This document shows positions 1 to 64,000 of a stretch of DNA of 64,000 nucleotides, piece by piece. This DNA is from an uncultured Acidobacteriaceae bacterium (GTDB taxonomy: Bacteria; Acidobacteriota; Terriglobia; Terriglobales; Acidobacteriaceae), in the NCBI GenBank assembly GCA_963732255.1, contig CAVSYV010000008.1, positions 42,649 through 106,648 on the forward strand. The letters are read 5' to 3'. Position 1 is the stretch's first letter. Each line of letters opens with the position of its first letter. The notes under the pieces are model-generated. The model was not told where the DNA came from, did no database searches, and saw only the letters and a list, made by a program, of their open reading frames with translations. The position numbers were made by a program, and so were the translations under genes.

Positions 1-36
1 CAGCATGGCTTACAATTACCGCTCGCGCGGCAATCA

Positions 37-831
37 GTGGGACGCAGGACTGGACTTGCAGTGAAATTTCCCCAACGCCAATTCGTCCGCAATTCGTCTT
101 TGTTTTTCTTATCAGTAATATTTGCGTGGAGCTGTTTGTGCGGCTCCGCGTTCGCCGCCACTCGCCTATCCCCACATCGTGTTCACCGACACCGGCTGCA
201 GCGACTGCATTGGACGCTGTGGAATCCCATGTTCCGTCCCTCGCATGAATCTCTATTGCTGCAAAATGCGGAGATTGATCGCCTGGAACTGCACCGCATT
301 CAGGATGACGACGAACTGGAATCGCTGAAACTCAGCGGGGATTTGCTGCCTATCATTCCCGGCGAAGCGCTGCGCTTCGATCCGCGGCTGGATCCTTCGC
401 GCCGCTACTGCCGGCCGTGGACGCGTGATTTCGTTCAGGACTTGAGCCAGGCTTATTACCACCGCTTTCACGATCAGATTCAGGTGAACTCCGCCGTACG
501 GACGGTGATGGTGCAAAAAAAGCTGCGCCGCCACAACCGCAATGCAGCTCCCTACGAGGGCGACACCGCTTCTTCGCATCTCGCCGGATTGACGGTTGAC
601 TTGCAGCGCCGGGGCATGACCAAAGAACAGATTCGCTGGACCGAGCGCTATTTGTTTTACATGAAGGCCCTGGGCCTGGTTGAACCGGAAGAAGAGCGCC
701 ACCAGTGGGTCTTCCACATTATGGTTTCGGGACGGTACGCGCAATGGCGGCAGTCGCAGACTGTCGTGCCCATGGAGCATCCAGAGAACGCGCCTGAGAC
801 TCAAGTGACTGCCGACAGCCGCGCTGAATAA
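37..831 (+). CDS. Secreted LAS/M15-like metallopeptidase-fold protein (DUF5715-like), function unknown
   Basis: 264-aa ORF with a GTG start; it may begin upstream of the window. Hydrophobic signal-like segment SSLFFLSVIFAWSCLCGSAFA. SSHLAGLTVDL resembles the SxHxxGxAxD zinc motif of VanY/M15 peptidases, with a later His in VFHIMV. Confidence 0.45.
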   Translation: MGRRTGLAVKFPQRQFVRNSSLFFLSVIFAWSCLCGSAFAATRLSPHRVHRHRLQRLHWTLWNPMFRPSHESLLLQNAEIDRLELHRIQDDDELESLKLSGDLLPIIPGEALRFDPRLDPSRRYCRPWTRDFVQDLSQAYYHRFHDQIQVNSAVRTVMVQKKLRRHNRNAAPYEGDTASSHLAGLTVDLQRRGMTKEQIRWTERYLFYMKALGLVEPEEERHQWVFHIMVSGRYAQWRQSQTVVPMEHPENAPETQVTADSRAE

Positions 832-855
832 CGCCGGTAACTCTAAACGACACCT

Positions 856-1380
856 ATGATCGTTCTGCTCGCTGGCCTTCCTGGCACTGGCAAAACCACC
901 CTAGCCCGCGAGCTTGCCGCCCGCACAAATGGCCGCGTGATCGGCAAAGACGAAGTCCGGCACGCCATTTTCCTGCCTGACGAAATCGAATATTCTGCCC
1001 AGCAAGACGATTTCTGTTTACAGGTCATTCTGGAAACCGCGGCGTACTTGCTGCGGTGCCAAGCGGATCGAATCATCTTTCTTGACGGCCGGCCTTTTTC
1101 GCGACGCTATCAGATCGACAATGTGATCGCGGCCGCTGATTCCCTGCAACAGCCCTGGCGAATTCTCGAATGCACCTGCTCGGAAGCGACTGCAAGGCGG
1201 CGACTGGAAGAACATGCCGCAATGGGTCAGCATCCGGCGGCCAATCGCAACTACGAACTCTATCTTGCGGTGAAGGACCGATACGAAGCGATCACGTTGC
1301 CCAAGACTGTGATCGATACTGGCGAACCGCTTGAGATCTGCTACAAAAAAGCGCTGGCGGCGCTGAGTTCGGCTCTGTGA
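856..1380 (+). CDS. P-loop kinase / AAA-family ATPase (small predicted kinase)
   Basis: 174-aa ORF. Walker A motif GLPGTGKTTLAREL lies at the extreme N-terminus. Size and layout are typical of gluconate-kinase/zeta-toxin-like small kinases. Confidence 0.65.
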   Translation: MIVLLAGLPGTGKTTLARELAARTNGRVIGKDEVRHAIFLPDEIEYSAQQDDFCLQVILETAAYLLRCQADRIIFLDGRPFSRRYQIDNVIAAADSLQQPWRILECTCSEATARRRLEEHAAMGQHPAANRNYELYLAVKDRYEAITLPKTVIDTGEPLEICYKKALAALSSAL

Positions 1381-1463
1381 GTTGCGATTCCCTTCCTTCT
1401 TCCCACTGCCGCCTGTACAATCGTTCACCACGAATCGATTCCGCGAGGTATCCACGCATAGTT

Positions 1464-2747
1464 ATGACCCGATATTCACGACTGATTCTTTCGCTAGTGT
1501 TTTGTTTGAGCGGCATGCTCGCTGCCGCTCAAACTTCCGCCGCGCCAACTGACGCGGGGCCCAAAGTCACGGCACGCGCCGAGGCTATCCAGGAGTCGGC
1601 TATCGTTGTCGACACCCACGCCGACACTCCACAGCGGTTTCTGGACGAAGGCTTCGACATTGGCTCGACAGATCCAAACGACGCGGGCCACATCAGTCTC
1701 GACAAAGCGCGCCGCGGACATCTGGGTGCAGAATTTTTCTCGATCTGGGTCGATCCGGAAACGAATCAAGGACATTTTGCTAAGCACACTTTCGATCTGA
1801 TCGATTCTGTCTATGAGCAAGCGGCGCTTCATCCCGACCGGATGATGATGGCGTTTTCGGTGGCCGATATTGAGCGCGCTCATAAAGAGCACAAGCTCGC
1901 CGCGCTCATGGGAATCGAAGGCGGGCACTCGATCGAAAACGATATGCACTTGCTGCGCGACTACTACCGCCTCGGCGTGCGCTACATGACGCTGTCGTGG
2001 TCTAACACCAACGAGTGGGCAGATTCATCCGGCGACATCAACGATCCAAAGGTGCAGCATCACAACGGCCTCACCGACTTTGGCAAGCAAGTCGTGCTGG
2101 AAATGAACCGCCTCGGAATGATGGTCGATATTTCCCACGTCTCTGACAAAACCTTCTGGGATACGATTGCCACGACTAAGGCGCCGGTGATCGCGTCGCA
2201 TTCGTCGGCGCGTGCGCTCGTCAATGCGCCGCGGAACATGACCGACGATATGCTGCGTGCCGTTGCCAAGAACGGCGGCGTGGTGCAGGTAAATTTCTTC
2301 AGCGGCTTCGACGACGAAACTTTTCGTAAACGGGCCAATGACCAGGAGAAAGATCAGGCGGCGGCGATACAGAAATATGTCGATCATCTGAAAGCCGACG
2401 GAAAGCCAATTAACTACGTGGAAGTTGACCGCATCGAACGCGAATGGATGGCGATGATTCCGCGGCCACCTTTTCACGTGCTGATCGACCACATTGATCA
2501 CATCGCGAAGGTGGCCGGGATCGATCACGTTGGCCTGGGATCAGATTTCGACGGCGTCAGCGGGGCCACGCCTCTGGGCATGGATTCTGCCGCCGATCTG
2601 CCTAAGATTACGCAGGGGCTGCTCGATCGCGGCTACAGCGAAAAGGACATTCGCAAGATTCTAGGTGGAAATTTATTGCGCGTGTTTGCCGAAGTGGAAA
2701 GAGTGAGTAAGAACAGTGGCCAGTGGTCAGTGCCTGGTGGTCAGTAA
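1464..2747 (+). CDS. Membrane dipeptidase, peptidase family M19
   Basis: M19 hallmarks: VVDTHADTP, GIEGGHSIEND, LGVRYMTLSWSNTNEWADS, VDISHVSDKTFWD, IASHSSARAL, GLGSDFDG. Start moved to the ATG at 1464 (MTRYSRLILSLVFCLSGMLAAAQ, a signal peptide) instead of the ORF-track start at 1377. Confidence 0.9.
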   Translation: MTRYSRLILSLVFCLSGMLAAAQTSAAPTDAGPKVTARAEAIQESAIVVDTHADTPQRFLDEGFDIGSTDPNDAGHISLDKARRGHLGAEFFSIWVDPETNQGHFAKHTFDLIDSVYEQAALHPDRMMMAFSVADIERAHKEHKLAALMGIEGGHSIENDMHLLRDYYRLGVRYMTLSWSNTNEWADSSGDINDPKVQHHNGLTDFGKQVVLEMNRLGMMVDISHVSDKTFWDTIATTKAPVIASHSSARALVNAPRNMTDDMLRAVAKNGGVVQVNFFSGFDDETFRKRANDQEKDQAAAIQKYVDHLKADGKPINYVEVDRIEREWMAMIPRPPFHVLIDHIDHIAKVAGIDHVGLGSDFDGVSGATPLGMDSAADLPKITQGLLDRGYSEKDIRKILGGNLLRVFAEVERVSKNSGQWSVPGGQ

Positions 2748-2802
2748 GAGTTCTCAGGAACAGGATGCTCGTACTGATCACTGGCCACTGATCACTGGCC
2801 AC
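2716..2802. terminator. Long imperfect inverted repeat (31-nt arms, 26/31 complementary) between convergent genes; probable bidirectional terminator or REP-like element
   Basis: Left arm gtggccagtggtcagtgcctggtggtcagta (2716-2746). Right arm tactgatcactggccactgatcactggccac (2772-2802). Each arm is itself a tandem of a ~15-nt unit. The left arm encodes the last 10 codons and the stop of the dipeptidase. Confidence 0.4.
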
Positions 2803-2809
2803 GGCTTTT

Positions 2810-3928
2810 CTACGTCCAGCGGAACCACTTGAGCGCCAGCAGAAAGCAGATCACTCCCCATAATCCCATAATTAGCAGGCGTGACCCTTGGTGCAGCAGC
2901 GGCGTTCCTTCGAGAATGCAGGCTCGCAGCGCGTCGTTCAGCGCGGTCAATGGCAGGAGTTTGATTAGGGGTTGAACGACTGCGGGAAAGCGTTCGTAGG
3001 AAAAAAATACCCCCGAAAAAATCCACATTGGCATCATGACTAGGTTGATCAATCCGCTGATGCTTTCGATCTTGCGGGCGCGGCTGGCAGTGAGCAGTCC
3101 TATGGCGCCAAAGCAAAGAGACCCCAAACTACCCAGCAAGGCGATGGACAATATCGACCCGAGCACCCGCATGTGAAACACGCACACGCCAAACACCAGC
3201 AAAAGACCAACCTCAATCACCATCAGGATCAGCCGACTGGACATAAGCGCCAGAAGAAAATCTCCGCAACGCATGGGCGTGGCTACGAAACGCTTGAGCA
3301 GTTTGCGCTGGCGCATGTCCACCAGGGCAAAGCCGATACCCCACATACCGGAGTTCATCAGATTCATTCCCAACAGGCCGGGGATCAGGAAGTCGATGTA
3401 GCGCGAACCGGGCTCGGACGAGGTCACAGTGGTCGTAGCCACGGCGTCTTTGCGGCCGGCGGCGGCCTGTAGCGCGTCATCGACTTGCGAGCGCGCAAGG
3501 ACACTTTCCGGACGCGCGGGATCATAGCGATACTTGAATCCGCCGTTGCCGGGGTGTTCTATCACCAGATCGTATTTGCCCAGCCGGAATCCTTTTTGAG
3601 CGTCGGCGGAGTCAACAATGTTTATCTTGGAATGTGCAAACAGCGGAGAACGCCGCAGTACCAATTCCACATTCTTTGATTGCGCGCCATCGACAATCGC
3701 AACTGGAGAGGCCGTGGGTTCCGGCTTGTTGCGAAAGGCAATGCCCAGCCCCAGCGCCAGCAACAGAGGAAAAACGAAAACCCAGAAGACGACCTCGGGC
3801 TCGCGCTTCAATTCCAACATGCGAGCGGTCAGGAGATGCGCATATCCTGCCCAGCGGCCGTTGCGGCAAACAGTTGGCCGCACGGTAAGATTCTTGATGG
3901 TCGCGGGCTCGGTTTGCGTGGTACTCAT
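2810..3928 (-). CDS. ABC-2 type transporter permease
   Basis: 372-aa ORF with a long periplasmic loop after TM1 and five C-terminal TM helices. Same strand and directly downstream of an ABC ATPase, as in DrrAB/YadGH-type exporters. Confidence 0.8.
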   Translation of the reverse strand: MSTTQTEPATIKNLTVRPTVCRNGRWAGYAHLLTARMLELKREPEVVFWVFVFPLLLALGLGIAFRNKPEPTASPVAIVDGAQSKNVELVLRRSPLFAHSKINIVDSADAQKGFRLGKYDLVIEHPGNGGFKYRYDPARPESVLARSQVDDALQAAAGRKDAVATTTVTSSEPGSRYIDFLIPGLLGMNLMNSGMWGIGFALVDMRQRKLLKRFVATPMRCGDFLLALMSSRLILMVIEVGLLLVFGVCVFHMRVLGSILSIALLGSLGSLCFGAIGLLTASRARKIESISGLINLVMMPMWIFSGVFFSYERFPAVVQPLIKLLPLTALNDALRACILEGTPLLHQGSRLLIMGLWGVICFLLALKWFRWT

Positions 3929-3938
3929 AAACTGACTC

Positions 3939-4787
3939 CTAGCGGCTCTCCGGCTTCCATCGATTCAAAAACGCCAGCAGCACATCGGGCGTAAGACTGC
4001 GAGCATCTTCAAACTCGCCATTTTTCTGGCTGACGACGAGTTTGCCGTCGCTATCGGCGACAGCGAGCGCCGGTATTCCTTTGTTCAAAGGAATATCAAA
4101 TTGCTGCACGAGGTCAGCATTTTTCTTCTCGTCGTCACCGAGATCGATATGCACGACTTCATATCCGGCTTGAAGAATTGGCGCCAGGTCAGGACCTTGA
4201 AAAGCAAGGTCGAGGACATGGCAGTCATAGCACCAATTTGCGCCAAAGACGAGAAGCAGCCGCTTGTGGCCGGCTGCCGCCTTTTCTTCCGCCTCTCGGA
4301 CTTCGGCGTGAGCATCGGCGTTGGGCGGATAAATTTCCTTCTTCATGTCGGAAGGTTGTTTCAGCTGCGGAGCATCGGTCCGTTCGGCGCCTTTAATTCG
4401 CCATTGGTCGCCTTGCTTCTGCCACGATGCCGCATAGGTGACGTTAATGGTCTTCCCGCTCGCCGCGGAATCAACCCCGGCCTTGAAAATGATGCCGTGG
4501 CGATCCGGATGATCGGTCTCGCGCACAATTACCAGATTTAGACTGCGCGCTTTCAGGGCCGTCCAGAATTTCGCATCGCCATCTGCATCGGTCTTGACCC
4601 CGTCAGCTTCGATTTCGGCTGCGGGATCTGAGCTGTATAGCGCTCTCAAAGCCGCTGGATTGCCAGCGATGACGGCGTTCTTCCATTGCTCTAGCGGAGC
4701 GAAGTTGGATGATGTTGGCGACTGGCTCCATGCAGGGCAAGTCAGAGCAATAGAAAGAGCAACACTAAGCTTTACATTCCGGTTCAT
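3939..4787 (-). CDS. Secreted two-domain protein: NTF2/SnoaL-like (DUF4440-like) N-domain plus thioredoxin-fold C-domain (WCYDC)
   Basis: Start set at the internal ATG (MNRNVKLSVALSIALTCPAWSQ, a signal peptide). The C-terminal LLLVFGANWCYDCHVLD is a CxxC thioredoxin-like motif. The N-terminal half has an NTF2-like pattern (WKNAVIAGNPAALRALYSSD...WQKQGDQWRI). Confidence 0.6.
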   Translation of the reverse strand: MNRNVKLSVALSIALTCPAWSQSPTSSNFAPLEQWKNAVIAGNPAALRALYSSDPAAEIEADGVKTDADGDAKFWTALKARSLNLVIVRETDHPDRHGIIFKAGVDSAASGKTINVTYAASWQKQGDQWRIKGAERTDAPQLKQPSDMKKEIYPPNADAHAEVREAEEKAAAGHKRLLLVFGANWCYDCHVLDLAFQGPDLAPILQAGYEVVHIDLGDDEKKNADLVQQFDIPLNKGIPALAVADSDGKLVVSQKNGEFEDARSLTPDVLLAFLNRWKPESR

Positions 4788-4922
4788 AGAAATCCTTCCC
4801 CAACTTCGTTTTGCAGGTACGCTGGCGACGTCTGTCGCCTTAAAGCCTAAAGCCGCATAACGCACCCGCTTTTATCGGCACGGCTGAAGCTGTGCCCTTC
4901 CCAGTCCGCACAAAACCCTTTA

Positions 4923-5852
4923 TCACTCTTCCCGCAGATGCCGTCCCGTCAGCCGAACGAATACGTCTTCTAAACTGGCTTGCCGAGTGGTCAGGTGCTC
5001 CAGGGTATTCCCCTGCTGCTTGATGGCGTCGAGCAGGGCAGGAATCGTCAGATGCGGCTCTTTCACATTCAGCGAAATGAGCCCATCATCATGCAGAACG
5101 GATTCGACTCCGGGCAATCGCTCCCAGCCCGCACGTGCTGCCCCGTTGGTTTCGCCCACTGCAAACTCGACCACGTGATGGCCACCCAGCCGCTCGATCA
5201 AATCCGGCGGTGAACCTTCGGCGATGATCTGCCCATGATCGACAATTGCCAAGCGGTCGCACAGGCGCTCGGCTTCATCCATGTAATGAGTGGTGAGCAA
5301 GACCGTGCCACCGTCGCGCTGGAATCCGCGAATGATATCCCATAACTGGCGGCGGCTTTGCGGATCTAGGCCGGTGGTCGGTTCGTCTAAGAATAAAATC
5401 TTCGGATTGCAAACCAAGGCGGTCGCCACCGCCAGCCGCTGCCGCTGTCCGCCGGAAAGCTTGCCCACCCAGGCGTCCGCTTTTTCCGTCAACTCCAATT
5501 GCTCCAAAACTTCGTCGGAAGAACGCGGCTCGCGATAGAAGCTGGCGAATAGTTCGACGGTCTCGCGAACGCTGAGTTTTTCCGAGAGGCGCGTTTCCTG
5601 CAAGGAAACTCCCAGCCACTCGCGCAGCTCGCGCTCGTCTTGCTGCCAGGTGTGTCCGAGGATTGAAACGTCGCCGGAAGTTGGGTCGAGTAAGCCTTCC
5701 AGAATTTCAATGGTCGTCGTCTTCCCCGCGCCGTTGGGGCCGAGCAAGCCGAAGCATTCGCCCGCCTGAATTTCCAGATTCAGGCCGCGCACGGCTTCGA
5801 CCTTGCCGTCGTAGGTCTTGCGCAGATTGCGGCATTGGATGGCGGCGGGCAT
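4923..5852 (-). CDS. ABC transporter ATP-binding protein (ABC-2/DrrA-type)
   Basis: Walker A GPNGAGKTT, signature LSGGQRQRL, Walker B ILFLDEPTTGLD, H-loop TTHYMDEA. Confidence 0.9.
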   Translation of the reverse strand: MPAAIQCRNLRKTYDGKVEAVRGLNLEIQAGECFGLLGPNGAGKTTTIEILEGLLDPTSGDVSILGHTWQQDERELREWLGVSLQETRLSEKLSVRETVELFASFYREPRSSDEVLEQLELTEKADAWVGKLSGGQRQRLAVATALVCNPKILFLDEPTTGLDPQSRRQLWDIIRGFQRDGGTVLLTTHYMDEAERLCDRLAIVDHGQIIAEGSPPDLIERLGGHHVVEFAVGETNGAARAGWERLPGVESVLHDDGLISLNVKEPHLTIPALLDAIKQQGNTLEHLTTRQASLEDVFVRLTGRHLREE

Positions 5853-5995
5853 GGCTGAGATTTTACCGGAAGGCCGTGGGCTGCGCTTTGCGAAGTGGCA
5901 TTAGACCGAGATCTTTCGCTCCGCCTGTAGAACGGCTACGCTCGGGTGACAATGTGGTGGTGGGATCGGCCATCATGCGTAGAAGTTCTCTGCCG

Positions 5996-6001
5996 TATAA
6001 T
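5996..6001 (+). promoter_or_regulatory. Possible -10 box (TATAAT) upstream of uvrA
   Basis: Perfect TATAAT about 80 nt upstream of the uvrA ATG, inside a small hairpin (ctgccg...cggcag). No convincing -35 box or LexA box was seen. Confidence 0.2.
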
Positions 6002-6080
6002 GAAAAGATTCGGCAGTCCTCGCAGAAGCTCCTGAGTGGGGTTCCGCTCGCGAAAATAGCTTAGCTGCTGCCTTCACTCG

Positions 6081-9060
6081 ATGTCCACAGAAAGCATTGT
6101 CGTACGCGGTGCACGCGTTCATAACCTCAAGAACATTGATTTTGAGGTTCCGCACAATACGTTGACCGTGGTTACCGGTGTCTCCGGCTCCGGCAAATCG
6201 TCGCTGGCGTTCGACACGATTTACGCCGAAGGGCAGCGGCGGTATGTAGAGTCTTTATCGGCCTATGCGCGGCAGTTTCTGGAGCGCATCGAAAAACCCG
6301 ATGCCGACATGATCGATGGCATCGCCCCGGCGGTGGCGATCCGGCAGAAGAATACGACTCGCAATCCGCGCTCTACGGTGGCGACGGCAACCGAGATCTA
6401 CGACTACTTGCGGCTGTTGTTTGCCCGCGTGGGACGCACTTACTGCGCGAACTGCGGCGGCGAAGTCAAGAAAGATACAGTCGATGAAGTCGCCGATAAG
6501 ATTTTGGCGCTCGACCCTGACACACGGCTTCAGGTTTTCTTTCCTCTGCAGCAATCGTTAGCAAAGACGCCGGATAGGGCGAAGGGGCCGAAATCTGGCC
6601 GGACGCCGCGCAAGAGCAAGAAACAATCCGCGGTGGCGGTTACGCAGTTGAGCGAAGCAATCAAAACGCGCCTGTTCGAGTTACGCAAAGCCGGATTTAA
6701 CCGCATCTATCAGGCGGGGCAGGTATTTGAGTTTTCTACTCCGGAATCTTTGCTGGATATCGATTTCAGCCAGAGCGTCTGGATCCTCGTGGACCGATTG
6801 ACGGTCTCGGCGGAGTCACGTTCGCGCATTGTGGATGCGGTCGAAACTGCATATCGCGAAAGCGGCGAGGTGATTTTTGAAATCCCGCCCTATGACGATC
6901 GGCCAGCAAGGCAACTGGTTTTTTCCCAGCGATTTGAATGCAAGAAGTGCGGCTTGCGATACGAGGAACCCGAGCCTAGGCTATTTTCGTTCAACAATCC
7001 TTATGGGGCGTGCCCGCGCTGCCAGGGATTCGGTAACACGATCGACTTCGATCTGAGCCTGGTGATTCCCGATCCGGCGAAGACGCTGGCCGAGGGCGCG
7101 ATTGAACCCTGGACCAAGCCAAAGTATCGTCCCCTTTTTACCGAACTGAGGCGCTTTGCCAAGCAGGAAGGAATTCCGCTTGACGTTCCCTGGGCCGATC
7201 TTAACTGCGAACAGCAGGCGATGGTTCTGGATGGAGACGGCAAGTTTCCCGGCGTGCGTGGATTCTTCAATCATCTGGAACGCAAGAAATATAAATTGCA
7301 CGTGCGCGTTTTCCTCAGCCGATACCGCGGGTTATTCGCAGTGCTCGGAGTGCAGGGGCAGCCGTTTGCGGCTGGAAGCACGGCAGGTGAAGATCAATGG
7401 CAAGAATATTTGTGAAGTCTGCGCCATGACAGTGCAAGATGCGGCGACGTTTTTCAGCGGCGTCAAGTTAAGCGCAGAGGAAACAGAGATCGCCGACAAA
7501 TTGTTGCAGGAGATTCGCGAGCGCCTGCGCTTCTTGAACGATGTGGGGCTGGAGTATTTGACGCTCGACCGGCTGTCATCGACGCTTTCGGGCGGAGAAG
7601 CGCAACGCATTCAGTTAGCAACTTCGCTGGGATCGCGGCTGGTGGGAACGCTGTATGTGCTGGACGAACCTTCAATCGGGCTCCATGCGCGCGACACGCA
7701 CCGGCTAATTCGTATTCTTCACGACTTGCGCAATCTGGGCAACACGATTCTGGTGGTCGAGCACGATCCAGATATTATGCGGGCCTCAGATCGCATTTTG
7801 GATATGGGACCGGGCGCGGGTGAAAACGGCGGCAAACTTGTGGCGGAAGGTACGTTTGAAGAAATTCGCGACAATGCAACGTCGCTGACCGGCCGTTATC
7901 TGGCGGAAGATCTCCGGATTCAAGCACCGGCGACGCGGCGTAAGCCGGGAGTGAAGCAAATTACCGTGCGCGGAGCGCGGGCGCATAACTTGAAAGGCGT
8001 CGATGTGAGTGTTCCGCTGGGCATGCTCGTGGCGATCACGGGAGTTTCCGGGTCCGGAAAGTCGACGCTTCTGCACCAAGTGTTATTTCAGGCTCTGTCG
8101 CAGGCGAAGAAACAGGCGGGCAACGGCAATGCGCCTGCGAACGTGACTTCACATGCAAGCTGGGAGAGCATCGAAGGGGATGAGTTTATCGACGAAGTGG
8201 TGCTGGTGGATCAATCCCCCATCGGCCGGACGCCGCGATCGAATCCTGTCACATATATCAAGGCGTTTGACGCCATCCGCGATCTGTTTGCTTCCCTGCC
8301 CGAGTCGAAGAAGCGCGGCTTTAGCGCCGGACACTTTTCATTCAATATTCCCGGCGGACGCTGCGAAAATTGCCAGGGCGATGGCACAGTTACGGTGGAA
8401 ATGCAGTTTCTTGCCGATGTGGAATTGATTTGCGAGGAGTGCAAAGGCACGCGTTACAAGCCGCAGGTGCTGGAGGTTCGCTACCGGGGCAAGAATATTC
8501 ATGAAGTATTGAATTTGACGGTGAAAGAAGCGTTGAAGTTTTTTGCCGAGGCGCCGAAGATCACGGAAAAGTTGCGTAGCCTGGAGGAGGTTGGGCTGGG
8601 ATATTTGCGTTTAGGGCAGTCTGCCACGACGCTATCGGGCGGCGAGGCGCAACGCATGAAGCTGGCCGCTCACTTGCAACCAGCGGAGCGAGCGGGAAGA
8701 CTGGGAGCCGGACGCGGAGAAGCGCGGAGCAGGCCTCGGCTGCTTTATATTTTTGACGAGCCGACGACCGGCCTGCACTTCGACGACGTGAGCAAGCTGC
8801 TCGCCGCCTTTCGCCGGCTGATTGAAGTTGGTGGATCGATTGTGGTGATTGAGCATAATCTGGAAGTGATCAAGACGGCGGACTGGGTAATCGACCTTGG
8901 TCCAGAAGGCGGCGCGTTGGGCGGCGAGATCGTGGGTGTGGGACCGCCGGAAGCGATTGCAGAAATATCTGGATCCTATACTGGCCGTTATCTGGCGCAT
9001 CTTTTGAATGGAAATGGCGTGAATGGAAATGACCCCGGACGATCGAATGGGCGTTCGTAG
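6081..9060 (+). pseudogene. uvrA: Excinuclease ABC subunit A (UvrA), reading frame interrupted by a +1 frameshift near 7329-7331
   Basis: ORF 6081..7415 carries [34 protein letters not shown], the zinc modules and PRLFSFNNPYGACPRCQGFG, up to FLSRYRG. ORF 7156..9060 in the next frame resumes at YSQCSECRGSRLRLEA and continues with LSGGEAQRIQLA, a second [19 protein letters not shown] and LSGGEAQRMKLA. Removing one G from the ggg run restores a protein of about 993 aa. Confidence 0.85.
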
Positions 9061-9070
9061 GTTTGTGTGG

Positions 9071-10432
9071 ATGATGGCCGCCACGTTCACTATTTTCTGT
9101 TCAATTGCCAGCGCTCAAAATAGCTCTGTTCCCTCTTCCCCATCGTCCAACGAAGCCCAATCGTCCGACCAAACTATTCACGAAAAGACCGGGCCCGATT
9201 CCAGCCGCACCATCCACCACATAAGAGTTGAGGAATCGGAACAGCTGCCGGAGCTGACCCAGGCAGAAGCGCTCATTCAAAAGCATGATGACGCGGCAGC
9301 CGAACCTTTGCTACTGAAAACGGTGGGCCGTGAGCCGGCAAACTATGAAGCATGGTTTGACCTGGGGTTCGTGGAAAACGGACTGGGAAAAATAAACGAT
9401 TCAATTGCTGCGTATCGCAAGTCGGTGGCGGCGAAACCCGATGTTTTCGAATCCAACCTGAACTTGGGCCTGCAGCTCGCCAAGATCGGGCAGCCGGACG
9501 CAGAACAATTTCTTCGCGCCGCCACGCAGCTCAAACCAACAAGTCACGTTGCCGAAGGCCAGTATCGAGCCTGGCTTTCATTGGGGCACGTGCTCGAGAC
9601 ATCGAAGCCCGAGGAAGCGGCAGCGGCTTACGCAAAAGCTGCGGCTTTGCAGCCAAATGAGGCCGAGCCACACGCCGCGGCTGCGCAAATGTTCGAAGCG
9701 CAGAAGCGATACGGCGATGCTGAAAAGGAATATGAGGCGGCACTGGCCCTCGATCCTCACTCGGACGCGCTCACCGGTCTGGCCAATATCTCCATGCAGG
9801 AGCGCCATTTCCCTGAAGCCGAAAAATATCTGCGGGAGTTGGTCAAGCTGCATCCGGAAGAAGCTTCCGCTCACATTCAATTAGGGAGGGTCCTTGCCGC
9901 GCAAGGCCAGAATGATGATGCCATCGCGGAATTGCAATCTGGCGTGAAAATGGCGCCCAGCGATCTCACGGCACAAAGCGATTTGGCAGAAACTTACGTG
10001 GCGGCGGGGAAGAACGATCAAGCAGAGATAGCATATCGCGCGCTGTCCGCGGCGCATCCGCAGGATGCCAGCCTGCACCGGACGCTGGGACAGGCATTGC
10101 TTCGTGAGAAGAACTTTCCCCTCGCACAACAGGAGTTTCTGACCGCGATCAAGCTCAAGCCCGATCTCGGCGAGGCATACGGGGATTTGGCGTTCGCGGC
10201 GAGCGAGAACAGGGACTATCCTCTGACCCTCAAGGCTCTGGATGTACGCGCCAAATTTTTGCCGGAAGTTCCTCTCACATATTTTCTGCGGGCGTCGGCT
10301 CTGGATCATTTGAAAGACATGAAGAAGGCCGCTGCGAATTATCGGCTCTTCCTCCAAGTGGCGCAGGGGAAGTATCCTGATCAGGAATGGCAGGCGAAGC
10401 ATCGGCTGATAGCCATCGAGCCGAAGAAATAG
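9071..10432 (+). CDS. Secreted tetratricopeptide-repeat (TPR) protein
   Basis: Start set at MMAATFTIFCSIASAQ (signal peptide). Multiple 34-aa TPR-like units follow (AWFDLGFVENGLGKINDSIAAYRKSVAAKPD, AHIQLGRVLAAQGQNDDAIAELQSGVKMAP, and others). Confidence 0.8.
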   Translation: MMAATFTIFCSIASAQNSSVPSSPSSNEAQSSDQTIHEKTGPDSSRTIHHIRVEESEQLPELTQAEALIQKHDDAAAEPLLLKTVGREPANYEAWFDLGFVENGLGKINDSIAAYRKSVAAKPDVFESNLNLGLQLAKIGQPDAEQFLRAATQLKPTSHVAEGQYRAWLSLGHVLETSKPEEAAAAYAKAAALQPNEAEPHAAAAQMFEAQKRYGDAEKEYEAALALDPHSDALTGLANISMQERHFPEAEKYLRELVKLHPEEASAHIQLGRVLAAQGQNDDAIAELQSGVKMAPSDLTAQSDLAETYVAAGKNDQAEIAYRALSAAHPQDASLHRTLGQALLREKNFPLAQQEFLTAIKLKPDLGEAYGDLAFAASENRDYPLTLKALDVRAKFLPEVPLTYFLRASALDHLKDMKKAAANYRLFLQVAQGKYPDQEWQAKHRLIAIEPKK

Positions 10433-10444
10433 TTTTCGGGCAAG

Positions 10445-10924
10445 GTGAAAATGTTCAACACAGGCAAAACATTGCCTCTGCGGTTTTCCCTGGGACGTGC
10501 CATGGCAGCGGGCTTACTCCTGCTGACGGTGGGATTGACCGCGATGGCGGCGAAGAAAGCTACCGTTGAGGAATTGAAAGCCCGTCTGGCTTCGGCGTCC
10601 GCCCGTGACCGCCCGCGGCTATGCGTGGAGATTGCGGCTCTGCAGCTCAAGGCCGCGGAGAAGTTTTATGCGAATGGAGATGATCAAAAAGGCGGCGCTG
10701 CTTTGAATGAAGTAGCTGCGTTTTGCGAATCCGCCCGCGATAGCTCGATCCAGTCGGGCAAACGGCTGAAGCAGACGGAAATTGCGGTGCGCCAGATGGC
10801 GCGAAAACTCACCGACCTTAAATTCAGCCTGACGCATGACGAGCAATCCGCCGTCCAAAGCACGCTCGACAGGCTACAGCGAGTGCGCGACGATTTGCTC
10901 GAAGCGATGTTTCCAAAAGGGTGA
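10445..10924 (+). CDS. Hypothetical secreted or membrane-anchored helical protein
   Basis: 159-aa ORF, 12 nt after the TPR gene. N-terminal hydrophobic segment AAGLLLLTVGLTAMAA. No recognisable motif. Confidence 0.5.
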   Translation: MKMFNTGKTLPLRFSLGRAMAAGLLLLTVGLTAMAAKKATVEELKARLASASARDRPRLCVEIAALQLKAAEKFYANGDDQKGGAALNEVAAFCESARDSSIQSGKRLKQTEIAVRQMARKLTDLKFSLTHDEQSAVQSTLDRLQRVRDDLLEAMFPKG

Positions 10925-10927
10925 CAG

Positions 10928-11494
10928 ATGACCAGGCTATGGCTTCGATATTGCGTGGCGCTGGGCCTGCTGGCGACCGGAATTGCGGCCAGCGCTCAAC
11001 GGCACGCCGACCCGCTCACTCAATCCGAAATCGATCAGATTCGCGATGCCAGTTGGGAGCCGAAGCAGAGGCTGACGCTTTACGTTTCGTTTGCCCGCTC
11101 GCGGCTGGTAAAGCTCGAGCAAATGCGAAGCGATCCTAAAACGAAAGATCGCGCCCAGCAGACGCACGACATGCTGGACAGCTTTCTGCTCCTCTACGAC
11201 GAACTGAACGACAACGTGGATACATATGTGGATCGCCGGGACGATATTCGCAAGCCGCTAAAAACGGTGATTGACGCCGACGTAGAATTTGAGGCCAAGC
11301 TGCGGGCCCTGAAAGAGGCCGCCGACGTTTCCCCGGCAGAGGCTAGCCAATATGACTTCGCCCTCACCAACGCACTCGATACGCTCGACGAGTCGGCGGA
11401 AGATCATAAGAAGTTGCTCGCGGATCAGGAAGACGCAGCGAAGCACAAGAGGCTGAATGCGGCCTCGAACAGCAAGTCTGCCGGTAAGGAATAG
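10928..11494 (+). CDS. Hypothetical secreted helical protein
   Basis: 188-aa ORF starting 4 nt after the previous stop. Signal peptide LRYCVALGLLATGIAASAQ. Charged helical remainder with no recognisable motif. Confidence 0.5.
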   Translation: MTRLWLRYCVALGLLATGIAASAQRHADPLTQSEIDQIRDASWEPKQRLTLYVSFARSRLVKLEQMRSDPKTKDRAQQTHDMLDSFLLLYDELNDNVDTYVDRRDDIRKPLKTVIDADVEFEAKLRALKEAADVSPAEASQYDFALTNALDTLDESAEDHKKLLADQEDAAKHKRLNAASNSKSAGKE

Positions 11495-11565
11495 GCAAGC
11501 TGGATTGCCGGCAGGACGCTCGCGGTAGATGCAAGAACCCAGATCCCTCGCTTTGCTTGATTGCA

Positions 11566-12927
11566 TAACGACGTTGGCTCGATCGTAGAGTAAGTTGGTG
11601 GTTGCGAAACGGCCAAGGCTCGACAAAGGAGCCAACGTCATGCTGATTATAGGCTGTGATTTTCATCCTGGGTTTCAGCAGGTCGCGATCTTTGACAATT
11701 CGACAGGAGAAATTTCCGAGCGGCGTTTGTGGCACCGCGAGGAAGCGGAGCAGTTTTATGGGTCGCTGCGCGGGCAAGCGGTGCGGGTGGGGATGGAGGG
11801 TTGCGGGCACTATCCCTGGTTTGAGCGTTTGCTGCAGGAGTTGGGCATGGAGTTGTGGATTGGGGATGCGGCGCGGATCCGGGCGTCGGAAGTGCGCAAG
11901 CAAAAGACGGATCGGCGAGACGCGGAGCTGTTGTTGCGGTTGCTGAGAGAAGAGCGGTTTCCGCGGATCTGGGTGCCCAGCCTGGAGGAGCGGGATGTGC
12001 GGCAATTGCTGGTGCATCGGCACAAGCAGGTGCAGGCACGGACGCGCATCAAGAATCAGCTGCAGGCGCTGATGCTCAGCCAGGGCGTGCAAAAGAAGCG
12101 CAAGCTGTGGACGGCAGCGGGCCGGGCGGAGTTGGAGAAGTTGGAGTTGCTGCCCTACGCAGCGCTGCGCAGGCAACGGTTGCTGGCCGCGCTGGAGCAG
12201 CAGGAAGCGGAGATCGCGGCGCTGAACCGGCAAGTGGAAGAAGAAGTGAAGCGGCGGCCGGCGGCGGGGCGGTTGATGACGCATCCGGGAGTAGGTCCGG
12301 TGACGGCGCTGGCCATGGTGCTGACGCTGGGGCCGGCGAAACGCTTCGCGAATGCGCGCCAGGTGGGCAGCTATTTTGGCCTGATTCCCAGCGAGCATTC
12401 CAGCGGCGGGCGGCAGCAGTTGGGAGGCATCAGCAAGCAGGGCAGTCCGTTTCTGCGTTTTTTGCTGGTGGAGGCGGGACAGACGGCGGCGCGCTACGAC
12501 GCCGAGTTGGGCCGCTTTTATCGGCGGCTGGCGGTGCGCAAGCATCGCGCGCTGGCCAAGGTGGCGGTGGCGCGCAAGCTGGCCATGAGGTTGTACCTGA
12601 TGCTGCGCGAGGAATGGGATTACGCGCAGCTGTGCAAGGCCGTGTGCAGGCAAGCCTGAGTCATTTCGTGGCGGAAAGCATGAGCCGACCGCTTGAGTAG
12701 GCAGCCTGCCTCCCCGAGAAGCGGGGAGTTCGAAGCAGCAATTTTGGGAGTAGTTGCCGAAGAGATGGATGGTGAGACCTTGCGTCCACCGCACGATTGA
12801 GAGAACACAGGGCTTTGGTCGAAGACGCAAAAACCTTCCTGCGAGAGCGAAATGGCGCTTCTGCAAAACCGAAGACGCCAAGGGAGAGGTGTCGGCAAAA
12901 ATCACTTGACACTAGGCCACGTCGTTA
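11566..12927 (+). mobile_element. IS110-family insertion sequence (boundaries tentative)
   Basis: A single DEDD-type transposase gene. It is flanked by a candidate sub-terminal inverted repeat, TAACGACGT at 11566-11574 and its complement at 12919-12927 (perfect core of only 9 nt). There is also a CTCCCCG-AGAAG-CGGGGAG hairpin about 50 nt after the transposase stop. Confidence 0.45.
11640..12659 (+). CDS. IS110-family transposase
   Basis: MLIIGCDFHPGFQQVAIFD, VRVGMEGCGHYPWF and KTDRRDAELL form the DEDD N-domain. THPGVGPVTALAMV, FGLIPSEHSSGGRQQLGGISKQGSPFLRFLLVEAG form the C-terminal Transposase_20-type domain. AAAGGAG RBS precedes the ATG at 11640. Confidence 0.92.
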   Translation: MLIIGCDFHPGFQQVAIFDNSTGEISERRLWHREEAEQFYGSLRGQAVRVGMEGCGHYPWFERLLQELGMELWIGDAARIRASEVRKQKTDRRDAELLLRLLREERFPRIWVPSLEERDVRQLLVHRHKQVQARTRIKNQLQALMLSQGVQKKRKLWTAAGRAELEKLELLPYAALRRQRLLAALEQQEAEIAALNRQVEEEVKRRPAAGRLMTHPGVGPVTALAMVLTLGPAKRFANARQVGSYFGLIPSEHSSGGRQQLGGISKQGSPFLRFLLVEAGQTAARYDAELGRFYRRLAVRKHRALAKVAVARKLAMRLYLMLREEWDYAQLCKAVCRQA

Positions 12928-13018
12928 GAGACGGGATGACAAACGGTATCGCTGGGAACCAATGCGAATGTCCGCGCGCACTTTTCCGAGGCTGCTCTCG
13001 TGCTAATCTAGCTCTACT

Positions 13019-13705
13019 GTGCGTAGCGGCTTGCTGGAGATTTTCCAAGAGAGTTACAGGGAGTTGCGTCCCGAAACTTCCCTTCCCCCACTCAAGATCG
13101 AATTCTTCGCTTTTGCCAACGTTAACAACACGGTTCGCTTGCGGGACGGAGAATTGCGTGTCAGACTCTCCGACCTGCTGGAGGGTTCGCCCGAAAGCGT
13201 TCTGCGGGCGATCGCTCATATTTTGCTGGCCAAGATGTACCGCAAACCCATCGATCGCGGACATGCCGCCCGTTATCGCCGATATGTCGCCAGCCACGAA
13301 ATCGTACAAAAGGCGCACCTGGTGCGGCAGATACGAGGGCGTAAGATTCTGCGTTCTCCTCAGGGGTATTTTTACGATCTCGATAAGATATTCGAAGACT
13401 TAAACGCTCGTTTCTTTCACGGACTGCTGGCGCGGCCGCGCATGAGCTGGAGTCCGACCAGGACTCGCCGCATCCTGGGCCATTATGATCCAGCGCACAA
13501 TGCCATCATCATCAGCCGCATCTTCGATCATCCGGCGGTCCCGCGTTATGCAGTCGAATATATCGTTTACCACGAAATGCTGCACCTCAAGCATCCGGTC
13601 AAACTCCGCGGGAGCCGCCGTTGCGTGCACCCCGTGGAGTTTCAGGCGGAAGAGAGATTATTCCCGCAACTGGCGGAAGCGAACACGTTCTTGAAGCGTT
13701 TGTGA
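13019..13705 (+). CDS. DUF45/YgjP-like (M48/SprT-like) zinc metallopeptidase
   Basis: HExxH motif in VYHEMLHLKH near the C-terminus, followed by HPVEFQAEERLFP, as in the YgjP/DUF45 family. GTG start. Confidence 0.65.
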   Translation: MRSGLLEIFQESYRELRPETSLPPLKIEFFAFANVNNTVRLRDGELRVRLSDLLEGSPESVLRAIAHILLAKMYRKPIDRGHAARYRRYVASHEIVQKAHLVRQIRGRKILRSPQGYFYDLDKIFEDLNARFFHGLLARPRMSWSPTRTRRILGHYDPAHNAIIISRIFDHPAVPRYAVEYIVYHEMLHLKHPVKLRGSRRCVHPVEFQAEERLFPQLAEANTFLKRL

Positions 13706-13925
13706 GGTTTCCGGCCGCGACAATGCAAGTATCAGGTACACCGTTCTCCGCATCCAATAACCTTTAAGCACTCGAATTCCGCATCTGCAGGCGCCCGCCG
13801 CACCGCTGGCTGCGCCATTCGTTGACGCCTCTGGCGAATGAGGCATATTCTTTAAAATGTTGGGGTTGACGGTGATTTTCACAATTATTTCATTATCGGC
13901 CAAGCTCTACAGGAAATTCCTCTAA

Positions 13926-15176
13926 ATGATTCAGGCTTTCATCATTACTTTGCGCGAAGGAGTGGAAGCGGCACTGATTGTCGGGATCACGCTGGCCTAC
14001 CTGCGCAAAATAGGCCGCAACGATTTGCGCAGAACAGTTTACGCAGCACTGGTTGCGGCTTTTGTGGGCAGCATTGCCGTCGCCATTGTTATTTCCCGCA
14101 CTAATCTGAACGAAGACATTTTCGAAGGCTGGATCATGCTGGTTGCAGCTGTCTTTGTCATCAGCATGGTGGTCTTCATGATGAGGACAGGCCGCAAACT
14201 CAAAGGCGAAATCGAAGGCAAGGTCGGTTCGCTCGCCGTCAAGAACGCAGCCTTCGGCCTGTTCGCATTCGTATTTCTCATGGTCTTGCGTGAGGGCGCG
14301 GAAACCGTGCTGATTCTTTCGGCGGTCACGCTGAACTCGACCGAATTGATGAGTTTTCTGGGGACACTGGCGGGGGTGATCGCTGCCATTGCATTTGGCG
14401 TGATGTTCGTCAAAGGCAGCGTGCGCATCAACCTGCAGAAATTTTTCCGTGTGACCACGGCGATCTTATTCCTGGTCGCGGCTCAACTGATCATCTCCGG
14501 CTTACACGAACTATCGGAGAATGGCGTGCTTCCATCTTCCCGTCGAGAGATGGCGATTGTCGGCCCGATCGTCCGCAACGAATTATTTTTTGTCGTGACC
14601 ATCGTGGCGCTGGCCGTTCTCATGATTTTGTTTGACGCTAAACGCCGCGAACCGCGGATGGAGGCGGCGTCTCCCGCCGAAAAGCGTAAGGCGCTTTGGA
14701 GCGCGCGCCGCGAGCGCCTGTGGACGGGTGCGGTTTACGTCTTCTCCTTTGTGTTCATCGCGCTGGTGACCGCCGAGTTCATATACACAAAGAGCGTCAG
14801 CGCACTTTCCCCGGCGACCGAAGTTACCTTCGTCAATGGCATGCTATCGATTCCGCTGAGCCAGGTTTCCGATGGCGATTTGCACCGCTACCAGGCGCGC
14901 GAAAATGGAGTCGAGGTGCGCTTTTGGCTGTATAAGAAGCCGGACGGAAAGGTCGCGACAGTTCTTGACGCTTGCGAGATTTGCGGCGCTTCCGGCTTTT
15001 ACAAGACTTCCAATGGAGTGGCTTGCAGAAATTGCGGGGCGCCGATCAATCCGCAATCGATCGGCAGCAAGGGCGGCTGCAATCCGATTCCTCTGAAGGC
15101 GACGCAAACCGCAGACGCGGTGATCGTCGAAGAGGCTGACTTGGCGGCGCATAGCCGCATGTTTGAGCCACAATAA
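13926..15176 (+). CDS. FTR1/EfeU-family iron permease fused to a C-terminal Cys-rich DUF2318-like domain
   Basis: Two RExxE iron-permease motifs (LREGVEAALIV and LREGAETVLIL) in a multi-TM N-terminal half. After an extra TM helix, the C-terminal part carries DACEICGASGFYK...CRNCGAPI...GGCNPIPL, resembling DUF2318/COG4393. Confidence 0.8.
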   Translation: MIQAFIITLREGVEAALIVGITLAYLRKIGRNDLRRTVYAALVAAFVGSIAVAIVISRTNLNEDIFEGWIMLVAAVFVISMVVFMMRTGRKLKGEIEGKVGSLAVKNAAFGLFAFVFLMVLREGAETVLILSAVTLNSTELMSFLGTLAGVIAAIAFGVMFVKGSVRINLQKFFRVTTAILFLVAAQLIISGLHELSENGVLPSSRREMAIVGPIVRNELFFVVTIVALAVLMILFDAKRREPRMEAASPAEKRKALWSARRERLWTGAVYVFSFVFIALVTAEFIYTKSVSALSPATEVTFVNGMLSIPLSQVSDGDLHRYQARENGVEVRFWLYKKPDGKVATVLDACEICGASGFYKTSNGVACRNCGAPINPQSIGSKGGCNPIPLKATQTADAVIVEEADLAAHSRMFEPQ

Positions 15177-15179
15177 CCA

Positions 15180-16457
15180 ATGTTCGCACGCCTGGTCTAC
15201 GAATCTTTCCGGCGGCAAAAACGGCGCAAGTTGCTGGCCGGCGCAGCGATCACTCTCGGCGTCACGGTGGCGACGGCAATGATTGGAGTCGCCACCGACA
15301 TCGGTGATAAGATCAGCCGCGAGTTGCGCACCATCGGCGCAAACCTGGTAGTGACACCGCAGGATGAAACGCTGGATGTAGAAATCGGCGGCGTCCATCT
15401 CCAACCTCCGAGCGACAACGCATATCTCAGCGAATCCGACCTGCCGAAAATTAAAGGAATTTTCTGGCACAACAACATCACTGGATTTGCGCCGATGCTG
15501 CCGGTGAACGTGACAGTCGATGTCCCCGCCAAGAGCGGCCTTCAAAAACGAGACGTGACGCTGTTGGGCACTTATTTTGCCAAGCAGGTTTCTTATGGCA
15601 AAGAAAGCGTCGTTACTGGGGTGCGCAAAACCCACTCCTGGTGGAAAGTTTCGGGAACGTGGCCCGCTGACGACTCTTCCGATGTGTTGATCGGCGAGCG
15701 ACTGGCGCGAACATTGCCCTACAAAGCCGGGGACGAAATAGCGCTCTCGGGACATCGATCGAGAGTCGCGGGAATTTTGTCCAGCGGAGACGAGGAAGAC
15801 GACCAGATTGTCGCACCGCTCGCCTTGGCGCAGGCGATTCTCGGCAAACCCGGCGCGGTGCAACGCATTTATGTGAGCGCGATCACCAAACCCGAAGATG
15901 CTTTGGCGCGCCGCAACCCGCGAAGTCTGGCCGGGCCGATGTACGATCGCTGGTATTGCTCGCCATATCCTCAATCGATTGCTTTTCAGTTGCAGGAAGC
16001 CATTCCCCACTCGCACGCGGAACAGATTCGCCAGGTGGAGCAAAATGAAGGCGCGGTGCTGACCAAGGTCGAGGGGTTGTTTTTTCTGGTAACGCTGGCC
16101 GCGCTGCTGGCCGCTGCCCTTGCCGTTTCTGCCGCGATGGCTACGGCAATTTTTGAGCGGCGCAGTGAAGTCGGACTGATGAAAGCTCTGGGGGCGGGAA
16201 AGATGGCGGTCGCGTCGATCTTCTTTGCCGAGGCGACCTTACTCGCGCTCATTGGAGGCCTCGTCGGCTTTGCCGTGGGCAGCGTGCTGGCCCGCCAGAT
16301 TGGCCGCACTATTTTCAACTCGCAGATTTCGGTACAGCCAGTGTTGTTGCCGGTTATTCTTCTGATCGCTGTTTTCGTGACGGTCGCTGGAAGCGCTACC
16401 GCCATTCGTGGCGCAGTCAGCCTGGATCCGGTTTATGCTCTGCGAGGCGAACTGTGA
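15180..16457 (+). CDS. MacB/FtsX-type ABC transporter permease
   Basis: 425 aa: N-terminal TM, large periplasmic domain, and a C-terminal FtsX module (ERRSEVGLMKALGAGKMAVASIFFAEA...). Confidence 0.8.
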   Translation: MFARLVYESFRRQKRRKLLAGAAITLGVTVATAMIGVATDIGDKISRELRTIGANLVVTPQDETLDVEIGGVHLQPPSDNAYLSESDLPKIKGIFWHNNITGFAPMLPVNVTVDVPAKSGLQKRDVTLLGTYFAKQVSYGKESVVTGVRKTHSWWKVSGTWPADDSSDVLIGERLARTLPYKAGDEIALSGHRSRVAGILSSGDEEDDQIVAPLALAQAILGKPGAVQRIYVSAITKPEDALARRNPRSLAGPMYDRWYCSPYPQSIAFQLQEAIPHSHAEQIRQVEQNEGAVLTKVEGLFFLVTLAALLAAALAVSAAMATAIFERRSEVGLMKALGAGKMAVASIFFAEATLLALIGGLVGFAVGSVLARQIGRTIFNSQISVQPVLLPVILLIAVFVTVAGSATAIRGAVSLDPVYALRGEL

Positions 16458-17609
16458 AGGCAATCTCAGCCGCTGCGCAGAAACTCGCGGCATCGCGCGC
16501 CTCGAGGTCGCATACTTCCATGTTTCTCCGTATGCTGTTGCGCGCGGCGGTGTTGCGCCGCGGACGGGCCGCCGCAGCGTTCTTGGCCATGGTTGTGGCC
16601 GCGGCCGTCGCAACCGCAGTGCTTAATCTTTACACGGACGTGCAAACGAAATTGCGCCGTGAATTTCGTAACTACGGGGCAAACATGGTGCTGGTTGCCA
16701 AAGACGGTACTTCCCTTCCCGTCGACGCGCTGGCGCAAGTCGAATCAGTCCTTCACGGACGCGGCATCGCCGCGCCCTTCGCCCTGATTGTCGCGCGAAC
16801 CAGCGGCGGCCAACCCGTGGTCGTTGCCGGAACCGACTTCGATTGCGTGAAGCAACTGGATCACTGGTGGTCGGTCAATAAATGGCCGTCTGGGCCGCAT
16901 CAGGCACTGATGGGTGTGCGCGCGCTTTCCGCCATTTCTCCACAGAAGCAACCGTTCGATCTGACATTCACACGACACACAATAAATTTGACGCCTGTGG
17001 GCACGGTAGAGACCGGCGCGGCGGAAGACGATCGCATCTACATTTCTCTCTCCGACTTCACTTCGTGGACTGGGATTCAACCCGCAACAATTGAGGTCGC
17101 AGCCAGCGGCACGCCCGAAGGAAATCGCGGCTGTGATGCACGAGTTGGCTGAGGCCATACCCTCGGTTGAAGTCCGCCCGGTGCGACAGATTATGGAAGG
17201 AGAAGCGCGCGTACTCGGCAAAACGCGCTCCACATTGTTCGCCGCATCGGCGTTAATTGTCTTGACGGCGGCGCTGTGCGTGCTTTCCACGCTGATGGGC
17301 TGGGTGTTTGACCGGCGCAAGGACTTCGCTATGATGAAGGCCCTGGGCGCTTCGGGCGCGCTGCTGAGCGGTTTTTTCGCCGCTGAGGCAGCTACCCTGG
17401 GGGCTGTGGGCGCGTTGATTGGATACGTGGTTGGTATCGGCATGGCGACGTGGATAGGAAGAGTTAACTTTCATGCTTCCGTCGCGCCGCGCTACGGCGT
17501 ACTACCAGTCGTAATGGCTGCTAGCATAGCGGTGACGCTGCTGGCGGCGATTTTGCCGATATCGTTATTGCGCCGGGTGCAACCTGCGGTGATTCTGCGG
17601 GGAGAATAA
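16454..17609 (+). pseudogene. Second MacB/FtsX-type ABC permease, interrupted by a frameshift near 17117-17122
   Basis: ORF 16454..17152 gives the N-terminal TM and periplasmic domain up to TIEVAASGTP. ORF 17091..17609 in the next frame continues with KEIAAVMHELAEAIP and the FtsX module (DRRKDFAMMKALGASGALLSGFF). A one-base change in gaagga restores a permease of about 385 aa. Confidence 0.75.
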
Positions 17610-17615
17610 GAGCGG

Positions 17616-18890
17616 ATGATTCAGCTAAAAGACGTGACGAAGCTCTACCCCGCCAAAGCGGACAGCAGCCTCCCTGGCAATGGCGGCGGAGGCAAAGAAG
17701 AAAGCCGCATTCACGCGCTGGATCACGTTTCTTTGCACGTCACTAAGGGCGAATGGCTATCGATCATGGGGCCTTCAGGATCGGGCAAGTCTACGCTCGT
17801 AAATCTCATCGGCTGCCTGGACCGGCCGACGTCCGGTGAGATCTGGCTCGATGGTCAGAATGTTGCGAGCATTTCTTCGGGGGAGCTGACTCGCGTCCGC
17901 GCGGAAAAAATCGGCTTCATCTTTCAACAATTCCATCTGATTCCCTTCCTTTCTGCGATTGAGAACGTAATGCTCGCGCAGTATTTCCACAGTATGACCG
18001 ACGAGAACGAAGCGCTAACAGCGCTGGAGCGTGTCGGCCTTGGCGAGCGGGCCAATCATCTTCCCTCCCAGCTTTCTGGCGGCGAGCAGCAACGTGTGTG
18101 CATTGCGCGCGCCCTGATCAACGATCCCGGAATCATTTTGGCCGACGAGCCCACGGGCAATCTTGACGCGCAGAATGAAGAAATCGTCCTCCGGCTGCTG
18201 CGCGAATTTCATCGTCAAGGCCGAACCATCGTCATGGTTACGCACGATCCCGTGGTCGCGCGCCTGGCCGACCGTCGCATTGAACTGCACCACGGTAAGA
18301 TCGCGGCGCAGGAAGTCTTCGCCATGGCCGACGAAGAACAGATCGACGAGGTGCTTGAAGAGTTATGGGTACTGGCGGAACACGGCGAAATCGCGGAAGT
18401 CGAGCGCATGCAGGTTCACGGTGCGCTGCCCGTCGACGTGGCGATCGAAAAGATGATCGAGATGGGATTGGTCATTTCGACTCCGCATCCTCCGATGTCT
18501 CACGGGCATAAGCCATTCGTGAATCCCTGTCACGATGCGCTCAAGCCGGTGTCAGCGTCGGTGGGCGACGGCACGATGATTGTCGAATTGACCTCCCGCG
18601 GGCGGGAGCGCGCTGGCGGGATTATCCGGCGTCATCGCCTGGCAGAGCGGCTTTTCACCGACAGCCTCGCCATGGATAGCGAAACTGAAATCGAAGAGCA
18701 GGCCTGCAAGTTCGAGCACATTCTCTCGCCGGAAGCGACCGACAAAATCTGCACGTTTCTCGGCCATCCCCACACCTGCCCGCATGGAGCACCCATCCCG
18801 CCGGGTCCGTGCTGCGGAAGGGCGTTTCTCGATTACGCTTCAGTTCACGCCGTCCGCACGCTCATGCAGAAAGATCCCAGTGACCACTAG
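17616..18890 (+). CDS. MacB/LolD-type ABC ATPase fused to a complete DtxR/MntR-like metalloregulator domain
   Basis: N-terminal half: [41 protein letters not shown]-terminal ~180 aa: [18 protein letters not shown] (DtxR-type winged-helix start), then [14 protein letters not shown]...[33 protein letters not shown] (DtxR dimerisation and metal-binding domain). Confidence 0.85.
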
Positions 18891-18914
18891 CGCGTCGGTG
18901 GACTGTCTCTGACT

Positions 18915-19739
18915 ATGCGGCGTCCCACCATCGGCGTCTTCGATTCCGGCTTCGGCGGCTTGACCGTCCTCAAAGCACTGCTGGAAATCCTTCCCGCAGC
19001 AGACTATTTATATTTCGGCGACACGGCGCGGCTGCCCTACGGCTCCAAATCGGCTGAGACTGTCGCGCGGTACGCCGTGGAAGCCGCGCGTTTCCTTGAA
19101 GACCAGGGCGCCCAGATTTTAGTGATCGCCTGCAATACCGCAACGGCACTGGCTTTGGAGCGGATTGTTCTGGCTGCGCATGTGCCGGTGATTGGCGTGG
19201 TCGAACCCGGCGCGGAAGCCACGGCGCGGGCCAGCGCCAACAAGAAGGCGGTGATCATTGGCACCGAGGCGACGGTGGCCAGCCATGCTTATTACAAGGC
19301 TCTTCAGGCTCGCGGTCTGACGGCGCAGGAGAAAGCCTGCCCGCTGCTGGTTCCTCTGGTTGAAGAGGGATGGACGGATCATCGCGTAACCGAGGAAGTA
19401 GCGCGCATTTATCTGAGCGAAGCTTTTGCCGACGGTTTTGATGATGCTGACGTGCTCCTGCTGGGGTGTACGCACTATCCGCTGCTTCGGCCGTTGCTGC
19501 AAAAAGTGGCGCCGGGGCATGTCAAGATCGTCGACTCGGCGGAATCCACGGCGAACATGGTCGCGGCAGCTTTTGAAAATTACGCACCGGAACCGCAAAC
19601 CCAGTCGTTGGCGGAACGGCGTGGGCTCCCCCGCTTCAAGTTTTTTGCCACGGATTCGGTGGAGAAGTTCCGCAGGCTGGGTCCGCGTTTCCTTGGTCAT
19701 CCGATCAGCGACGTGCAACACGTCGATCTGAAAGAGTGA
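18915..19739 (+). CDS. murI: Glutamate racemase
   Basis: IGVFDSGFGGLTVL, LVIACNTATA, LGCTHYPLL. These include both catalytic Cys motifs. Confidence 0.92.
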   Translation: MRRPTIGVFDSGFGGLTVLKALLEILPAADYLYFGDTARLPYGSKSAETVARYAVEAARFLEDQGAQILVIACNTATALALERIVLAAHVPVIGVVEPGAEATARASANKKAVIIGTEATVASHAYYKALQARGLTAQEKACPLLVPLVEEGWTDHRVTEEVARIYLSEAFADGFDDADVLLLGCTHYPLLRPLLQKVAPGHVKIVDSAESTANMVAAAFENYAPEPQTQSLAERRGLPRFKFFATDSVEKFRRLGPRFLGHPISDVQHVDLKE

Positions 19740-19850
19740 AGCCTGCATTTTCCGTTTTGTCCGCAAGAATCGGATAGTTCCGCCCATCGCGCGGAAATAC
19801 TGTGTCCACAAGCGCTGCATTTTACTCAAACAGGAAAACTAAATCCGATC

Positions 19851-20534
19851 ATGAATCCGCTCGACAACATAATCTGGCAGGCGCTCAGCACGCGGCAAAC
19901 GGAGTTTGCGCAGTGCTTTGGCAACGCGCGGAGATTCGTGCCGGAGGTTGGCCCCTTGTCCGCGTTCGTGGAGCCTGAAGAACAAGGGTACGAATCGCTG
20001 GCGGAACTAGCCGGCCCTAAAGGTACTATCGCGCTTTTCCTCGACGCTCCCTATCAGTCGCGGGCTGGCTGGAGCGTCGTAGCTGGCGCTCCCTTGGTGC
20101 AAATGGCCTGGCGAGATGGCAGCCTCGACAAAATAGACTTCGCGAAGTTCCCCATCGTCGAGCTTGGTGCGGCCGAGTCGGCCGATATGATTGCCCTCAC
20201 AGCTCTCACCAAGCCGGGGCCGTTTGGTCCGCGTACTCATGAACTGGGAAGCTTCTTTGGGATACGCGATGAAGGAAAGTTGGTGGCGATGGCGGGCGAA
20301 CGCATGAAAGTGCCGGGATACACCGAAGTCAGTGCCGTCTGCACTCATCCCCAGCACACTGGGCACGGTTACGCAGCGGCACTCATGAGCCACGTTATAC
20401 GAGGAATCTTGGAGCGGGGCGAAATTCCCTTCCTTCACGTCCGGGGAGACAATCTCCGTGCCATCGAACTCTATGAAAGACTCGGATTTGTAGAACGAAA
20501 ATCCGGTTCCTTTGTGGTTCTGCGGCGAGAATAG
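19851..20534 (+). CDS. GNAT-family N-acetyltransferase
   Basis: C-terminal acetyl-CoA binding pattern VCTHPQHTGHGYAAALMSHV ... AIELYERLGF. Confidence 0.7.
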   Translation: MNPLDNIIWQALSTRQTEFAQCFGNARRFVPEVGPLSAFVEPEEQGYESLAELAGPKGTIALFLDAPYQSRAGWSVVAGAPLVQMAWRDGSLDKIDFAKFPIVELGAAESADMIALTALTKPGPFGPRTHELGSFFGIRDEGKLVAMAGERMKVPGYTEVSAVCTHPQHTGHGYAAALMSHVIRGILERGEIPFLHVRGDNLRAIELYERLGFVERKSGSFVVLRRE

Positions 20535-20548
20535 AGCGACGGCCTGTC

Positions 20549-21544
20549 TCAGTACAGGTGGAAATCCACCTCGAGCGCGATCTCGACGGCAACCGGATGC
20601 CCGTTTTTCATCGCCGGCTCGAAGCGCCATTTCTTTGCTGCTTCAATGGCTTTCTCGTCGAGTCCCATGCCCAGCGAATTCGCTACCCGAATATTCGTGG
20701 GCCGGCCGTTAGCATCGACCACGAGCATAAGAGTGCAGGTTCCCTGATACTTCGCCTTGCGAGCTTCCTCGGAAAATTCAGGATCGACCTGATAGATCAC
20801 GCGGGGCGCGCTCACGCCGCCGCCTACATGAAAGATTCCGCCGCCAGTTCCGCCGCCTTCGCCAGGCCCAAAACCAGGTCCAGTTCCAGATCCCACCCCA
20901 CCGCCGGAACCCGATCCAATGCCGCCGCCTGCGCCGGTTCCGTTCGAGGGCAACACCGCGCCAGACATGGGATCTCCCAGGTTGGGCATATTATTTGTCG
21001 CCAGTTTCACCTGCGGAGGAATGACAATCGTGGGCTCGACTGGAAGCTTTGGATGCTCGTTTCGCACTACCACCACGGGCGGAGTGATTTGCTGCATGGA
21101 AAACTTGGGTAGCTTACCTTTGGTGGCCTGCAGAACATCCCGATCACCGCCACCGCCACCGCCGCCGACCTGCGTTTTCGATGGTCTCAGCGTCGGCAGA
21201 TCGCCGGGATCGACCAGCGGGATCACTTTTGATTCTGCCTTCGCCGGGGCAATCATGTGGTGCCCGAGAATGGTCAGGCCGATGATGATTCCGATAATGA
21301 AGACGTGTACCGCCGTAGTCCCGGCTGCGGCATCCTTGCGATAGTTATATAAGCCCCAGATGTTTTTGACCGGCTCGGGCTTCGACTCCAGTTTCAGTGG
21401 CGGGAGCTTCTTGGGAAAAAAGAAGTCATCTAACTGGCCGAAGAGCGATTTCCACATCGGCTCTTCCAGGCTGCGGCTCGATAGGAGCAAATTCAGTTCA
21501 GGGTCGTTCCCGGGAACACTCGGATTGGTCGGTATTGGGTCCAT
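20549..21544 (-). CDS. tonB: Energy transducer TonB-family protein
   Basis: Start set at MDPIPTNPS. One TM helix (AVHVFIIGIIIGLTILG), a Gly/Pro-rich linker, and a C-terminal TonB domain (VSAPRVIYQVDPEFSEEARKAKYQGTCTLMLVVDANGRPTNIRV...GLDEKAIEAAKKWRFEPAMKNGHPV). Confidence 0.82.
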   Translation of the reverse strand: MDPIPTNPSVPGNDPELNLLLSSRSLEEPMWKSLFGQLDDFFFPKKLPPLKLESKPEPVKNIWGLYNYRKDAAAGTTAVHVFIIGIIIGLTILGHHMIAPAKAESKVIPLVDPGDLPTLRPSKTQVGGGGGGGDRDVLQATKGKLPKFSMQQITPPVVVVRNEHPKLPVEPTIVIPPQVKLATNNMPNLGDPMSGAVLPSNGTGAGGGIGSGSGGGVGSGTGPGFGPGEGGGTGGGIFHVGGGVSAPRVIYQVDPEFSEEARKAKYQGTCTLMLVVDANGRPTNIRVANSLGMGLDEKAIEAAKKWRFEPAMKNGHPVAVEIALEVDFHLY

Positions 21545-21833
21545 GACGGCTATGGTTTTACGTTGCGCAGAGACACACGGTACCAGTTTAAACAGATGAC
21601 CGGTCCGGCAACCAAGTTGCTTCGTCCTCGAGCGAAAACTAGCAGCCTGGAATGGCCCGCTTTCTGGGTCCAAAAAACGGAGCCAGCCAGCAGCCTCCCG
21701 CTAGCCAAATTGTACCTCTACCGAACCGATTTCCAACAACGATTTCCCGTTAACTCAAGAACATCCCCCGTCATTTTGCCTCTACTTCCGGCGGAACGCG
21801 AACATTAGAAGATTAGGGGCGCAAACGCTAAAT

Positions 21834-22382
21834 TCACTTTGGTGATTGCACCGCGGCAGGCGCAAGAGGGACAGACGCAAGAATAGTTTTCGCGGCGGGC
21901 GGAAGTTTGTCGGCATCGGCGACGAGCAAGCTCACCTGCCACATCTGAGTTTCCGAGAGCCGACGTCCGAATCCGGGCATGCCGGTCAACCGGATACCGT
22001 TCGCAACCTTCCAGTAACTCTCTCCCGGTTCGTCGTCAGTGACCCCTGTACCCTCCATCAGTTTGGGCGGATGAGGATATTCGCCTGCGGCGATCGCCGA
22101 CTCTGGCTGGCCCGGCAAGCCATGGCATACCGCACAATGATCGCGATAAATCTGGGCCCCGGCCACCAGATTGGTTTCGTCGGCAGCCATTGGGACTTTT
22201 CGCGGCAATTCCTTATCAATTCGTGCGTCGAGAGCCTTGTGGGCCAGCATCCTCTCGAACGGCATAGGTGGTGCGGAGGTCGCAACCGGGGCGCTGCCGC
22301 TGGCAAAATAGAAGTAAACGGACGCGGCAGCTAAAATCGCTCCCAGGATCACACCCACTATAACGGCGCTGAGTACTTTCAT
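21834..22382 (-). CDS. Membrane-anchored c-type cytochrome
   Basis: N-terminal TM anchor, a single CAVCHG haem-binding motif, and a distal Met candidate in RLTGMPGFG. Confidence 0.75.
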   Translation of the reverse strand: MKVLSAVIVGVILGAILAAASVYFYFASGSAPVATSAPPMPFERMLAHKALDARIDKELPRKVPMAADETNLVAGAQIYRDHCAVCHGLPGQPESAIAAGEYPHPPKLMEGTGVTDDEPGESYWKVANGIRLTGMPGFGRRLSETQMWQVSLLVADADKLPPAAKTILASVPLAPAAVQSPK

Positions 22383-22538
22383 TCTTGCCCTGCCTCCATA
22401 AGTGAGAAATTGAGCCGACGAATCAAAAGCGTAGCATGGTAGGTGTAATCTGGGGTAAAGAACGAATCATTTCTGGGTCTGGCGCCAGGCACCGCGCCAC
22501 AAGCCCTGCGAAGGGAGAATTCGAATAAGGAGAATGAA

Positions 22539-23054
22539 ATGCCGTCCAGGGACGAAACGGTCGAAAAACCGCAAGCCATGAGGACTGTGCCCGAGGATCT
22601 AAAAGACGTCCCCGGGATTCAGTTCGTCGACCACGTTGCCATCGCAGTAAAGCAGGGAGATCTGGAAGGACAGGTGAAAGCCTTTGAGCTGCTGGGCTTC
22701 CACGAAGTTCATCGTGAAGAAGTGCGGGGAACGGATCAGGTGCGCGAATCGCTATTACAGGTGGGAGACGGCCCCAACCTGATTCAATTGCTTGAGCCTT
22801 TGGCTCCCGCTTCTCCGGCACAGAAACTAATCGACCGCAATGGCGGGCGCGGCGGCCTGGCGCATGTGGCTTTTCGCGTGAAAAATGCACAGCAGGCCTT
22901 CGACGCCATGAAAGCCAGCGGATTCCAGCTCATCGACAAGGCTCCGCGCAAAGGTTCGCGCGGCACCACGGTTTTTTTTGTTCATCCCAAATCGAGAAGC
23001 GACAATCCGTTTGGATTTCTCATCGAGATCGTCGAAGACCCGGAAAGCAAGTGA
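22539..23054 (+). CDS. mce: Methylmalonyl-CoA epimerase (VOC/glyoxalase fold)
   Basis: VDHVAIAV...LAHVAFRV...FVHPKS...IEIVE VOC pattern. Lies immediately upstream of mutA/mutB. AAGGAG RBS. Confidence 0.8.
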   Translation: MPSRDETVEKPQAMRTVPEDLKDVPGIQFVDHVAIAVKQGDLEGQVKAFELLGFHEVHREEVRGTDQVRESLLQVGDGPNLIQLLEPLAPASPAQKLIDRNGGRGGLAHVAFRVKNAQQAFDAMKASGFQLIDKAPRKGSRGTTVFFVHPKSRSDNPFGFLIEIVEDPESK

Positions 23055-23060
23055 AGAAAA

Positions 23061-24794
23061 ATGGCCACGAATCTATTACAGGAGTTTCCTCCAGTCACGA
23101 CCGAGTCCTGGGAAGAACAGATTCGCAAAGATCTGAAGGGCGCCGACTACGCCAAGAAACTCATCTGGCAAACCGATGAAGGTCTCGCGGTCAGGCCCTA
23201 CTACAGGGCCGAGGACATTGCAGGATTGGAATATCTGGATGCCGAACCCGGCGAATTTCCTTACGTGCGCGGGACGGGGCCGACAGGTGACTGGCGCATT
23301 CGCGAAGAGGTTGATGCAGCCGATGTCGACGAGGCGGCTCGCGCGGCTGCCCATGCAGTCACGGCCGGAGCCCAAGAGATTGGATTTCTCAATGTTGCCA
23401 TCAAGAACGCTGCCGACCTGCAGACTCTTTTAGCGGCGCTGCCAAACGTCCCCATCAATTTTCAAAAAGCAGATGAGTCTCTGATTCGCCTTCTTATGCG
23501 CAATCCGGGTTCTTCACCGATATCAACAGGATGGAGTCCGTTCGCCAGCCTCGACTTCACCGCCGAGGCCGTGACCGCCGAGGCTCCCTCGCTCGTGCCC
23601 TTCACCATTCACGGCGATAATTTTGAAGAATCCGGGGCTACCGCTGTCCAGGAGGTTGGATTCTCCTTAGCGGCGGGAATCGATTTCCTGGCAGAGATGC
23701 AGGCCCGCAACATCGACATTAATCGCGCTGCCGGTTCCCTGACATTCTCTTTCTCGATTGGCTCCAATTACTTCTTTCAGATCGCCAAGCTTCGCGCCTT
23801 CCGCATGTTGTGGGCGCACGCGGTCGAAAGTTTTGGGGGAACGTCCGTGGCCGCGAAGGCGAGAATTCATGCCCGCACTTCACGCTGGAACGAAACTATT
23901 TACGATCCTCACGTCAACATCTTGCGCGCGACCACCGAAGCCATGTCTGCCGCTATCGGCGGGGCGGACTCAATTTCCGTCGCGCCCTTTGACGAGTGCT
24001 ACAAGGCGCCCGATGAAGCCAGCCGCCGGCTGGCCCGCAACACGCAGATTATTCTCCAGCGGGAAGCCCAGTTGTCGCGAGTCGCAGATCCGGGCGGAGG
24101 ATCGTACGCGCTCGAAGTTATCACCGATTTCATCGCCGGCGAGGGTTGGAAAATCATGCAGGAGGTCGAAGCCGCTGGCGGCTTCCAAAAGGCTCATGCG
24201 GAAGGGCTGATTAAGCAGGCTTTGGAGCAGTCTTGTGCTGCCCGAGACAACGCGGTTACGTCCCGGCGGCGAATCTTTACCGGGACGAACAAGTATGCCA
24301 ATCCATCCGAAGAGGCGCTGGATCGCGTCGATCCTTCGCACCAGAATTCGGGACGGCGTGGCGCGCGGATGTATGAGCAACTTCGACTCCGCACCGAACG
24401 TCACGCGGCGCGCACTGGCCAGTGTACGCGTGTGTTGCTGGCAGAGTATGGCGATCCAAAAATGCGGTCGGCCCGTTCGAGCTTTGCCGCCGATTTCTTC
24501 GCCTGCGCAGGCTTCGATACCGTGAAGCGGCAAATCGACCGTCTCGAAGAAATTGGCGACAGTGATGCCGACATTATTGTTTTATGCAGCTCCGATGCGG
24601 AATACCCAGCGCTGGCAGCGGCGTTGACGGCAAAGATGGAGGCGTTGGAGCGAAAGATTCCGCTTATTGTTGCAGGAAGCCCCGACACCACCGAGCAACT
24701 GAAAGCAACTGGTATCGCGGATTTTATTCATGCCCGCACTAATCCGATTGAATTTCTCGCGAGATGGCAGCAACGGTTGGGAATCGAGGACTAG
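23061..24794 (+). CDS. mutA: Methylmalonyl-CoA mutase small (beta) subunit
   Basis: 577 aa with mutase-fold similarity ([46 protein letters not shown]). It lacks the DxHxxG cobalamin motif, and its stop overlaps the region of the large-subunit start. Confidence 0.85.
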
Positions 24795-24795
24795 C

Positions 24796-26952
24796 GTGCG
24801 CCCGAACTTTTCTGAAATCGATTACCGGCCCGCGATAGAACGTGAGCGTTCGCGGCCGCGCTCCGAAGAGGAAAAAAGTGAATGGCTCTCACCCGAGCAC
24901 ATTCCAATCAAGACTTTTTACACTCGTGAAGATCTGCTAGCCCTCGAACATCTCAACTATGCCGCAGGAATTCCACCCTACCTCCGCGGGCCTTACAGCA
25001 CAATGTACGTCACGCAACCCTGGACGATTCGCCAATACGCGGGCTTTTCGACGGCGGAAGAGTCGAACGCGTTTTACCGCCGCAACCTCGCCGCCGGACA
25101 AAAAGGACTTTCCGTCGCTTTCGATCTGGCCACGCACCGCGGTTACGACTCCGATCACGAGCGGGTCATTGGAGATGTGGGCAAGGCTGGCGTCGCCATC
25201 GACTCGATTCTCGACATGAAGATCCTGTTCGACCAGATTCCGCTCGACCAAATGTCGGTATCGATGACTATGAATGGCGCCGTGCTTCCCATCATGGCGT
25301 TCTACATCGTTGCCGCCGAAGAGCAAGGGATAAAACCGCAGCCGTTGAGCGGCACCATCCAGAACGACATTCTCAAAGAATTCATGGTTCGCAACACCTA
25401 CATCTATTCCCCGGAAGGCTCGATGCGGATCGTCGGCGACATCTTTCGCTACTGCGCCGGCAACATGCCGAAGTTCAACTTCATCAGTGTCAGCGGCTAC
25501 CACATGCAGGAAGCCGGTGCGACGGCCGACATCGAACTGGCATATACGCTGGCCGATGGTTTGGAGTACGTGCGCACGGGAGTAAAGGCCGGTCTCGACA
25601 TCGATACTTTTGCCCCGCGCATTTCGTTTTTCTGGGATGTTGGCATGAATCACTTCATGGAGATTGCCAAGATGCGCGCGGCACGAATGCTTTGGGCAAA
25701 GCTGGTCAAGGGTTTCAATCCGAAGAACCCTAAATCCCTGGCTCTGCGAGCGCACTCACAAACCTCGGGCTGGAGCCTGACTGCGCAGGACCCATTCAAT
25801 AACGTGGTGCGTACCTGCGTCGAGGCCATGGCCGCGGCTTTCGGGCATACGCAGTCTCTGCATACAAATGCGCTGGATGAGGCCCTGGCCCTGCCTACGG
25901 ATTTTTCCGCCCGCATCGCGCGCAACACGCAAATCTATCTTCAGGAAGAAACCAGCATCACACGCATCGTGGATCCATGGGCTGGCTCGTATTATGTCGA
26001 GCGCCTCACCCACGAACTGATGCACTCGGCATGGGCGTTGATGCAAGAGGTCGAAGCGCTCGGCGGCATGGCCAAAGCCATCGAAACTGGCATCCCCAAG
26101 ATGCGCATTGAAGAGGCTGCGGCGCGCAAGCAGGCCCGCATCGATGCCGGTCGGGATATGATCGTGGGAGTGAATGCGTATGCTTCGCCCGAAGAAACTC
26201 TGATCCCGGTGCTCGACATCGACAATGCCGCGGTCCGTGAATCACAAGTAAAGCGGCTGGAGGAATTAAAGCGCATGCGCGACAATAACTCCGTGCGCCA
26301 ATCGCTCGAAAAGCTGGAACAGTGCGCCGTGAGCGGCAGCGGAAATTTGCTGGAGTGTGCCGTGGAAGCGGCGCGCAAACGCGCCACCCTGGGCGAGATT
26401 TCTTCTACCTTGGAGAAGGTTTGGGGCCGCTACGAGGCCACTACCCGCACCATCGCCGGCGTATACTCGGCCGAAAGCGGCAGCGCCGAAGAATTCAAAA
26501 AAGCGCAGGAGATGGTCTTGGAGTTTGAAAAAGCGGAAGGCCGGCGCCCCCGTATTCTGGTGGCAAAGATGGGGCAGGATGGTCACGACCGCGGCTCCAA
26601 AGTTATCGCCACAGCCTTTGCCGATGTCGGCTTCGACGTGGACATTGGCCCGCTGTTCCAAACTCCAGGGGAAGTCGCACGCCATGCGGTCGAAAACGAT
26701 GTGCACGTGGTCGGGGTCTCTTCGCTGGCTGCGGGTCACAAAACCTTGGTTCCGCAATTGATCGATGAGTTGCGCAAGCTGGGCCGCGAGGACATCCTCG
26801 TTGTGGTCGGCGGCGTCATTCCTCCGCAGGACTACGATTTCCTGTATCAGGCTGGCGCGGTCGGAGTTTACGGAACCGGCACCGTGATTCCTGTGGCAGC
26901 GCAGCGGATTTTGGAGATTCTCAGCGGCAGCCTTGTAAGAGGACATTCCTGA
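24796..26952 (+). CDS. mutB: Methylmalonyl-CoA mutase large (alpha) subunit
   Basis: [72 protein letters not shown], and a C-terminal B12 domain [16 protein letters not shown] start placed at 24796, right after the mutA stop. Confidence 0.95.
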
Positions 26953-28062
26953 TTGGCCGACCAACCGAGGAAGAGCGCGCTCCAAGTTCGCCCCGGGCGA
27001 GCAGCATCGCAGCCGCCTCGAGATCTGATAGCGCAACTCTCAAAACGCCGCCGCACTCTCTCGCACCGGGAATACGTTGATGGAATCCTCAAAGGCGACC
27101 GTAAAGTTCTGGCCCAAGCGATCACCCTGATCGAAAGCTCCCGTGCAAGCGACCGGGAGTTGGCCGAGCAGATCCTTGAAGATTGCCTTCCTCACAGCGG
27201 CAACTCGATTCGCGCCGGCATTACCGGCGTTCCGGGTGCCGGCAAAAGCACGCTGATTGAAGCGCTGGGCAGCTTGCTAATCCGCGAACATGGGCAGAAG
27301 GTTGCTGTCCTCGCCGTCGACCCAAGCAGCCAGCTTTCCGGCGGAAGCATCCTGGGCGACAAGACGCGAATGAAATCCCTCGCTGCCAACGACATGGCAT
27401 TCATCCGGCCGTCACCCTCGCGTGGATCGCTGGGAGGCGTCGCGCGACGCACCCGCGAGGCGATGCTTGTGTGTGAAGCTGCGGGTTATCAGAATGTGCT
27501 GGTCGAAACCATCGGAGTCGGGCAGTCTGAGACAGCAGTTCACGAGATGGTCGACTTTTTTCTTCTCATCGCGCTCACCGGCGCCGGAGATGAATTGCAG
27601 GGTATGAAGCGCGGAGTGATGGAATTGGCCGATCTGGTTGTGATTAACAAGGCTGACGGAGCCAATCGTGCGGCCGCGGAAAGAGCCCGCATCGACGCCC
27701 AGAACGCATTGCACTATTTTCCTGCCTCTGGCTCGGGATGGACTCCGCGAGCTCTCACTTGCTCTGCGCAGAAAGAACAAGGCATCTCCGAGCTTTGGAA
27801 CTGCGTTTTGGAGTACGTCACCATGACCAAAGCCAACGGATGGTTCACGAGCGCCCGCCGTGACCAGGCACGAAAGTGGATGCATGACATAATTGAGGAT
27901 GGACTCCTGCGTCGATTCGAATGTGATCCTGCGATTCGCAGGCAATTGGCGGCGTTTGAGGACGATGTCGCGCAGGGTCGCACGACATCTTTTCGAGCCG
28001 CGCGCACGCTACTTGAGATTTATGCGGCTTCAAGACGAGGCGAATCACAATCCGGTCATTGA
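26953..28062 (+). CDS. meaB: Methylmalonyl-CoA mutase-associated G-protein chaperone MeaB/ArgK
   Basis: LAQAITLIES, Walker A GITGVPGAGKSTLIEAL, ETIGVGQSE, INKADG. TTG start is uncertain. Confidence 0.9.
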   Translation: MADQPRKSALQVRPGRAASQPPRDLIAQLSKRRRTLSHREYVDGILKGDRKVLAQAITLIESSRASDRELAEQILEDCLPHSGNSIRAGITGVPGAGKSTLIEALGSLLIREHGQKVAVLAVDPSSQLSGGSILGDKTRMKSLAANDMAFIRPSPSRGSLGGVARRTREAMLVCEAAGYQNVLVETIGVGQSETAVHEMVDFFLLIALTGAGDELQGMKRGVMELADLVVINKADGANRAAAERARIDAQNALHYFPASGSGWTPRALTCSAQKEQGISELWNCVLEYVTMTKANGWFTSARRDQARKWMHDIIEDGLLRRFECDPAIRRQLAAFEDDVAQGRTTSFRAARTLLEIYAASRRGESQSGH

Positions 28063-28161
28063 GCCAGACAACTCTTCTTCGTCGCTTTTTCTTTACTTCG
28101 CGATTTGCTCTGATACCGTTCGCACACGCGAAGCCTCCCAGCTCAGCCGAGCTTTCGTAAA

Positions 28162-31100
28162 TTAAAAACCGGGTCCGGAAGGGTAGGCCGGCAGATCCGG
28201 AGGCCGGGGCGGCAATTTCATGGGCTGCTCCTGGATTTCCTTCATCACCAGATCAATCGCTTTTTCCAGTTGAGGATCGTGCCCTTCCCTCACCAGGTCG
28301 GGACGGTTGTCGACTTCAATGTCGGGCGCAACGCCGTGATTTTCGATCAGCCATTTGCTGTCCAAGCCATACAGCGAAAATTCTGGACGCGTAATGTAGC
28401 CCCCATCGATCAAAGGAATCTCCCCGCGAATGCCGCGGACGCCGCCCCAGGTGCGGTCTCCGATGAGCGGCCCCAGTTTGTAAACCTTGAAAAAGTAGCT
28501 GAAGAAATCGCCATCGGAAGCGGCATAGTGATTGGTGACACAAGCCATGTAGCCGTGGAACACATTGCTGGGCTCCGTGTCGGATGCCCAGTTGCGGGCC
28601 GATTCCATCCCGGCCAGCACCCGCCGCAGGCGCTCAAAAATAAGCTGGTCGACGAAACCGCCGCCGTTGTAGCGGACGTCGAAGATCATTCCTTCTTTGC
28701 GAATCTGCGGGAAATATTGCTTCACAAATTCATTGAGGCCACTCGCTCCCATGTCTGGCAGGTAAACGTAGCCAATGCGTCCCCCGCTGGCCTGGTCCAC
28801 TTTCCGCCGGTTGCTCTCGATCCAGTTCAACTCGTGCAGGCTGAACTCGCTGGGGATGGGCCGCACCACAACGTTGTGCGCTCCCTGTTCGGTGGGCTTG
28901 CTGTTGATTGAGAGCGTCGTGGTCTGGTTGACTGTATTGACAAAGAGCTCGTAAGGATCTTGCGGAACCCGCAGCGGCCGGCCATTGACCGCCAACAGAT
29001 AGTCGCCCTCTTTCACCATCACGCCCGGTTCGGTAAGCGGCGAACGCAGGTTGCGATTCCAGTTTTCTCCCGGATAGATCTTGCCCAGGCGGTACATTCC
29101 GCTCGCCGCATCCGGCTCAAAATCCGCACCCAGAAGTCCGACATTGACGGTGTCAAGGTGAGGATAGTCGCCACCGCCCACATAGGTATGCGAGTTTGAA
29201 AGCTCGCCGATCATCTCACCCAAAATGTAAGTCAGGCTCAACCGGTCAGCCACGTATGGCAGCAGCTGCGCATATTTGTCGCGCTCATGCGGCCAGTCCA
29301 CGCCGTTCATTGCCGGTTCGTAGAAATAATCCCGCTCCTGCCGCCACACTTCGTTGAAAATTTGCTTCCATTCAGCCGGAGGATCGACCTCCATGCGCAT
29401 CGCGCTGAGATTTAAAGTGCCTTCGCCAGCGTGAACCAGAGGTTTGTGCTCGTCTTGATCTGCACCCTCTTGATCGCCCTGAGGAAGCTTCACGTCTACG
29501 ATTCCGAAATTGTGCTCCTCGCCCTCGCCTTCGGCATTTTCCCCGCCGCTTTTGGGCGTGCCATAAAGAATCTTCCTGCCGTCAAATGAGAGCGCATACT
29601 CGTCGGCTCCTTCCAGAAAAATGTGATCTTTGCGATTCTTCAGATCGTAGGCATGAATTGCGGAAGGCTTGCCCGGCAATGGTCCCGACAGCCCTTGAAT
29701 GGGAGCGGAAATATAAAAAATCACATCCTTGGCCGCAGCCAGATTCTGCAGGTTCCCCGGTGGAATGGGTAACGCCACAATGCGGTTCTGAATTCCGTCG
29801 AGATCGATGCGGAAGTTTTTCAGCGGCGGCCGTGTTCCCGGCTTCTGTTCCTTTTCGTTGGCACTCTCGGTGGCATTTTTTTGTTCGCTTGTTCCAGTTT
29901 CCGGTTTCGCATTGGCTGCGGGTTTCGGTTTTTTCGTCGGCGTCTCCGGCGGCCTCTGGCCGGGAGTTTGGCCGCCTGGAGTGGGTTCCAGAAGCACATC
30001 CGGTGCTTGAGTAATTGTCACTTCATCGCTCAACACCGGAAAAGGAGAAGGTTCATCCGCGCGCAGGGTCGCGATATAAACTCCGCCCGCCTTAGGATTC
30101 GCGAACTCCATGTCATATACGCCGAGCACTTCGTTGAAGTCGCGATTGGAAAGGAAGTAAAGATATTTGCCCTCCGGATCGAAATAAGGAGCGGAGCTGT
30201 CGTTGGCATTCGGTCGTGACCGCGGTGATCTTCCGGTTGGCGAGGCTGTAAAGGTAAATCACACCGTTATGATTTTCCGCGGCTTTGGGGTACACCACCC
30301 AGTTGCTATCGGGCGACCAGTTGTAATCCGTCAGGTCCGCATATTTACCCTGATCGATCTGAACCGGCTTCTTCTCGTTGATGTCTACGTAAAAAAGACG
30401 GACGTCCTTGTCGGCGAATAACAGCTTCTTGCTGTCCGGAGCCCACACCGGAGGCAGGCGAAACATTTTGCCGTCGTAAGTGATTCGCTGCTCTGGGCCC
30501 AGGCCATCTTGTGGCGCGATGTACAGTTCGTCTTCCCCCGTGCGGTCCGACATATAGGCCACCCATCGCCCATCCGGGGACCAGGTTGCGTATTTCTCGC
30601 GAATTCCCGGGGTTCGCGTGAGATCGCGAATACTTCCCTCTTTGGCGGGCACGGTGAAAACATCGCCGCGTGCCGAAAATACCGCGCGCTTCCCATCGGG
30701 TGAAATATCGAAATCTGTAATCAGCTTGCTGACGTTGGCCCAGTGTTGGCGGGCCCACACGCGATCCCCGGGGAGGTAAATCGTGAGTTTGTGCTCCTTC
30801 TGCGTGTTCAAATCGAATAAATACAAATACCCGCCGTTTTCGAAGACGATCGCATCCGGCCCCAGGCTGGGCCAGTTCACATCGAAATCATTGAAGTGAG
30901 TAAGCTGTTTGATCTCGTGCGAAGTCAAACTGTAGCTGTAAAGATTCAGCCGGTGCTCCGGGCCGCGATCGGAATCGAAGTAAATCGTGTCGCCATGCCA
31001 CATGGGAAATGTGTCGGTCCAGTCCGTGTGCGGCATCTCCTCAATGTGATTCGCCTTCAGATCGTAGATCCAGATGCTCTGCGCCATCCCTCCGGTGTAG

Positions 31101-31678
31101 CGTTTCCACGTACGGAAGTTGCGGAAGATTCGGTTGTAGGCGATGCTGTTTCCATCCGCGGAGTAAGAAGTCAATCCACCTTTATCCAGGGGAAGCGCCT
31201 CGGGCAAACCGCCGTCGATGCCAACGCTATACAGACGGCCAAACCAGGTGTTGAATGTATCGCGGCGGCTGAGGAAGACGATGCGCTTGCTGTCGGGCGT
31301 CCAGGTGATGACTTCGTTGTGAATGCCCATGCGCTCGTTCAAATGTTCGCCGCCGGGATGAAAGGTCAGTTGCTTAGGCTCGCCGCCTTCGGCGGGCATA
31401 ATGTAGACGTTGTGGTTGCCATCGTACTGGCCGGTGAACGCGATCCATTTGCCATCGGGAGAAAATTTCCCAAACAGCTCCTGACCGGGATCGGTTGTGA
31501 TTCGCTGCGCAGTACCACCTTCGCGCGAAACCAGCCACAGGTCTCCGCCATAGCTGAAGACGATTTTGTCTTTGGACACGTCCGGGAACCGGAGCAAACG
31601 GCCTTCATTCAAACTCTGCCCCAACCCTGCGGTGGCGAGGCTCAGAAAGAAAGCGAAAAAAATCCGATGGAATCGCAT
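28162..31678 (-). pseudogene. Tricorn-type protease homologue (TolB-like propellers + PDZ + S41 peptidase), interrupted by a frameshift near 30205-30220
   Basis: N-terminal ORF (start set at MRFHRIFFAFFLSLATAGLG, 31678) has the propeller pattern LLRFPDVSKDKIVFSYGGDLWLV...SPDGKWIAF and ends at ITAVTT. The next frame continues with NANDSSAPYFDPEGKYLYFLSNRDFNEVLGVYDMEF and the S41 core (DVRYNGGGFVDQL, GDRTWGGVRG). Combined length is about 1170 aa. Confidence 0.85.
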
Positions 31679-31808
31679 AGATGTGTGCTCTTTGCGCGCC
31701 GGCTGAATGCGGCGCCCAAGAATCATGGACTCTGGAGCCATGCTTTTGCAAGCGCCGCGACAAAGTTGTGCGGCCCATGTTGTCGGCTCATATTTGCCCG
31801 GCTCAAGA

Positions 31809-33302
31809 CTATTCCGGCTGCACCACCAGGAACGTGGTGTTGCCGCCACGGTCAATCAGCAGGATCACGGACTGCTTGCCGGCCTGTTCGACCAGGCGTT
31901 GATATTCGCTAACCGAATCGACTGGCTGCCGGTTGATTTGCTCGATGACGTCTCCGCGCTGCAAGCCTACATCGGCGGCTGGTGATCCGCCAGCCACATC
32001 GGTGACGACAACTCCCTTGGTGCCGGCTTTCAGGCCCAGTTGCTGGCGGATGTCGTCGGTAATCTCATCCACCTGCACCCCGCGCATGGTATTGTCTTCC
32101 GCCGATTCGCCAGGAGTATTGCCAGCGCCTTTGCCTGTGGGAGCTTCGCCGAGCGCGAGAGTAACTTCGCGAGACTGCCCGTTGCGGCTGACCTCAAGAT
32201 GTACAGTCGTCCCCGGCGCCATGGTGGCGACTTTGAGCCGTAGTTCATTGGGTCCGGTTATGGACTGACTATTCAACTCGGTAATCACGTCGCCCCGCTG
32301 CAGCCCGGCCTTGCCGCCGGGACTATTGGGATCGACGCTGCTCACCAAAGCGCCCTTTTCGGCGGGCACATTGAAAGCTTTGCCCAGGGTTGGCGTGACT
32401 TCCTGAATGCCGACCCCGATATAGCCGCGCACTACCTTGCCATGCTTCAGAATCTCGTCCATGACGTACTTCGCCATGTTGATGGGAATGGCGAAGCCGA
32501 TTCCCTGATTTCCGCCCCCGCCGGAAAGAATCGCGGTATTGATGCCGATCAATATGCCCCGCGCGTTGAGCAGCGCGCCGCCCGAATTTCCCGGATTGAT
32601 TGCCGCATCGGTCTGTATGAAATCTTCATAGTCTTCAATATCGAGGCCACTGCGTCCGGTGGCGCTAATAATTCCCATGGTCGCGGTCTCACCGACGCCA
32701 AATGGATTGCCGATGGCGAAAGCGTAATCGCCCACCTGGAGCTTCGACGAATCCCCCAAAGGAATTGTCGGCAGGCCAGCGGCCGCAATCTTCACTACCG
32801 CGATATCAGTCTTGGGATCGGTGCCAATCACCTTCCCGGGAAACTCCCGCTTGTCGGCCAGCATGACCTTGATATCGGTGCCTTTATCCACCACATGGTT
32901 ATTGGTCAGAATGTATCCGTCGGGACTGATAATTACGCCCGATCCCAAACCCTTCTCGCGTTCTTCTTCCGGCCCGCGCGGCATCTGGCCGCCGAAAAAC
33001 TGTTGAAAAAATGGATTGTTGAAGAATGGCGATTGCGGAACCTTTACGATGCGCGAAGAGGTGATGCTTACCACGGCGGCAAGATCAGGTTTGAGGATTG
33101 GGGCGAAACCCATCGCATTCGCGGGTGCCGCATCGCCCGCGCGCGGCGTCTGGCTGATGTAAACAGGAATCTCACTGGAGGCTCCCAGGACCGAGTGCCC
33201 GGACCAGGAGCTTATTGCCATACCCAGCGCCGCTCCTGCAACAAGAATGATGGCTACAAGAACGACCACAGCCGACCGCCGCACCTGAAAAAATCTTTCC
33301 AC
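31809..33302 (-). CDS. degP: Do/HtrA-family periplasmic serine endoprotease with two PDZ domains
   Basis: Catalytic triad context: GYILTNNHVV, TDIAVVKI, GNSGGALLN. Two PDZ-like segments follow (GALVSSVDPNSPGGKAGLQRGDVI and GVVVTDVAGGSPAADVGLQRGDVI). Confidence 0.92.
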   Translation of the reverse strand: MERFFQVRRSAVVVLVAIILVAGAALGMAISSWSGHSVLGASSEIPVYISQTPRAGDAAPANAMGFAPILKPDLAAVVSITSSRIVKVPQSPFFNNPFFQQFFGGQMPRGPEEEREKGLGSGVIISPDGYILTNNHVVDKGTDIKVMLADKREFPGKVIGTDPKTDIAVVKIAAAGLPTIPLGDSSKLQVGDYAFAIGNPFGVGETATMGIISATGRSGLDIEDYEDFIQTDAAINPGNSGGALLNARGILIGINTAILSGGGGNQGIGFAIPINMAKYVMDEILKHGKVVRGYIGVGIQEVTPTLGKAFNVPAEKGALVSSVDPNSPGGKAGLQRGDVITELNSQSITGPNELRLKVATMAPGTTVHLEVSRNGQSREVTLALGEAPTGKGAGNTPGESAEDNTMRGVQVDEITDDIRQQLGLKAGTKGVVVTDVAGGSPAADVGLQRGDVIEQINRQPVDSVSEYQRLVEQAGKQSVILLIDRGGNTTFLVVQPE

Positions 33303-33523
33303 GATCGTTTCTCCTCTTACCCCAGCGAGATCACCCGATCAATACAGATTAAATTTGCCATTTTTCGGTTGCCAACAATTTTGGCTTTCGAATGAAACGG
33401 GGATTTGACCGGCGTTGCCCCCGTGCGAATCTCAGACAGAATTCGACGGGCAGAAAACAATCCGGCAATTTTTGCGGTGCCTTATGCGCTAGAGGAAAAG
33501 AGGAAAAGAGGACGGCGGATTGG

Positions 33524-33554
33524 AAAAAATCATGCGCGATCTGAGGCGAGATCG
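33524..33554 (-). terminator. Candidate intrinsic terminator after cysH (end of the EPS operon)
   Basis: On the minus strand: GCGATCT-CGCCTC-AGATCGC hairpin, followed 6 nt later by TTTTTT. It lies about 55 nt downstream of the cysH stop. Confidence 0.35.
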
Positions 33555-33607
33555 CTGCGAGAGGAGGATCCAAAGATTCGGGCAGGACTGCGGAGGAAAT
33601 AGCAGGC

Positions 33608-34351
33608 TTAACGGAGAGGCAGCGCGGCCGAGATGGCGTGGAGGCCGCATTCGGTTTTTGCAAATCCAGGCCAGCGGCCGTCGCGCGGGTTTTCTCCCGC
33701 TGTAACCGCGCGCGTGCACTGCACGCAGCCGAGGCTGGGATAGTTTCGATCAAGCAGAGGGTTGTAGGGCAGCTTCCATTCGCGAACGTAGTGCCACACG
33801 CGTTCACGTGGCCAGTCGGCCAGAGGATTGATTTTCACGATGCGGAATCTTGAGTCCCAGGCGACTTTGCGAATGCAAGCGCGCTCGGGAGTCTGATCCC
33901 TGCGGATCGATGTTACCCAGGCGCGCAGATTCCGCAGGTATTTTTCCAAGGGCTCAACTTTGCGCAGCCGGCAGCACAAATCGGGATCCCGGTTCCACAG
34001 TTGTTCTCCGTGCGATTGGGCTTGTGCTTCCGGAGACAGGTCGGGCAGGACGCGTTCTACGGAAATGTGATAGCGGGATTCAATCTGCTCGATCAGGCGA
34101 TAGGTTTCTGGAAAAAGAAAAGAAGTATCCAGTACAAAGACGTGAGGTCGCGGCTGAACCCGCGCCGCCATATCAATCAGCGCAATGCCTTCCAGTCCGA
34201 ACGCTGAGCCGATAGCGACTGCCTCCGGATACTGGCGATAAGCCCAGCGCAGAACTCTCCGGGGCGACCATTCCGCGCCGTCCATCTCGCCATCGAGAAC
34301 TGACGGAGTTTCTGATGATTCGGCTGGCTTGGTTTCCGCCGGTTCGTTCAC
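33608..34351 (-). CDS. cysH: Assimilatory adenylyl-sulfate (APS)/PAPS reductase, Fe-S type
   Basis: C-terminal catalytic ECGLH. CC pair in DLCCRLRKVEPL plus CxxC in SLGCVQCT, the Cys set of 4Fe-4S APS reductases. Start is uncertain: the ORF is open to 34438, with candidates at 34351 (GTG) and 34285 (ATG). Confidence 0.8.
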   Translation of the reverse strand: MNEPAETKPAESSETPSVLDGEMDGAEWSPRRVLRWAYRQYPEAVAIGSAFGLEGIALIDMAARVQPRPHVFVLDTSFLFPETYRLIEQIESRYHISVERVLPDLSPEAQAQSHGEQLWNRDPDLCCRLRKVEPLEKYLRNLRAWVTSIRRDQTPERACIRKVAWDSRFRIVKINPLADWPRERVWHYVREWKLPYNPLLDRNYPSLGCVQCTRAVTAGENPRDGRWPGFAKTECGLHAISAALPLR

Positions 34352-36329
34352 GTGCTCTCCTCTTGAGATTGCCGCCACAGGCCGAATGCGAGTCAGGGGC
34401 CGGAAGAAGCGCCCATCGCTGCCGCCAAAGACTTGCAACTTCTGGTGCGATCCGAACTGGCGAAATCCGTTGCGCAGCGGGCGAGGCGAAGCCGATCCTC
34501 ACGCTGGCCAGGCAGCGGAAGACTTCCTCGGCATTTCCCTGCCACGCCGACGATTCCAGAGCTCGCAGTCTGGTGGTGAACTCGTGTGTGTCGAGAGGAA
34601 GCGTCCTGATGGTTCGGATTTTCTCCAGGCGAGTGGGACGCAGGGTTTCGCTACGGTCGTCAACCAGAACTTCGCTGAGTTTTTCCCCCAGCTTCATCCC
34701 CGTAATTTCGATGCGAATGTCTCCCGTGGGGGAGAGCCCCGAAAGCTCAATCAGATCCTGCGCCAGATTCCGGATCAAAACCGGTTCTCCCATATCGAGG
34801 ACGAATACCTCGCGCGAGTCGGCCAGCGTTCCGGCATGAATAAGAAGACAGACGGCTTCCGGAATGGTCATCAGAAATCTCTCCGCCTGGGCGTGGGTGA
34901 CTGTAACCGGACCGCCGTCGCGAATTTGCCGTTGAAAGATAGGCACCACGCTGCCGCGGCTTCCCAGTACGTTGCCAAACCGAACGCAGCAAGAGTGGGC
35001 GAGATGACGATCGGACTGCGCCTGCACGATCATTTCGCAGATGCGCTTGGTCGCGCCCATGATCGAGGTGGGATTCACCGCCTTGTCGGTGGAGACCTGA
35101 ATAAACCTTTCCACTCCGAACTTCACCGACTGCTCCACCAGGTTGCGGGTGCCGGTAACGTTGTTGGCCACCGCTTCGCAGGGATTCAGTTCCATCAAGT
35201 GCAGGTGTTTGTGGGCGGCGGCATGGAAAACAACTTGCGGATGGAAACGCTCGAATATGCCGCGCAGGCGCTCCGGGAAACGCAGATCGGCGACGACTGG
35301 GGTGGAGTTGCCCGCACTGCGGCTCTGCATCTGCACGTAGACGTCGTTCAGGCCGTTCTCGTCTTTGTCGAGCAGGAGAAGATGACTGGGTTCGAACTTG
35401 AGCAGTTGTACCGCGAGCTCGGACCCAATGGAGCCTCCCGCGCCCGTGACCAGAATGCTTTTGCCCCGGTAGGCACAGCTGAGTTCGGCTTGACTGGCGC
35501 TGCCTTCGACCGAATTGCGGCCCAGCAAGTCTTTCATTTCCACATCGCGAAAATTGGCGACGCTGACTTTGCCATGCAAAATCTCCTCCAGCGTAGGCAC
35601 AATTTTTACCGGCACGCCCAGCAGTTCGCAGCTGGCCCAGATGCGGCGCAGGATTTCGCGCGAGGGGTGGGCGATGCAGACAATCACCTGACGCACGCCG
35701 AACTTCTGAATGCTATCCGCCAACGATGAAATCAGGCCCAGGACCGGAAAACCGCAGACGATGGATCCGCTCTTTTGCGGGTTGTCGTCGAGAAATCCAA
35801 CCGGATGCAAATCCACCTGGCTGCGGATTTCGTTTGCGGTTTGCGCTCCGATTTTACCCGCCCCAATGAGCAAAACCGGACTTGGAGATCTGCCGTTCAG
35901 CACCCGCGAGGTTATTCCTTCGTGCAGCAGCCGCCGAGTCGCGCGCGCCGCTAAGGCGCCAAAAAGCGACAAGAGATAGGCCGCCACCCAAACACCCACG
36001 CGCACCCGCAGTAGTGGGATCAGGCGGGGAGCGGCGCATTCCAGCAGCAGGACTGCCGCGGGAAACAAGGCGAAGTTGCGCGCCAGAGTGATCGCGTCGC
36101 GCAGGCTCACGTACCTCCAGATCATGCGGTAGGTGCGCAACCAGATATTGGCGAGGACTTGTCCGGCCATCACGGCGGGCAACAGCATCCACTCCTGAAA
36201 GGATGATGCGGGGGAAATATGGCCCTCGAAGACGACCTCGTAGGCAAGGTAAAAACCGAGGCCGGCGATCAAACCATCGATAATTTTCTGGTTGAGAGCC
36301 GAATACGGATCAAAGCGGAATTTGGCCAT
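34173..36329 (-). CDS. Membrane-bound NDP-sugar 4,6-dehydratase (CapD/PglF/WbpM family)
   Basis: Four N-terminal TM helices and two Rossmann motifs (VLLIGAGKIGAQ and ILVTGAGGSIGSEL). Dehydratase core STDKAVNPTSIMGATKRICE. The last ~100 codons look non-native and overlap cysH (see findings). Confidence 0.85.
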   Translation of the reverse strand: MAKFRFDPYSALNQKIIDGLIAGLGFYLAYEVVFEGHISPASSFQEWMLLPAVMAGQVLANIWLRTYRMIWRYVSLRDAITLARNFALFPAAVLLLECAAPRLIPLLRVRVGVWVAAYLLSLFGALAARATRRLLHEGITSRVLNGRSPSPVLLIGAGKIGAQTANEIRSQVDLHPVGFLDDNPQKSGSIVCGFPVLGLISSLADSIQKFGVRQVIVCIAHPSREILRRIWASCELLGVPVKIVPTLEEILHGKVSVANFRDVEMKDLLGRNSVEGSASQAELSCAYRGKSILVTGAGGSIGSELAVQLLKFEPSHLLLLDKDENGLNDVYVQMQSRSAGNSTPVVADLRFPERLRGIFERFHPQVVFHAAAHKHLHLMELNPCEAVANNVTGTRNLVEQSVKFGVERFIQVSTDKAVNPTSIMGATKRICEMIVQAQSDRHLAHSCCVRFGNVLGSRGSVVPIFQRQIRDGGPVTVTHAQAERFLMTIPEAVCLLIHAGTLADSREVFVLDMGEPVLIRNLAQDLIELSGLSPTGDIRIEITGMKLGEKLSEVLVDDRSETLRPTRLEKIRTIRTLPLDTHEFTTRLRALESSAWQGNAEEVFRCLASVRIGFASPAAQRISPVRIAPEVASLWRQRWALLPAPDSHSACGGNLKRRARERTGGNQASRIIRNSVSSRWRDGRRGMVAPESSALGLSPVSGGSRYRLSVRTGRHCAD

Positions 36330-36384
36330 GATTGGGTTGGGACTGCGTATTGGAGTGCCGCGAATGAAACGGAAACGGAAAACC

Positions 36385-37023
36385 TCAATCCTTTGCTGTC
36401 AGGCTGAGAACCGTGTTGAACAACACGCGCAGATCGGAGAAAAAGTTTCGCTGGCGTTGATAGTCCAGAGACAAGCTGAGCTTGTGCGGCAAGATCTCCG
36501 AAATGTAGTGCTGTTCCAATCTATCGGCAACCAATAGATTCTCTTCACACCGGTACGCCAGGCTGGCCGGATCGGTAATGCCCGGCGGCTCACCGAGCAA
36601 TAGCGCGTATTGCTCGCGGAACATGGTCACGTAGGGTTCGACCTCGGGCCGCACGCCCACCAGTTGCATATCGCCGGTCAAAACGTTCCACAGCTGGGGC
36701 AATTCGTCCAGTTTGTACCGCCTCAGGAATCGTCCCACTCCGGTAAGCCGGCGGTCGTTGGGCGCCGTCAGTAATCCGTTCTCATCGGCGTTCACCACCA
36801 TGCTGCGAAATTTCAATAGGCAAAAGGGGCGAAAGAGTTTTCCCAGGCGTGTCTGGGAGTAGAAGACCGGGCCACCGTCGTGCCATTTCACGAGCAACGC
36901 GACGGCCGATAGCAAAGGCAGCAGGAGCAACAGTCCCAGAGCGGCACAAACGAAGTTGAAGGCGCGGTTCATGGCAGAGTAGCGGCGGGCGCCGACGCCG
37001 CCGTCACGATCCGGCGCCGGCAT
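36385..37023 (-). CDS. Initiating polyprenyl-phosphate sugar-phosphate transferase (PglC/WbaP C-domain-type bacterial sugar transferase)
   Basis: PVFYSQTRLGK...FCLLKFRSM, DELPQLWNVLTGDMQLVGVRP. The alternative start at 36972 (MNRAFNFV) would remove the overlap with the upstream gene. Confidence 0.85.
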   Translation of the reverse strand: MPAPDRDGGVGARRYSAMNRAFNFVCAALGLLLLLPLLSAVALLVKWHDGGPVFYSQTRLGKLFRPFCLLKFRSMVVNADENGLLTAPNDRRLTGVGRFLRRYKLDELPQLWNVLTGDMQLVGVRPEVEPYVTMFREQYALLLGEPPGITDPASLAYRCEENLLVADRLEQHYISEILPHKLSLSLDYQRQRNFFSDLRVLFNTVLSLTAKD

Positions 37024-38233
37024 GCCTGCCTTGTTTCAGAAGCGCGTGTTTTCGCACCACGTCCGTCACGGCCTTGATGACATCTTCCACATCCTGCTCC
37101 TGCAGGCGCGGACAGCAGGGCAAGGACACGATTCGCTGGTATTGGGAATAAGCGACGGGAAAATCTTCGGGCGCGTATCCATATTTATCGCGGTAGTAGG
37201 AAAGCAGGTGGATGGGAATGAAGTGCACCGAAGTTCCGATGTTGCGGGCCTGCATTTCCGAGATGAAGCGGTCGCGCGAAATGGCCAGCCGCTCCAGTTG
37301 CAGACGGAGAACGTAGAGATGCCAGGCATGTCCTGCCCAATCGCGTTCCGTGGGCGTCTCCAGTTCGCCGTATTCCGCAAATGCCTGGTTGTATCGGGCG
37401 GCGATCTGGCGGCGTCGCGCATGAAAATCGGCCAGCTTCTTGAGTTGATGAAGTCCCAGAGCCGCCTGCATATCGGTCATGTTGTACTTGAAGCCGGGGC
37501 GGTCCACATCGTAGTGCCAGGAGCCTTCGCGGCCATAGCGCTTCCAGGCGTCGCGGCTCATGCCGTGCAGGCTCCAGAGGCGGGCGTCCTCTATTTGATC
37601 CGAGTTTCCCGTGAGCATTCCGCCTTCCGCCGTGGTCATGTTCTTTGTGGCATAGAAAGAAAAGCAGGTGAACACAGGCACGTCGGCGCGGGCGCCGAGC
37701 GATCCGATTTTCTGACTTTTATATTCCGCCGGCAGAGCGTGGGCGGCGTCTTCGATGACTGCGCATCCGTATTCGGAGGCGAGGGCCAGCAAGGCGTCCA
37801 TGTCGCATGCATGTCCGTAAAGGTGCACCGGAACAATGGCCTTGGCCCGCCGGCCGTTTTCCTTCTTGAGGCGGGCCAGCGTTTCCCGAACTTTGGCGGG
37901 GTCGAGATTCAGGGTTCCCGGTTCCACATCCACCAGGATCGGCCGCGCCCCGGTGTGTTCGACGACGTGCACGGTGGAGCAGAAGGTCATGGGCGTGGTA
38001 ATCACGGCGTCGCCCGGGCCGATGCCCAATGTGGCCAGAGCGACATGCAGCGCGGCCGTACAGGAATTCACGGCCAAAGCCGATGGGCTGTTCACAGCGG
38101 CGGCAAACTCCTGCTCAAAACGTTTCACCTTGGGGCCGGTGGTGATCCAGTCCGAGCGCAGGGTATCGGCGACTTCGGCGATTTCTTCTTCGCCGATCGA
38201 AGGAGGAGAAAATGCTAAGAAGGTTTTTCGCAC
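37004..38233 (-). CDS. DegT/DnrJ/EryC1-family PLP-dependent sugar aminotransferase (PglE-like)
   Basis: SPPSIGEEEIAEVADTLRSDWITTGPKV, CTAALHVAL, FSFYATKNMTTAEGG (PLP Lys context). Confidence 0.9.
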   Translation of the reverse strand: MRKTFLAFSPPSIGEEEIAEVADTLRSDWITTGPKVKRFEQEFAAAVNSPSALAVNSCTAALHVALATLGIGPGDAVITTPMTFCSTVHVVEHTGARPILVDVEPGTLNLDPAKVRETLARLKKENGRRAKAIVPVHLYGHACDMDALLALASEYGCAVIEDAAHALPAEYKSQKIGSLGARADVPVFTCFSFYATKNMTTAEGGMLTGNSDQIEDARLWSLHGMSRDAWKRYGREGSWHYDVDRPGFKYNMTDMQAALGLHQLKKLADFHARRRQIAARYNQAFAEYGELETPTERDWAGHAWHLYVLRLQLERLAISRDRFISEMQARNIGTSVHFIPIHLLSYYRDKYGYAPEDFPVAYSQYQRIVSLPCCPRLQEQDVEDVIKAVTDVVRKHALLKQGRHAGAGS

Positions 38234-38267
38234 GGGAGTCTGTTAACGGTCGGTGTTGTTGCGCGGG

Positions 38268-39197
38268 TTATCGCCCCGCCGCGATGCCGGGGCCGGGTTG
38301 CGCGGGCGGCGTCCTGCCTGCCAGCACCAGAAATCGCGGGCCCAGGAATATGCGTTGCGCCGAGAGCCGCCAAAGCAGCCGCGAAAAGAAGCCGTATATC
38401 CGCCACAGAAAATCCCGCAGCGCCGTCTCCTGCCGGTTGCCGGGCAGAGGACGAATGGCCTGCACGCAAAAGCCGCACTGTTCCAGCAGGCGCGAAATCG
38501 ATCCTGGCGTGTAATAAAAAAGATGGTCGCTGCTTTCGAGCAGAGGCATCCGGCTTCGATGAAGCAGCTTGCCGAGGACTCCACCGCGTCGCCAGAGGCG
38601 CGTCCTGGCCCAGGGAAGCTCGATGGCGAGAAAGCCGTTCGGCTTCAAAATGCGGGCGAACTCCGCCAACTCCTGCGCCGGACGTGGAAAGTAATAAAAG
38701 GCGTCGAGGACGGTGACGACATCGAAGGATTGCTCCTGGAACGTTGCGCTGCGCGTGTCGCCCACATGGACCTCAATGCCGGCGCGTCGGGCTTCTCCGG
38801 CCGCCGCGCGAGTTGGCTCGACGCCGTGGGCCTGCCATCCGGATCGATTGGCGAAGGGCGCAAGGAACAGTCCGGTGGCGCAACCCACATCGAGAATGCG
38901 TCCCTGGTTTTGCCGCGATTGAATGTAGCCAGCAACTTCCGCCAGCACTGGCCGGCGATTGGCCTCGAACTGGCGGTGGAACTGGGCGGCGCTGGGAACC
39001 ACGCCTCCATTTTCGAAATGGCGGGCTAAAGCTTCGGGCAGCGGCTGTGGCTGAACAAAGAAAACGCCGCAGTGAAGACATTGCTCAAGGCGCTTGCCGC
39101 GGTATTCGGACTCAGTCATCAGTTCCGCACTGCCGCACAGAAGGCAAACCCTGGATTCAAAATCTCCCCGGTCGGGACTGGTTGCCACGGTAATCAT
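38268..39197 (-). CDS. Class I SAM-dependent methyltransferase with an N-terminal zinc ribbon
   Basis: CLLCGS...CLHCGVFF zinc ribbon, and SAM motif I ILDVGCATGLF. Start set at the ATG at 39197 (MITVATSP). Confidence 0.72.
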   Translation of the reverse strand: MITVATSPDRGDFESRVCLLCGSAELMTESEYRGKRLEQCLHCGVFFVQPQPLPEALARHFENGGVVPSAAQFHRQFEANRRPVLAEVAGYIQSRQNQGRILDVGCATGLFLAPFANRSGWQAHGVEPTRAAAGEARRAGIEVHVGDTRSATFQEQSFDVVTVLDAFYYFPRPAQELAEFARILKPNGFLAIELPWARTRLWRRGGVLGKLLHRSRMPLLESSDHLFYYTPGSISRLLEQCGFCVQAIRPLPGNRQETALRDFLWRIYGFFSRLLWRLSAQRIFLGPRFLVLAGRTPPAQPGPGIAAGR

Positions 39198-39293
39198 CTC
39201 AACGCGCTCCGCGAGTTGACTTCCGAAATTTCGACTTCCCGGAGCCAGAAGTTGCCAGTGCAAGCTAGCACGGGACCTTACTAGAACGGGACC

Positions 39294-39956
39294 TTAAAGG
39301 AAGAAGGCGACAAAATAATCCTGCCCGGCGCCCTCGATCTTAGTGATCTCGTGGCGGGCAAAACCGCAGCCCTGGGCAAGACGATCGATTTCGGCGCGGC
39401 GGTAAAAATACACAGGGCAGCGCTTGGCCCAGTAGCGGGCCTTGCGGATCGGCGTGCGGTACCAGGAAATCGAGGGCAGGCTGGCGATGACCGAATGCCG
39501 GGCAAATCTCCGCATGCGGACCAGCGCCGCTAGCGGATCCGCGGCGTAGTCGAAAAAACCCATCGCCATGACGGCATCGAACCTCTCGGAGGTTTCAAAG
39601 GCGGCGAAATCCTGCTGCACGAACTCAACCGAGGTATGCTCACCGTTGCTGCCTATGGTAAGCTCGCGGGCCAGCTTGATCATTCCCGGGCTCACGTCGA
39701 GGCCCAACACCCGCGGCACTCCGATTTCGGATAAGGCAACTGCATAACGTCCCGAGCCGCAGCCCACGTCGAGCACACTCTGCAACCGGCAGCGTTCGAT
39801 GTGCTGCAGGCTCAGGCGAAAGCGTTCATAGATGTCGCGGCGAAAGGTGCGGTTCAGCCATCTGGCCGCTGGCCTGGCAGGCTGCGAGTGGTACAGCGAA
39901 TCGAACAACTCGGCCGAGCGCGTGAAATAGTGCTCGACCCGGGCTACGTCAGACAT
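39294..39956 (-). CDS. Class I SAM-dependent methyltransferase
   Basis: Motif I VLDVGCGSGRYAVAL; motif II/III DAVMAMGFFDY. Start set at 39956 (MSDVARV), 8 nt after AAGGAG, overlapping the upstream stop by 8 nt. Confidence 0.75.
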   Translation of the reverse strand: MSDVARVEHYFTRSAELFDSLYHSQPARPAARWLNRTFRRDIYERFRLSLQHIERCRLQSVLDVGCGSGRYAVALSEIGVPRVLGLDVSPGMIKLARELTIGSNGEHTSVEFVQQDFAAFETSERFDAVMAMGFFDYAADPLAALVRMRRFARHSVIASLPSISWYRTPIRKARYWAKRCPVYFYRRAEIDRLAQGCGFARHEITKIEGAGQDYFVAFFL

Positions 39957-40821
39957 AGGCATTCTCCTTTGCTGAGGCGGTGGCGCTGATATATCCCATC
40001 TGGCGCAGGGCGGCAACGGCTGGGGCAAAGCGGAACTTTCGCAGCAAACGGTCCAGCCGCCGGTGGAGAGCGCCGCAACGGAAGTAATGGCGAAAGTGCC
40101 GGATGGGGGACAGTCCGGCAATGGCTTCCATCTCCGGACCCATCTCATACGGGTGGATATAGAACATAGAGGGCCGGTTCTGACGGTTGAGCCGGGAAAA
40201 ACAATACTCGGTGAAGGGCGCAGGATACAGTCGGAAATAACCGCCTCCGCCAAACGGCAGCCGGTGCTGCAGAATGGGGATCGTGGCCAGCGGCCACTCG
40301 ATGAGTCCATTGGCTAGTTCGTGAATATGGGGGGGCGCTTGCCCGATCCCATAGACGTCATGACCGGCGAAGGGATAGATGCTGGAGTCATAGAGGAAAC
40401 CGGCATAGCGCAATGCGTCGAGCGCCCACAGCGAACGCGCTGTGATCGAGAAGTCGGGGGCGCGGAAGCCGAAGACCGCCTGGCCGGCGGTGTCTTCCAA
40501 AAGGCCCTTGGCCCGGCGCAGTTGCTCGGCGAATACATCCGGCTTGAGGCCATAGAGGCGGAGGTGCCGCCAACTGTGGCAGGCAATTTCATGCTTCTCT
40601 GCCGCCACCCGCTGCACCAACTGCGGGAGGTCGCGGGCAATCCTGCCCAGGAAGAAGAATGTCGCCTGAAGATTGCGGGCGGCCAGAAAATCGAGGATGA
40701 AGTCGACATTGATTTCAATCTCGCGATTCTGGCGCGCCGGGTCGAGGTGCGACGCGGGGATGGAAAAAGATTCCACATTTGATTCGGAAAAGCTTTCCAC
40801 ATCGATGGAAAAACAATTCAT
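39949..40821 (-). CDS. Polysaccharide deacetylase, DUF3473/PEP-CTERM-locus subfamily
   Basis: MNCFSIDVE(D)...ATFFFLGRIA...HEIACHSWRH...GFRAPDFSI...YDSSIYPF matches the NodB-like DUF3473 pattern typical of exosortase-type EPS loci. Start set at the ATG at 40821. Confidence 0.78.
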   Translation of the reverse strand: MNCFSIDVESFSESNVESFSIPASHLDPARQNREIEINVDFILDFLAARNLQATFFFLGRIARDLPQLVQRVAAEKHEIACHSWRHLRLYGLKPDVFAEQLRRAKGLLEDTAGQAVFGFRAPDFSITARSLWALDALRYAGFLYDSSIYPFAGHDVYGIGQAPPHIHELANGLIEWPLATIPILQHRLPFGGGGYFRLYPAPFTEYCFSRLNRQNRPSMFYIHPYEMGPEMEAIAGLSPIRHFRHYFRCGALHRRLDRLLRKFRFAPAVAALRQMGYISATASAKENAYV

Positions 40822-40888
40822 GGTTTGGTTAGGATCGTCCCCTGTCTTTCGCCCGCAAGCAAGTCCCCCCACAGGTGGAGTTAACGAA

Positions 40889-42022
40889 TCAATAGGTCAC
40901 GATTTTCTGCCCGCGAACGGCTTTCGCCATGCCCAGAAAAAAACCGGCATTGGCCAGGCAAAACGAAAAGGCGTGGCCGAAGACGCCGGCGGGCCGCTGG
41001 CCGCGAATGCGCATCCAGCCAATCGCGGCGCAGCCATAAAATGCCAGTTGAGCGACCCACAGCGCGACTGCCGCCCGCTGGAATACCAACACCGTATTCA
41101 AAACCAGGATGAGAAGCAGAAAAAACGGCGTCAACCAGCGCAGCAGCTTATGCGAAACCAATCCCAGGGCGGTACCAGGAAAACGGAAGGGATTGAGCAC
41201 CTCAGGACGGCTGAACGTTCCCATCCAGTTGCGCGCGGTCATGCGAATTCGCCCGCGCAGTTCTCCGGCGACGGAATACGGAGGATGATCAAAGACCACG
41301 GCTTGAGGATCATTGAGAACGAGATAACCTTGGAGCCGAACTTCCAAGGGAAGGATGCAGTCGTCGCCATAGCCGGCGGGGATGGGGGAATAGAGCTTCC
41401 TCCGGATCATCATGGCGGCGCCGCCCGCGGTGGCCAGAATGCCGATGTCCGATTCTGCCTGGCGAAGGCCATATTCGTAGCGCCAGTAGAGGCCCTGTCC
41501 TTGGGAAACGGCGTCGCCGCCGACGGCGAAATTCACGGTGGCCGACACCAAGCCAACTCTGGGATCGGCGAAGTGGCGCGACAGCAGGCGCAGAGTTTGC
41601 GGCGGAGTGCGGGTGTGGGCGTCGGTCAGAAACAGCAGATCGCCGCCGGTTTGACAGACGGCGAGATTCTGCACCCCACTCTTGCCCGCTCTGCCGCGGC
41701 TCCGCACTAAGCGGACGCGTGAATCGCGGTCCGCGTACTTCTGCACTACCGCTTCCGTCCCGTCGGTCGAACCGTCGGAGGCGACCAGGATTTCCAAACC
41801 GTCGCCCGTATCTTCCAACGCCAGGCAGTCCTCCAGCTTGGCGGCGATTGCGGGTTGTTCGTTGTGGACGGGCACAATAATGGAAATGCTGGGTTGGTGT
41901 TCGCCGGTTTTGGCCGGACGACCCATCAGGCGTCTAAGAATCCACAGCAGTGCAGGATACCCGGCCCAGGTATAGACCACGACTCCGACCAAGACCGCCA
42001 ATGCCCTGAGTTCAGCTGGCAA
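40889..42022 (-). CDS. Integral-membrane family-2 glycosyltransferase
   Basis: ISIIVPVHNE, VASDGSTDGT, FLTDAHT, followed by C-terminal TM helices (processive-GT2-like topology). Confidence 0.8.
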   Translation of the reverse strand: MPAELRALAVLVGVVVYTWAGYPALLWILRRLMGRPAKTGEHQPSISIIVPVHNEQPAIAAKLEDCLALEDTGDGLEILVASDGSTDGTEAVVQKYADRDSRVRLVRSRGRAGKSGVQNLAVCQTGGDLLFLTDAHTRTPPQTLRLLSRHFADPRVGLVSATVNFAVGGDAVSQGQGLYWRYEYGLRQAESDIGILATAGGAAMMIRRKLYSPIPAGYGDDCILPLEVRLQGYLVLNDPQAVVFDHPPYSVAGELRGRIRMTARNWMGTFSRPEVLNPFRFPGTALGLVSHKLLRWLTPFFLLLILVLNTVLVFQRAAVALWVAQLAFYGCAAIGWMRIRGQRPAGVFGHAFSFCLANAGFFLGMAKAVRGQKIVTY

Positions 42023-43025
42023 AGGACCGCTCCGCGGGGGCTTTGTCTCGGCCGAAGCTCCAGGTGCAACAGAGGCGGATGACCTTTCCTAGGTCCGAGC
42101 AATTTTGCCGATACCTGGCGTCGGCGCAGAACACCGACAACAGACGGTTCCCCAGCCAGCGCACACTGCAAGCGGAAAGGACCATCAGGCGCGCCGTCCA
42201 AACGGTCGCGGGATGATAGTGCTTGCGATAGAAACGGAAGAGGCTGCCGTAGGCGTGAACGCTGTAACGGCGCATGCGCCCGCCGGAGCTTTTTTCCCCC
42301 AGATGCACGATCTGCGCCGCCGGCAAGTAGTAGAGCTTCCAGCCCGCGCGGCGCAGCCGGATGCAGTAATCCACATCTTCCAGGTACATAAAGAATTGTT
42401 CGTCCAAAGGCCCAACCTCTTGCAGGGCTTTGCGCCGCAGCAGGAGACAGGCGGCGGAAACCGTTTCCACTTCCAAGGGAGAGGGATCCTCGACGTAGGA
42501 ATCCAGGCAGGAAACCAGCTTCCTCCCGGCGAGGCCACCCAGAACCAGGCGAAGGTGCCGCCGCTGCCAGTCGCCCAGCAAGTGGGAAACTCCGGTAAGG
42601 CGCAACAGCAGACGCACCAGGCCCGGTCTGGCATCGCGCCCCGCTGAAGCCTGGATGGTGCCATCGGGAAACAGCAGACGCGCTCCGGCGGCGCCAGCCT
42701 GTGAATGAGCGTCCAGGAATTCGCTCATGGCGGTGATGGATCCGGGGAGGACGACCGTATCGCTGTTGAGAAGCAGGACGTACGCGCCGTGATCCTGCTC
42801 GATCCCGCGATTGTTGGCTGCGGCGAAGCCCGTGTTGGTGGCATTGTGCAGAAGCCGCACCCCGGGAAATTCACAGCGAACCATCTCCGCGCTGCCGTCG
42901 CCGGAGTCATTGTCGACGACGGTGATGTTCATCCCGGGCGTGCCATGCTGCCCTAACGATTGCAGGCAGTCGCGCAGCAATTCGCGGGTGCGATAGTTCA
43001 CGATCACTACGGAAATCGAGGTCAT
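42012..43025 (-). CDS. Family-2 glycosyltransferase (soluble, rhamnosyltransferase-like)
   Basis: SVVIVNYRTRELLRDCLQSL, VVDNDSGDGS, LLNSDTVV, YLEDVDYCIRL. Confidence 0.85.
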   Translation of the reverse strand: MTSISVVIVNYRTRELLRDCLQSLGQHGTPGMNITVVDNDSGDGSAEMVRCEFPGVRLLHNATNTGFAAANNRGIEQDHGAYVLLLNSDTVVLPGSITAMSEFLDAHSQAGAAGARLLFPDGTIQASAGRDARPGLVRLLLRLTGVSHLLGDWQRRHLRLVLGGLAGRKLVSCLDSYVEDPSPLEVETVSAACLLLRRKALQEVGPLDEQFFMYLEDVDYCIRLRRAGWKLYYLPAAQIVHLGEKSSGGRMRRYSVHAYGSLFRFYRKHYHPATVWTARLMVLSACSVRWLGNRLLSVFCADARYRQNCSDLGKVIRLCCTWSFGRDKAPAERSFAS

Positions 43026-44020
43026 CGCCAGGGCCGCGATTCGAACGGTTCCTCATTCCTGGACGGAGCGAACTGCGGCTCACTGCACGGGGAAATATCC
43101 TGTGGCGGGAGGAACTCATAAGAGAAGGGTAAACGAGCGGGGGCCAGCCACCAGGCCCGAGGCCAGAGGTAGCCATAACGCACGGCCAGGGGGAACGTGA
43201 CAGCGGAGACCGCGAACTTGGCGATGGGGGGCAGTACGGAATTGCGTTTTTCCACGACTACCGCCCCTGAACCGTCGAAAACGTCGGGATTGCCAGCCAG
43301 CATGTGCTGCGTTCTTACCGTGGCCCGGTTGCCGCGCAAGAAAGAGCAATCGGCGGGATGGCCGAGGATGGTGGCGGCGATGGCCTCGACAAACCGTCTG
43401 GGATTCTCAGCCAGATCCTCGTAGCGCAGCCTCCAATGTTGCGCTGGCTGCGAAGCCATCATCAGTTCGGTGAAGGGGTTGATGAAATTCCAACTGAGGG
43501 CGGCGCGCCAGGCCGGGACCTGGAACAAATAGCTTTTCCGCCGGCGCCGGCTGGCAGCGACTCCGTGAGGCGAGCGGATCAGGTGCACTACCGAGAGGCG
43601 CACGCCCGGGGCGCGGCTCAATGCGTAGGCCCGGGCCGGGTTCTTGGAGCAGTCGATGATCGCCTCCGCACCGGTCTTTTGCGCGATCGAGCGGTACAGA
43701 TCGCGCATCGAGAAGATCAGCTTCCGAGCCTCACATCGGTCGCAGTAATTCGTAAAAGCCAGCCGGCAAAAGTGCCGCTTGCGAAAAAAGTCCTGCCCGA
43801 ATGCCTGCAGCTGAGGATCAGCCGGAATGTCTTTCCAGAAAGAACAGTCGCGCACCGGCACTCCGCAGCCGCAGGGAATCGGCGGACACTTGCCGAAGTA
43901 GTGAAACGCAGCCTGCCCCACGTTGACGAAGCCCTCCACTTCTCCCAGGAGCCGGGCCAACATGGTGCTGCCCGAGCGGCCCGAACCGGCAATGTACAGC
44001 ACTGGAATGGGTTGATTCAT
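43022..44020 (-). CDS. PAPS-dependent sulfotransferase-family protein
   Basis: 5-prime-phosphosulfate binding loop at the N-terminus (YIAGSGRSGSTMLARLL) and a 3-prime-phosphate binding segment (VVHLIRSPHGVAAS). Confidence 0.72.
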   Translation of the reverse strand: MNQPIPVLYIAGSGRSGSTMLARLLGEVEGFVNVGQAAFHYFGKCPPIPCGCGVPVRDCSFWKDIPADPQLQAFGQDFFRKRHFCRLAFTNYCDRCEARKLIFSMRDLYRSIAQKTGAEAIIDCSKNPARAYALSRAPGVRLSVVHLIRSPHGVAASRRRRKSYLFQVPAWRAALSWNFINPFTELMMASQPAQHWRLRYEDLAENPRRFVEAIAATILGHPADCSFLRGNRATVRTQHMLAGNPDVFDGSGAVVVEKRNSVLPPIAKFAVSAVTFPLAVRYGYLWPRAWWLAPARLPFSYEFLPPQDISPCSEPQFAPSRNEEPFESRPWR

Positions 44021-44039
44021 GATTCGAAGGCCGGCAGCG

Positions 44040-45305
44040 TTAGGCGCAATATAGGAGAAAAATCGCCAGCCACAGGCAGGAAACGCAGAACCTCCCGCCT
44101 AGGCCTTCCACTGTGGCTTCCGCCAGCCGGTAGCCCAACACCACCAGCCAGACCACCGCGCTGGCCTTACTGAGGGAGCGGGCGCGCAGGCAGTTGGACA
44201 GCTTCTGCAAGCCCACGCCGTACAAGACAGAACCAAACCAAATTCCCATCATGCCGAAGTTGGCATAGAACTCGGCCATCAACGGCACCTGCGCCGTGGC
44301 CTTGTAGTAGCCGTTGCTGTAGGAGATAAAGCCGTTGAATCCCCCCCACCACTTCTCTGCGATAAAGTTTCGCTTGATGGGGGAAGGGATCAGGGACAGG
44401 GCATCGTGCACGTAGCTCATTCCGTACTCGTAGTCGCGGATGTGCGGATATTTTTCCAGAATCAGTTGCACGGTTCCCGCGCCCGAGGTCATCCTTTGGC
44501 CGACCATGCCCAGCAGTTGCAGATTGTCCTGATCGTCGGTTTCGAGGGAAGAGCTGCCAAACTTCACCACAAAGAGCCCGGCGACCAGCAGAACCAGAAT
44601 CGTTCCAGCCAGCACGATCTGTTTCCCGGTGGCCGGACGGAAGTATTGCCGGGCCATGACGACCATCAGCGGGCAGGAGAGCGCAACCCACAGACCCCCG
44701 GAGGCCAGTTCGAAGGCAAAATCGAAGGCTACCAGCGCGACCGCCCATTTCCCGAACCGGACCTCGCCACAGTAAAACTTGGCCAGAAACAGCAGCGCCA
44801 GAATTGGGATGATGTGATGCACTCCCTGCAGGAGGTAGGTGGATCCGAACGTGGCATCGGCCTTGAGTTCCTGCACCACCGCGTAGTGTTCCGGGTCGCC
44901 GAGGGCGCGAAAGGAATTCAGCGACTCCATGAAGGCCAGGTTTTTTATTGCAAACACCGCAGTGGAAACAAGCGCCACCGACAGGAGCGCGGCAAACTTG
45001 CGCCCGTGCAGGTCCGGCTTCAGCGAAGCCTGGGGCATTTTGCCGCTGCCGGTAAGCAGCGCCCCGGCGGCGAATCCGGCGATGGCCAATAGGATCGCGG
45101 ACAGGGTCCCCGGGCTGATGAAATAGGACTCGCCGCCAAAACTGTGGGGAGCGTCGTAGGCATACAACGAGACTGCGGGAACGACGACATAGAGCGTCAG
45201 ATAGGCCAGGTGAACGGCGGAGGGCGAGAAAATGAAGCCGCCCGGGTTCATCTTCCAAAGAAGGAGGGTGTAGGCAAGTAGCGCCCAAATCAGGAGCGTA
45301 ACCAT
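44040..45305 (-). CDS. wzy: Wzy-like oligosaccharide repeat-unit polymerase (multi-TM)
   Basis: 421 aa with about 10-12 TM helices, no cytoplasmic domain, and a position between wzx and the transferases. The call rests on topology and context, not on a conserved motif. Confidence 0.6.
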   Translation of the reverse strand: MVTLLIWALLAYTLLLWKMNPGGFIFSPSAVHLAYLTLYVVVPAVSLYAYDAPHSFGGESYFISPGTLSAILLAIAGFAAGALLTGSGKMPQASLKPDLHGRKFAALLSVALVSTAVFAIKNLAFMESLNSFRALGDPEHYAVVQELKADATFGSTYLLQGVHHIIPILALLFLAKFYCGEVRFGKWAVALVAFDFAFELASGGLWVALSCPLMVVMARQYFRPATGKQIVLAGTILVLLVAGLFVVKFGSSSLETDDQDNLQLLGMVGQRMTSGAGTVQLILEKYPHIRDYEYGMSYVHDALSLIPSPIKRNFIAEKWWGGFNGFISYSNGYYKATAQVPLMAEFYANFGMMGIWFGSVLYGVGLQKLSNCLRARSLSKASAVVWLVVLGYRLAEATVEGLGGRFCVSCLWLAIFLLYCA

Positions 45306-45395
45306 TCTTCGTTTCCCCTTTCTTTCGGGAGAGAACCGGGCCGGCTTTGCTTTGCCGCAGGTCGACCGGGCTGACTCCGGCCTGGGCCGGGTCTT

Positions 45396-46934
45396 TCACG
45401 CTGCTCCTCCCGCAGCCGGGAAAAAAGTGGCAGCCATGGCCAGCACCGTGCGCCGCTCTTTGCCGTCCAAGACATAGGCCCAGGCAGTGCGGGCAAAGGC
45501 CAGCGCCAGACACGACGCCAGCAGGCCTCGCGTCAAAAATGATGCAACCCCCATCCATACCGGCACCAGCAGCAGTCCAAAGCCGAGAACCACCGCGGCG
45601 CTCTTCCGTAAATCTTTCGCCATCCCGTGGGAGATGGAGAGGAGCCGAAGCGAGAGCACCGCCAGCATCAGCAGCGCCGCGTCGGCACAAATGCGAATGG
45701 TCCACGCCAGCGCTGCCCCCCTGATTCCCATGTGTTTGACCAGCACCCACAGCAGCAAGACATAGAACGGCAATTCCACGAGATGGAATTTTGCCGTCAG
45801 GTCCGGCCGGCCCAGCCCTTGCAGCAGGCCGAAGGGCACGTAGGCCAGGGAATTGATCAGTGCCCCTGCGGCCAGGATTTGCAGCACAGCCGCGCCCCGG
45901 GCGGCAAATTCCGCGCCCAGCCAGAGGCGGAGAATTTCATGGGCAAAAAGAATGATCAGCAGGGTCATGGGGCCGATGATCAAAAGAATCGCCTTCAGGG
46001 ATCGCGCGCACAGTTCCTGCAGCCGGGCCGGGGAACCCGCCGCATCGAGAGAGCTGAACGCCGGGAAGATTGTAGTGCTCAGGCTTCCGGGAACCATCGC
46101 CAGCCGGTTGATGGCCTCCGACGGCGCGGTGTAGTAGCCGACTGCGACCATCGAGATCATCGATCCCAGAGCCAGCCGATCCAGATAGGAGAATAAAGGT
46201 CCCACGAAGTTGGAGACCGTAATCCAGCCGCCATAGGACAGCAAGGGCCGGAACAGGGCGAAATCGACAGAGCAGTTTTTTCTGAGGGCGGGGTAGAACT
46301 TAAAACATAAAACAAGATACGCCAGTCCCGAGCCCAAGCGGGTGAAAGCCAGAAGGCCGACCATCAGCGGCAGTCGGGCGCGGAACAGCACCGCCAGCGC
46401 AGGCAGGAGAAACAGACAGGCATTGGCCGGGACCTTCACATAATTGACCACATCGAAGTGTTGGCCGGCCTCGAGCACGCCGCGCATGGAGTTGGAACCG
46501 AGAACCAGGGGCAGCGCGGCGGCGAGAATGTAGAAACTCAACTCGGTTTCCCGGACGAAGACGGGCGTGATCTTCAGCGCGTGATGCACCAGCACTGGAG
46601 TGATCAGGGCAGCCACCGCGGCGCCGACCGCTCCCAGCAGGAACTGCGACCACAAGGAAGTCCATACCAGTCCGGGCAGGCGATGGGTTTCGCCGCTTCC
46701 CAGGCAGCCCGCGACAAACTTTGTGGTGGCGCGGCCCAGTCCCAGATCGAACAAGCCAAAGTATCCCAGAAAAATCCATGCCAGCGATAAGATGCCGAAG
46801 CGCTCGGGTCCAAGGCCGCGCAACAGATACGGAATCGCGGGCACGGCGACCACCAGGGATAACCCCTGGCTGAAGAGATTCAGGGTCCAGTTTCTGGTCA
46901 AAAGCCGTGCGTTAATCGCGATGGCTGGGCGCAT
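45396..46934 (-). CDS. wzx: Wzx-type oligosaccharide flippase (MOP/PST family)
   Basis: 512 aa with about 14 TM helices. N-terminal pattern NLFSQGLSLVVAVPAIPYLLRGLGPERFGILSLAW is typical of polysaccharide-biosynthesis (Polysacc_synt) flippases. Confidence 0.8.
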   Translation of the reverse strand: MRPAIAINARLLTRNWTLNLFSQGLSLVVAVPAIPYLLRGLGPERFGILSLAWIFLGYFGLFDLGLGRATTKFVAGCLGSGETHRLPGLVWTSLWSQFLLGAVGAAVAALITPVLVHHALKITPVFVRETELSFYILAAALPLVLGSNSMRGVLEAGQHFDVVNYVKVPANACLFLLPALAVLFRARLPLMVGLLAFTRLGSGLAYLVLCFKFYPALRKNCSVDFALFRPLLSYGGWITVSNFVGPLFSYLDRLALGSMISMVAVGYYTAPSEAINRLAMVPGSLSTTIFPAFSSLDAAGSPARLQELCARSLKAILLIIGPMTLLIILFAHEILRLWLGAEFAARGAAVLQILAAGALINSLAYVPFGLLQGLGRPDLTAKFHLVELPFYVLLLWVLVKHMGIRGAALAWTIRICADAALLMLAVLSLRLLSISHGMAKDLRKSAAVVLGFGLLLVPVWMGVASFLTRGLLASCLALAFARTAWAYVLDGKERRTVLAMAATFFPAAGGAA

Positions 46935-46942
46935 GGGTGCCT

Positions 46943-47932
46943 TTATGCCTTGATCTCAGGGAGTGACGGCGAAGCGGCTGCCGGGGACAAAGATTCGTCC
47001 CATACCGCAAGGCCAAAGCGAAGCATGCCCTCGGCCTTGGCCAGCACGCGGTTGGCGGGATTCCATGCCCGCAAATATTTCGCCGCCCGGTGGGTGTAAT
47101 GGTTGACCAGGGGCGACAGGCAGGGATGAAACGCAATCCGCTGGCGGACCGTTCTTGCCTCATAGCCCATGCGGAACTTGAATTCGTCGACGCTGGGCGG
47201 AGCATCGAGCGATTGCATGCCATAGAAGATGCCGCGAATATGCGGCCTGCGAATCAGCGTTTGCGTGACCACGAAGCTGAGCGCGTTATTGACGTGTTCG
47301 CGGAGGTAGTCACTGTGGCATTGCTGGTAGAGCATGTAGGCCCAGCCATCCATGGGAAAGGTGACCAGTGTTGCCGCCAGCCGTCCCCGCACTTCGGCCG
47401 CCCAGACCTCGAATCCCTCCAGCCCCGATGCGGCGGCATAACGGCTCTGCCAGCCGCGCTTGGTCTCCTGGACCCGGCGCTGCTGCCGGGCCAAGGTGTC
47501 GAGCCGAAGATCCCATCCCTGCTCCAGATAACGGGCAAATGAAATCGGCGCCACCCGGCAATTCCGCAGACCGCGGCGCACATTTTTTCGCGCCCACGCG
47601 CCCAGCGTCTCGAGGTCATAATCGTTTCCGGTGCAGACCACGTGGTAGCAGGATTCCCGGTTACGTGGCAGGGAGCTGTCTCTGTGTCTGTCTCTGTCTC
47701 CGTTCCGCCCATCGCCGTTCTGGCCCCTGCCGGTGGGCATCGAATAACGGAGCGCGAGAGCGCCATGGCGCAGCATCAGCTCTCGAAGTTCTGCGCGACC
47801 GGGTTCGATCAGCCAGTGATAGGGAAATGCCTGGAAGACTCCCCAGCCCTGGCTGTGCCAGTACGAACTCTCGGTCCGAATCACACGCTGGCCCTGACGG
47901 CGCAGCCATTCAGAGTAAATCTCGGCGGTCAT
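46943..47932 (-). CDS. FemAB/CelD-like GNAT-fold acyltransferase (PEP-CTERM-locus associated type), with a low-complexity insert
   Basis: 329 aa. Pattern WAAEVRGRLAATLVTFPMDGWAYMLYQQCHSDYLREHVNNAL resembles BioF2/FemAB-like acetyltransferases of EPS loci. This is a moderate-confidence family call made from memory. Confidence 0.5.
   Translation of the reverse strand: MTAEIYSEWLRRQGQRVIRTESSYWHSQGWGVFQAFPYHWLIEPGRAELRELMLRHGALALRYSMPTGRGQNGDGRNGDRDRHRDSSLPRNRESCYHVVCTGNDYDLETLGAWARKNVRRGLRNCRVAPISFARYLEQGWDLRLDTLARQQRRVQETKRGWQSRYAAASGLEGFEVWAAEVRGRLAATLVTFPMDGWAYMLYQQCHSDYLREHVNNALSFVVTQTLIRRPHIRGIFYGMQSLDAPPSVDEFKFRMGYEARTVRQRIAFHPCLSPLVNHYTHRAAKYLRAWNPANRVLAKAEGMLRFGLAVWDESLSPAAASPSLPEIKA
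47677..47700 (-). repeat. Imperfect (GAGACA)4 hexanucleotide repeat inside the FemAB-like gene
   Basis: Minus strand reads GAGACA GAGACA GACACA GAGACA and encodes DRDRHRD within the insert GRGQNGDGRNGDRDRHRDSS. Confidence 0.8.
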
Positions 47933-48018
47933 TGTTAATCTCGCTGGGTTGATCTCGCCCGGTTAATCTCGCTTGGCTAATCTGGCTTGATCCCGCGCGA
48001 CCGAGAATGCGGCCGGCG

Positions 48019-49215
48019 TCAGGCCCCGGCCCACATCCGCTTGCGCGCTTCCATTTCCTGTTCGCTGCCGTTCCACTTGACTTTGGGCAAAACGATCTCG
48101 GGCTTGATGCGGTGCTTGTATTTGAGGATCGTCTCTAGCATGCTGCCGACCAGTTCGTCCGAGAGAAAATGCGGCTCGAGGCCCAGGTCCAGCAGCTTGG
48201 AGTGCGCGGGATTGAAGTGGTGTTCTTCCTGCTCGACCCGCGGATTTGCGACGTGGCTGACCTCGGCATTCAGGCCCAGATTGCGCGCCTGGGTGGCGAC
48301 CAACTGCGCCAGCTCCAGTACCGTAAAGGTTTCGGTGAACTGATTGAAGACGCGGTACTCGCCCCGCCCGGGCGGATTGAGGATCGCCAGCTCCACGCAG
48401 CGCACGGTATCGCGAATATTGAGAAAGCCGCGCTGCTGACCGCCTTTGCCATAGACGGTCAGCGGGATTGCCGCCACGGCTTGCACGCAGAAGCGGTTGA
48501 TGGCGGTGCCGAAAACGTCGTCATAGTGAAAGCTGGTGGCCAGCCGCTCATCGAGTCCGGTCTCGTCGGTTTCAAGGCCGTAGACCACGCCCTGGTGCAG
48601 GTCGGTGGCGGAAAGATTCCAGGCGCGGCAGCTGAAGCGGATGTTGTGGCTGTCGTGCACCTTGGAAAGGTGGTAGAAAGACCCGGGCTGGCAGGGAAAA
48701 GGCAAAATGTCCTTGCGCCCCTTGTGCTCGATTTCGATAAAGCCCTCTTCGATGTCGATATTCGGAGTGCCGTACTCGCCCATGGTTCCCAGCTTCACCA
48801 GATGGCAGTCGAGTCCCAATTTTTTCATCGCCCACAGCACATTCAGCGTTCCACTAACGTTATTAACCTGGGTGAACAAGCAGCGGTTGTGATCGATCAT
48901 CGAGTAGGGCGCGGAGGGCTGTTCGCCATAATGCACGATGGCGGCGGGAGAGAAGGCTGCCAGTGCCCCTTCGACCACGCCATAATTGCGCAGATCGCCG
49001 ACAAAGAGTTCGAGCCTGGGGCCATGGATCTCATTCCAGGCTTGGACCCGGTCCTGCAGCGTGCGGATGGGAATCAGTGGTTCCACGTTGAGTTCGAGTT
49101 CCCAGCGGCGCTTGGCGAAGTTGTCCATGACCGCGACCTCGTGCCCCTGGCGCGATAGATACATGGCCGTGGCCCAGCCGAGGTAACCGTCGCCACCCAA
49201 AATCAGCACTTTCAT
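48019..49215 (-). CDS. sqdB: UDP-sulfoquinovose synthase (SQD1/SqdB/Agl3 family SDR)
   Basis: Near-collinear match to remembered plant SQD1 blocks: GGDGYLGWATAMYLS, HYGEQPSAPYSMID, HLVKLGTMGEYGTPNIDIEEGFIEI, SFYHLSKVHDSHNI, ATDLHQGVVYG, FGTAINRFCVQA, LTVYGKGGQQRGFLNIRDTV. Confidence 0.9.
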   Translation of the reverse strand: MKVLILGGDGYLGWATAMYLSRQGHEVAVMDNFAKRRWELELNVEPLIPIRTLQDRVQAWNEIHGPRLELFVGDLRNYGVVEGALAAFSPAAIVHYGEQPSAPYSMIDHNRCLFTQVNNVSGTLNVLWAMKKLGLDCHLVKLGTMGEYGTPNIDIEEGFIEIEHKGRKDILPFPCQPGSFYHLSKVHDSHNIRFSCRAWNLSATDLHQGVVYGLETDETGLDERLATSFHYDDVFGTAINRFCVQAVAAIPLTVYGKGGQQRGFLNIRDTVRCVELAILNPPGRGEYRVFNQFTETFTVLELAQLVATQARNLGLNAEVSHVANPRVEQEEHHFNPAHSKLLDLGLEPHFLSDELVGSMLETILKYKHRIKPEIVLPKVKWNGSEQEMEARKRMWAGA

Positions 49216-49260
49216 AGAGACTCCTGCGTTGCGTGTTTTACAGAAGGTGCGAGAAGGAAA

Positions 49261-50658
49261 TTAAGAAACCGCAGTGGAACGCCGGCGGCGATCCACCTGC
49301 AACCAGATCCAATGGCTCATGGCGTGGAGGCGCGATCCGTTGCCGGGCGGATGCCACGGCATATGCGCGCCGACTCCGGCGAAGACTTCGCGGGCGAAGA
49401 TCTTGCCCGGCCTGGCGGAATCCATCTGTTGCCAGCGGGCGCGGGCCAAGGTAACAACGGCGGCTCCCAGCACGGAACCGGTGGCGCAAAGCAAAACGAT
49501 TTGCATACGAGGCGGGAAGGACCGCCGCTCGGGAACCCGGGCGGGATCGAGAACCTTCACGCTGGGGGTCTCTTTGGCTTCTTCGACACGCGCCAGTTCG
49601 TATTCCTGGGTCAAGGTCTCGTAAAGCGCCTCCTTGATCTTCGCCCGGCGATACAGATCCGAGTACGTAACTCCCAGAAGCGGCAACTCCCGCATGGAGG
49701 GATAGAGCGAATGAGCCGCGTTGTCGGGCTGGGGACTTTGTTTTCGATCCGGATCCTGATCCCCGCCCCGCATATTATCCAGCTGCCGCCGCAGCTCGGC
49801 AATGCGGGCCTCGACGGACTGCACGTGAACGTTGTTCCGTGTGTAGATTGGTTCCAGCCCCTTAAGCTCCGACTGGGCTGCGATCAGCTGGCCCATCAAG
49901 ACAGCGCTCGCATCGACCATGCTCTTGCCCTGTTCCGGGATGTCGATGGCGTCATTCTTGCTCTCGAACTGGCTCAGATCCCGGGCTGTCTGATCCAGTT
50001 CCTGCTTCACCGAGCGCAGCCGCTCTTCGAGAAATACGCGCTCCCGGTGCGCGGCCGAAGTGGACAGCTCGGCCACCAGGCGATTCAACTCCTCCACATA
50101 GGCCGCGGCCAGGGCGGCGGCACGCCGGGCGTCGCGGTCGGACACGTCGATGGTGATGATTCCGCTCTTGCGGTCCTCAAAAATTGAAGTGTTTGCGTCC
50201 AGCTGGCGCCGCGCGTCATCCTCCAGCCGGGTCCCATAAATTTTCTGGAGATGGAATCGTCCGACAATGCGGTCTTCGAGCGTGGCGCTGGTGAGAATGC
50301 CGATGAACAGGGCGCCGGAACTCTTCAATCCCAGGACGTCTCCGGCCACTCCCGCCAAGGAGCCGCTCTTGGCGGCCAGCCCCGCCATGAGCATGCCCTC
50401 CCCCGGGCGATTGTCCGGGGGCATGAGCTGGGTGCGCGACTGGTATCGGGTGGGCAAGAGAAAAGCGGTGAGCGTACCGGCCAGCAAACCGATCCAGCCC
50501 GCGCGCCCGAGGAAGCGCTGGCCGCGCCATAGCTCCGGCAGATAAGGAATCGCCGTCTCCCCGGTGTAAGGAGATTCTGCCCGCGGCGCGACGGGCGGCT
50601 CGACCCAGAAAGGTTGCGGGGCGGGACGTACTTGCGATTCGTTGTAAGTCTGGGTCAC
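49261..50658 (-). CDS. wzz: Polysaccharide co-polymerase / chain-length determinant (Wzz/GumC-like), no kinase domain
   Basis: TM1 (WIGLLAGTLTAFLL), then YQSRTQLMPP, a long coiled-coil periplasmic region, and a C-terminal TM (IVLLCATGSVLGAAVV). No Walker A motif. GTG start. Confidence 0.7.
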   Translation of the reverse strand: MTQTYNESQVRPAPQPFWVEPPVAPRAESPYTGETAIPYLPELWRGQRFLGRAGWIGLLAGTLTAFLLPTRYQSRTQLMPPDNRPGEGMLMAGLAAKSGSLAGVAGDVLGLKSSGALFIGILTSATLEDRIVGRFHLQKIYGTRLEDDARRQLDANTSIFEDRKSGIITIDVSDRDARRAAALAAAYVEELNRLVAELSTSAAHRERVFLEERLRSVKQELDQTARDLSQFESKNDAIDIPEQGKSMVDASAVLMGQLIAAQSELKGLEPIYTRNNVHVQSVEARIAELRRQLDNMRGGDQDPDRKQSPQPDNAAHSLYPSMRELPLLGVTYSDLYRRAKIKEALYETLTQEYELARVEEAKETPSVKVLDPARVPERRSFPPRMQIVLLCATGSVLGAAVVTLARARWQQMDSARPGKIFAREVFAGVGAHMPWHPPGNGSRLHAMSHWIWLQVDRRRRSTAVS

Positions 50659-50692
50659 GCGGCCGTTCTCGACCGATAAAGGAGGAGCAGCG

Positions 50693-53180
50693 TCATTTTC
50701 TGTCCGGCGGGGGCCAAAAGGTCAGTTGAAACGAGGCGGCAACATTCGCTTTCGCTGCGGCGAACAGCAGGGGAAAATGCCAGTGTTCGTACTGAGATCC
50801 GGCGAAAAATCCGATGCCCCGGCCCAGCATGACGTGAGTGCGCAAAGAGATGTCATCGAGGCGTCCGCCCTCCAGGAACGACCGGATCGATGTTGTTGTG
50901 GCGGAATGCTAATTGAAGGTCACTGCGCGGAGAGAAGTGATACGTGGTCCAGGCCTGCTCCCCCCGTCCTCTGCGTCCCACCCAACTGCCGATGAGAGTG
51001 CCGGCATTGGTATATCCGGAGCGGTAGCGGGTGTCCCAATAAAAGGCGCCCGGACCGTAGCGAGCCGGAACGTTCAGATCGGTGGTAACCCCTTCGGCGC
51101 GGAAATCGAAGTTCTGCGCTTTGGGCAGCCGGGGAAAGTAGAAGCCGGGATTGATCGCGGGCCGGCTGGAACCAATCGGCGAGTACTCATCGATGACCAT
51201 GGAGTCGAGGTAGACCTGCATCCAGTTCCGCAGCCCAGGGACGCGGTAGTTGAAGTCGAATTCCGACAGCCGCTTGGCTGGGTTGTTGGCAATGCCGGCG
51301 CGATGCGAATAAAAGGTGCGCGCGAAGTTTCCCCAGGTGAAGGGATTACCGATGCCGCCGAACTGGGCGGTGAAGCCCATGCCAAACTCCAGATTGCCGC
51401 TGGGGTGGAAGCTGATTTTTGTGCCGTGAAGAAAAGGCTGGGAGCGAAGATTTGGCCCGTAAAGTTGAGGCGAATATTCCCAGGTCTGACCCGACAGACG
51501 CCCAAGGAAAAACTCCGAGCGGGCCGGACCCAGCACCCGCGAAAGCAGGGGAACCTCGTAAGGGGCGGTGGTATCGATGCGCACCATGTCCACGGGCGGC
51601 GCGTTGTTGCTGAACAGCAAAGGGCCGGAGTCGCCCGGTCCCAGCCATAGGCTTTCCCGGCCGAACGAAACGTCGAATCCGTTGCAGGTCAGGGAAACAG
51701 CGCCGGCGACCAACTGAAAGCGATTGACCGCAGCGCTGGCGTCGGACAGCGGCAGGGTGGAATCCACCGCTGCCGTCGCCTCTAATACCGCCGCCGGTTC
51801 GGAGGCGACGGCAGGCGCGTGCTGATACTCTCCCTGGAGTGAGACGGCGAGCGGCCCCATTTGTCCATGCGCCGTGACCCCGGAGATGGCATTCAAACCT
51901 TCGCCGTAAGGCCGCCCGTAGTCGTTGATGATGGTCTGGCCGAAGTGGTACCCGTCGCGCAAAGGCTGGCCGCTGATTGCGGTGGCGCGTAAGTAAACAG
52001 AGTCCACGTCAGCCGTAGCGCTGTGCTCTCCGTCGAGACGCCGCTCTTCCTCATGGAATTCGCTCTCCAGCGCGGAAAATGTTTTCTCAACTGCCGGGCC
52101 ACCGGCTCCGAGAGTGGTTCTTTGATCTTCGGCTTCGTCGAGCAGGCGCGTGCACTCGAGGCGAGTCCAGGGACGCAGACCCAGAAACGCATCGCCGACA
52201 TATCCCAGCGCAATCAGCCGGTCAAAGGCGGCATAGACCCAGCTATCGATGGGAACGTAGGGCGATCCAAAGTTGCGCGGGCTGCGCGTTGTTTCGGGGC
52301 TAAGAACGTCGTCGATCGGATCGCCCCAAGGCGCGCCGGGCGCGTCCGCATCGTGATGCGCGCGGTAGGACTGGCGGGCGAAATACCAGCCGAGCGCGCT
52401 GCCCACCAGAACGTCGGAAGCGAAGTGTTGTTTGCCGGTCACGCGGGTAATGTCGACCGCCGACGCCAGACCATAGGCCATCGTCTGGCTGAGAGGGCCG
52501 GGATATTCGTGAGCCCACACGCTGGCCACCGACCACGCCACGGCCGCGTGCTCGGAAGGAAACGAGCTGCCCCCAGCAAAAAAGTTTCCGTGCCCGCTTG
52601 CTTGATAGGGTCGCTGCCGCTCGAAGGCCGACTTGAAAAGATAGGCGGCCGCGGCGCTATCCATGGCCGCTTCGGCACTGAGCAGCCCGGTTTCGGCCAG
52701 GTGATCGTCGCTCCGCACCTGTCCCAGCAAGTAAGAGCTGGCGCTCAGGCCGGCAAGCCCGTACACCGCGTAGTTCGAAGCCGTCTGGCTGCGGCTGACC
52801 GTGGGGGAAGAAATCTTTTTATCCAGCTGCCTATCCAGCCAGCTGTCGGAAGCGACCACCGCCGCGAGCACACCCGCCGCGGGCGCGGCCCATTTCAGAT
52901 CTTGCACTTGCAGGCGCCGGGGCAGCGTCCAGAATGTTTCTTGATCTTGCATCAGATGTTTGACAAAGGGCGACAGCCAGCGGTTTTCCGGATCTTCGTC
53001 CGGCGGCAACTGGTAAGGGGAACTCGCGCGCGCCGAACCCACGGCCTCAGACGCATTTCCACTCACCTCGGCCGGAGGCGCGGAGACCGGCTTGGCGATT
53101 GTGTCCATCTGCGCGTAGGCGATCAAGTTCAAGAAGGCGATTGCGACTAACCAGCCTGATTTGGCGGCCACGGGCCTCAT
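50693..53180 (-). pseudogene. PAP2 phosphatase domain fused to a Wzi-like outer-membrane capsule-assembly domain; frameshift near 50879 truncates the last ~55 residues
   Basis: Signal peptide. PAP2 motifs KSAFERQRP, PSEHAA, TGKQHFASD. Wzi-like segment FDRLIALGYVGDAFLGLRPWTRLECTRLLDEA plus a beta-rich remainder. ORF stops at 50853, but the adjacent frame continues with FLEGGRLDDISLRTHVMLGRGIGFFAGSQYEHWHFPLLFAAAKANVAASFQLTFW to a TGA at 50693-50695. Confidence 0.7.
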
Positions 53181-53193
53181 GACTACGGTCCGC

Positions 53194-56100
53194 CTAGAAG
53201 CTGCGCGCCACCTGGATGGCGATGCCCACCGCGTAGGCCAGCTGCGCTGACTCCAGCGTGGACTTCCATTTGGTGGTGCCGCTAAAGGCCTTCTCGGGAA
53301 CCATCACCAGATCGCCCGGTTGAAGCCCATCGTGAGTCACGCTACCGCTAAACATTCCGCCCGAACCGCCGGCCACCGAGCCATCGGCCCGGATCACAAA
53401 AATGGCTCTCTTGTTGGCCATATTGGTCGGCCCTCCCGCCTGTTGGAGATACCAGCCGGCGCTTTTCCCCGGTTTATAGGCCACCGCCGTGGGGTTATAG
53501 ACCGAGCCGTCGACCATCACAAACGTCGGCTTTTTCGGAATGTAGATGGTGTCTCCCGCGCGTATGGGAATGTCGGCTGACGTATTGGCCCAGTGCCCGA
53601 TGTCTTTGTTGATGCGAATGGTCAAGCGCCCGGTGGGGGGAGCGCTTTGCAGTTTTTGCAGCGCCGCCTGCCACTGATCGACCGCCGCTTCCTTGGCGTT
53701 CTTGTCGTTGGGATCGGATTCAGGAATTAAGGCCAGGCTGCTGCCATCGATCTCCACCTGGTGCAGCAATTGATTGCGGTTGGCCTGTTCGAGATCCCGC
53801 ACCTGTATCCGCTCGAAAACCAAGCCGTGGGGATAAGCATCGGAACGAAAACCGCCCGCACGGTTCAAGGCCGAGCTGAGACGTTCGCCTTCCTGAATTC
53901 CATAGGTTCCCGGGTGCACGACTTCTCCGGTGACCGACACCGTCGCGCCTACATCGTTCCACCCCGCCAATTCGCGCACCGTGAGCACATCCCCGTCGTG
54001 CAGCCGCACATCCGTGTCCGGTTCCCCGGCGAGGGCGCGTGCCAGTGCGATGGTCCTATGTTCTCCTACCACCTTCGATCCCTGCTCGATCTCGTAACGG
54101 GTCAGGTCCGCGGCCGCCGTGTAGGCTCCCCGCTTCAGGCCGCCAGCCACCCGCACCAGTCCCGCCGCGGTCATATTCTCGGCCAGCGGATACCTGCCCG
54201 GCTGCGCCACCTGCCCTTCAACCTTGACGCTGGGGGGATCGGCTTTCGCCAGATTCTTATGGATGAACAGCCGGTCCATGGGCTCGAGCACGACGTTTTG
54301 TTTGGCATCTCCGCTCATCGCCTGGGCCAGATTCACGCTGATGACCTGAAGCTTGCCATCGGCGGTCCGGCGAAATAGTTGCGCGTCGGTGAGCGAAGCC
54401 TCGGGCGTCGTGCCGCCGGCCAGATAGACCGCGTCGCGCAGGTAGGTCTTCCCATTGGTGATGTGGTCGCCGGGATGATGCACCTCGCCGCTCACCGTGA
54501 TCAGCGGCGGCTCTTCGAAATCGAAGCGGCTGAAGATGCGCACCGTGTCGAAGGGTTTCAGCGCGATGTCCTGCTCTCCGCCCTTCATCGCCTCGGTCAG
54601 ATTGAAGGCCATCACCGCGGGAGCGTAGTCGGGCGCGTTCAGGCGGATGACTTCCGCATATTGTCCCGCGGGCTCAGGCAGCATGTCTTTATAGGAGCGA
54701 ATCATGTCCGTGAGCCGCATGCCCTCGCGATAAGCATATTTACCAGGATGGAAGACGTGGCCATCGAGGTACACCGTCTTCTCGCTCGATGCCAGGATCG
54801 GGGAAATCCGCACCTTGTCACCATCCTGCACATTGAACTCAGCCAGGGCTTGGTTCACCTGCTCGGCGGAGTTGTCCTCGGGCAAATCCAGCCGCAGCAT
54901 GGTGCGGCTTTGGTGGGCGATGACCCGCTCCACTTCAATGTGCCGCAAGGTTCCGGTGGTCAAGACTCCTCCGGCAAGTTCCAAAACTTCTGCCAGATTC
55001 ATGTCCCCCCTTAATTCATAAATCGCGGGACGGCGTACCATGCCCTCGACCGTAACCTCTTCTCCCAGAGGCGGAATCTGGATGGTGTCTCCGGCTTCGA
55101 GTCTCTGGCATCGGTCGCGCACCCCGTGCAACAGCAGGTCGTAGACATCGGTGGTCTCAATCAATCGGCTTCCCCGCAGATGGCGCAGCGTGCGAAGCGA
55201 GCCGCGCGCGGTGGGACCGCCGGCGAGATACAGCGCGTTCAGCGGCGTCGATAGCGAGCTGACATCGTAGGCTCCCGGACGCACCACGTCGCCCACGACG
55301 TAGACGCGCACAGTCCGCAGCCGGGCCAGCGAGACGTCGACCTGCGCGGCCCGGTACTGCGTGCGCAACCGGGCCTGCACCATCTCCTGTACCTCGGCCA
55401 GGCTCTTTCCCGCCACCTGCACCGCGCCGGTATCGGGCAGCATGACCAGCCCCTGGCGATCGACAGCGCGTTCGAGGCGGCCGGAAACGCTTCCCCAAAT
55501 CTCAATGCTCAAGCCATCTCCGGGGCCGACCACATAATCAGGGCCGACCGGCATGTCCATGGGCAGCCGGTCGTAATTGCCGGTGCCATTCTGAAACACC
55601 TCCAGCCCGAACCTCTGCGCCACCGGCGATCGCTTGGAGACTTGCTTATATAAATCGTAAAGCGAGGGGATATGTTCATACGGATTGGGCTGGGTGCGAA
55701 TAGCCGGCTGATCGGCATCCGATGGAGAGACACGGCGCTCCGGCGGTTGCCGATCCCACGGCCTGGGCGGCACATTCATTGCCGCAGCGTTCGGCTGACG
55801 AGGCTGAGACCAGCTTCCACCGAAGAAACCGGGCGACGCTGGAAACGATTCGTCGCCGCTGGTTCCGCCTCGCTGCCCTAAATTTCCCTGCCGCACCCCT
55901 GGTCCGGCGTTATCACCCATGCTGGTGCTGAGCAGGCTGGGCAATTCCTCGGGGCTGACGGGAGGCAAATCGTCTTCCGGGGGGACAGGGACATTGAGGT
56001 TATCGCCCCCCGGAGGTTCGTCTCCACCCAGACTCTGGGGACGGGAATAGTCGGGAGCATAGTTGGGCACAAAATCGGGAAAAGGCTGGACGGGATTCGT

Positions 56101-56697
56101 TTCCATGGGGCGCGAACCTTGTTGGCTTGGCGGCTGGGTCGCCGGCTGGGCGTGGTTCGTGGACCAATATTGATTCTCTTGCGATCCCTCAACCTGCTGC
56201 GGCACCTCTTTCTCCGTCCCTTGGCGTTGCCTATCCCGCGCTGGCCGATCCCGTTGCTGCGTGTCTTGGGCGGAGTGCTGATACTGCGAGCGCCAGTCTT
56301 TGTCCTGCTGCAACTCATCCACGCGCGGCTTGGCGCGTACGTACATGCGCGCTTCGATTTCCCGGGTAGCGAGGATGCGAACGTTGTTGTCCTGCTGCAA
56401 AAGAGCAAACACCGTCTCGTCGGTGAGATCGTTCGGGTCGAGCAGCCGGCCCTGTTCGTAGGCTTTGCGAACCAGAGTTTTCTTCACTTCGAGCAGCAGT
56501 CCGGGTTCGCGCGATAGGATCTGCTGAATCGCCGGCGCCGAAAGTGACACCATCTGCTCCGCCTCCCGCTCGGCGCGGTCCTCCGCATTCGCGGGCCGCT
56601 GCGTCTGGGCGTAGCTCTGGCTTCCCTGCCCCAGGCACACCAGTAAGATGACGGAAATCTGCAGGAGTAATCGCCTCTGGTTTTCGCGCTTCAGCAT
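53194..56697 (-). CDS. wza: Giant Wza-family polysaccharide export protein (Poly_export domain plus multiple SLBB repeats)
   Basis: Signal peptide. A Gln/Pro/Arg-rich N-terminal extension of about 390 aa. Poly_export motif PDYVVGPGDGLSIEIWG. At least five SLBB-like repeats follow (V.V.G.V..PG.Y....... L..a...AGG). Confidence 0.85.
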   Translation of the reverse strand: MLKRENQRRLLLQISVILLVCLGQGSQSYAQTQRPANAEDRAEREAEQMVSLSAPAIQQILSREPGLLLEVKKTLVRKAYEQGRLLDPNDLTDETVFALLQQDNNVRILATREIEARMYVRAKPRVDELQQDKDWRSQYQHSAQDTQQRDRPARDRQRQGTEKEVPQQVEGSQENQYWSTNHAQPATQPPSQQGSRPMETNPVQPFPDFVPNYAPDYSRPQSLGGDEPPGGDNLNVPVPPEDDLPPVSPEELPSLLSTSMGDNAGPGVRQGNLGQRGGTSGDESFPASPGFFGGSWSQPRQPNAAAMNVPPRPWDRQPPERRVSPSDADQPAIRTQPNPYEHIPSLYDLYKQVSKRSPVAQRFGLEVFQNGTGNYDRLPMDMPVGPDYVVGPGDGLSIEIWGSVSGRLERAVDRQGLVMLPDTGAVQVAGKSLAEVQEMVQARLRTQYRAAQVDVSLARLRTVRVYVVGDVVRPGAYDVSSLSTPLNALYLAGGPTARGSLRTLRHLRGSRLIETTDVYDLLLHGVRDRCQRLEAGDTIQIPPLGEEVTVEGMVRRPAIYELRGDMNLAEVLELAGGVLTTGTLRHIEVERVIAHQSRTMLRLDLPEDNSAEQVNQALAEFNVQDGDKVRISPILASSEKTVYLDGHVFHPGKYAYREGMRLTDMIRSYKDMLPEPAGQYAEVIRLNAPDYAPAVMAFNLTEAMKGGEQDIALKPFDTVRIFSRFDFEEPPLITVSGEVHHPGDHITNGKTYLRDAVYLAGGTTPEASLTDAQLFRRTADGKLQVISVNLAQAMSGDAKQNVVLEPMDRLFIHKNLAKADPPSVKVEGQVAQPGRYPLAENMTAAGLVRVAGGLKRGAYTAAADLTRYEIEQGSKVVGEHRTIALARALAGEPDTDVRLHDGDVLTVRELAGWNDVGATVSVTGEVVHPGTYGIQEGERLSSALNRAGGFRSDAYPHGLVFERIQVRDLEQANRNQLLHQVEIDGSSLALIPESDPNDKNAKEAAVDQWQAALQKLQSAPPTGRLTIRINKDIGHWANTSADIPIRAGDTIYIPKKPTFVMVDGSVYNPTAVAYKPGKSAGWYLQQAGGPTNMANKRAIFVIRADGSVAGGSGGMFSGSVTHDGLQPGDLVMVPEKAFSGTTKWKSTLESAQLAYAVGIAIQVARSF

Positions 56698-56731
56698 GTT
56701 CTTGTCTTTCCCGGCAAGCGAAAATGAATCT

Positions 56732-57316
56732 TTACCGGCATGGTTCTACGTCCATCTCGTCGACTTCCACCGCCACTGACCGCATGAGAATCTCTATCGA
56801 GACCACCAGCCTGAGTCCTTCTTTACGCCGCAACAGAATTCCCTCCAGTCCGACCATCGGGCCCCGGCGCAGACGCACGCGCAGGCCGGTCCGCAGATAG
56901 GGATGCGGCTCCATGGGCACGCTGCCTGCGGCGCGCCGGAAAGGCTCGATCTCCTCCGCCGCCAGGGGGGTTGGCTTGTCCTGAGAGCCGACAAGACTGA
57001 CCACTCCGGGGATCTCCAGCACGCGTAGACGATCCTGCAGCGCAAGATGTACAAACACGTAACCGGGAAATAGCGCCAGCACCACTTCTTTGCGGCGATC
57101 TTTCCAGCGATGCGTTGCCCGGTATAGGGGGACAAAGCCCTGCATCCGCCGCCGCTCCATCTGCTCGGCAACTTTTTTCTCGTGGCGAACACAGGTGTAA
57201 ACTGCATACCATTTTGCGGCGGTCGACTCATCGGCGGCCCGCGCCTCAAAGTCTTGCGCCAGTGTGGAGTTATCACAATTCATGGTTCTGCCCGCCAACA
57301 CGCACAGCTTCGCCAC
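56732..57316 (-). CDS. NusG paralogue (RfaH/UpxY-like operon-specific transcription antiterminator)
   Basis: NGN domain WYAVYTCVRHEKKVAEQM...FPGYVFV and KOW-like GLRVRLRRGPMVGLEGIL. First gene of the EPS operon. Alternative start at 57283. Confidence 0.8.
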   Translation of the reverse strand: MAKLCVLAGRTMNCDNSTLAQDFEARAADESTAAKWYAVYTCVRHEKKVAEQMERRRMQGFVPLYRATHRWKDRRKEVVLALFPGYVFVHLALQDRLRVLEIPGVVSLVGSQDKPTPLAAEEIEPFRRAAGSVPMEPHPYLRTGLRVRLRRGPMVGLEGILLRRKEGLRLVVSIEILMRSVAVEVDEMDVEPCR

Positions 57317-57408
57317 CTGAGTTACACAGTCGATTCCAGAAGATTTCAGAAATTACTTCCACGCCTGCTTACGACGAATGGCCGGGGTTTAAGCCAGCCA
57401 TTTTGGTT

Positions 57409-57789
57409 TCATATCCTGGCCGCGCCCACGACTGAGGGCACATCCCGCAGCGCGCTCAGGATTCCCGCCTCGGAACTCTCTACCGGATTGGTGCGAATGT
57501 TCACGATGGTCCAATACAGGATTCCGCGATTCTGCTCGGGAGCCAGCGCCAGAATCTTCATCTGCGGATATCGGCCCAGCAGAAATCCGCACTCTCCCGT
57601 GCTCGTTTCCTGATCGACCAAGGCAACAATGAGCACATCCGGCCGCACCTGCTCGACTATCTCAGTGAGGTCTACGGGGTGATCGAGGTCTCCGCAGATC
57701 TCGATATCCGGCTGGTCGGCAATCGTCGCCAACACGATTTCACGCATTAGTCGCGGACGGTTGGCCACCAGCACTCGTACACGTTTCAC
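57409..57789 (-). CDS. Stand-alone receiver-like protein lacking the phospho-acceptor pocket (pseudo-receiver)
   Basis: CheY-like layout RVLVANRPRLMREIV...PDVLIVAL. The acidic DD pair is replaced by AN, and the phospho-acceptor Asp position reads Ala (IVAL). Confidence 0.6.
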   Translation of the reverse strand: MKRVRVLVANRPRLMREIVLATIADQPDIEICGDLDHPVDLTEIVEQVRPDVLIVALVDQETSTGECGFLLGRYPQMKILALAPEQNRGILYWTIVNIRTNPVESSEAGILSALRDVPSVVGAARI

Positions 57790-57907
57790 CGCAGATCTCC
57801 TCGCATTCGTAGTATGTGGCGTGGGAGAAAAAAAACAAGGTTCAAAAATGACTCAGACAAAGCTCTCAATTCCGGAAGAGACGCACGGTTCATTTCGAAA
57901 CTTACGA

Positions 57908-57968
57908 GGTTCTAGTCGGGATCCTAATGTGGACTAATAACACCTCATTCAGCGGTTCTAGATCGGGA
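57908..57968. promoter_or_regulatory. Two copies of GGTTCTAG(N)CGGGA in the divergent regulator intergenic region
   Basis: ggttctagtcggga at 57908-57921 and ggttctagatcggga at 57954-57968. They sit in a lower-GC 308-bp spacer between the pseudo-receiver and the LuxR-type gene. Confidence 0.25.
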
Positions 57969-58103
57969 GACCGAGCTGAGTGTTTCAAATTGGTATGTCT
58001 GGGTGGAGACCCCGTCTACTCGTGCGCACGGAAAGCTGGTTAACCGCCGTTAAGATGATGATCGTGAATTACCAATCGCACCGCTCGAAGAAAGGCCTTG
58101 CCC

Positions 58104-58838
58104 ATGGCCGGAGATGAAGTGAAGGTGTTCTTGCTCTGCGAAAATCGTCTGTTACGTGAGGCCTTACTGCGAATTCTCGGCAAGCGGGTGGGGGTTATTA
58201 TTGTCGGAGCTTCCGGCTATTCACGGGACACACTAAAAGAGCTGATTGCTTGCCCGCCGCAGATCCTTCTGCTTGATTTTATCGGCCACGCAGTCACCCA
58301 GCCTCTGCTGTTGCGGCATCTCCACGAGGCTCTTCCGGGCACGCAGATTGTAATGGTTGGAATGGAGGCAAAAGAGGACGATTTCTTTCACTCCGTCCGC
58401 GAAGGCGTTGCCGGATACGTGCTGCGCGAAGCTTCCGCGGCCGAAGTTCTAAGCGCGATCCGGTCGGTCGCCGCCGGTGAGGCGGTTTGTCCGGCCTGCT
58501 TTTCCGCCACCCTGTTTCGTTGTGCTTCGCAACATCTGGCTGTTCGGGAGAACTTGCGATCGCGCGGTCCCAGCGAATTGAGCCGCCGTGAGCAACAACT
58601 GGTAGAACTGGTCTGCTGGGGATTGACCAACAAGGAAATCGCTTCCCGCCTCCACCTCTCGGCGCACACGGTTAAAAACCACATTCACCGCATTTTTAAA
58701 AAGACCGGAGCTTCGGACCGAATCGCCTTGATCGACAACTATCAGAGCCGATTATCCCCGGCGATGGCGTCTGCTAACTCCGGTGGAGAATTTCACATCC
58801 CTGGGGTTCTCCATGACGGACCTCAAACGCAAGACTGA
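58104..58838 (+). CDS. NarL/FixJ (LuxR-type HTH) response regulator with an atypical receiver
   Basis: C-terminal LSRREQQLVELVCWGLTNKEIASRLHLSAHTVKNHIHRIFKK. The receiver keeps an Asp in ILLLDF, but DD is replaced by EN (LLCEN) and the conserved Lys by Arg (YVLRE). Confidence 0.8.
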   Translation: MAGDEVKVFLLCENRLLREALLRILGKRVGVIIVGASGYSRDTLKELIACPPQILLLDFIGHAVTQPLLLRHLHEALPGTQIVMVGMEAKEDDFFHSVREGVAGYVLREASAAEVLSAIRSVAAGEAVCPACFSATLFRCASQHLAVRENLRSRGPSELSRREQQLVELVCWGLTNKEIASRLHLSAHTVKNHIHRIFKKTGASDRIALIDNYQSRLSPAMASANSGGEFHIPGVLHDGPQTQD

Positions 58839-58894
58839 ACGCGGTGGGATGCTCCCGTGACGATCGCCGTTTTCCTGCCCGCTTCAGAGAACTT

Positions 58895-59491
58895 CTAGTC
58901 CTGTTCACCGAGAGTTTGGACGTATGTTTGGCCGTAAGGATAGAAAAGTTCCTTGCGGCCTTGCTGCCACGCAGCTTTGAGTTCGGGCGTGGTGATGTCC
59001 CAATCTGGCCGGCATTTCTTACTTACTGCACGCAAATCCTGGCGGAGATCTTCCAGCGTGGGCCGGCCCCAAAACCAGTAGCCGTTGTAGATCTTGTAAA
59101 CGACAAGCCCTGGCTCAAGCACAATCACATGCGGGATCATGGGATTGTGCAAAGGATCTGTGTATTCGGCGATATCGAGATCTTTTTGCACAATGCGCCC
59201 GGCGTCCGAGAGGAACGGCCAGTGGGCACCGACCCCGGTGCGATATTCATTCGTTTCCGTAATATTGTCGGTGCTGATCGTAACCAGCCGGCAATAGGCG
59301 ACTTCGATTTCACGGTACAGTTGCACCAATCCTTCCGCCTGCCTGCGGTCTTTGGGACAGAAGCCTCCGCGGCTGAGGACGAGGACCATGGGATGCTGTC
59401 CTTGCAGCTCAGAAAGCCTTCGGCGTTTTGCGGTATGGTCGGAAAGTGTGTAGTCAGGGAAAACGGCGCCCGGAACGATGTCAGATCGCAT
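58895..59491 (-). CDS. Redoxin/peroxiredoxin-like (AhpC/TSA-fold) protein
   Basis: FPDYTLSDHTAKRRRLSELQGQHPMVLVLSRGGFCPKDRRQ has a single peroxidatic-type Cys in an FCP context. Start set at the internal ATG at 59491. Confidence 0.65.
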   Translation of the reverse strand: MRSDIVPGAVFPDYTLSDHTAKRRRLSELQGQHPMVLVLSRGGFCPKDRRQAEGLVQLYREIEVAYCRLVTISTDNITETNEYRTGVGAHWPFLSDAGRIVQKDLDIAEYTDPLHNPMIPHVIVLEPGLVVYKIYNGYWFWGRPTLEDLRQDLRAVSKKCRPDWDITTPELKAAWQQGRKELFYPYGQTYVQTLGEQD

Positions 59492-59566
59492 ATTAGACCT
59501 CAGGCGTTGGATGCACGTCGTCCACGAAAGCCGCAATGTTAGTGCCAGTTGTTTGTCGCGACCTCC

Positions 59567-59889
59567 TCAGCTGGCGCGCCGCAACTGCAGGCCTTGGCGG
59601 GAAGAACTCATAAAGCCTCGAACCAACTCGGCGACCTCATCCGCGGCCGTGTCCAATGCGAAATGGCCCGCATCAACAACATGAACTTCGCTGTTCGGCA
59701 CATTCTGGCGGTATCGTTCCGGCTCGCTCGGATCAAACGCCAGATCATTACCCAGGATGACCGGTAGCCGTGGCTGCGTCCGGCGCATCCATGCCTGCCA
59801 CTTTCTGGCGTCATGAGTATCGCGCTCCTTTGCTGATCTTCAACCTGATACTTCAACATGACGGCCGGAGTTACGAAATAAGTAGCCAT
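59567..59889 (-). pseudogene. C-terminal remnant of an alpha/beta-hydrolase gene
   Basis: Frame ending at 59567 reads WQAWMRRTQPRLPVILGNDLAFDPSEPERYRQNVPNSEVHVVDAGHFALDTAADEVAELVRGFM, the typical last ~70 aa including the catalytic His region. Upstream sequence continues in another frame (YFVTPAVMLKYQVEDQ). There is no room for the GxSxG nucleophile domain because adh ends at 59916. Confidence 0.45.
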
Positions 59890-59915
59890 CTCTCGCCCTT
59901 ACCCGCGGCCAACCC

Positions 59916-60959
59916 TCACATCGTAAGCACCACGCGGAACTGCGCCTTGCCGCTCATCATGCGCGCATAGGCTTCGGCTGCTTTTTCGAGCGGATAAGTT
60001 TCAATCATGGGATGCACGCCACTTAATTCCGCAAAACGCAGCGTATCCTCGGAATCGGCTGGCGTTCCCGCAGCCCAGCCTTGAATGGTCTTACTGCCAT
60101 TGATCAGCTGCACCGGCGAGACCTCAATCGGATCGAACGTGGCGCCAATCACCATGAGCTCGCCGTTGGGGGCCAGACCGTCGATGAGTTCGGACATAGC
60201 TTTCGAGCTTGGTGCCGTCGCCAGAACAACCTGCGCGCCGCCCAGCTTTTGCAACTCCTCGGCTGCTTTGGTCGAGGTGCTGTCGATGTAAACGCTCGCT
60301 CCAAGTTTCTTTGCCAGCACCGCATCTTCAGTCCCGCGACCGATGGCCACGACCTTATAGCCAAACTTTTTCGCGAATTGAATCCCCAAATGACCCAGAC
60401 CGCCGATGCCCAACACCGCAACCAGATCGCCTGGAAGTGCACCGCTATGGCGGAGCGCGTTATACGTAGTAATGCCGGCGCACAGCAGCGGCGCCGCGTC
60501 CACGTCGCTTAGACTGTCCGGTATCGTCACCAGTGCTTCCACGGGAGCCACCATGTATTGCTGGTATCCGCCGTCGTAGTTAATGCCGCAAACTTTCAAG
60601 TTCCTGCAATTGCGGAAATCTCCGCGCCGGCATTCGCGGCACGTATTGTCCTGGCCACCGTGCCAGCCGACTCCCACACGCTGCCCTTTCGTCCACGCCG
60701 AAACCCCATCGCCCACTTCATCGATGATGCCCGCCACTTCATGCCCTGGAACCCGCGGATATTCAATTCCAGGCCACAAGCCTTCTTTTGTCAGCACGTC
60801 ACTGTGGCAAACACCACACGCCTGCACTTTAATCCGTACGTATCCCGCATCCGGCTGAGGAATCTCCCGCTCGACGATTTCGAAATCCGCCCCGGGCTTA
60901 GAAATTTGAGCCACCTTCATTTGCGACACCTTCATCGGCACTACTCTGCTCGTTGCCAT
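59916..60959 (-). CDS. Zinc-dependent alcohol dehydrogenase (AdhP-like MDR)
   Basis: CGVCHSDV, GHEVAGIIDEVG, structural-zinc Cys cluster CRECRRGDFRNC, NAD motif LGIGGLGH. AGGAGG RBS lies 5 nt before the ATG. Confidence 0.92.
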   Translation of the reverse strand: MATSRVVPMKVSQMKVAQISKPGADFEIVEREIPQPDAGYVRIKVQACGVCHSDVLTKEGLWPGIEYPRVPGHEVAGIIDEVGDGVSAWTKGQRVGVGWHGGQDNTCRECRRGDFRNCRNLKVCGINYDGGYQQYMVAPVEALVTIPDSLSDVDAAPLLCAGITTYNALRHSGALPGDLVAVLGIGGLGHLGIQFAKKFGYKVVAIGRGTEDAVLAKKLGASVYIDSTSTKAAEELQKLGGAQVVLATAPSSKAMSELIDGLAPNGELMVIGATFDPIEVSPVQLINGSKTIQGWAAGTPADSEDTLRFAELSGVHPMIETYPLEKAAEAYARMMSGKAQFRVVLTM

Positions 60960-61100
60960 AATTCCTCCTATGAATTTCCCACGTTAGGCTTGCATGAATC
61001 TACCTAAGTGTTGGCGAGCCTATTGAATACTATTTTACTGAAAGCAATCGGGGCATTCCCACCTCGGGAGTCCAGGCTGTGGTCATTCCCTTCTATTTTT

Positions 61101-61811
61101 TTACCAGCGACGCGGCGGAGCGGCACCGTCCACGTGGAGAATCTCTCCGCTCACATGGCCTGCATGTACCAAATAAAGAACGGCATCGACGACATCTTTT
61201 ACCGTCGCCTTTTTCATCACTGGCTGCAATGTCGACTCCTTGGGATCATTGCGGTGCATCTGTGTATCCACGACGCCGGGGGCTACGGCATTAAAGCGAA
61301 TGCCATCGTTGGCATACTCGATTGCAAGATTCTGGGTCACTGAATTCAGTCCACCCTTCGTCATCATGGAAATTGAGCCATTTTCGCCGGCGATTGGACG
61401 ATCAGCCAGCGCCGCGGTGATGCTCACGACGCATCCCGATTTTTGTTTCAGCATCTCTTTCACTGTGCGCTGAGTGACGTAGAAAAACCCGCGCAGATTA
61501 GTGGAGACAAGGGCCTCGAAGTCCTCGATAGTGAAGTCGGTGAAAGGCTTGGTTAGGAAGATGCCGGCGTTGTTCACCAGAACATCGATGGTTCCAAAGT
61601 TTTTGATTGCCGCTTCGACAGACTGAGTGGCAGTTTGCTGCTCGCCGATATCGCCATCGATGAGAACCAGGCTGCGAGAGGCCGTCAACTTTCGACTGGC
61701 GTCACGAGAGGTTGCGACAACGCTATACCCTTCTTGCAGAAACCTTTCGACTAAACCCGCGCCAATACCCGCGGATGCCCCAGTGATAATTGCTGCTTTT
61801 TTGCCCGACAT
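61101..61811 (-). CDS. Short-chain dehydrogenase/reductase (classical SDR)
   Basis: TGASAGIGAGL cofactor motif, NNAG, and the catalytic region around SISMMTKGGLNSV. Confidence 0.9.
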   Translation of the reverse strand: MSGKKAAIITGASAGIGAGLVERFLQEGYSVVATSRDASRKLTASRSLVLIDGDIGEQQTATQSVEAAIKNFGTIDVLVNNAGIFLTKPFTDFTIEDFEALVSTNLRGFFYVTQRTVKEMLKQKSGCVVSITAALADRPIAGENGSISMMTKGGLNSVTQNLAIEYANDGIRFNAVAPGVVDTQMHRNDPKESTLQPVMKKATVKDVVDAVLYLVHAGHVSGEILHVDGAAPPRRW

Positions 61812-61872
61812 AAATAGCCTTTCACGTTAGGTTCGAACCGGCCAAAACGACGCCTCTATCATCTACCATCTA

Positions 61873-62330
61873 TCATCCTGTCGGGAAGACACCTATGGTG
61901 AAACCGGCATCGATTCGCCATTGCCGCATCGGCCCCAGGCTGCGAAAGAAGCCATGCGAGAGGGTGGGGCCTTTGACTTTGGTTTTGCCTTGGCCTGTGT
62001 GGAGCGGGCGCCTCGCCCGCTGCCTTTGACTTTTTGTGCACTCCTGATCGTTCGCATTTAGGTCATCCATTAATGCGGCGACGTTTTTGAATTTGGGGAG
62101 GGATTCCTCGCGCGCTTCTTTTATAGCGGCGACTGTAGTGGGGTTCGGAACCTCGACTTCGAATGGCAGGGCTTTCTCCGTGGCAATGCGGGTAAGCAGG
62201 ACTCTCACGGCGTCCGATACTGAGAGACTATTGCCGACAGGGCTTTTGTGGCCTGCGACTTGACGCGTTTCTCGATGCGGATGTGCACCACCTCGGTCGT
62301 GGTGGGCATGACTTTTTCTCTGAGATACAT
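61873..62330 (-). pseudogene. RelB/DinJ-family antitoxin-like gene, frameshifted near 62222-62235, with an unexplained 3-prime extension
   Basis: AGGAG-N5-ATG at 62330 opens MYLREKVMPTTTEVVHIRIEKRVKSQATKALSAI (RHH beta-strand and helix), which stops after 7 more codons. The adjacent frame continues with LSVSDAVRVLLTRIATEKALPFEVEVPNPTTVAAIKEA, the DinJ core. No recognisable YafQ/RelE toxin follows. Confidence 0.5.
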
Positions 62331-62473
62331 TGTAACTCCTCAGTCGGAATGCGCTAAAGGTCAAAGCAGCGGGCAGGAGTGCCCACGCAGCAAGCAAGTC
62401 AAAATCCCCGCCCTTTCGCACAAAACGGTAGAAGGACGGGGCACGGCTCGGTGGATGATAAAATCAAAAAACG

Positions 62474-63721
62474 ATGATCCCACGTAGAAAAACAGTCACC
62501 GCCCTCGTCGGCGGCGTGCGTGTCGGCTCCGATGCACCCATTGTGGTGCAGTCGATGACCAATACCGACACGGCGGATATTCCTTCTACTGTCCAGCAAT
62601 GCGCGGCGCTGGCTCGCGCCGGCTCGGAACTGGTTCGCGTTACGGTGAACAACGAAGAGGCTGCCGCTGCGGTCCCGCACATCGTTGAGCAACTCGACAA
62701 GCAGGGCCTGCGAGTTCCCATCATCGGCGATTTCCACTACAACGGCCACGTGTTGCTCACCAAGTATCCCGAGTGCGCGCGCGACTTGGCCAAGTACCGC
62801 ATCAATCCCGGCAATGCCAGCATTGGCAAGACGGGCGACTCCAATTTCCGCACTATGATTGAGGTCGCGGTGAAGTATCAAAAGCCGGTGCGCATCGGCG
62901 TGAACTGGGGCTCGCTCGATCAGACTCTCCTCACCCGCATGATGGACGAGAACTCGCTGCTCGCCGAACCCAAAGACGCCCGCGAAGTGACCATGGAAGC
63001 GATGGTGGTAAGCGCGCTGAACTCGGCCGCGCTGGCGGAAAAATACGGCCTGCGTCCCGACCAGATTATTTTGAGCGCGAAAGTGAGCGGCGTGCAGGAT
63101 CTGATTGACGTCTATCGCGCGCTGGCGGCTCGTTGCGATTATCCACTGCACCTGGGATTGACCGAAGCCGGCATGGGCGCCAAAGGCGTTGTCGCTTCCA
63201 GCGCCGCCATGGGCGTGCTGTTGCAGGAAGGCATTGGCGATACGATTCGCGTCTCGCTGACTCCCGCGCCCGGCGGCGATCGCACCGAGGAAGTTCGCGT
63301 GGCGCAGCAGATTCTGCAATCGATGGGTATTCGGAGCTTCACCCCGCAAGTCACTGCCTGCCCCGGCTGCGGCCGCACCACCAGCACGTTCTTCCAGGAA
63401 ATGGCGGAGCAGATTCAAACTTATCTGCGCGAGCAGATGCCAGCATGGAAAGGCCAGTACGTGGGCGTCGAAGAAATGAAGCTCGCGGTCATGGGATGCG
63501 TGGTCAACGGCCCCGGCGAATCCAAGCATGCCAACATCGGCATATCCTTACCGGGAACATTTGAAGAGCCGAAGGCTCCTGTCTATGTCGATGGACGATT
63601 ATTCACCACGCTGAAAGGCGACCGCATCGTCGCCGAGTTCATCGACATTCTTGACGACTATGTCGACTCGCACTACGCCGCGCGAGAAGCGGTGAAAGAA
63701 GAAGTTCCAACCAAAGCGTAG
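62474..63721 (+). CDS. ispG: 4-hydroxy-3-methylbut-2-en-1-yl diphosphate synthase (flavodoxin), MEP pathway
   Basis: [41 protein letters not shown], and Fe-S cysteines in TACPGCGRT and [10 protein letters not shown]. Confidence 0.95.
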
Positions 63722-63759
63722 CGACGCGTTCTGGCGCGCTATTGTCCCTTGAAGGCGCT

Positions 63760-64000
63760 TTATTGCCCCGCGAAAAGAAAGATCGGATTCTCGGTCGGTG
63801 GTTGGCTATTCGATCCCGCGGGCAGAGGAGTGAAGGGCATCTCCAGGTCGAGCACCAGAGTATCGATGGCGCTGCTGGCACCGGCCGAATTGGGGTTGGT
63901 GGTGGTGGTAATGTCGGCTATCGAACCGGCGTCGCAGATGGCGACGTAGACCCGGCTGCTGTCGATGGATGCAGCTGAGGACATGCGGAAGCGGGTCGCT
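63760..64000 (-). CDS. Hypothetical protein, probably 5-prime truncated by the window end
   Basis: Open frame on the minus strand from the window edge to the stop at 63760 (…SSRVYVAICDAGSIADITTTTNPNSAGASSAIDTLVLDLEMPF…). No motif recognised. Confidence 0.25.
   Translation of the reverse strand, partial: ATRFRMSSAASIDSSRVYVAICDAGSIADITTTTNPNSAGASSAIDTLVLDLEMPFTPLPAGSNSQPPTENPIFLFAGQ

Follow-up and report, generated by a model that had tools for sequence, protein, structure and literature searches.

Fusion of an ABC transporter ATPase with a DtxR-like module at the end of an FTR1 iron-permease operon in an uncultured Acidobacteriaceae bacterium

A single open reading frame of an uncultured Acidobacteriaceae bacterium encodes an ABC transporter nucleotide-binding domain (NBD) joined covalently to a module with the fold of the DtxR metalloregulators. 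The gene lies at 17616..18890 (+) of the 64,000-nucleotide stretch of DNA that was analysed (the window) and specifies 424 amino acids from ATG to stop, the stop codon being included in the coordinates; an ORF scan and translation of this stretch found no internal stop. The fusion is real and conserved. A first-pass annotation of this DNA had proposed it and had marked the junction for a check of frame continuity; both halves were detected in the one ORF and the junction proved continuous. In a tblastn search with the 424-residue protein against 80 species-representative genomes, k-mer-assembled contigs among them, the frame was unbroken in 77, each with one high-scoring segment, which ran from residue 1 to about residue 400-424 in 76 genomes and started at residue 27 in L041. 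The frame is also unbroken in two more clades at about 50% identity. Our literature searches for this architecture found no paper on it, consistent with the earlier remark that it was uncharacterised. With a probability of about one half, we favour the reading that the DtxR-like module serves as a cytoplasmic Fe2+ sensor and as an allosteric brake on the ATPase, comparable to the trans-inhibition of MetN and ModC and built on a different fold.

The N-terminal half, residues 1-234 (17616..18317, +), is a MacB/LolD-type NBD according to Pfam, NCBIfam, the structure model, Foldseek and alignment A1, which confirms the original assignment of residues 1 to about 240. Residues 35-180 match Pfam ABC_tran (E 2e-35), and all of the ABC ATPase motifs are legible, namely Walker A (GPSGSGKST, G52-T60), the Q-loop (QQ at 104-105), the signature (LSGGE, L153-E157), Walker B with the catalytic glutamate (ILADEPT, D177/E178) and the H-loop (H210). 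The top NCBIfam models (MacB, LolD, DarD and FtsE) score 200-220 bits, all far under their equivalog cut-offs of 265-966; judged by sequence, the NBD is a relative of LolD, MacB and FtsE and none of these named proteins itself. The best Foldseek matches of the full-length model were MJ0796, MacB and LolD, and this search returned only NBD matches, with none to the DtxR-like part. The full-length model has a pTM of 0.57 and its interdomain geometry is uncertain. A glycine-rich insertion at residues ~12-30 of the NBD is clade-specific and modelled with low confidence. In the full-length model the last NBD strand stops at residue 234 and helix a1 of the following module begins at 236-237, leaving a linker of only ~2-5 residues.

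Residues 237-400 form a two-domain DtxR/IdeR-like module consisting of a winged helix and a dimerisation and metal-binding domain. Pfam Fe_dep_repr_C (PF02742) matched residues 326-395 with E 9e-26 and a score of 90 bits, where the cut-off is 27, so profile searches do detect a DtxR-family domain within residues ~245-424. Pfam PF01325 (Fe_dep_repress) gave no match on the fusion protein, even at E<=1, and the alignment from a plain phmmer search of the PDB was confined to residues ~323-397 and did not recover the winged helix. The Pfam check suggested in the first-pass annotation was thus positive for ABC_tran and Fe_dep_repr_C and negative for Fe_dep_repress, and with both PF01325 and phmmer failing on it the winged helix needed profile and fold searches for its recovery. 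A profile (A3) made from the C-terminal part of the window protein and its free-standing relatives, without NBD rows, aligned with IdeR/DtxR from residue ~8 (E 4e-27); profile A2, which contains NBD columns, matched mostly ABC ATPases. Residues 232-424, modelled with AlphaFold (pLDDT 86.9, pTM 0.81), superposed in Foldseek on two-domain IdeR/DtxR with target-normalised TM scores of 0.75-0.78 over ~157 columns, and 50 of 50 structural neighbours among the matches listed are DtxR-family proteins. The winged-helix opening described earlier was therefore recovered by profile alignment and fold superposition and missed by its Pfam family. The earlier description of the module as full DtxR-like is correct as far as domains 1 and 2 are concerned, and fails for the third, SH3-like domain of DtxR/IdeR, which is absent from the fusion.

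The divergent winged helix, equivalent to DtxR domain 1, occupies residues 237-326 (18324..18593, +) as delimited by the models, Foldseek and the profile alignment. Its helix a1 (237-256) bears E241, D244, E245 and E248, helix a2 is reduced, an a3-like helix is modelled at 273-282, and the wing strands lie at 286-290 and 321-325. The wing carries a His/Cys-rich insertion of 32 residues (289-320; 18480..18575, +), seen in alignment A1, modelled with low pLDDT and restricted to the Terriglobia clade. The dimerisation and metal-binding domain follows at residues 327-400 (18594..18815, +), defined by Pfam Fe_dep_repr_C, PDB alignments and invariant columns of A1, A2 and A3. The variable C-terminal tail, residues 401-424 (18816..18887, +), is a predicted helix in the models; it takes the place of the SH3-like domain of canonical DtxR/IdeR and is not conserved between clades.

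The metal site of the DtxR family is largely retained in this module. Five DtxR ligands are identical (H79, E83, C102, E105 and H106 correspond to H340, E344, C364, E367 and H368) and two positions are changed to glutamate (H98 to E360 and M10 to E245), and in the alignments all seven positions show little or no variation from clade to clade. With carboxylates at E360 and E245 the module resembles the manganese sensor MntR. The RRHRLAERL motif of DtxR/IdeR is also identical in the module. Because the equivalent of Cys102 is retained, Fe2+ is predicted as the metal most likely sensed. The ligands are followed by a further invariant Cys4/His2 cluster (C379, H384, C388, H390, C399 and C400). Compared with DtxR, IdeR and MntR, then, the module has the fold of domains 1 and 2 in common (TM ~0.77 to two-domain IdeR) and differs in carrying an ABC ATPase at its N-terminus, in lacking the SH3-like domain, in a helix-turn-helix that has a reduced a2, hydrophobic or acidic residues at the contact positions and no PF01325 match, and in the added Cys4/His2 cluster, together with the wing insertion in this clade only.

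The fusion gene closes an operon that is headed by an iron permease gene, and the iron-permease setting given by the first-pass annotation is confirmed by Pfam. The leading gene (13926..15176, +) encodes an FTR1 iron permease fused to a Cys-rich FtrD-like (former DUF2318) domain, with FTR1 at residues 1-200 (E 9e-39) and the FtrD-like domain at residues 314-413 (E 5e-30). Two FtsX/MacB-type permease genes follow, the first at 15180..16457 (+) with a periplasmic MacB_PCD domain (Pfam MacB_PCD and FtsX) and the second at 16454..17609 (+). The second is present in the window as two ORFs (16454..17152 and 17091..17609) with a +1 frameshift around 17108-17126, and its halves lie in one frame in both relatives checked, L003 and L005. 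Genes for an SprT-like protein and an Asp/Glu racemase flank the 13926-18890 cluster, and no P19 or thioredoxin gene was found within these limits or directly flanking them. Among 80 genome loci and two metagenome contigs, the order FTR1::FtrD / FtsX / FtsX / fusion was found in 77 of the 77 loci with sufficient upstream flank. The same order was found in 38 of 38 metagenome-set loci, including three clade-2 loci, so the proposed survey for an FTR1 neighbourhood places the fusion at the end of an FTR1::FtrD operon throughout. The fusion occurs in three clades at ~50% identity, two with Acidobacteriota names and a third from soil metagenome contigs. A species-representative collection contains at least 546 genome stretches with a confirmed relative of the module; among the matches listed, most carriers that have a name belong to Candidatus Sulfotelmatobacter or other Acidobacteriaceae, and many source names indicate bog, palsa, spruce peatland and other soil.

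FbpC is a type I importer ATPase, and its C-terminal domain is TOBE/MalK-like and is not known to be DtxR-like. FbpC of Neisseria, the ATPase of a ferric-iron ABC importer, has an extra C-terminal domain thought to be regulatory (PMC2896483); FbpC and the fusion are both iron-uptake ABC ATPases with an added C-terminal domain. A homologous system is the cFtr1-P19 cluster of Campylobacter jejuni (CJJ81176_1649-1656), in which genes for FTR1, P19, a DUF2318 protein, two FtsX permeases, an ATPase and thioredoxins lie behind a Fur box and are required for iron acquisition (PMC6083913). FTR1, the DUF2318/FtrD-like part, the two FtsX permeases and the MacB-type ATPase are common to both systems and are found in the same order. 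Unlike in C. jejuni, FTR1 and the FtrD-like domain are merged here in one protein, the operon is without P19 and thioredoxin genes, and the ATPase bears a DtxR-like module, which is undescribed in PMC6083913.

The MetN C2 and ModC domains, which lie C-terminal to the NBD, dimerise, bind substrate and keep the NBDs apart (PMC10710835). In E. coli MetNI (C2/NIL) and M. acetivorans ModBC (TOBE-like) the extra domain directly follows the NBD as it does here, and MetNI chains are among the Foldseek neighbours of the full-length model, through the NBD. By analogy, pairing of the extra domains of the two fusion copies would be expected beneath the NBD dimer, and their ligand would presumably be the ion imported by the system. 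There are also differences: the regulatory fold is wholly different (a DtxR winged helix with a helical dimerisation domain and not C2/NIL or TOBE), MetN and ModC serve type I importers whereas the fusion belongs to type VII (MacB/FtsX mechanotransmitter), and the metal would enter here by the separate FTR1 permease and not through the ABC permeases. Of the two roles first suggested for the fusion, metal-dependent trans-inhibition is the one we favour, with the ligands conserved and the module C-terminal to the NBD; that of an operon repressor is disfavoured, with the DNA contacts replaced.

In the proposed mechanism the fusion would serve as the ATPase in an ABC complex of the MacB/LolCDE type (type VII), where two copies of it would join two non-identical FtsX permeases, and this complex would partner the FTR1::FtrD iron permease. 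The C-terminal part would act as a DtxR-fold sensor of a cytoplasmic divalent metal, a fold recruited from transcription control to the direct post-translational control of a pump. Two domain-2 halves would pair below the NBD dimer, and metal would fill the site that links helix a1 (D244/E245/E248) to domain 2 (H340, E344, E360, C364, E367 and H368), upon which domain 1 would swing against domain 2 as in DtxR activation. Because only ~2-5 residues join a1 to the last NBD strand, this swing would reset the NBD-NBD spacing and block ATP-driven closure, and iron uptake would halt in the iron-replete cell. Trans-inhibition by a transported substrate would presuppose that the ABC part serves iron import, and physiology is the sole argument for inhibition over activation as the direction of the effect.

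Iron is toxic in excess, and accounts of its uptake by bacteria usually place control at transcription, through Fur or DtxR. We know of no established ABC-linked iron uptake system that is braked directly and fast at the post-translational level. If the braking role is correct, a classic transcription-factor fold has been turned into an allosteric transporter domain, trans-inhibition extends to the type VII (MacB-type) ABC machines, and a handle is gained on the role of the FtsX/ATPase half in the widespread FTR1/P19-type iron systems. The module may also shape iron handling in Fe2+-rich environments, a possible ecological weight suggested by the many bog, palsa, peatland and other soil names among the sources of its carriers and by the number of these carriers.

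An alternative that we consider unlikely is that the module does not regulate the motor, and either holds the ATPase pair together as a constitutive scaffold or accepts Fe2+ at the FTR1 exit and passes the metal on. DtxR domain 2 is named in Pfam as a dimerisation domain, the Cys4/His2 cluster and the His/Cys-rich wing insertion provide potential metal sites beyond the needs of a simple switch, and the association of the fusion is specifically with FTR1::FtrD operons, all of which would suit such a part. However, the invariant residues are exactly the ligands of the DtxR regulatory site, which points to sensing rather than to mere dimerisation. To our knowledge there is no precedent for the DtxR fold as a metallochaperone. 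MacB/LolD-type NBDs function without a domain of this kind, and PMC6083913 presents the homologue from C. jejuni simply as a cytoplasmic ATPase.

The second role named in the first-pass annotation, in which the membrane-tethered ATPase would also repress, in a metal-dependent manner, the operon that encodes it by setting its winged helices on a palindrome beside the -10 element, appears improbable. The full two-domain DtxR fold with its helix-turn-helix-like unit speaks for it, as do the closest relatives of the module. These are free-standing, Cys-rich 'DtxR-C + FeoA/SH3' proteins of ~218 amino acids from Elusimicrobiota, Omnitrophota, Saganbacteria and others, annotated as DtxR-family regulators, which adjoin the Fe2+ transporter gene feoB much as the fusion sits in an iron operon. 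They share ~30-45% identity with the fused module over the whole C-terminal part of the fusion (higher in the metal-binding domain), the shortened helix-turn-helix, and the invariant CxFEH and C..HP..CPHG..IP.G.CC patterns. They differ in being separate proteins, in having their own C-terminal FeoA/SH3 domain and in a helix-turn-helix richer in Lys/Arg, on which ground they may be genuine DNA-binding regulators.

The lack of a PF01325 match in the fusion speaks against a repressor role. We take R27, R29, S37, P39, T40, S42, Q43, R47 and R50 to be the contact set of the DtxR/IdeR-DNA structures; the IdeR variants P39G and Q43A have been crystallised with a DNA site (PDB 7b24 and 7b25), which marks P39 and Q43 as recognition positions. 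In the profile alignment replacements affect all of these positions but R47 (K279), with Glu at three and Asp at one (R27/R29/R50 to E261/E263/E282, S37 to L271, P39 to V273, S42 to D274, Q43 to V275, with T40 deleted), and where the recognition helix begins two residues are lost relative to IdeR/DtxR. The a1-a3 stretch has a net charge of -12 with 2 Lys/Arg, against a net charge of about -4 and 7-8 Lys/Arg in canonical DtxR helix-turn-helix domains, and the whole segment 237-325 contains 4 Lys/Arg; since the canonical domains are net negative too, the charge is suggestive only. The N-terminus of DtxR helix a1 sits beside the DNA in DtxR-DNA structures, and for this reason a 235-residue NBD on a ~2-residue linker at that point would be expected to clash with DNA.

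Conservation cuts both ways. In the clade of the window, strong purifying selection acts on the winged-helix segment and its insertion (dN/dS ~0.04 for the DtxR-like module across 15 Terriglobia relatives including L003, and ~0.06 for the wing insertion inside the Terriglobia clade), which suggests that the winged helix and insertion do have some specific job there. Between clades, in contrast, a2, a3 and the wing are the least conserved parts (entropy 1.3-1.9 bits, against 0.6-0.8 bits for the metal domain and NBD). In clade 2 the a3 helix is basic (RMRSRG), with which some residual DNA affinity is conceivable, but there it varies freely although the operators of L088 and L089 are nearly the same, and the recognition helix (VSRATLYRTL) of the Fur encoded within these operons is identical.

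The promoter region gives a similar picture. A sigma-70-like promoter lies at 13822..13851 (+) of the window (TTGACG, a spacer of 16-18 nt, CATATT/TATTCT), where the scan found 2 sites against 0.4 expected, and a TTGAC[GT]-N17-TATCCT arrangement upstream of the FTR1 gene is kept in relatives. The operator position, 13860..13896 (+), is occupied in ~60 relatives, compared by eye, by the 23-bp near-palindrome TTGAAATTGAAATTCATTTTCAA; across 82 loci (the 80 genome loci and two metagenome contigs) this pattern is exact in 61 and has at most 4 mismatches in 71. In L005 the palindrome lies at 3512-3534, and a looser core of the operator reads TTGMAAWT-N-AWTTKCAA. The strong conservation of this palindrome across the promoter, seen in each of the three fusion clades, would suit a repressor. 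The window, however, holds merely a diverged AT-rich remnant at this position, TTGGGGTTGACGGTGATTTTCACAATTATTTCATTATC; a pattern scan of the window that allowed as many as 6 mismatches found no match to the operator, and a search of 13700-13930 gave no inverted repeat. The region 13706-13925, which the first-pass annotation named as the promoter to be assayed, lacks the palindrome. Both the window and L003 have lost the operator and keep the fusion. The clade 2 operons, which have an operator of a related kind, moreover begin with a Fur gene of their own. We found no Fur gene in the window or within +/-8 kb of the Terriglobia loci, and the operon regulator of that clade must therefore be encoded elsewhere. 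A Fur-family protein would probably govern transcription of the operon by acting on the Fur-box-like palindrome, which closely follows the -10 element. Since operator and fusion co-occur in every clade, Fur and the DtxR-like domain are not cleanly separated as readers of the operator.

A combination of the two roles, in which the iron-replete module brakes the ABC motor and also tethers and represses the operon promoter at the membrane, is in our judgement very improbable. It would make the fusion a one-protein 'trigger transporter' that couples transport flux to transcription, with the free-standing FeoB-linked relatives as the ancestral two-component version.

The reading of the fusion as an artefact, in which an assembly or sequencing error merged an ATPase gene with a small DtxR-like regulator gene, is effectively refuted already: the adjoining permease gene is frameshifted in the window and database entries of 182 amino acids beginning at M237 exist (P0041), but the 77 independent species genomes with an intact frame come from several assemblers, the two further ~50%-identity clades keep it as well, and the short entries are explained by internal-Met calls or by contigs with fragmented neighbour genes. 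Short homologues of 182-299 amino acids were considered as separate genes and rejected as internal-Met calls or products of frameshifted or fragmented contigs. The seeming gene splits in L001, L002, L004 and L072 were identified by tblastn as frame breaks, and on the split contigs of L001 and L002, both inspected in detail, the adjacent genes are fragmented too.

The fusion gene was located at 17616-18890 (+), exactly where the first-pass annotation had placed it, as an ATG-initiated frame of 424 residues with no internal stop (ORF list and translation). Residues 1 to about 240 had been assigned to a MacB/LolD-type nucleotide-binding domain (NBD). Based on a Pfam ABC_tran match (residues 35-180, E 2e-35) and on the top-ranked NCBIfam models (MacB, LolD, DarD and FtsE), all scoring far under their equivalog cut-offs, residues 1 to ~234 are best classed as a MacB/LolD-like NBD that is none of the named proteins. 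The complete set of catalytic motifs is legible in its sequence, and the solved structures nearest to the full-length AlphaFold model (pLDDT 76.6) are MJ0796, MacB and LolD. A Gly-rich low-complexity insertion (residues ~12-30, window 17649-17705) breaks the first beta-hairpin; it has pLDDT <50 and is missing from clade 2, a fusion-bearing group outside the window's Terriglobia clade (clade 1).

The remainder, residues 237-424, had been described as a full DtxR-like regulator with a winged-helix opening and a terminal dimerisation and metal-binding domain. The terminal domain was recognized directly (Pfam Fe_dep_repr_C, residues 326-395, E 9e-26), while PF01325, the N-terminal DtxR domain, gave no match in the fusion even at E<=1. 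A single-sequence PDB search likewise aligned only residues ~323-397, to IdeR/DtxR 60-136. The winged helix was recovered by a profile of free-standing relatives plus the window's C-terminal part, whose alignment to IdeR/DtxR begins at residue ~8 and extends over every domain (E 4e-27), and by an AlphaFold model of residues 232-424 (pLDDT 86.9, pTM 0.81), whose top 50 structural neighbours are two-domain IdeR/DtxR (TM 0.75-0.78 on target). The profile alignment and these neighbours indicate that domains 1 and 2 of DtxR are both genuinely present; the regulator is less than full in that the SH3 domain is absent. Helix a1 of domain 1 is conserved across clades (E241, D244, E245, L247, E248, W251 and E255), as are RRHRLAE (338-344), E360, C364, E367 and H368 (alignment A1 of the fusion and its relatives).

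The surroundings of the gene bear out the iron-permease operon that had been claimed. An FTR1 permease with a fused FtrD-like (DUF2318) domain (13926-15176, +) is followed by two FtsX/MacB_PCD permeases (15180-16457 and 16454-17609, both +) and, as fourth gene, the fusion. This order was found in 77/77 loci with enough upstream flank, drawn from 80 genome loci and two metagenome contigs, and in 38/38 loci of a metagenome set, three clade-2 loci included; the fusion thus always neighbours FTR1 in the loci assessed. The gene set matches the Campylobacter jejuni cFtr1/P19 cluster (FTR1, P19, a DUF2318 protein, two permeases, an ATPase and thioredoxins), which is needed for iron acquisition, lies behind a Fur box and has an ABC part without an assigned role (PMC6083913); the P19 and thioredoxin genes of that cluster are not in the window operon.

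Alignment with PDB entries and with the profile pairs the DtxR/IdeR metal ligands M10, H79, E83, H98, C102, E105 and H106 with E245, H340, E344, E360, C364, E367 and H368, respectively, and all seven positions are invariant or near-invariant across clades (A1). Judging by the differing selectivities of DtxR and MntR, the kept Cys (C364) suggests Fe2+ as the metal. Beyond this predicted site lies a further conserved cluster (C379, H384, C388, H390, C399 and C400; window 18750-18815; A1) with the invariant pattern C..GHP..CPHG..IP.G.CC. The free-standing relatives share this Cys4/His2 cluster, whereas IdeR reads LGNPTTSPYGNPIPG in its place; the cluster may hold structural Zn or an Fe-S centre.

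In MetN and ModC, regulatory domains come straight after the NBD, pair under the NBD dimer and, when substrate-loaded, keep the NBDs apart (PMC10710835). The fusion has the same topology, its extra domain being directly C-terminal to the NBD; in the full-length model residue 234 closes the last NBD strand and residue 236 opens helix a1. When DtxR is activated, its primary metal site links a1 of domain 1 with domain 2, changing the orientation of domain 1. In the fusion a1 is fixed to the NBD, and such a hinge motion could set NBD spacing. From this topology, the DtxR hinge and the joined a1, we propose that Fe2+ allosterically inhibits the ATPase and, through it, FTR1-linked uptake; the modules would dimerise and bind metal, and the allosteric effect, if exerted, would be negative. 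The module might instead be a constitutive dimerisation scaffold or an Fe2+ acceptor for FTR1, functions which the extra Cys/His sites would suit, but we consider this rather unlikely.

ABC ATPases with a C-terminal regulatory domain are known; what is new here is a metalloregulator fold as that domain, carried by a type VII ABC motor within an FTR1 iron system. The literature searched for an NBD::DtxR architecture held no description of one, in keeping with the earlier impression that it is uncharacterised. Where sources name these proteins, they use generic labels: 'ATP-binding cassette domain-containing protein', 'ABC-type glutathione transport system ATPase component' and 'Mn-dependent DtxR family transcriptional regulator'.

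The DNA surface of the winged helix was compared in the same PDB and profile alignments, with added rows of a second alignment (A2). IdeR/DtxR residues R27, R29, S37, P39, S42, Q43, R47 and R50 correspond to E261, E263, L271, V273, D274, V275, K279 and E282, and T40/V41 are deleted. P39 and Q43 are recognition determinants, as the PDB contains IdeR variants P39G and Q43A crystallised on DNA. The a1-a3 stretch has a net charge of -12 with 2 Lys/Arg (4 over 237-325), compared with about -4 and 7-8 Lys/Arg in three canonical DtxR-type proteins. In both models (full-length and 232-424) only a strand and a single turn are left of helix a2. Between clades, a2, a3 and the wing are most variable (1.3-1.9 bits, against 0.6-0.8 bits for the metal domain, tail and NBD); in a2-a3, by contrast, the IdeR of Saccharopolyspora and that of M. 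tuberculosis differ at 2/28 positions (profile-search alignments). Within the window's clade the winged-helix segment is under strong purifying selection (dN/dS ~0.04, dS near saturation) and is not decaying; its role is specific to the clade, possibly in docking to the NBD. The wing tip carries a 32-residue His/Cys-rich insertion (residues 289-320, window 18480-18575) that is specific to Terriglobia, of low model confidence and under purifying selection (dN/dS ~0.06).

Most clade 1 relatives carry, shortly after the FTR1 promoter's -10 element, the 23-bp near-palindrome TTGAAATTGAAATTCATTTTCAA, following TTGAC[GT]-N17-TATCCT (e.g. locus L005, 3512-3534, with an equivalent position in ~70 others). 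It is exact in 61/82 loci and within 4 mismatches in 71/82, with one copy per locus, and loci sharing the exact form encode proteins only ~78% identical. Clade 3, the other outlying group, has AGTTGCAAATCATTTTCAACT after TACACT (e.g. locus L095), and clade 2 has ATTGAGnCTCAAT after the -10 element (loci L088, 3347, and L089, 3669). All three are forms of an inverted repeat with a 7-1-7 or 8-1-8 arrangement and, in our reading, resemble Fur-family boxes. Clade 2 operons begin with a Fur-family gene, whose predicted recognition helix, VSRATLYRTL, is the same in L088 and L089 at ~50% overall identity (tblastn), whereas most exposed positions of the module's a3 differ between the two. The operator is absent from the window (position 13860-13896) and from its closest relative, L003, yet both keep the fusion. 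Together these observations favour Fur as the transcriptional regulator and another function for the module. None of the Terriglobia operons has a Fur gene within 8 kb, and the window contains none. A dual role, in which the ATPase subunit is also the operon repressor, would fit the co-occurrence of fusion and operator, the purifying selection on the HTH and the more basic a3 of clade 2; given the replaced DNA-contact positions it is quite improbable. Of the two roles first suggested we favour trans-inhibition of the transporter, on topology and ligands, over repression.

Many Terriglobia loci (e.g. L057, L036 and L063) have a second conserved site ~25 bp upstream of -35, TGTGATCCTAATCACA, of the CRP/FNR-type form TGTGA-N6-TCACA, and in clade 3 (L095, L101) GGACCA-N4-TGGTCC abuts the -35 element. 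Both are missing from the window. These sites point to a further activating input, possibly one tied to oxygen or redox.

A species-level scan (one genome per species) for relatives of the C-terminal part confirmed at least 546 stretches, and nearly all of the best 80 bear Acidobacteriota names, chiefly Candidatus Sulfotelmatobacter or Acidobacteriaceae. Searched with the whole 424-aa query (tblastn), 77 of the 80 gave a single unbroken HSP, spanning residue 1 to ~400-424 in 76 and starting at residue 27 in L041. The same fusion occurs at ~50% identity in clade 2 (~360 aa; reference protein named Candidatus Polarisedimenticolia, other members plain Acidobacteriota) and clade 3 (~400 aa; soil metagenome contigs). 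An assembly artefact joining an ATPase gene to a DtxR-like gene is extremely improbable, since the frame is kept across many independent assemblies, from several assemblers judging by contig names. The continuous frame first read across the junction therefore holds, and the junction is an evolved feature. Candidate two-gene cases were rejected: shorter database proteins (182-330 aa) begin at a Met codon inside the frame or at the end of a contig, locus L001 has similarly fragmented adjoining genes, and in L002 the ATPase gene is cut off at its 5' end. Two loci with operons 86-88% identical to the window's, L007 and L020, are labelled Verrucomicrobiia and Candidatus Aquilonibacter; they are more likely contigs binned wrongly than a sign of transfer.

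The second permease gene (16454-17609) reads as two ORFs whose frames differ, with the break near 17108-17126, and one extra base, ...GGCACGCCC[G]AAGGAAATC..., would restore the G-T-P-K-E-I of relatives. The break reflects a sequencing error or else an inactivating mutation; in the latter case the pump would be broken in this organism. An Asp/Glu racemase-family gene (18915-19739), syntenic in 78/82 loci, starts 24 bp after the fusion and may belong to the operon. A TonB C-terminal-domain gene (20549-21673, -) lies on the opposite strand and is syntenic in 67/82.

Among cluster representatives, searched exhaustively, the nearest non-fused relatives are proteins of ~218 aa that combine Fe_dep_repr_C with a FeoA/SH3 domain, again without a PF01325 match. 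They differ from the module in being separate proteins with their own FeoA/SH3 domain. In both contexts examined (loci L083, 5001-5657, and L086, 5001-5648) the gene directly follows feoB, its product combining a divergent HTH, a Cys-rich DtxR domain 2 and FeoA/SH3; the genes shown at these loci include no separate FeoA match. These proteins might be FeoA-type FeoB partners with a built-in metal sensor and not ordinary repressors, and their position after feoB hints at a general link between this Cys-rich DtxR subfamily and Fe2+ transporters. Other odd partners of the same domain 2 occur in proteins P0203 and P0243; one architecture has a transketolase-like N-terminus, possibly a chimeric gene call, and another combines DtxR-C, FeoA and an FMN_bind domain.

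What the first reader, a model, noticed from the sequence alone, without database searches (positions are those of the whole stretch)
33608..49215. Sulfur triad in one EPS operon: UDP-sulfoquinovose synthase, sulfotransferase and a terminal APS reductase
The same minus-strand operon encodes three sulfur-handling enzymes.
- An SQD1/SqdB-type UDP-sulfoquinovose synthase (48019-49215), with very strong motif collinearity to plant SQD1.
- A PAPS-type sulfotransferase (43022-44020).
- As its last gene, an Fe-S APS/PAPS reductase CysH (33608-34351).

Established biochemistry: SQD1 condenses UDP-glucose with sulfite. CysH is the enzyme that produces sulfite from APS/PAPS. Sulfotransferases consume PAPS.

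No sqdX/SQD2-type lipid glycosyltransferase is visible next to sqdB. Instead, sqdB sits among wzz, wzx, wzy and GT2 genes.

Inference: the locus makes an exopolysaccharide carrying sulfoquinovose (a C-S sulfonate) and/or O-sulfate esters, and carries its own sulfite-supply gene. Sulfoquinovose in a bacterial Wzy-dependent polysaccharide, rather than in SQDG lipid or the archaeal N-glycan, would be unusual.
Basis: partly seen in the sequence, partly recalled or inferred. Interest (0 to 1): 0.72.

Follow-up and report, generated by a model that had tools for sequence, protein, structure and literature searches.

The report
Sulfoquinovose polysaccharide operon with own sulfite supply
A soil acidobacterium carries a long capsule or slime-polysaccharide operon that also encodes the enzyme making the sulfonated sugar sulfoquinovose, a sulfate-adding enzyme and a dedicated sulfite-producing enzyme. 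This predicts a bacterial surface polymer containing a sugar so far known only from photosynthetic membrane lipids and archaeal protein glycans.

Summary
All three genes are at the stated coordinates, on the minus strand of one tightly packed 24-kb gene string.

- **SqdB (48019-49215):** 60% identical and ungapped to Arabidopsis SQD1, with the catalytic residues kept.
- **Sulfotransferase (43022-44020):** a weak but motif-bearing Sulfotransfer_3 member.
- **CysH (33608-34351):** an Fe-S APS-reductase-type CysH, and the last gene of the string.

- In several distinct Acidobacteriota loci, cysH directly follows the same PglF-like gene at the cluster end, although the downstream neighbours differ.
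- These cluster-linked CysH proteins form a clade (NJ bootstrap 98/100), separate from the sir-siroheme-cysH assimilation type.
- sqdB is present in every such cluster where the upstream DNA could be checked.
- No GT4/sqdX gene occurs in the window.
- One membrane GT2 (40889-42022) is the only glycosyltransferase besides the PglC-like initiating transferase in two minimal sqdB clusters. It is the best candidate sulfoquinovosyltransferase.
- The sulfotransferase is accessory: it recurs in two other lineages, is replaced by a GNAT in one, and is absent from others.

Not shown: the polymer chemistry, co-transcription, and whether the genome also has a housekeeping cysH. No report of sulfoquinovose in a bacterial polysaccharide was found. 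I judge it a new variant of a known kind, interest about 0.66.

The parts
58098..58838 (+). Divergently transcribed LuxR/GerE-type regulator at the head of the locus
   Evidence: Pfam GerE 54.6 bits. A gene with the same Pfam families (GerE/Sigma70_r4_2) sits in the same position and orientation in L001-004, L046 and L131.
57409..57789 (-). 126-aa ORF of unknown function, first gene of the string
   Evidence: No Pfam hit. A 126-aa ORF lies in the same position before the NusG-like gene in L001, L046 and L131; sequence homology was not checked.
56732..57316 (-). NusG-like protein, a candidate operon-specific antiterminator
   Evidence: Pfam NusG N-terminal domain, 78.8 bits. It is conserved at the head of the cluster in L001-004 (77% identity), L009, L046 and L131. 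The antiterminator role is inferred.
53194..56697 (-). Outer-membrane polysaccharide export protein (Wza/OPX) with multiple SLBB domains
   Evidence: Pfam Poly_export, SLBB (5 copies) and SLBB_2.
50853..53180 (-). PAP2 phosphatase fused to the Wzi capsule-assembly domain
   Evidence: Pfam Caps_assemb_Wzi 303.5 bits and PAP2 57 bits. The same fusion occurs in L001-004, L006 and L046.
49261..50658 (-). Wzz/PCP-type co-polymerase
   Evidence: Weak, sub-threshold Pfam hits: GNVR 26.8 bits (cut-off 27.7) and Wzz 21.2 bits (cut-off 25.5). One C-terminal transmembrane segment.
48019..49215 (-). SqdB, UDP-sulfoquinovose synthase (UDP-glucose + sulfite -> UDP-sulfoquinovose)
   Evidence: E 1e-154 and 60% ungapped identity to SQD1 1qrr, with T145/Y182/H183/K186 equivalents conserved. 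NF041015 is matched full length at 473.5 bits, on a par with SQD1's 484.7.
46943..47932 (-). Fem/MprF-like tandem-GNAT protein with no Pfam family; predicted aminoacyl- or acyl-transferase acting on the 4-amino sugar
   Evidence: No Pfam or NCBIfam hit. 1973 homologues, many listed with the same longest-contig length as a SqdB homologue, a proxy for shared contigs. AF2 model pLDDT 88.5. Foldseek top hits are Sba18/Sbb17, FemX and the MprF C-terminal domain, E 1e-9 to 1e-8, TM about 0.5. The substrate is inferred.
45396..46934 (-). Wzx/MOP flippase
   Evidence: Pfam Polysacc_synt 77 bits, Polysacc_synt_3 and MatE. Multiple transmembrane segments.
44040..45305 (-). Wzy repeat-unit polymerase
   Evidence: TIGR04370 (oligosaccharide repeat unit polymerase) 44.1 bits against cut-off 40. 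About 10 transmembrane segments.
43022..44020 (-). PAPS-type sulfotransferase, an accessory decorating enzyme
   Evidence: Sulfotransfer_3 29.4 bits against 27. 5'-PSB and 3'-PB motifs present. Weak match to CurM/OLS sulfotransferases. Orthologues in the same slot in L040/041 (71%) and L127/128 (64%). Replaced by a GNAT in L001-004.
42012..43025 (-). Soluble GT2 glycosyltransferase (GT2a)
   Evidence: Pfam Glycos_transf_2 70.8 bits. No transmembrane segment. Absent from the minimal clusters L005 and L043.
40889..42022 (-). Membrane GT2 (GT2b), the candidate sulfoquinovosyltransferase acting on the undecaprenyl-PP-linked sugar
   Evidence: Pfam Glycos_transf_2 87.6 bits and Glyco_transf_21 23 bits. 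One N-terminal and several C-terminal transmembrane helices. The orthologue profile's best PDB hit is the membrane GT2 PcManGT 6yv7, E 2e-28. It is the only GT besides PglC in L005 and L043/044, and it abuts sqdB in L005, L008, L009 and L011. Donor specificity is inferred.
39949..40872 (-). Polysaccharide deacetylase (XrtA-system type, with DUF3473)
   Evidence: Pfam Polysacc_deac_1 and DUF3473. TIGR03006 258.2 bits against cut-off 276.2.
39294..39962 (-). SAM-dependent methyltransferase 1
   Evidence: Pfam Methyltransf_25/11. ATG at 39962 preceded by AAAGGAGA.
38268..39263 (-). SAM-dependent methyltransferase 2, conserved in all related clusters
   Evidence: Pfam Methyltransf_23 78.6 bits. 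Orthologues in L006, L040 and L042-L045.
37004..38233 (-). DegT/PglE-type sugar 4-aminotransferase
   Evidence: Pfam DegT_DnrJ_EryC1 406.7 bits.
36385..37023 (-). Small PglC-type phosphoglycosyl transferase (initiating enzyme)
   Evidence: Pfam Bac_transf 169.6 bits. One N-terminal membrane helix.
34173..36329 (-). Membrane PglF-like UDP-HexNAc 4,6-dehydratase, with a frameshifted and extended C-terminal tail
   Evidence: Pfam Polysacc_synt_2 335 bits, ending at residue 574 of 718. Relatives are 641-645 aa. Two 1-nt insertions relative to L040 and L006 put the ancestral TGA (34395-34393) out of frame.
33608..34351 (-). CysH, Fe-S APS-reductase type; proposed dedicated sulfite supply for SqdB; last gene of the string
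   Evidence: PRK02090 245.7 bits and TIGR00434 231.4 bits. Best solved relatives 7lhr and 2goy, with CC, CxxC and ECGLH present. Conserved terminal position in 13 related loci, and a separate clade with bootstrap 98/100.
33536..33555 (-). Terminator-like hairpin about 50 nt after the cysH stop codon
   Evidence: 7-bp stem GCGATCT/AGATCGC followed by GCATGATTTTTT. This is a consensus scan only, and the number of such sites in the region is not above shuffled expectation.

Best explanation
This is a Wzx/Wzy-dependent surface-polysaccharide (capsule or EPS) operon of an acidobacterium (Terriglobia). Its repeat unit is predicted to contain sulfoquinovose.

**Shown**
- The gene families.
- Gene order and tight same-strand packing from a NusG-like gene (56732-57316) to cysH.
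- Conservation of this order in relatives.

**Inferred pathway**
1. The PglF-like dehydratase and the DegT aminotransferase convert UDP-HexNAc into a UDP-4-amino-4,6-dideoxy-HexNAc.
2. The PglC-like transferase puts that sugar on undecaprenyl phosphate.
3. CysH reduces APS to sulfite, and SqdB adds the sulfite to UDP-glucose to give UDP-sulfoquinovose.
4. The membrane GT2 (40889-42022) transfers sulfoquinovose onto the lipid-linked amino sugar. The soluble GT2 (42012-43025) adds a further sugar.
5. Decorating enzymes modify the unit: the Fem-like tandem-GNAT protein, two methyltransferases, a deacetylase and, in this strain, a PAPS sulfotransferase that adds O-sulfate.
6. Wzx flips the unit, Wzy and Wzz polymerise it, and Wza and Wzi export and anchor it.

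The product would be a strongly anionic polymer carrying a C-S sulfonate and, here, also sulfate esters.
For: **Families**
- SqdB is 60% identical to SQD1 without gaps, and the catalytic residues are kept (residues named in PMC4388408).

**Packing**
- All 19 genes from 57316 to 33608 lie on one strand.
- Gaps are at most 194 nt and several start/stop codons overlap.
- A 41-nt ancestral spacer with a Shine-Dalgarno sequence precedes cysH.
- A hairpin followed by a T-run comes after cysH.

**Synteny**
- sqdB lies between wzz and the Fem-like gene and wzx in L001-004, L006 and L046.
- cysH directly follows the PglF-like gene in L006, L040/041, L042, L043/044, L045, L047-049, L051, L055/056 and L127-129.
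- The genes downstream of cysH differ: HtrA, a cytochrome c/GSDH protein, an HD-GYP protein, or GT87 and GalT.

**CysH census and tree**
- Of 73 CysH loci with upstream sequence, 13 have the PglF-like gene upstream, 60 have sir or siroheme genes upstream, and none has anything else.
- The PglF-linked CysH are monophyletic, with NJ bootstrap 98/100.
- The sir-cobA-cysH operon also exists in a MAG labelled Ca. Sulfotelmatobacter (L130). Other MAGs with that label carry sqdB clusters (L007).

**Minimal clusters**
- A sqdB-GT2b-DegT-PglC-PglF module also occurs in a Nitrospirae MAG (L011).

**GT2b and related clusters**
- The closest solved relative of GT2b is a membrane GT2, the P. calidifontis mannosyltransferase (6yv7; PMC10569066).
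- A related cluster ends in cysD-cysN instead of cysH (L010). Sulfur-activation genes are therefore linked to this cluster type more than once.

**Sulfite dependence**
- In vitro, Agl3 accumulates the UDP-glucose-5,6-ene intermediate at low sulfite (PMC4388408). This gives a rationale for a dedicated sulfite supply.
Against: - No chemistry exists: nothing shows that the polymer contains sulfur or sulfoquinovose.
- No glycosyltransferase here has known sulfoquinovosyl specificity.
- GT2b orthologues also occur without sqdB within 10 kb (L010, L012). GT2b also has faint GT21 (lipid glycosyltransferase) similarity.
- Clusters of the more distant sqdB clade (L005, L007, L009, L011) lack cysH. A dedicated reductase is therefore not required for the pathway.
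- Whether this genome also carries a sir-linked cysH could not be tested. The clade separation could partly reflect organismal phylogeny rather than paralogy.
- The terminator and the absence of promoters come from consensus scans that are not calibrated for Acidobacteriota.
Confidence: 0.6

Rival explanations
1. UDP-sulfoquinovose made by SqdB goes into a membrane sulfolipid, either SQDG or another sulfoquinovosyl lipid. The transfer is done by the transmembrane GT2b or by a glycosyltransferase encoded elsewhere. sqdB would sit in the polysaccharide operon only for co-regulation.
For: - SQDG is the only established bacterial fate of UDP-sulfoquinovose (literature).
- GT2b has transmembrane helices and a weak Glyco_transf_21 hit of 23 bits. 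GT21 includes lipid glycosyltransferases (general knowledge).
- In L011 a GT4 gene lies directly upstream of the sqdB-like gene.
Against: - No GT4/sqdX, sqdC or sqdD-like gene occurs in the window.
- sqdB is embedded between wzz and wzx in all close relatives.
- GT2b is invariably next to the DegT-PglC-PglF module, and it is the only GT available to extend the PglC product in L005 and L043.
- Its closest solved relative is the membrane GT2 PcManGT (6yv7), reported, to my recollection, as an archaeal N-glycan-pathway enzyme.
Confidence: 0.13
2. The sulfoquinovose-containing glycan is real, but it is an LPS O-antigen or a protein-linked glycan rather than a free capsule or EPS.
For: - The PglF/PglE/PglC module is typical of bacterial N- and O-glycosylation and of O-antigen initiation (general knowledge).
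- The polymerase orthologues in relatives hit Pfam Wzy_C, the O-antigen ligase/polymerase family.
Against: - Wza/OPX, a Wzi domain and Wzz are encoded at the head of the same string. Wzi is characteristic of anchored group-1-type capsules (general knowledge).
- No PglB, PglL or WaaL-type gene beyond the single Wzy is present in the string.
Confidence: 0.12
3. cysH is simply the housekeeping assimilatory APS reductase of these organisms. It happens to lie at the end of the polysaccharide locus and is not functionally coupled to SqdB or the sulfotransferase.
For: - The protein is an ordinary Fe-S APS reductase by sequence.
- No second cysH could be looked for in this genome.
- Clusters of the distant sqdB clade lack cysH.
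- In L131 cysH is retained next to a truncated PglF gene, although the middle of the cluster is missing.
Against: - The PglF-cysH junction is conserved in 13 related loci while the downstream genes differ.
- Only a 41-nt spacer with a Shine-Dalgarno sequence separates the two genes ancestrally.
- The cluster-linked CysH form their own clade with bootstrap 98/100, apart from the 60 sir- or siroheme-linked copies.
- A sir-cobA-cysH operon exists in a MAG with the same candidate-genus label.
- A sister cluster ends in cysDN at the same position.
Confidence: 0.12
4. The SqdB homologue has a diverged activity. For example, it may stop at UDP-4-keto-glucose-5,6-ene or at a 6-deoxy sugar, or it may use another nucleophile. 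No sulfonate sugar would then be made.
For: - SQD1 and Agl3 release UDP-glucose-5,6-ene when sulfite is lacking (PMC4388408).
- The NCBIfam equivalog cut-off is not reached.
Against: - The protein is 60% identical to SQD1 without gaps, and T145/Y182/H183/K186 are kept.
- SQD1 itself scores below the same cut-off.
- A conserved linked sulfite-producing enzyme argues that sulfite is the co-substrate.
Confidence: 0.05

Closest known systems
SQD1/SqdB-dependent sulfolipid (SQDG) pathway of plants, cyanobacteria and some proteobacteria (sqdB with sqdX, or sqdA-D)
   Same: The first committed enzyme is the same: UDP-glucose plus sulfite gives UDP-sulfoquinovose. It is 60% identical to SQD1 and has the same catalytic residues. 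In plants, APS reductase is also the source of the sulfite (general knowledge).
   Different: No SqdX/SQD2 (GT4) or SqdD-type lipid glycosyltransferase is present. The gene is embedded in a Wzx/Wzy/Wza polysaccharide operon, so the predicted acceptor is an undecaprenyl-PP-linked sugar rather than diacylglycerol. A reductase gene is physically linked to it.
Archaeal N-glycan sulfoquinovose pathway (Agl3 of Sulfolobus acidocaldarius)
   Same: UDP-sulfoquinovose is used to build a polyprenol-linked glycan for the cell surface (PMC4388408). The nearest solved relative of the candidate transferase GT2b is the crenarchaeal membrane GT2 PcManGT (PMC10569066).
   Different: This is a bacterial system that polymerises repeat units with Wzy/Wzz and exports them through Wza, with no oligosaccharyltransferase. 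SqdB is of the plant/bacterial type: 60% identical to SQD1, whereas Agl3 is reported as about 40% identical to SQD1.
Sulfated bacterial exopolysaccharide loci that carry sulfotransferases (for example the cyanobacterial synechan xss cluster; cited from memory)
   Same: A Wzx/Wzy-type cluster carries a PAPS-dependent sulfotransferase as a decorating enzyme.
   Different: Those polymers carry O-sulfate esters only. Here the conserved sulfur chemistry is a C-S sulfonate sugar plus an APS reductase, and the sulfotransferase is only an optional extra.
Bacillosamine-initiated glycan pathways (Campylobacter/Neisseria PglF-PglE-PglD-PglC)
   Same: A membrane PglF-like dehydratase, a DegT/PglE aminotransferase and a small PglC phosphoglycosyl transferase occur in the same order.
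   Different: There is no PglD-type acetyltransferase. Instead a Fem/MprF-like tandem-GNAT protein and methyltransferases are present. The product is polymerised and exported rather than transferred to protein.
Assimilatory sulfate reduction operon sir-cysG/cobA-cysH
   Same: CysH belongs to the same Fe-S APS reductase family.
   Different: Here cysH is detached from sulfite reductase and siroheme synthesis and attached to a polysaccharide operon. It belongs to a separate clade.

Membership tests
UDP-sulfoquinovose synthase (SQD1/SqdB/Agl3) | Full-length collinear homology to a biochemically characterised member | tested here: met
   Residues 2-382 align to residues 3-383 of SQD1 1qrr without gaps, E 1.2e-154.
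UDP-sulfoquinovose synthase (SQD1/SqdB/Agl3) | SDR catalytic triad Thr145/Tyr182/Lys186 plus His183 of SQD1 | tested here: met
   T144, Y181, H182 and K185 are at the aligned positions. The triad is named in PMC4388408; the role of His183 is cited from memory.
UDP-sulfoquinovose synthase (SQD1/SqdB/Agl3) | Score above the curated NCBIfam NF041015 equivalog cut-off (575 bits) | tested here: inconclusive
   The window protein scores 473.5 bits, below the cut-off. Arabidopsis SQD1 itself scores 484.7, so the cut-off excludes the reference enzyme.
UDP-sulfoquinovose synthase (SQD1/SqdB/Agl3) | Enzymatic formation of UDP-sulfoquinovose from UDP-glucose and sulfite | not testable with these tools
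   Requires an in vitro assay.
Fe-S APS reductase (CysH, APS-specific type) | PAPS_reduct fold and scores above the CysH model cut-offs | tested here: met
   PF01507 151 bits. PRK02090 245.7 bits against 154, and TIGR00434 231.4 against 165.1.
Fe-S APS reductase (CysH, APS-specific type) | Cys-Cys pair plus CxxC iron-sulfur ligands and a C-terminal ECGLH catalytic motif | tested here: met
   DLCCRLRK, GCVQCT and TECGLHA are present and align to 7lhr and 2goy.
Fe-S APS reductase (CysH, APS-specific type) | Score above the TIGR02055 APS_reductase subfamily cut-off (235.3) | tested here: not met
   212.9 bits. APS versus PAPS preference is therefore inferred from the Fe-S motifs only.
PAPS-dependent sulfotransferase (Pfam Sulfotransfer_3) | Pfam gathering score and the 5'-PSB / 3'-PB PAPS-binding motifs | tested here: met
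   29.4 bits against 27, a narrow pass. Motifs GSGRSGSTML and HLIRSPHGV are present. Only a weak match to the CurM/OLS sulfotransferase structures, E 0.03-0.3.
Wzx/Wzy-dependent polysaccharide assembly locus | Initiating phosphoglycosyl transferase, Wzx flippase, Wzy polymerase, PCP (Wzz) and OPX (Wza) encoded together | tested here: met
   Bac_transf, Polysacc_synt, TIGR04370, Poly_export/SLBB and Wzi are all matched above their cut-offs. The GNVR/Wzz hits for the PCP are below Pfam's gathering scores.
SQDG sulfolipid pathway (sqdB plus sqdX/SQD2 or sqdD) | A GT4 (SqdX/SQD2) or SqdD-type lipid sulfoquinovosyltransferase associated with sqdB | tested here: not met
   No GT4 or Glycos_transf_1 protein occurs among the ORFs scanned across the 64-kb window. 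The rest of the genome could not be examined.
Fem / aminoacyl-tRNA-dependent transferase (tandem GNAT) for ORF 46943-47932 | Tandem GNAT fold similar to FemX and the MprF C-terminal domain | tested here: met
   AF2 model pLDDT 88.5. Foldseek probability 1.00 and E 1e-9 to 1e-8 to Sba18, FemX and MprF, with TM about 0.5. No sequence-family hit.
Fem / aminoacyl-tRNA-dependent transferase (tandem GNAT) for ORF 46943-47932 | Use of aminoacyl-tRNA rather than acyl-CoA as donor | not testable with these tools
   Acetyl-CoA tandem GNATs (VipF, the clavulanate GNAT) appear among the same Foldseek hits.

The most novel reading that the evidence does not exclude
Soil Acidobacteriota make a previously unrecognised class of surface polysaccharide. 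Its minimal repeat is a disaccharide of sulfoquinovose and a modified 4-amino-4,6-dideoxy-HexNAc. It is built by a new membrane GT2 sulfoquinovosyltransferase that acts on undecaprenyl-PP-linked acceptors. It is fed by a dedicated APS-reductase paralogue that diverts activated sulfate to sulfite for SqdB. In some strains, including this one, the polymer is additionally O-sulfated. Non-photosynthetic soil bacteria would then be a substantial and overlooked source of sulfoquinovose for the soil sulfonate cycle.
Probability: 0.4. Interest if true: 0.82.

Novelty: new variant of a known kind. Interest (0 to 1): 0.66.

Why it matters
Sulfoquinovose is treated as a product of photosynthetic organisms, where it occurs in SQDG lipid, plus a few archaeal N-glycans. 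The literature on sulfoglycolysis and sulfoquinovosidases is framed around those sources.

If this operon does what its gene content predicts, it would change that picture in several ways.
- It would add a third kind of natural sulfoquinovose glycoconjugate: a bacterial Wzy-dependent polysaccharide.
- It would name a candidate for a new sulfoquinovosyltransferase family (GT2).
- It would provide an example of an assimilatory enzyme lineage (CysH) recruited as a pathway-specific sulfite generator.
- It would point to abundant soil Acidobacteriota as producers of sulfonated, and in some strains sulfated, polyanionic matrix. Hundreds of close homologues were found in soil and peat metagenomes.

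That has consequences for soil sulfur cycling, for metal binding and water retention by the matrix, and for identifying the natural substrates of beta-specific or anomer-nonspecific sulfoquinovosidases.

Tried and rejected
**Retrieving the window's own contig.** The exact SqdB protein (P0001) comes from a 185-kb NCBI/ENA contig, but it could not be fetched. The cluster look-up gave no names. The organism is therefore inferred from relatives: Ca. Acidoferrum, Angelobacter and Sulfotelmatobacter, all Acidobacteriota.

**ORF 46943-47932 as the missing sulfoquinovosyltransferase.** I tested this and rejected it. The protein has a Fem/MprF-like tandem-GNAT fold, not a glycosyltransferase fold.

**The 179-nt cysH overlap as a special coupling feature.** I rejected this too. 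It results from two single-base insertions in the tail of the PglF-like ORF relative to L040 and L006.

**The NF041015 cut-off as a membership test.** It proved uninformative, because SQD1 itself fails it.

**Promoter and terminator scans.** They gave nothing above shuffled expectation. Only the hairpin after cysH is mentioned, as weak evidence.

**Literature.** Ten full-text searches found no paper linking sulfoquinovose or sqdB to a bacterial polysaccharide, capsule or O-antigen. Two of them (42, 46) were poorly targeted. Subscription-only literature was not covered.

**A second cysH, or sqdX, elsewhere in the same genome.** This could not be tested.

**First phylogeny script.** It timed out and was re-run with a faster distance routine.

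**Structure prediction for GT2b.** I did not attempt it, because the homologue searches needed for its alignment were exhausted. A profile search against PDB sequences was used instead.

Full report
**1. What is in the window**

The minus strand between about 57.8 kb and 33.6 kb carries an uninterrupted string of same-strand ORFs. Pfam and NCBIfam scans identify them, in order:

- a 126-aa ORF (57409-57789)
- a NusG-like protein (56732-57316)
- a Wza/OPX exporter with several SLBB domains (53194-56697)
- a PAP2-Wzi fusion (50853-53180)
- a Wzz/PCP protein (49261-50658)
- SqdB (48019-49215)
- an unannotatable 329-aa protein (46943-47932)
- Wzx (45396-46934)
- Wzy (44040-45305)
- a Sulfotransfer_3 protein (43022-44020)
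- a soluble GT2 (42012-43025)
- a membrane GT2 (40889-42022)
- a DUF3473-type polysaccharide deacetylase (39949-40872)
- two methyltransferases (39294-39962 and 38268-39263)
- a DegT aminotransferase (37004-38233)
- a small PglC-type phosphoglycosyl transferase (36385-37023)
- a membrane PglF-like 4,6-dehydratase (34173-36329)
- CysH (33608-34351)

Gaps are at most 194 nt, and several genes overlap by a few bases. A LuxR-type regulator is transcribed divergently (58098-58838). Downstream of cysH there is a 305-nt gap holding a hairpin and T-run (33555-33536), then an HtrA protease and tricorn-like peptidases that are unrelated to the locus. The rest of the window holds no sulfate-activation genes and no GT4 glycosyltransferase.

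**2. The three sulfur enzymes**

*SqdB*
- It aligns to Arabidopsis SQD1 (1qrr) over 381 residues without a gap, at about 60% identity and E 1e-154.
- The SQD1 catalytic residues Thr145, Tyr182 and Lys186 (named in PMC4388408) and His183 correspond to T144, Y181, K185 and H182.
- It covers NCBIfam NF041015 end to end with 473.5 bits, below the curated 575.
- I calibrated this by scoring the SQD1 sequence itself, which gives 484.7. The cut-off therefore says nothing against membership.

*CysH*
- It exceeds the PRK02090 and TIGR00434 cut-offs.
- It is closest to the Fe-S APS reductases 7lhr and 2goy.
- It has the CC pair, the CxxC motif and the ECGLH motif.
- It falls short of the TIGR02055 APS-subfamily cut-off, so APS preference rests on the motifs alone.

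*Sulfotransferase*
- It is the weakest call: 29.4 bits against 27.
- It does have both PAPS-binding motifs, and orthologues occupy the same slot elsewhere (see section 4).

**3. Organism**

The window's own contig could not be retrieved. The closest genome representatives are Acidobacteriota MAGs: Ca. Acidoferrum, Ca. Angelobacter, Ca. Sulfotelmatobacter and Acidiferrales.

**4. Comparative genomics, the main evidence**

*sqdB in the polysaccharide operon.* Loci around SqdB homologues of 80-88% identity (L001-004, L046) and the Ca. Acidoferrum locus L006 share one order: regulator, 126-aa ORF, NusG, Wza, PAP2-Wzi, Wzz, SqdB, the 329-aa family, Wzx, Wzy, GT2s, methyltransferases, DegT, PglC, PglF.

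*cysH as the terminal gene.*
- Loci retrieved through CysH homologues show cysH immediately after the PglF-like gene in L006, L040/041, L042, L043/044, L045, L047-049, L051, L055/056 and L127-129.
- The gene after cysH differs between them: HtrA, a cytochrome c/GSDH protein, an HD-GYP protein, or GT87 and GalT.
- In every case where the upstream part is visible or the contig can be matched, sqdB is present. These are L006, L045/046, L042 through P0058/P0180, and L043 through P0071.

*Census of CysH contexts.* 87 CysH loci were classified by their upstream neighbour.

| Upstream neighbour | Loci |
|---|---|
| PglF-like gene | 13 |
| Sulfite reductase or siroheme (cobA) genes | 60 |
| Contig ends before any upstream sequence | 14 |
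| Anything else | 0 |

*Tree.* In a neighbour-joining tree the 14 PglF-linked CysH, including the window's, are monophyletic in 98 of 100 bootstraps.

*Both contexts in one candidate genus.* A MAG labelled Ca. Sulfotelmatobacter carries the sir-siroheme-cobA-cysH operon (L130). Other MAGs with the same label carry sqdB clusters (L007), or a collapsed cluster that retains cysH (L131). Both cysH contexts therefore occur in nominally the same group. The same genome could not be examined.

*A related ending.* A further cluster ends in cysD-cysN at the position of cysH (L010).

**5. The sulfotransferase is accessory**

- It is present, between wzy and the soluble GT2, in the window, in L040/041 (71% identity) and in L127/128.
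- In L127/128 its identity (64%) is similar to that of its neighbours, which suggests vertical inheritance with the cluster.
- A GNAT acetyltransferase occupies the slot in L001-004.
- Nothing occupies it in L042, L043, L045/046 and L051.
- The conserved sulfur pair is therefore SqdB plus CysH. The 'triad' is a recurrent but optional elaboration.

**6. Who transfers sulfoquinovose?**

*The 329-aa protein next to sqdB is not a glycosyltransferase.*
- It has no Pfam or NCBIfam hit and about 1973 homologues. Many of those homologues are listed with the same longest-contig length as a SqdB homologue, a proxy for shared contigs.
- A confident AF2 model (pLDDT 88.5) has a tandem-GNAT fold. It is most similar to aminoacyl-tRNA-dependent transferases: Sba18/Sbb17, FemX and the MprF C-terminal domain.
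- I infer that it acylates the 4-amino group made by DegT, taking the place of PglD.

*The membrane GT2 (40889-42022) is the best candidate.*
- Its orthologue is the only glycosyltransferase besides PglC in the minimal clusters L005 (Wzz-SqdB-GT2b-Wzx-Wzy-MT-DegT-PglC/PglF) and L043/044.
- It abuts a sqdB homologue in L005, L008, L009 and the Nitrospirae locus L011. Those homologues score 330-500 bits on NF041015.
- A profile of 17 orthologues finds as its best solved relative the membrane GT2 PcManGT (6yv7, E 2e-28). This is a Pyrobaculum mannosyltransferase with three transmembrane helices (PMC10569066). To my recollection it was described as an N-glycan-pathway enzyme.

*Caveats.* Orthologues of 50-56% identity occur without sqdB within 10 kb (L010, L012). 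The protein also has a faint GT21 hit. Its donor specificity is an inference.

**7. cysH and co-transcription**

- The listed 718-aa PglF-like ORF overlaps cysH by 179 nt. Relatives encode 641-645 aa.
- Alignment with L040 and L006 shows two 1-nt insertions near the 3' end in the window. These put the ancestral TGA (34395-34393) out of frame.
- The ancestral arrangement is a 41-nt spacer carrying AAGAGGAGAG before the cysH GTG.
- Together with the NusG-like gene at the head, this favours one long transcript ending at the hairpin after cysH. No transcript data exist, and the consensus scans are not significant.

**8. Mechanistic reading**

*Shown:* the families, the gene order and their conservation.

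*Inferred:*
1. APS is reduced by CysH to sulfite.
2. SqdB uses the sulfite with UDP-glucose to make UDP-sulfoquinovose.
3. GT2b adds sulfoquinovose to the Und-PP-linked 4-amino-4,6-dideoxy-HexNAc.
4. The unit is further glycosylated and decorated, including O-sulfation in this strain.
5. Wzx flips it, Wzy and Wzz polymerise it, and Wza and Wzi export it.

A dedicated sulfite source is plausible, because UDP-sulfoquinovose synthases stall at the 5,6-ene intermediate when sulfite is low (PMC4388408).

**9. Comparison with what is known, and novelty**

- Recent papers from the sulfoquinovose field list SQDG-type lipids and archaeal N-glycans as the natural sulfosugar conjugates.
- Ten full-text searches found no bacterial polysaccharide containing sulfoquinovose and no sqdB inside a wzx/wzy locus. 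The library does not cover most subscription journals.
- Every individual enzyme family here is known. What is new is the combination and the predicted product, so I classify it as a new variant of a known kind.

**10. Verdict**

It is correct on the families, on the absence of sqdX, and on the sqdB-cysH functional link, which is now backed by conserved synteny and phylogeny. It is overstated on the triad.
- Confidence that sulfoquinovose ends up in a Wzy-dependent glycan is about 0.6.
- Interest is 0.66.

Noticed in passing
window 34352-34440: The PglF-like ORF carries two single-base insertions near its 3' end relative to L040 and L006. The ancestral stop (34395-34393) is read through, which gives a 718-aa ORF with an Arg-rich out-of-frame tail overlapping cysH. 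This is either a sequencing or assembly error or a real C-terminal frameshift.
   Followed up: yes
window 46943-47932: A large protein family (about 1973 homologues, none with a Pfam domain) has a confidently predicted Fem/MprF-like tandem-GNAT fold. In Acidobacteriota it is almost always next to sqdB. It may aminoacylate an amino sugar, which would be an unusual polysaccharide modification.
   Followed up: partly
window 50853-53180: A PAP2 phosphatase domain is fused to the Wzi capsule-assembly domain in one 775-aa protein. The fusion is conserved in relatives (L001-004, L006, L046). No function was explored; undecaprenyl-PP recycling is one possibility.
   Followed up: no
L010 15021-17114: A related Acidobacteriaceae cluster (GT2b-DegT-PglC-PglF) ends in cysD and cysN (sulfate adenylyltransferase) at the position where the window has cysH. 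No sqdB lies within 10 kb of it.
   Followed up: partly
L131 1-6424: A Ca. Sulfotelmatobacter MAG has what looks like a collapsed cluster: LuxR, the 126-aa ORF and NusG, then a 384-aa unknown ORF, a truncated 465-aa PglF-like gene and cysH. The whole middle of the locus is missing.
   Followed up: no
window 6081-9060: UvrA appears split into two overlapping ORFs: 6081-7415 holds the UvrA interaction and DNA-binding domains, and 7156-9060 holds the ABC domains. This suggests a frameshift or sequencing error.
   Followed up: no
window 11595-12659: An IS110-family transposase (DEDD_Tnp_IS110 plus Transposase_20) lies about 20 kb from the polysaccharide locus.
   Followed up: no
window 15180-18890: Next to an FTR1/FtrD-like iron permease lies a MacB/FtsX-type permease that seems split (15180-16457 and 17091-17609). 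It is followed by an ABC ATPase fused to an iron-dependent-repressor C-terminal domain (17616-18890).
   Followed up: no
L011 7497-11119: In a Nitrospirae MAG, a more distant SqdB homologue (41% identity, 330 bits on NF041015) is flanked by a GT4 gene upstream and the GT2b orthologue downstream. They lie inside a Wzy-containing cluster. The sqdB-GT2b-DegT-PglC-PglF module therefore crosses phylum boundaries.
   Followed up: partly
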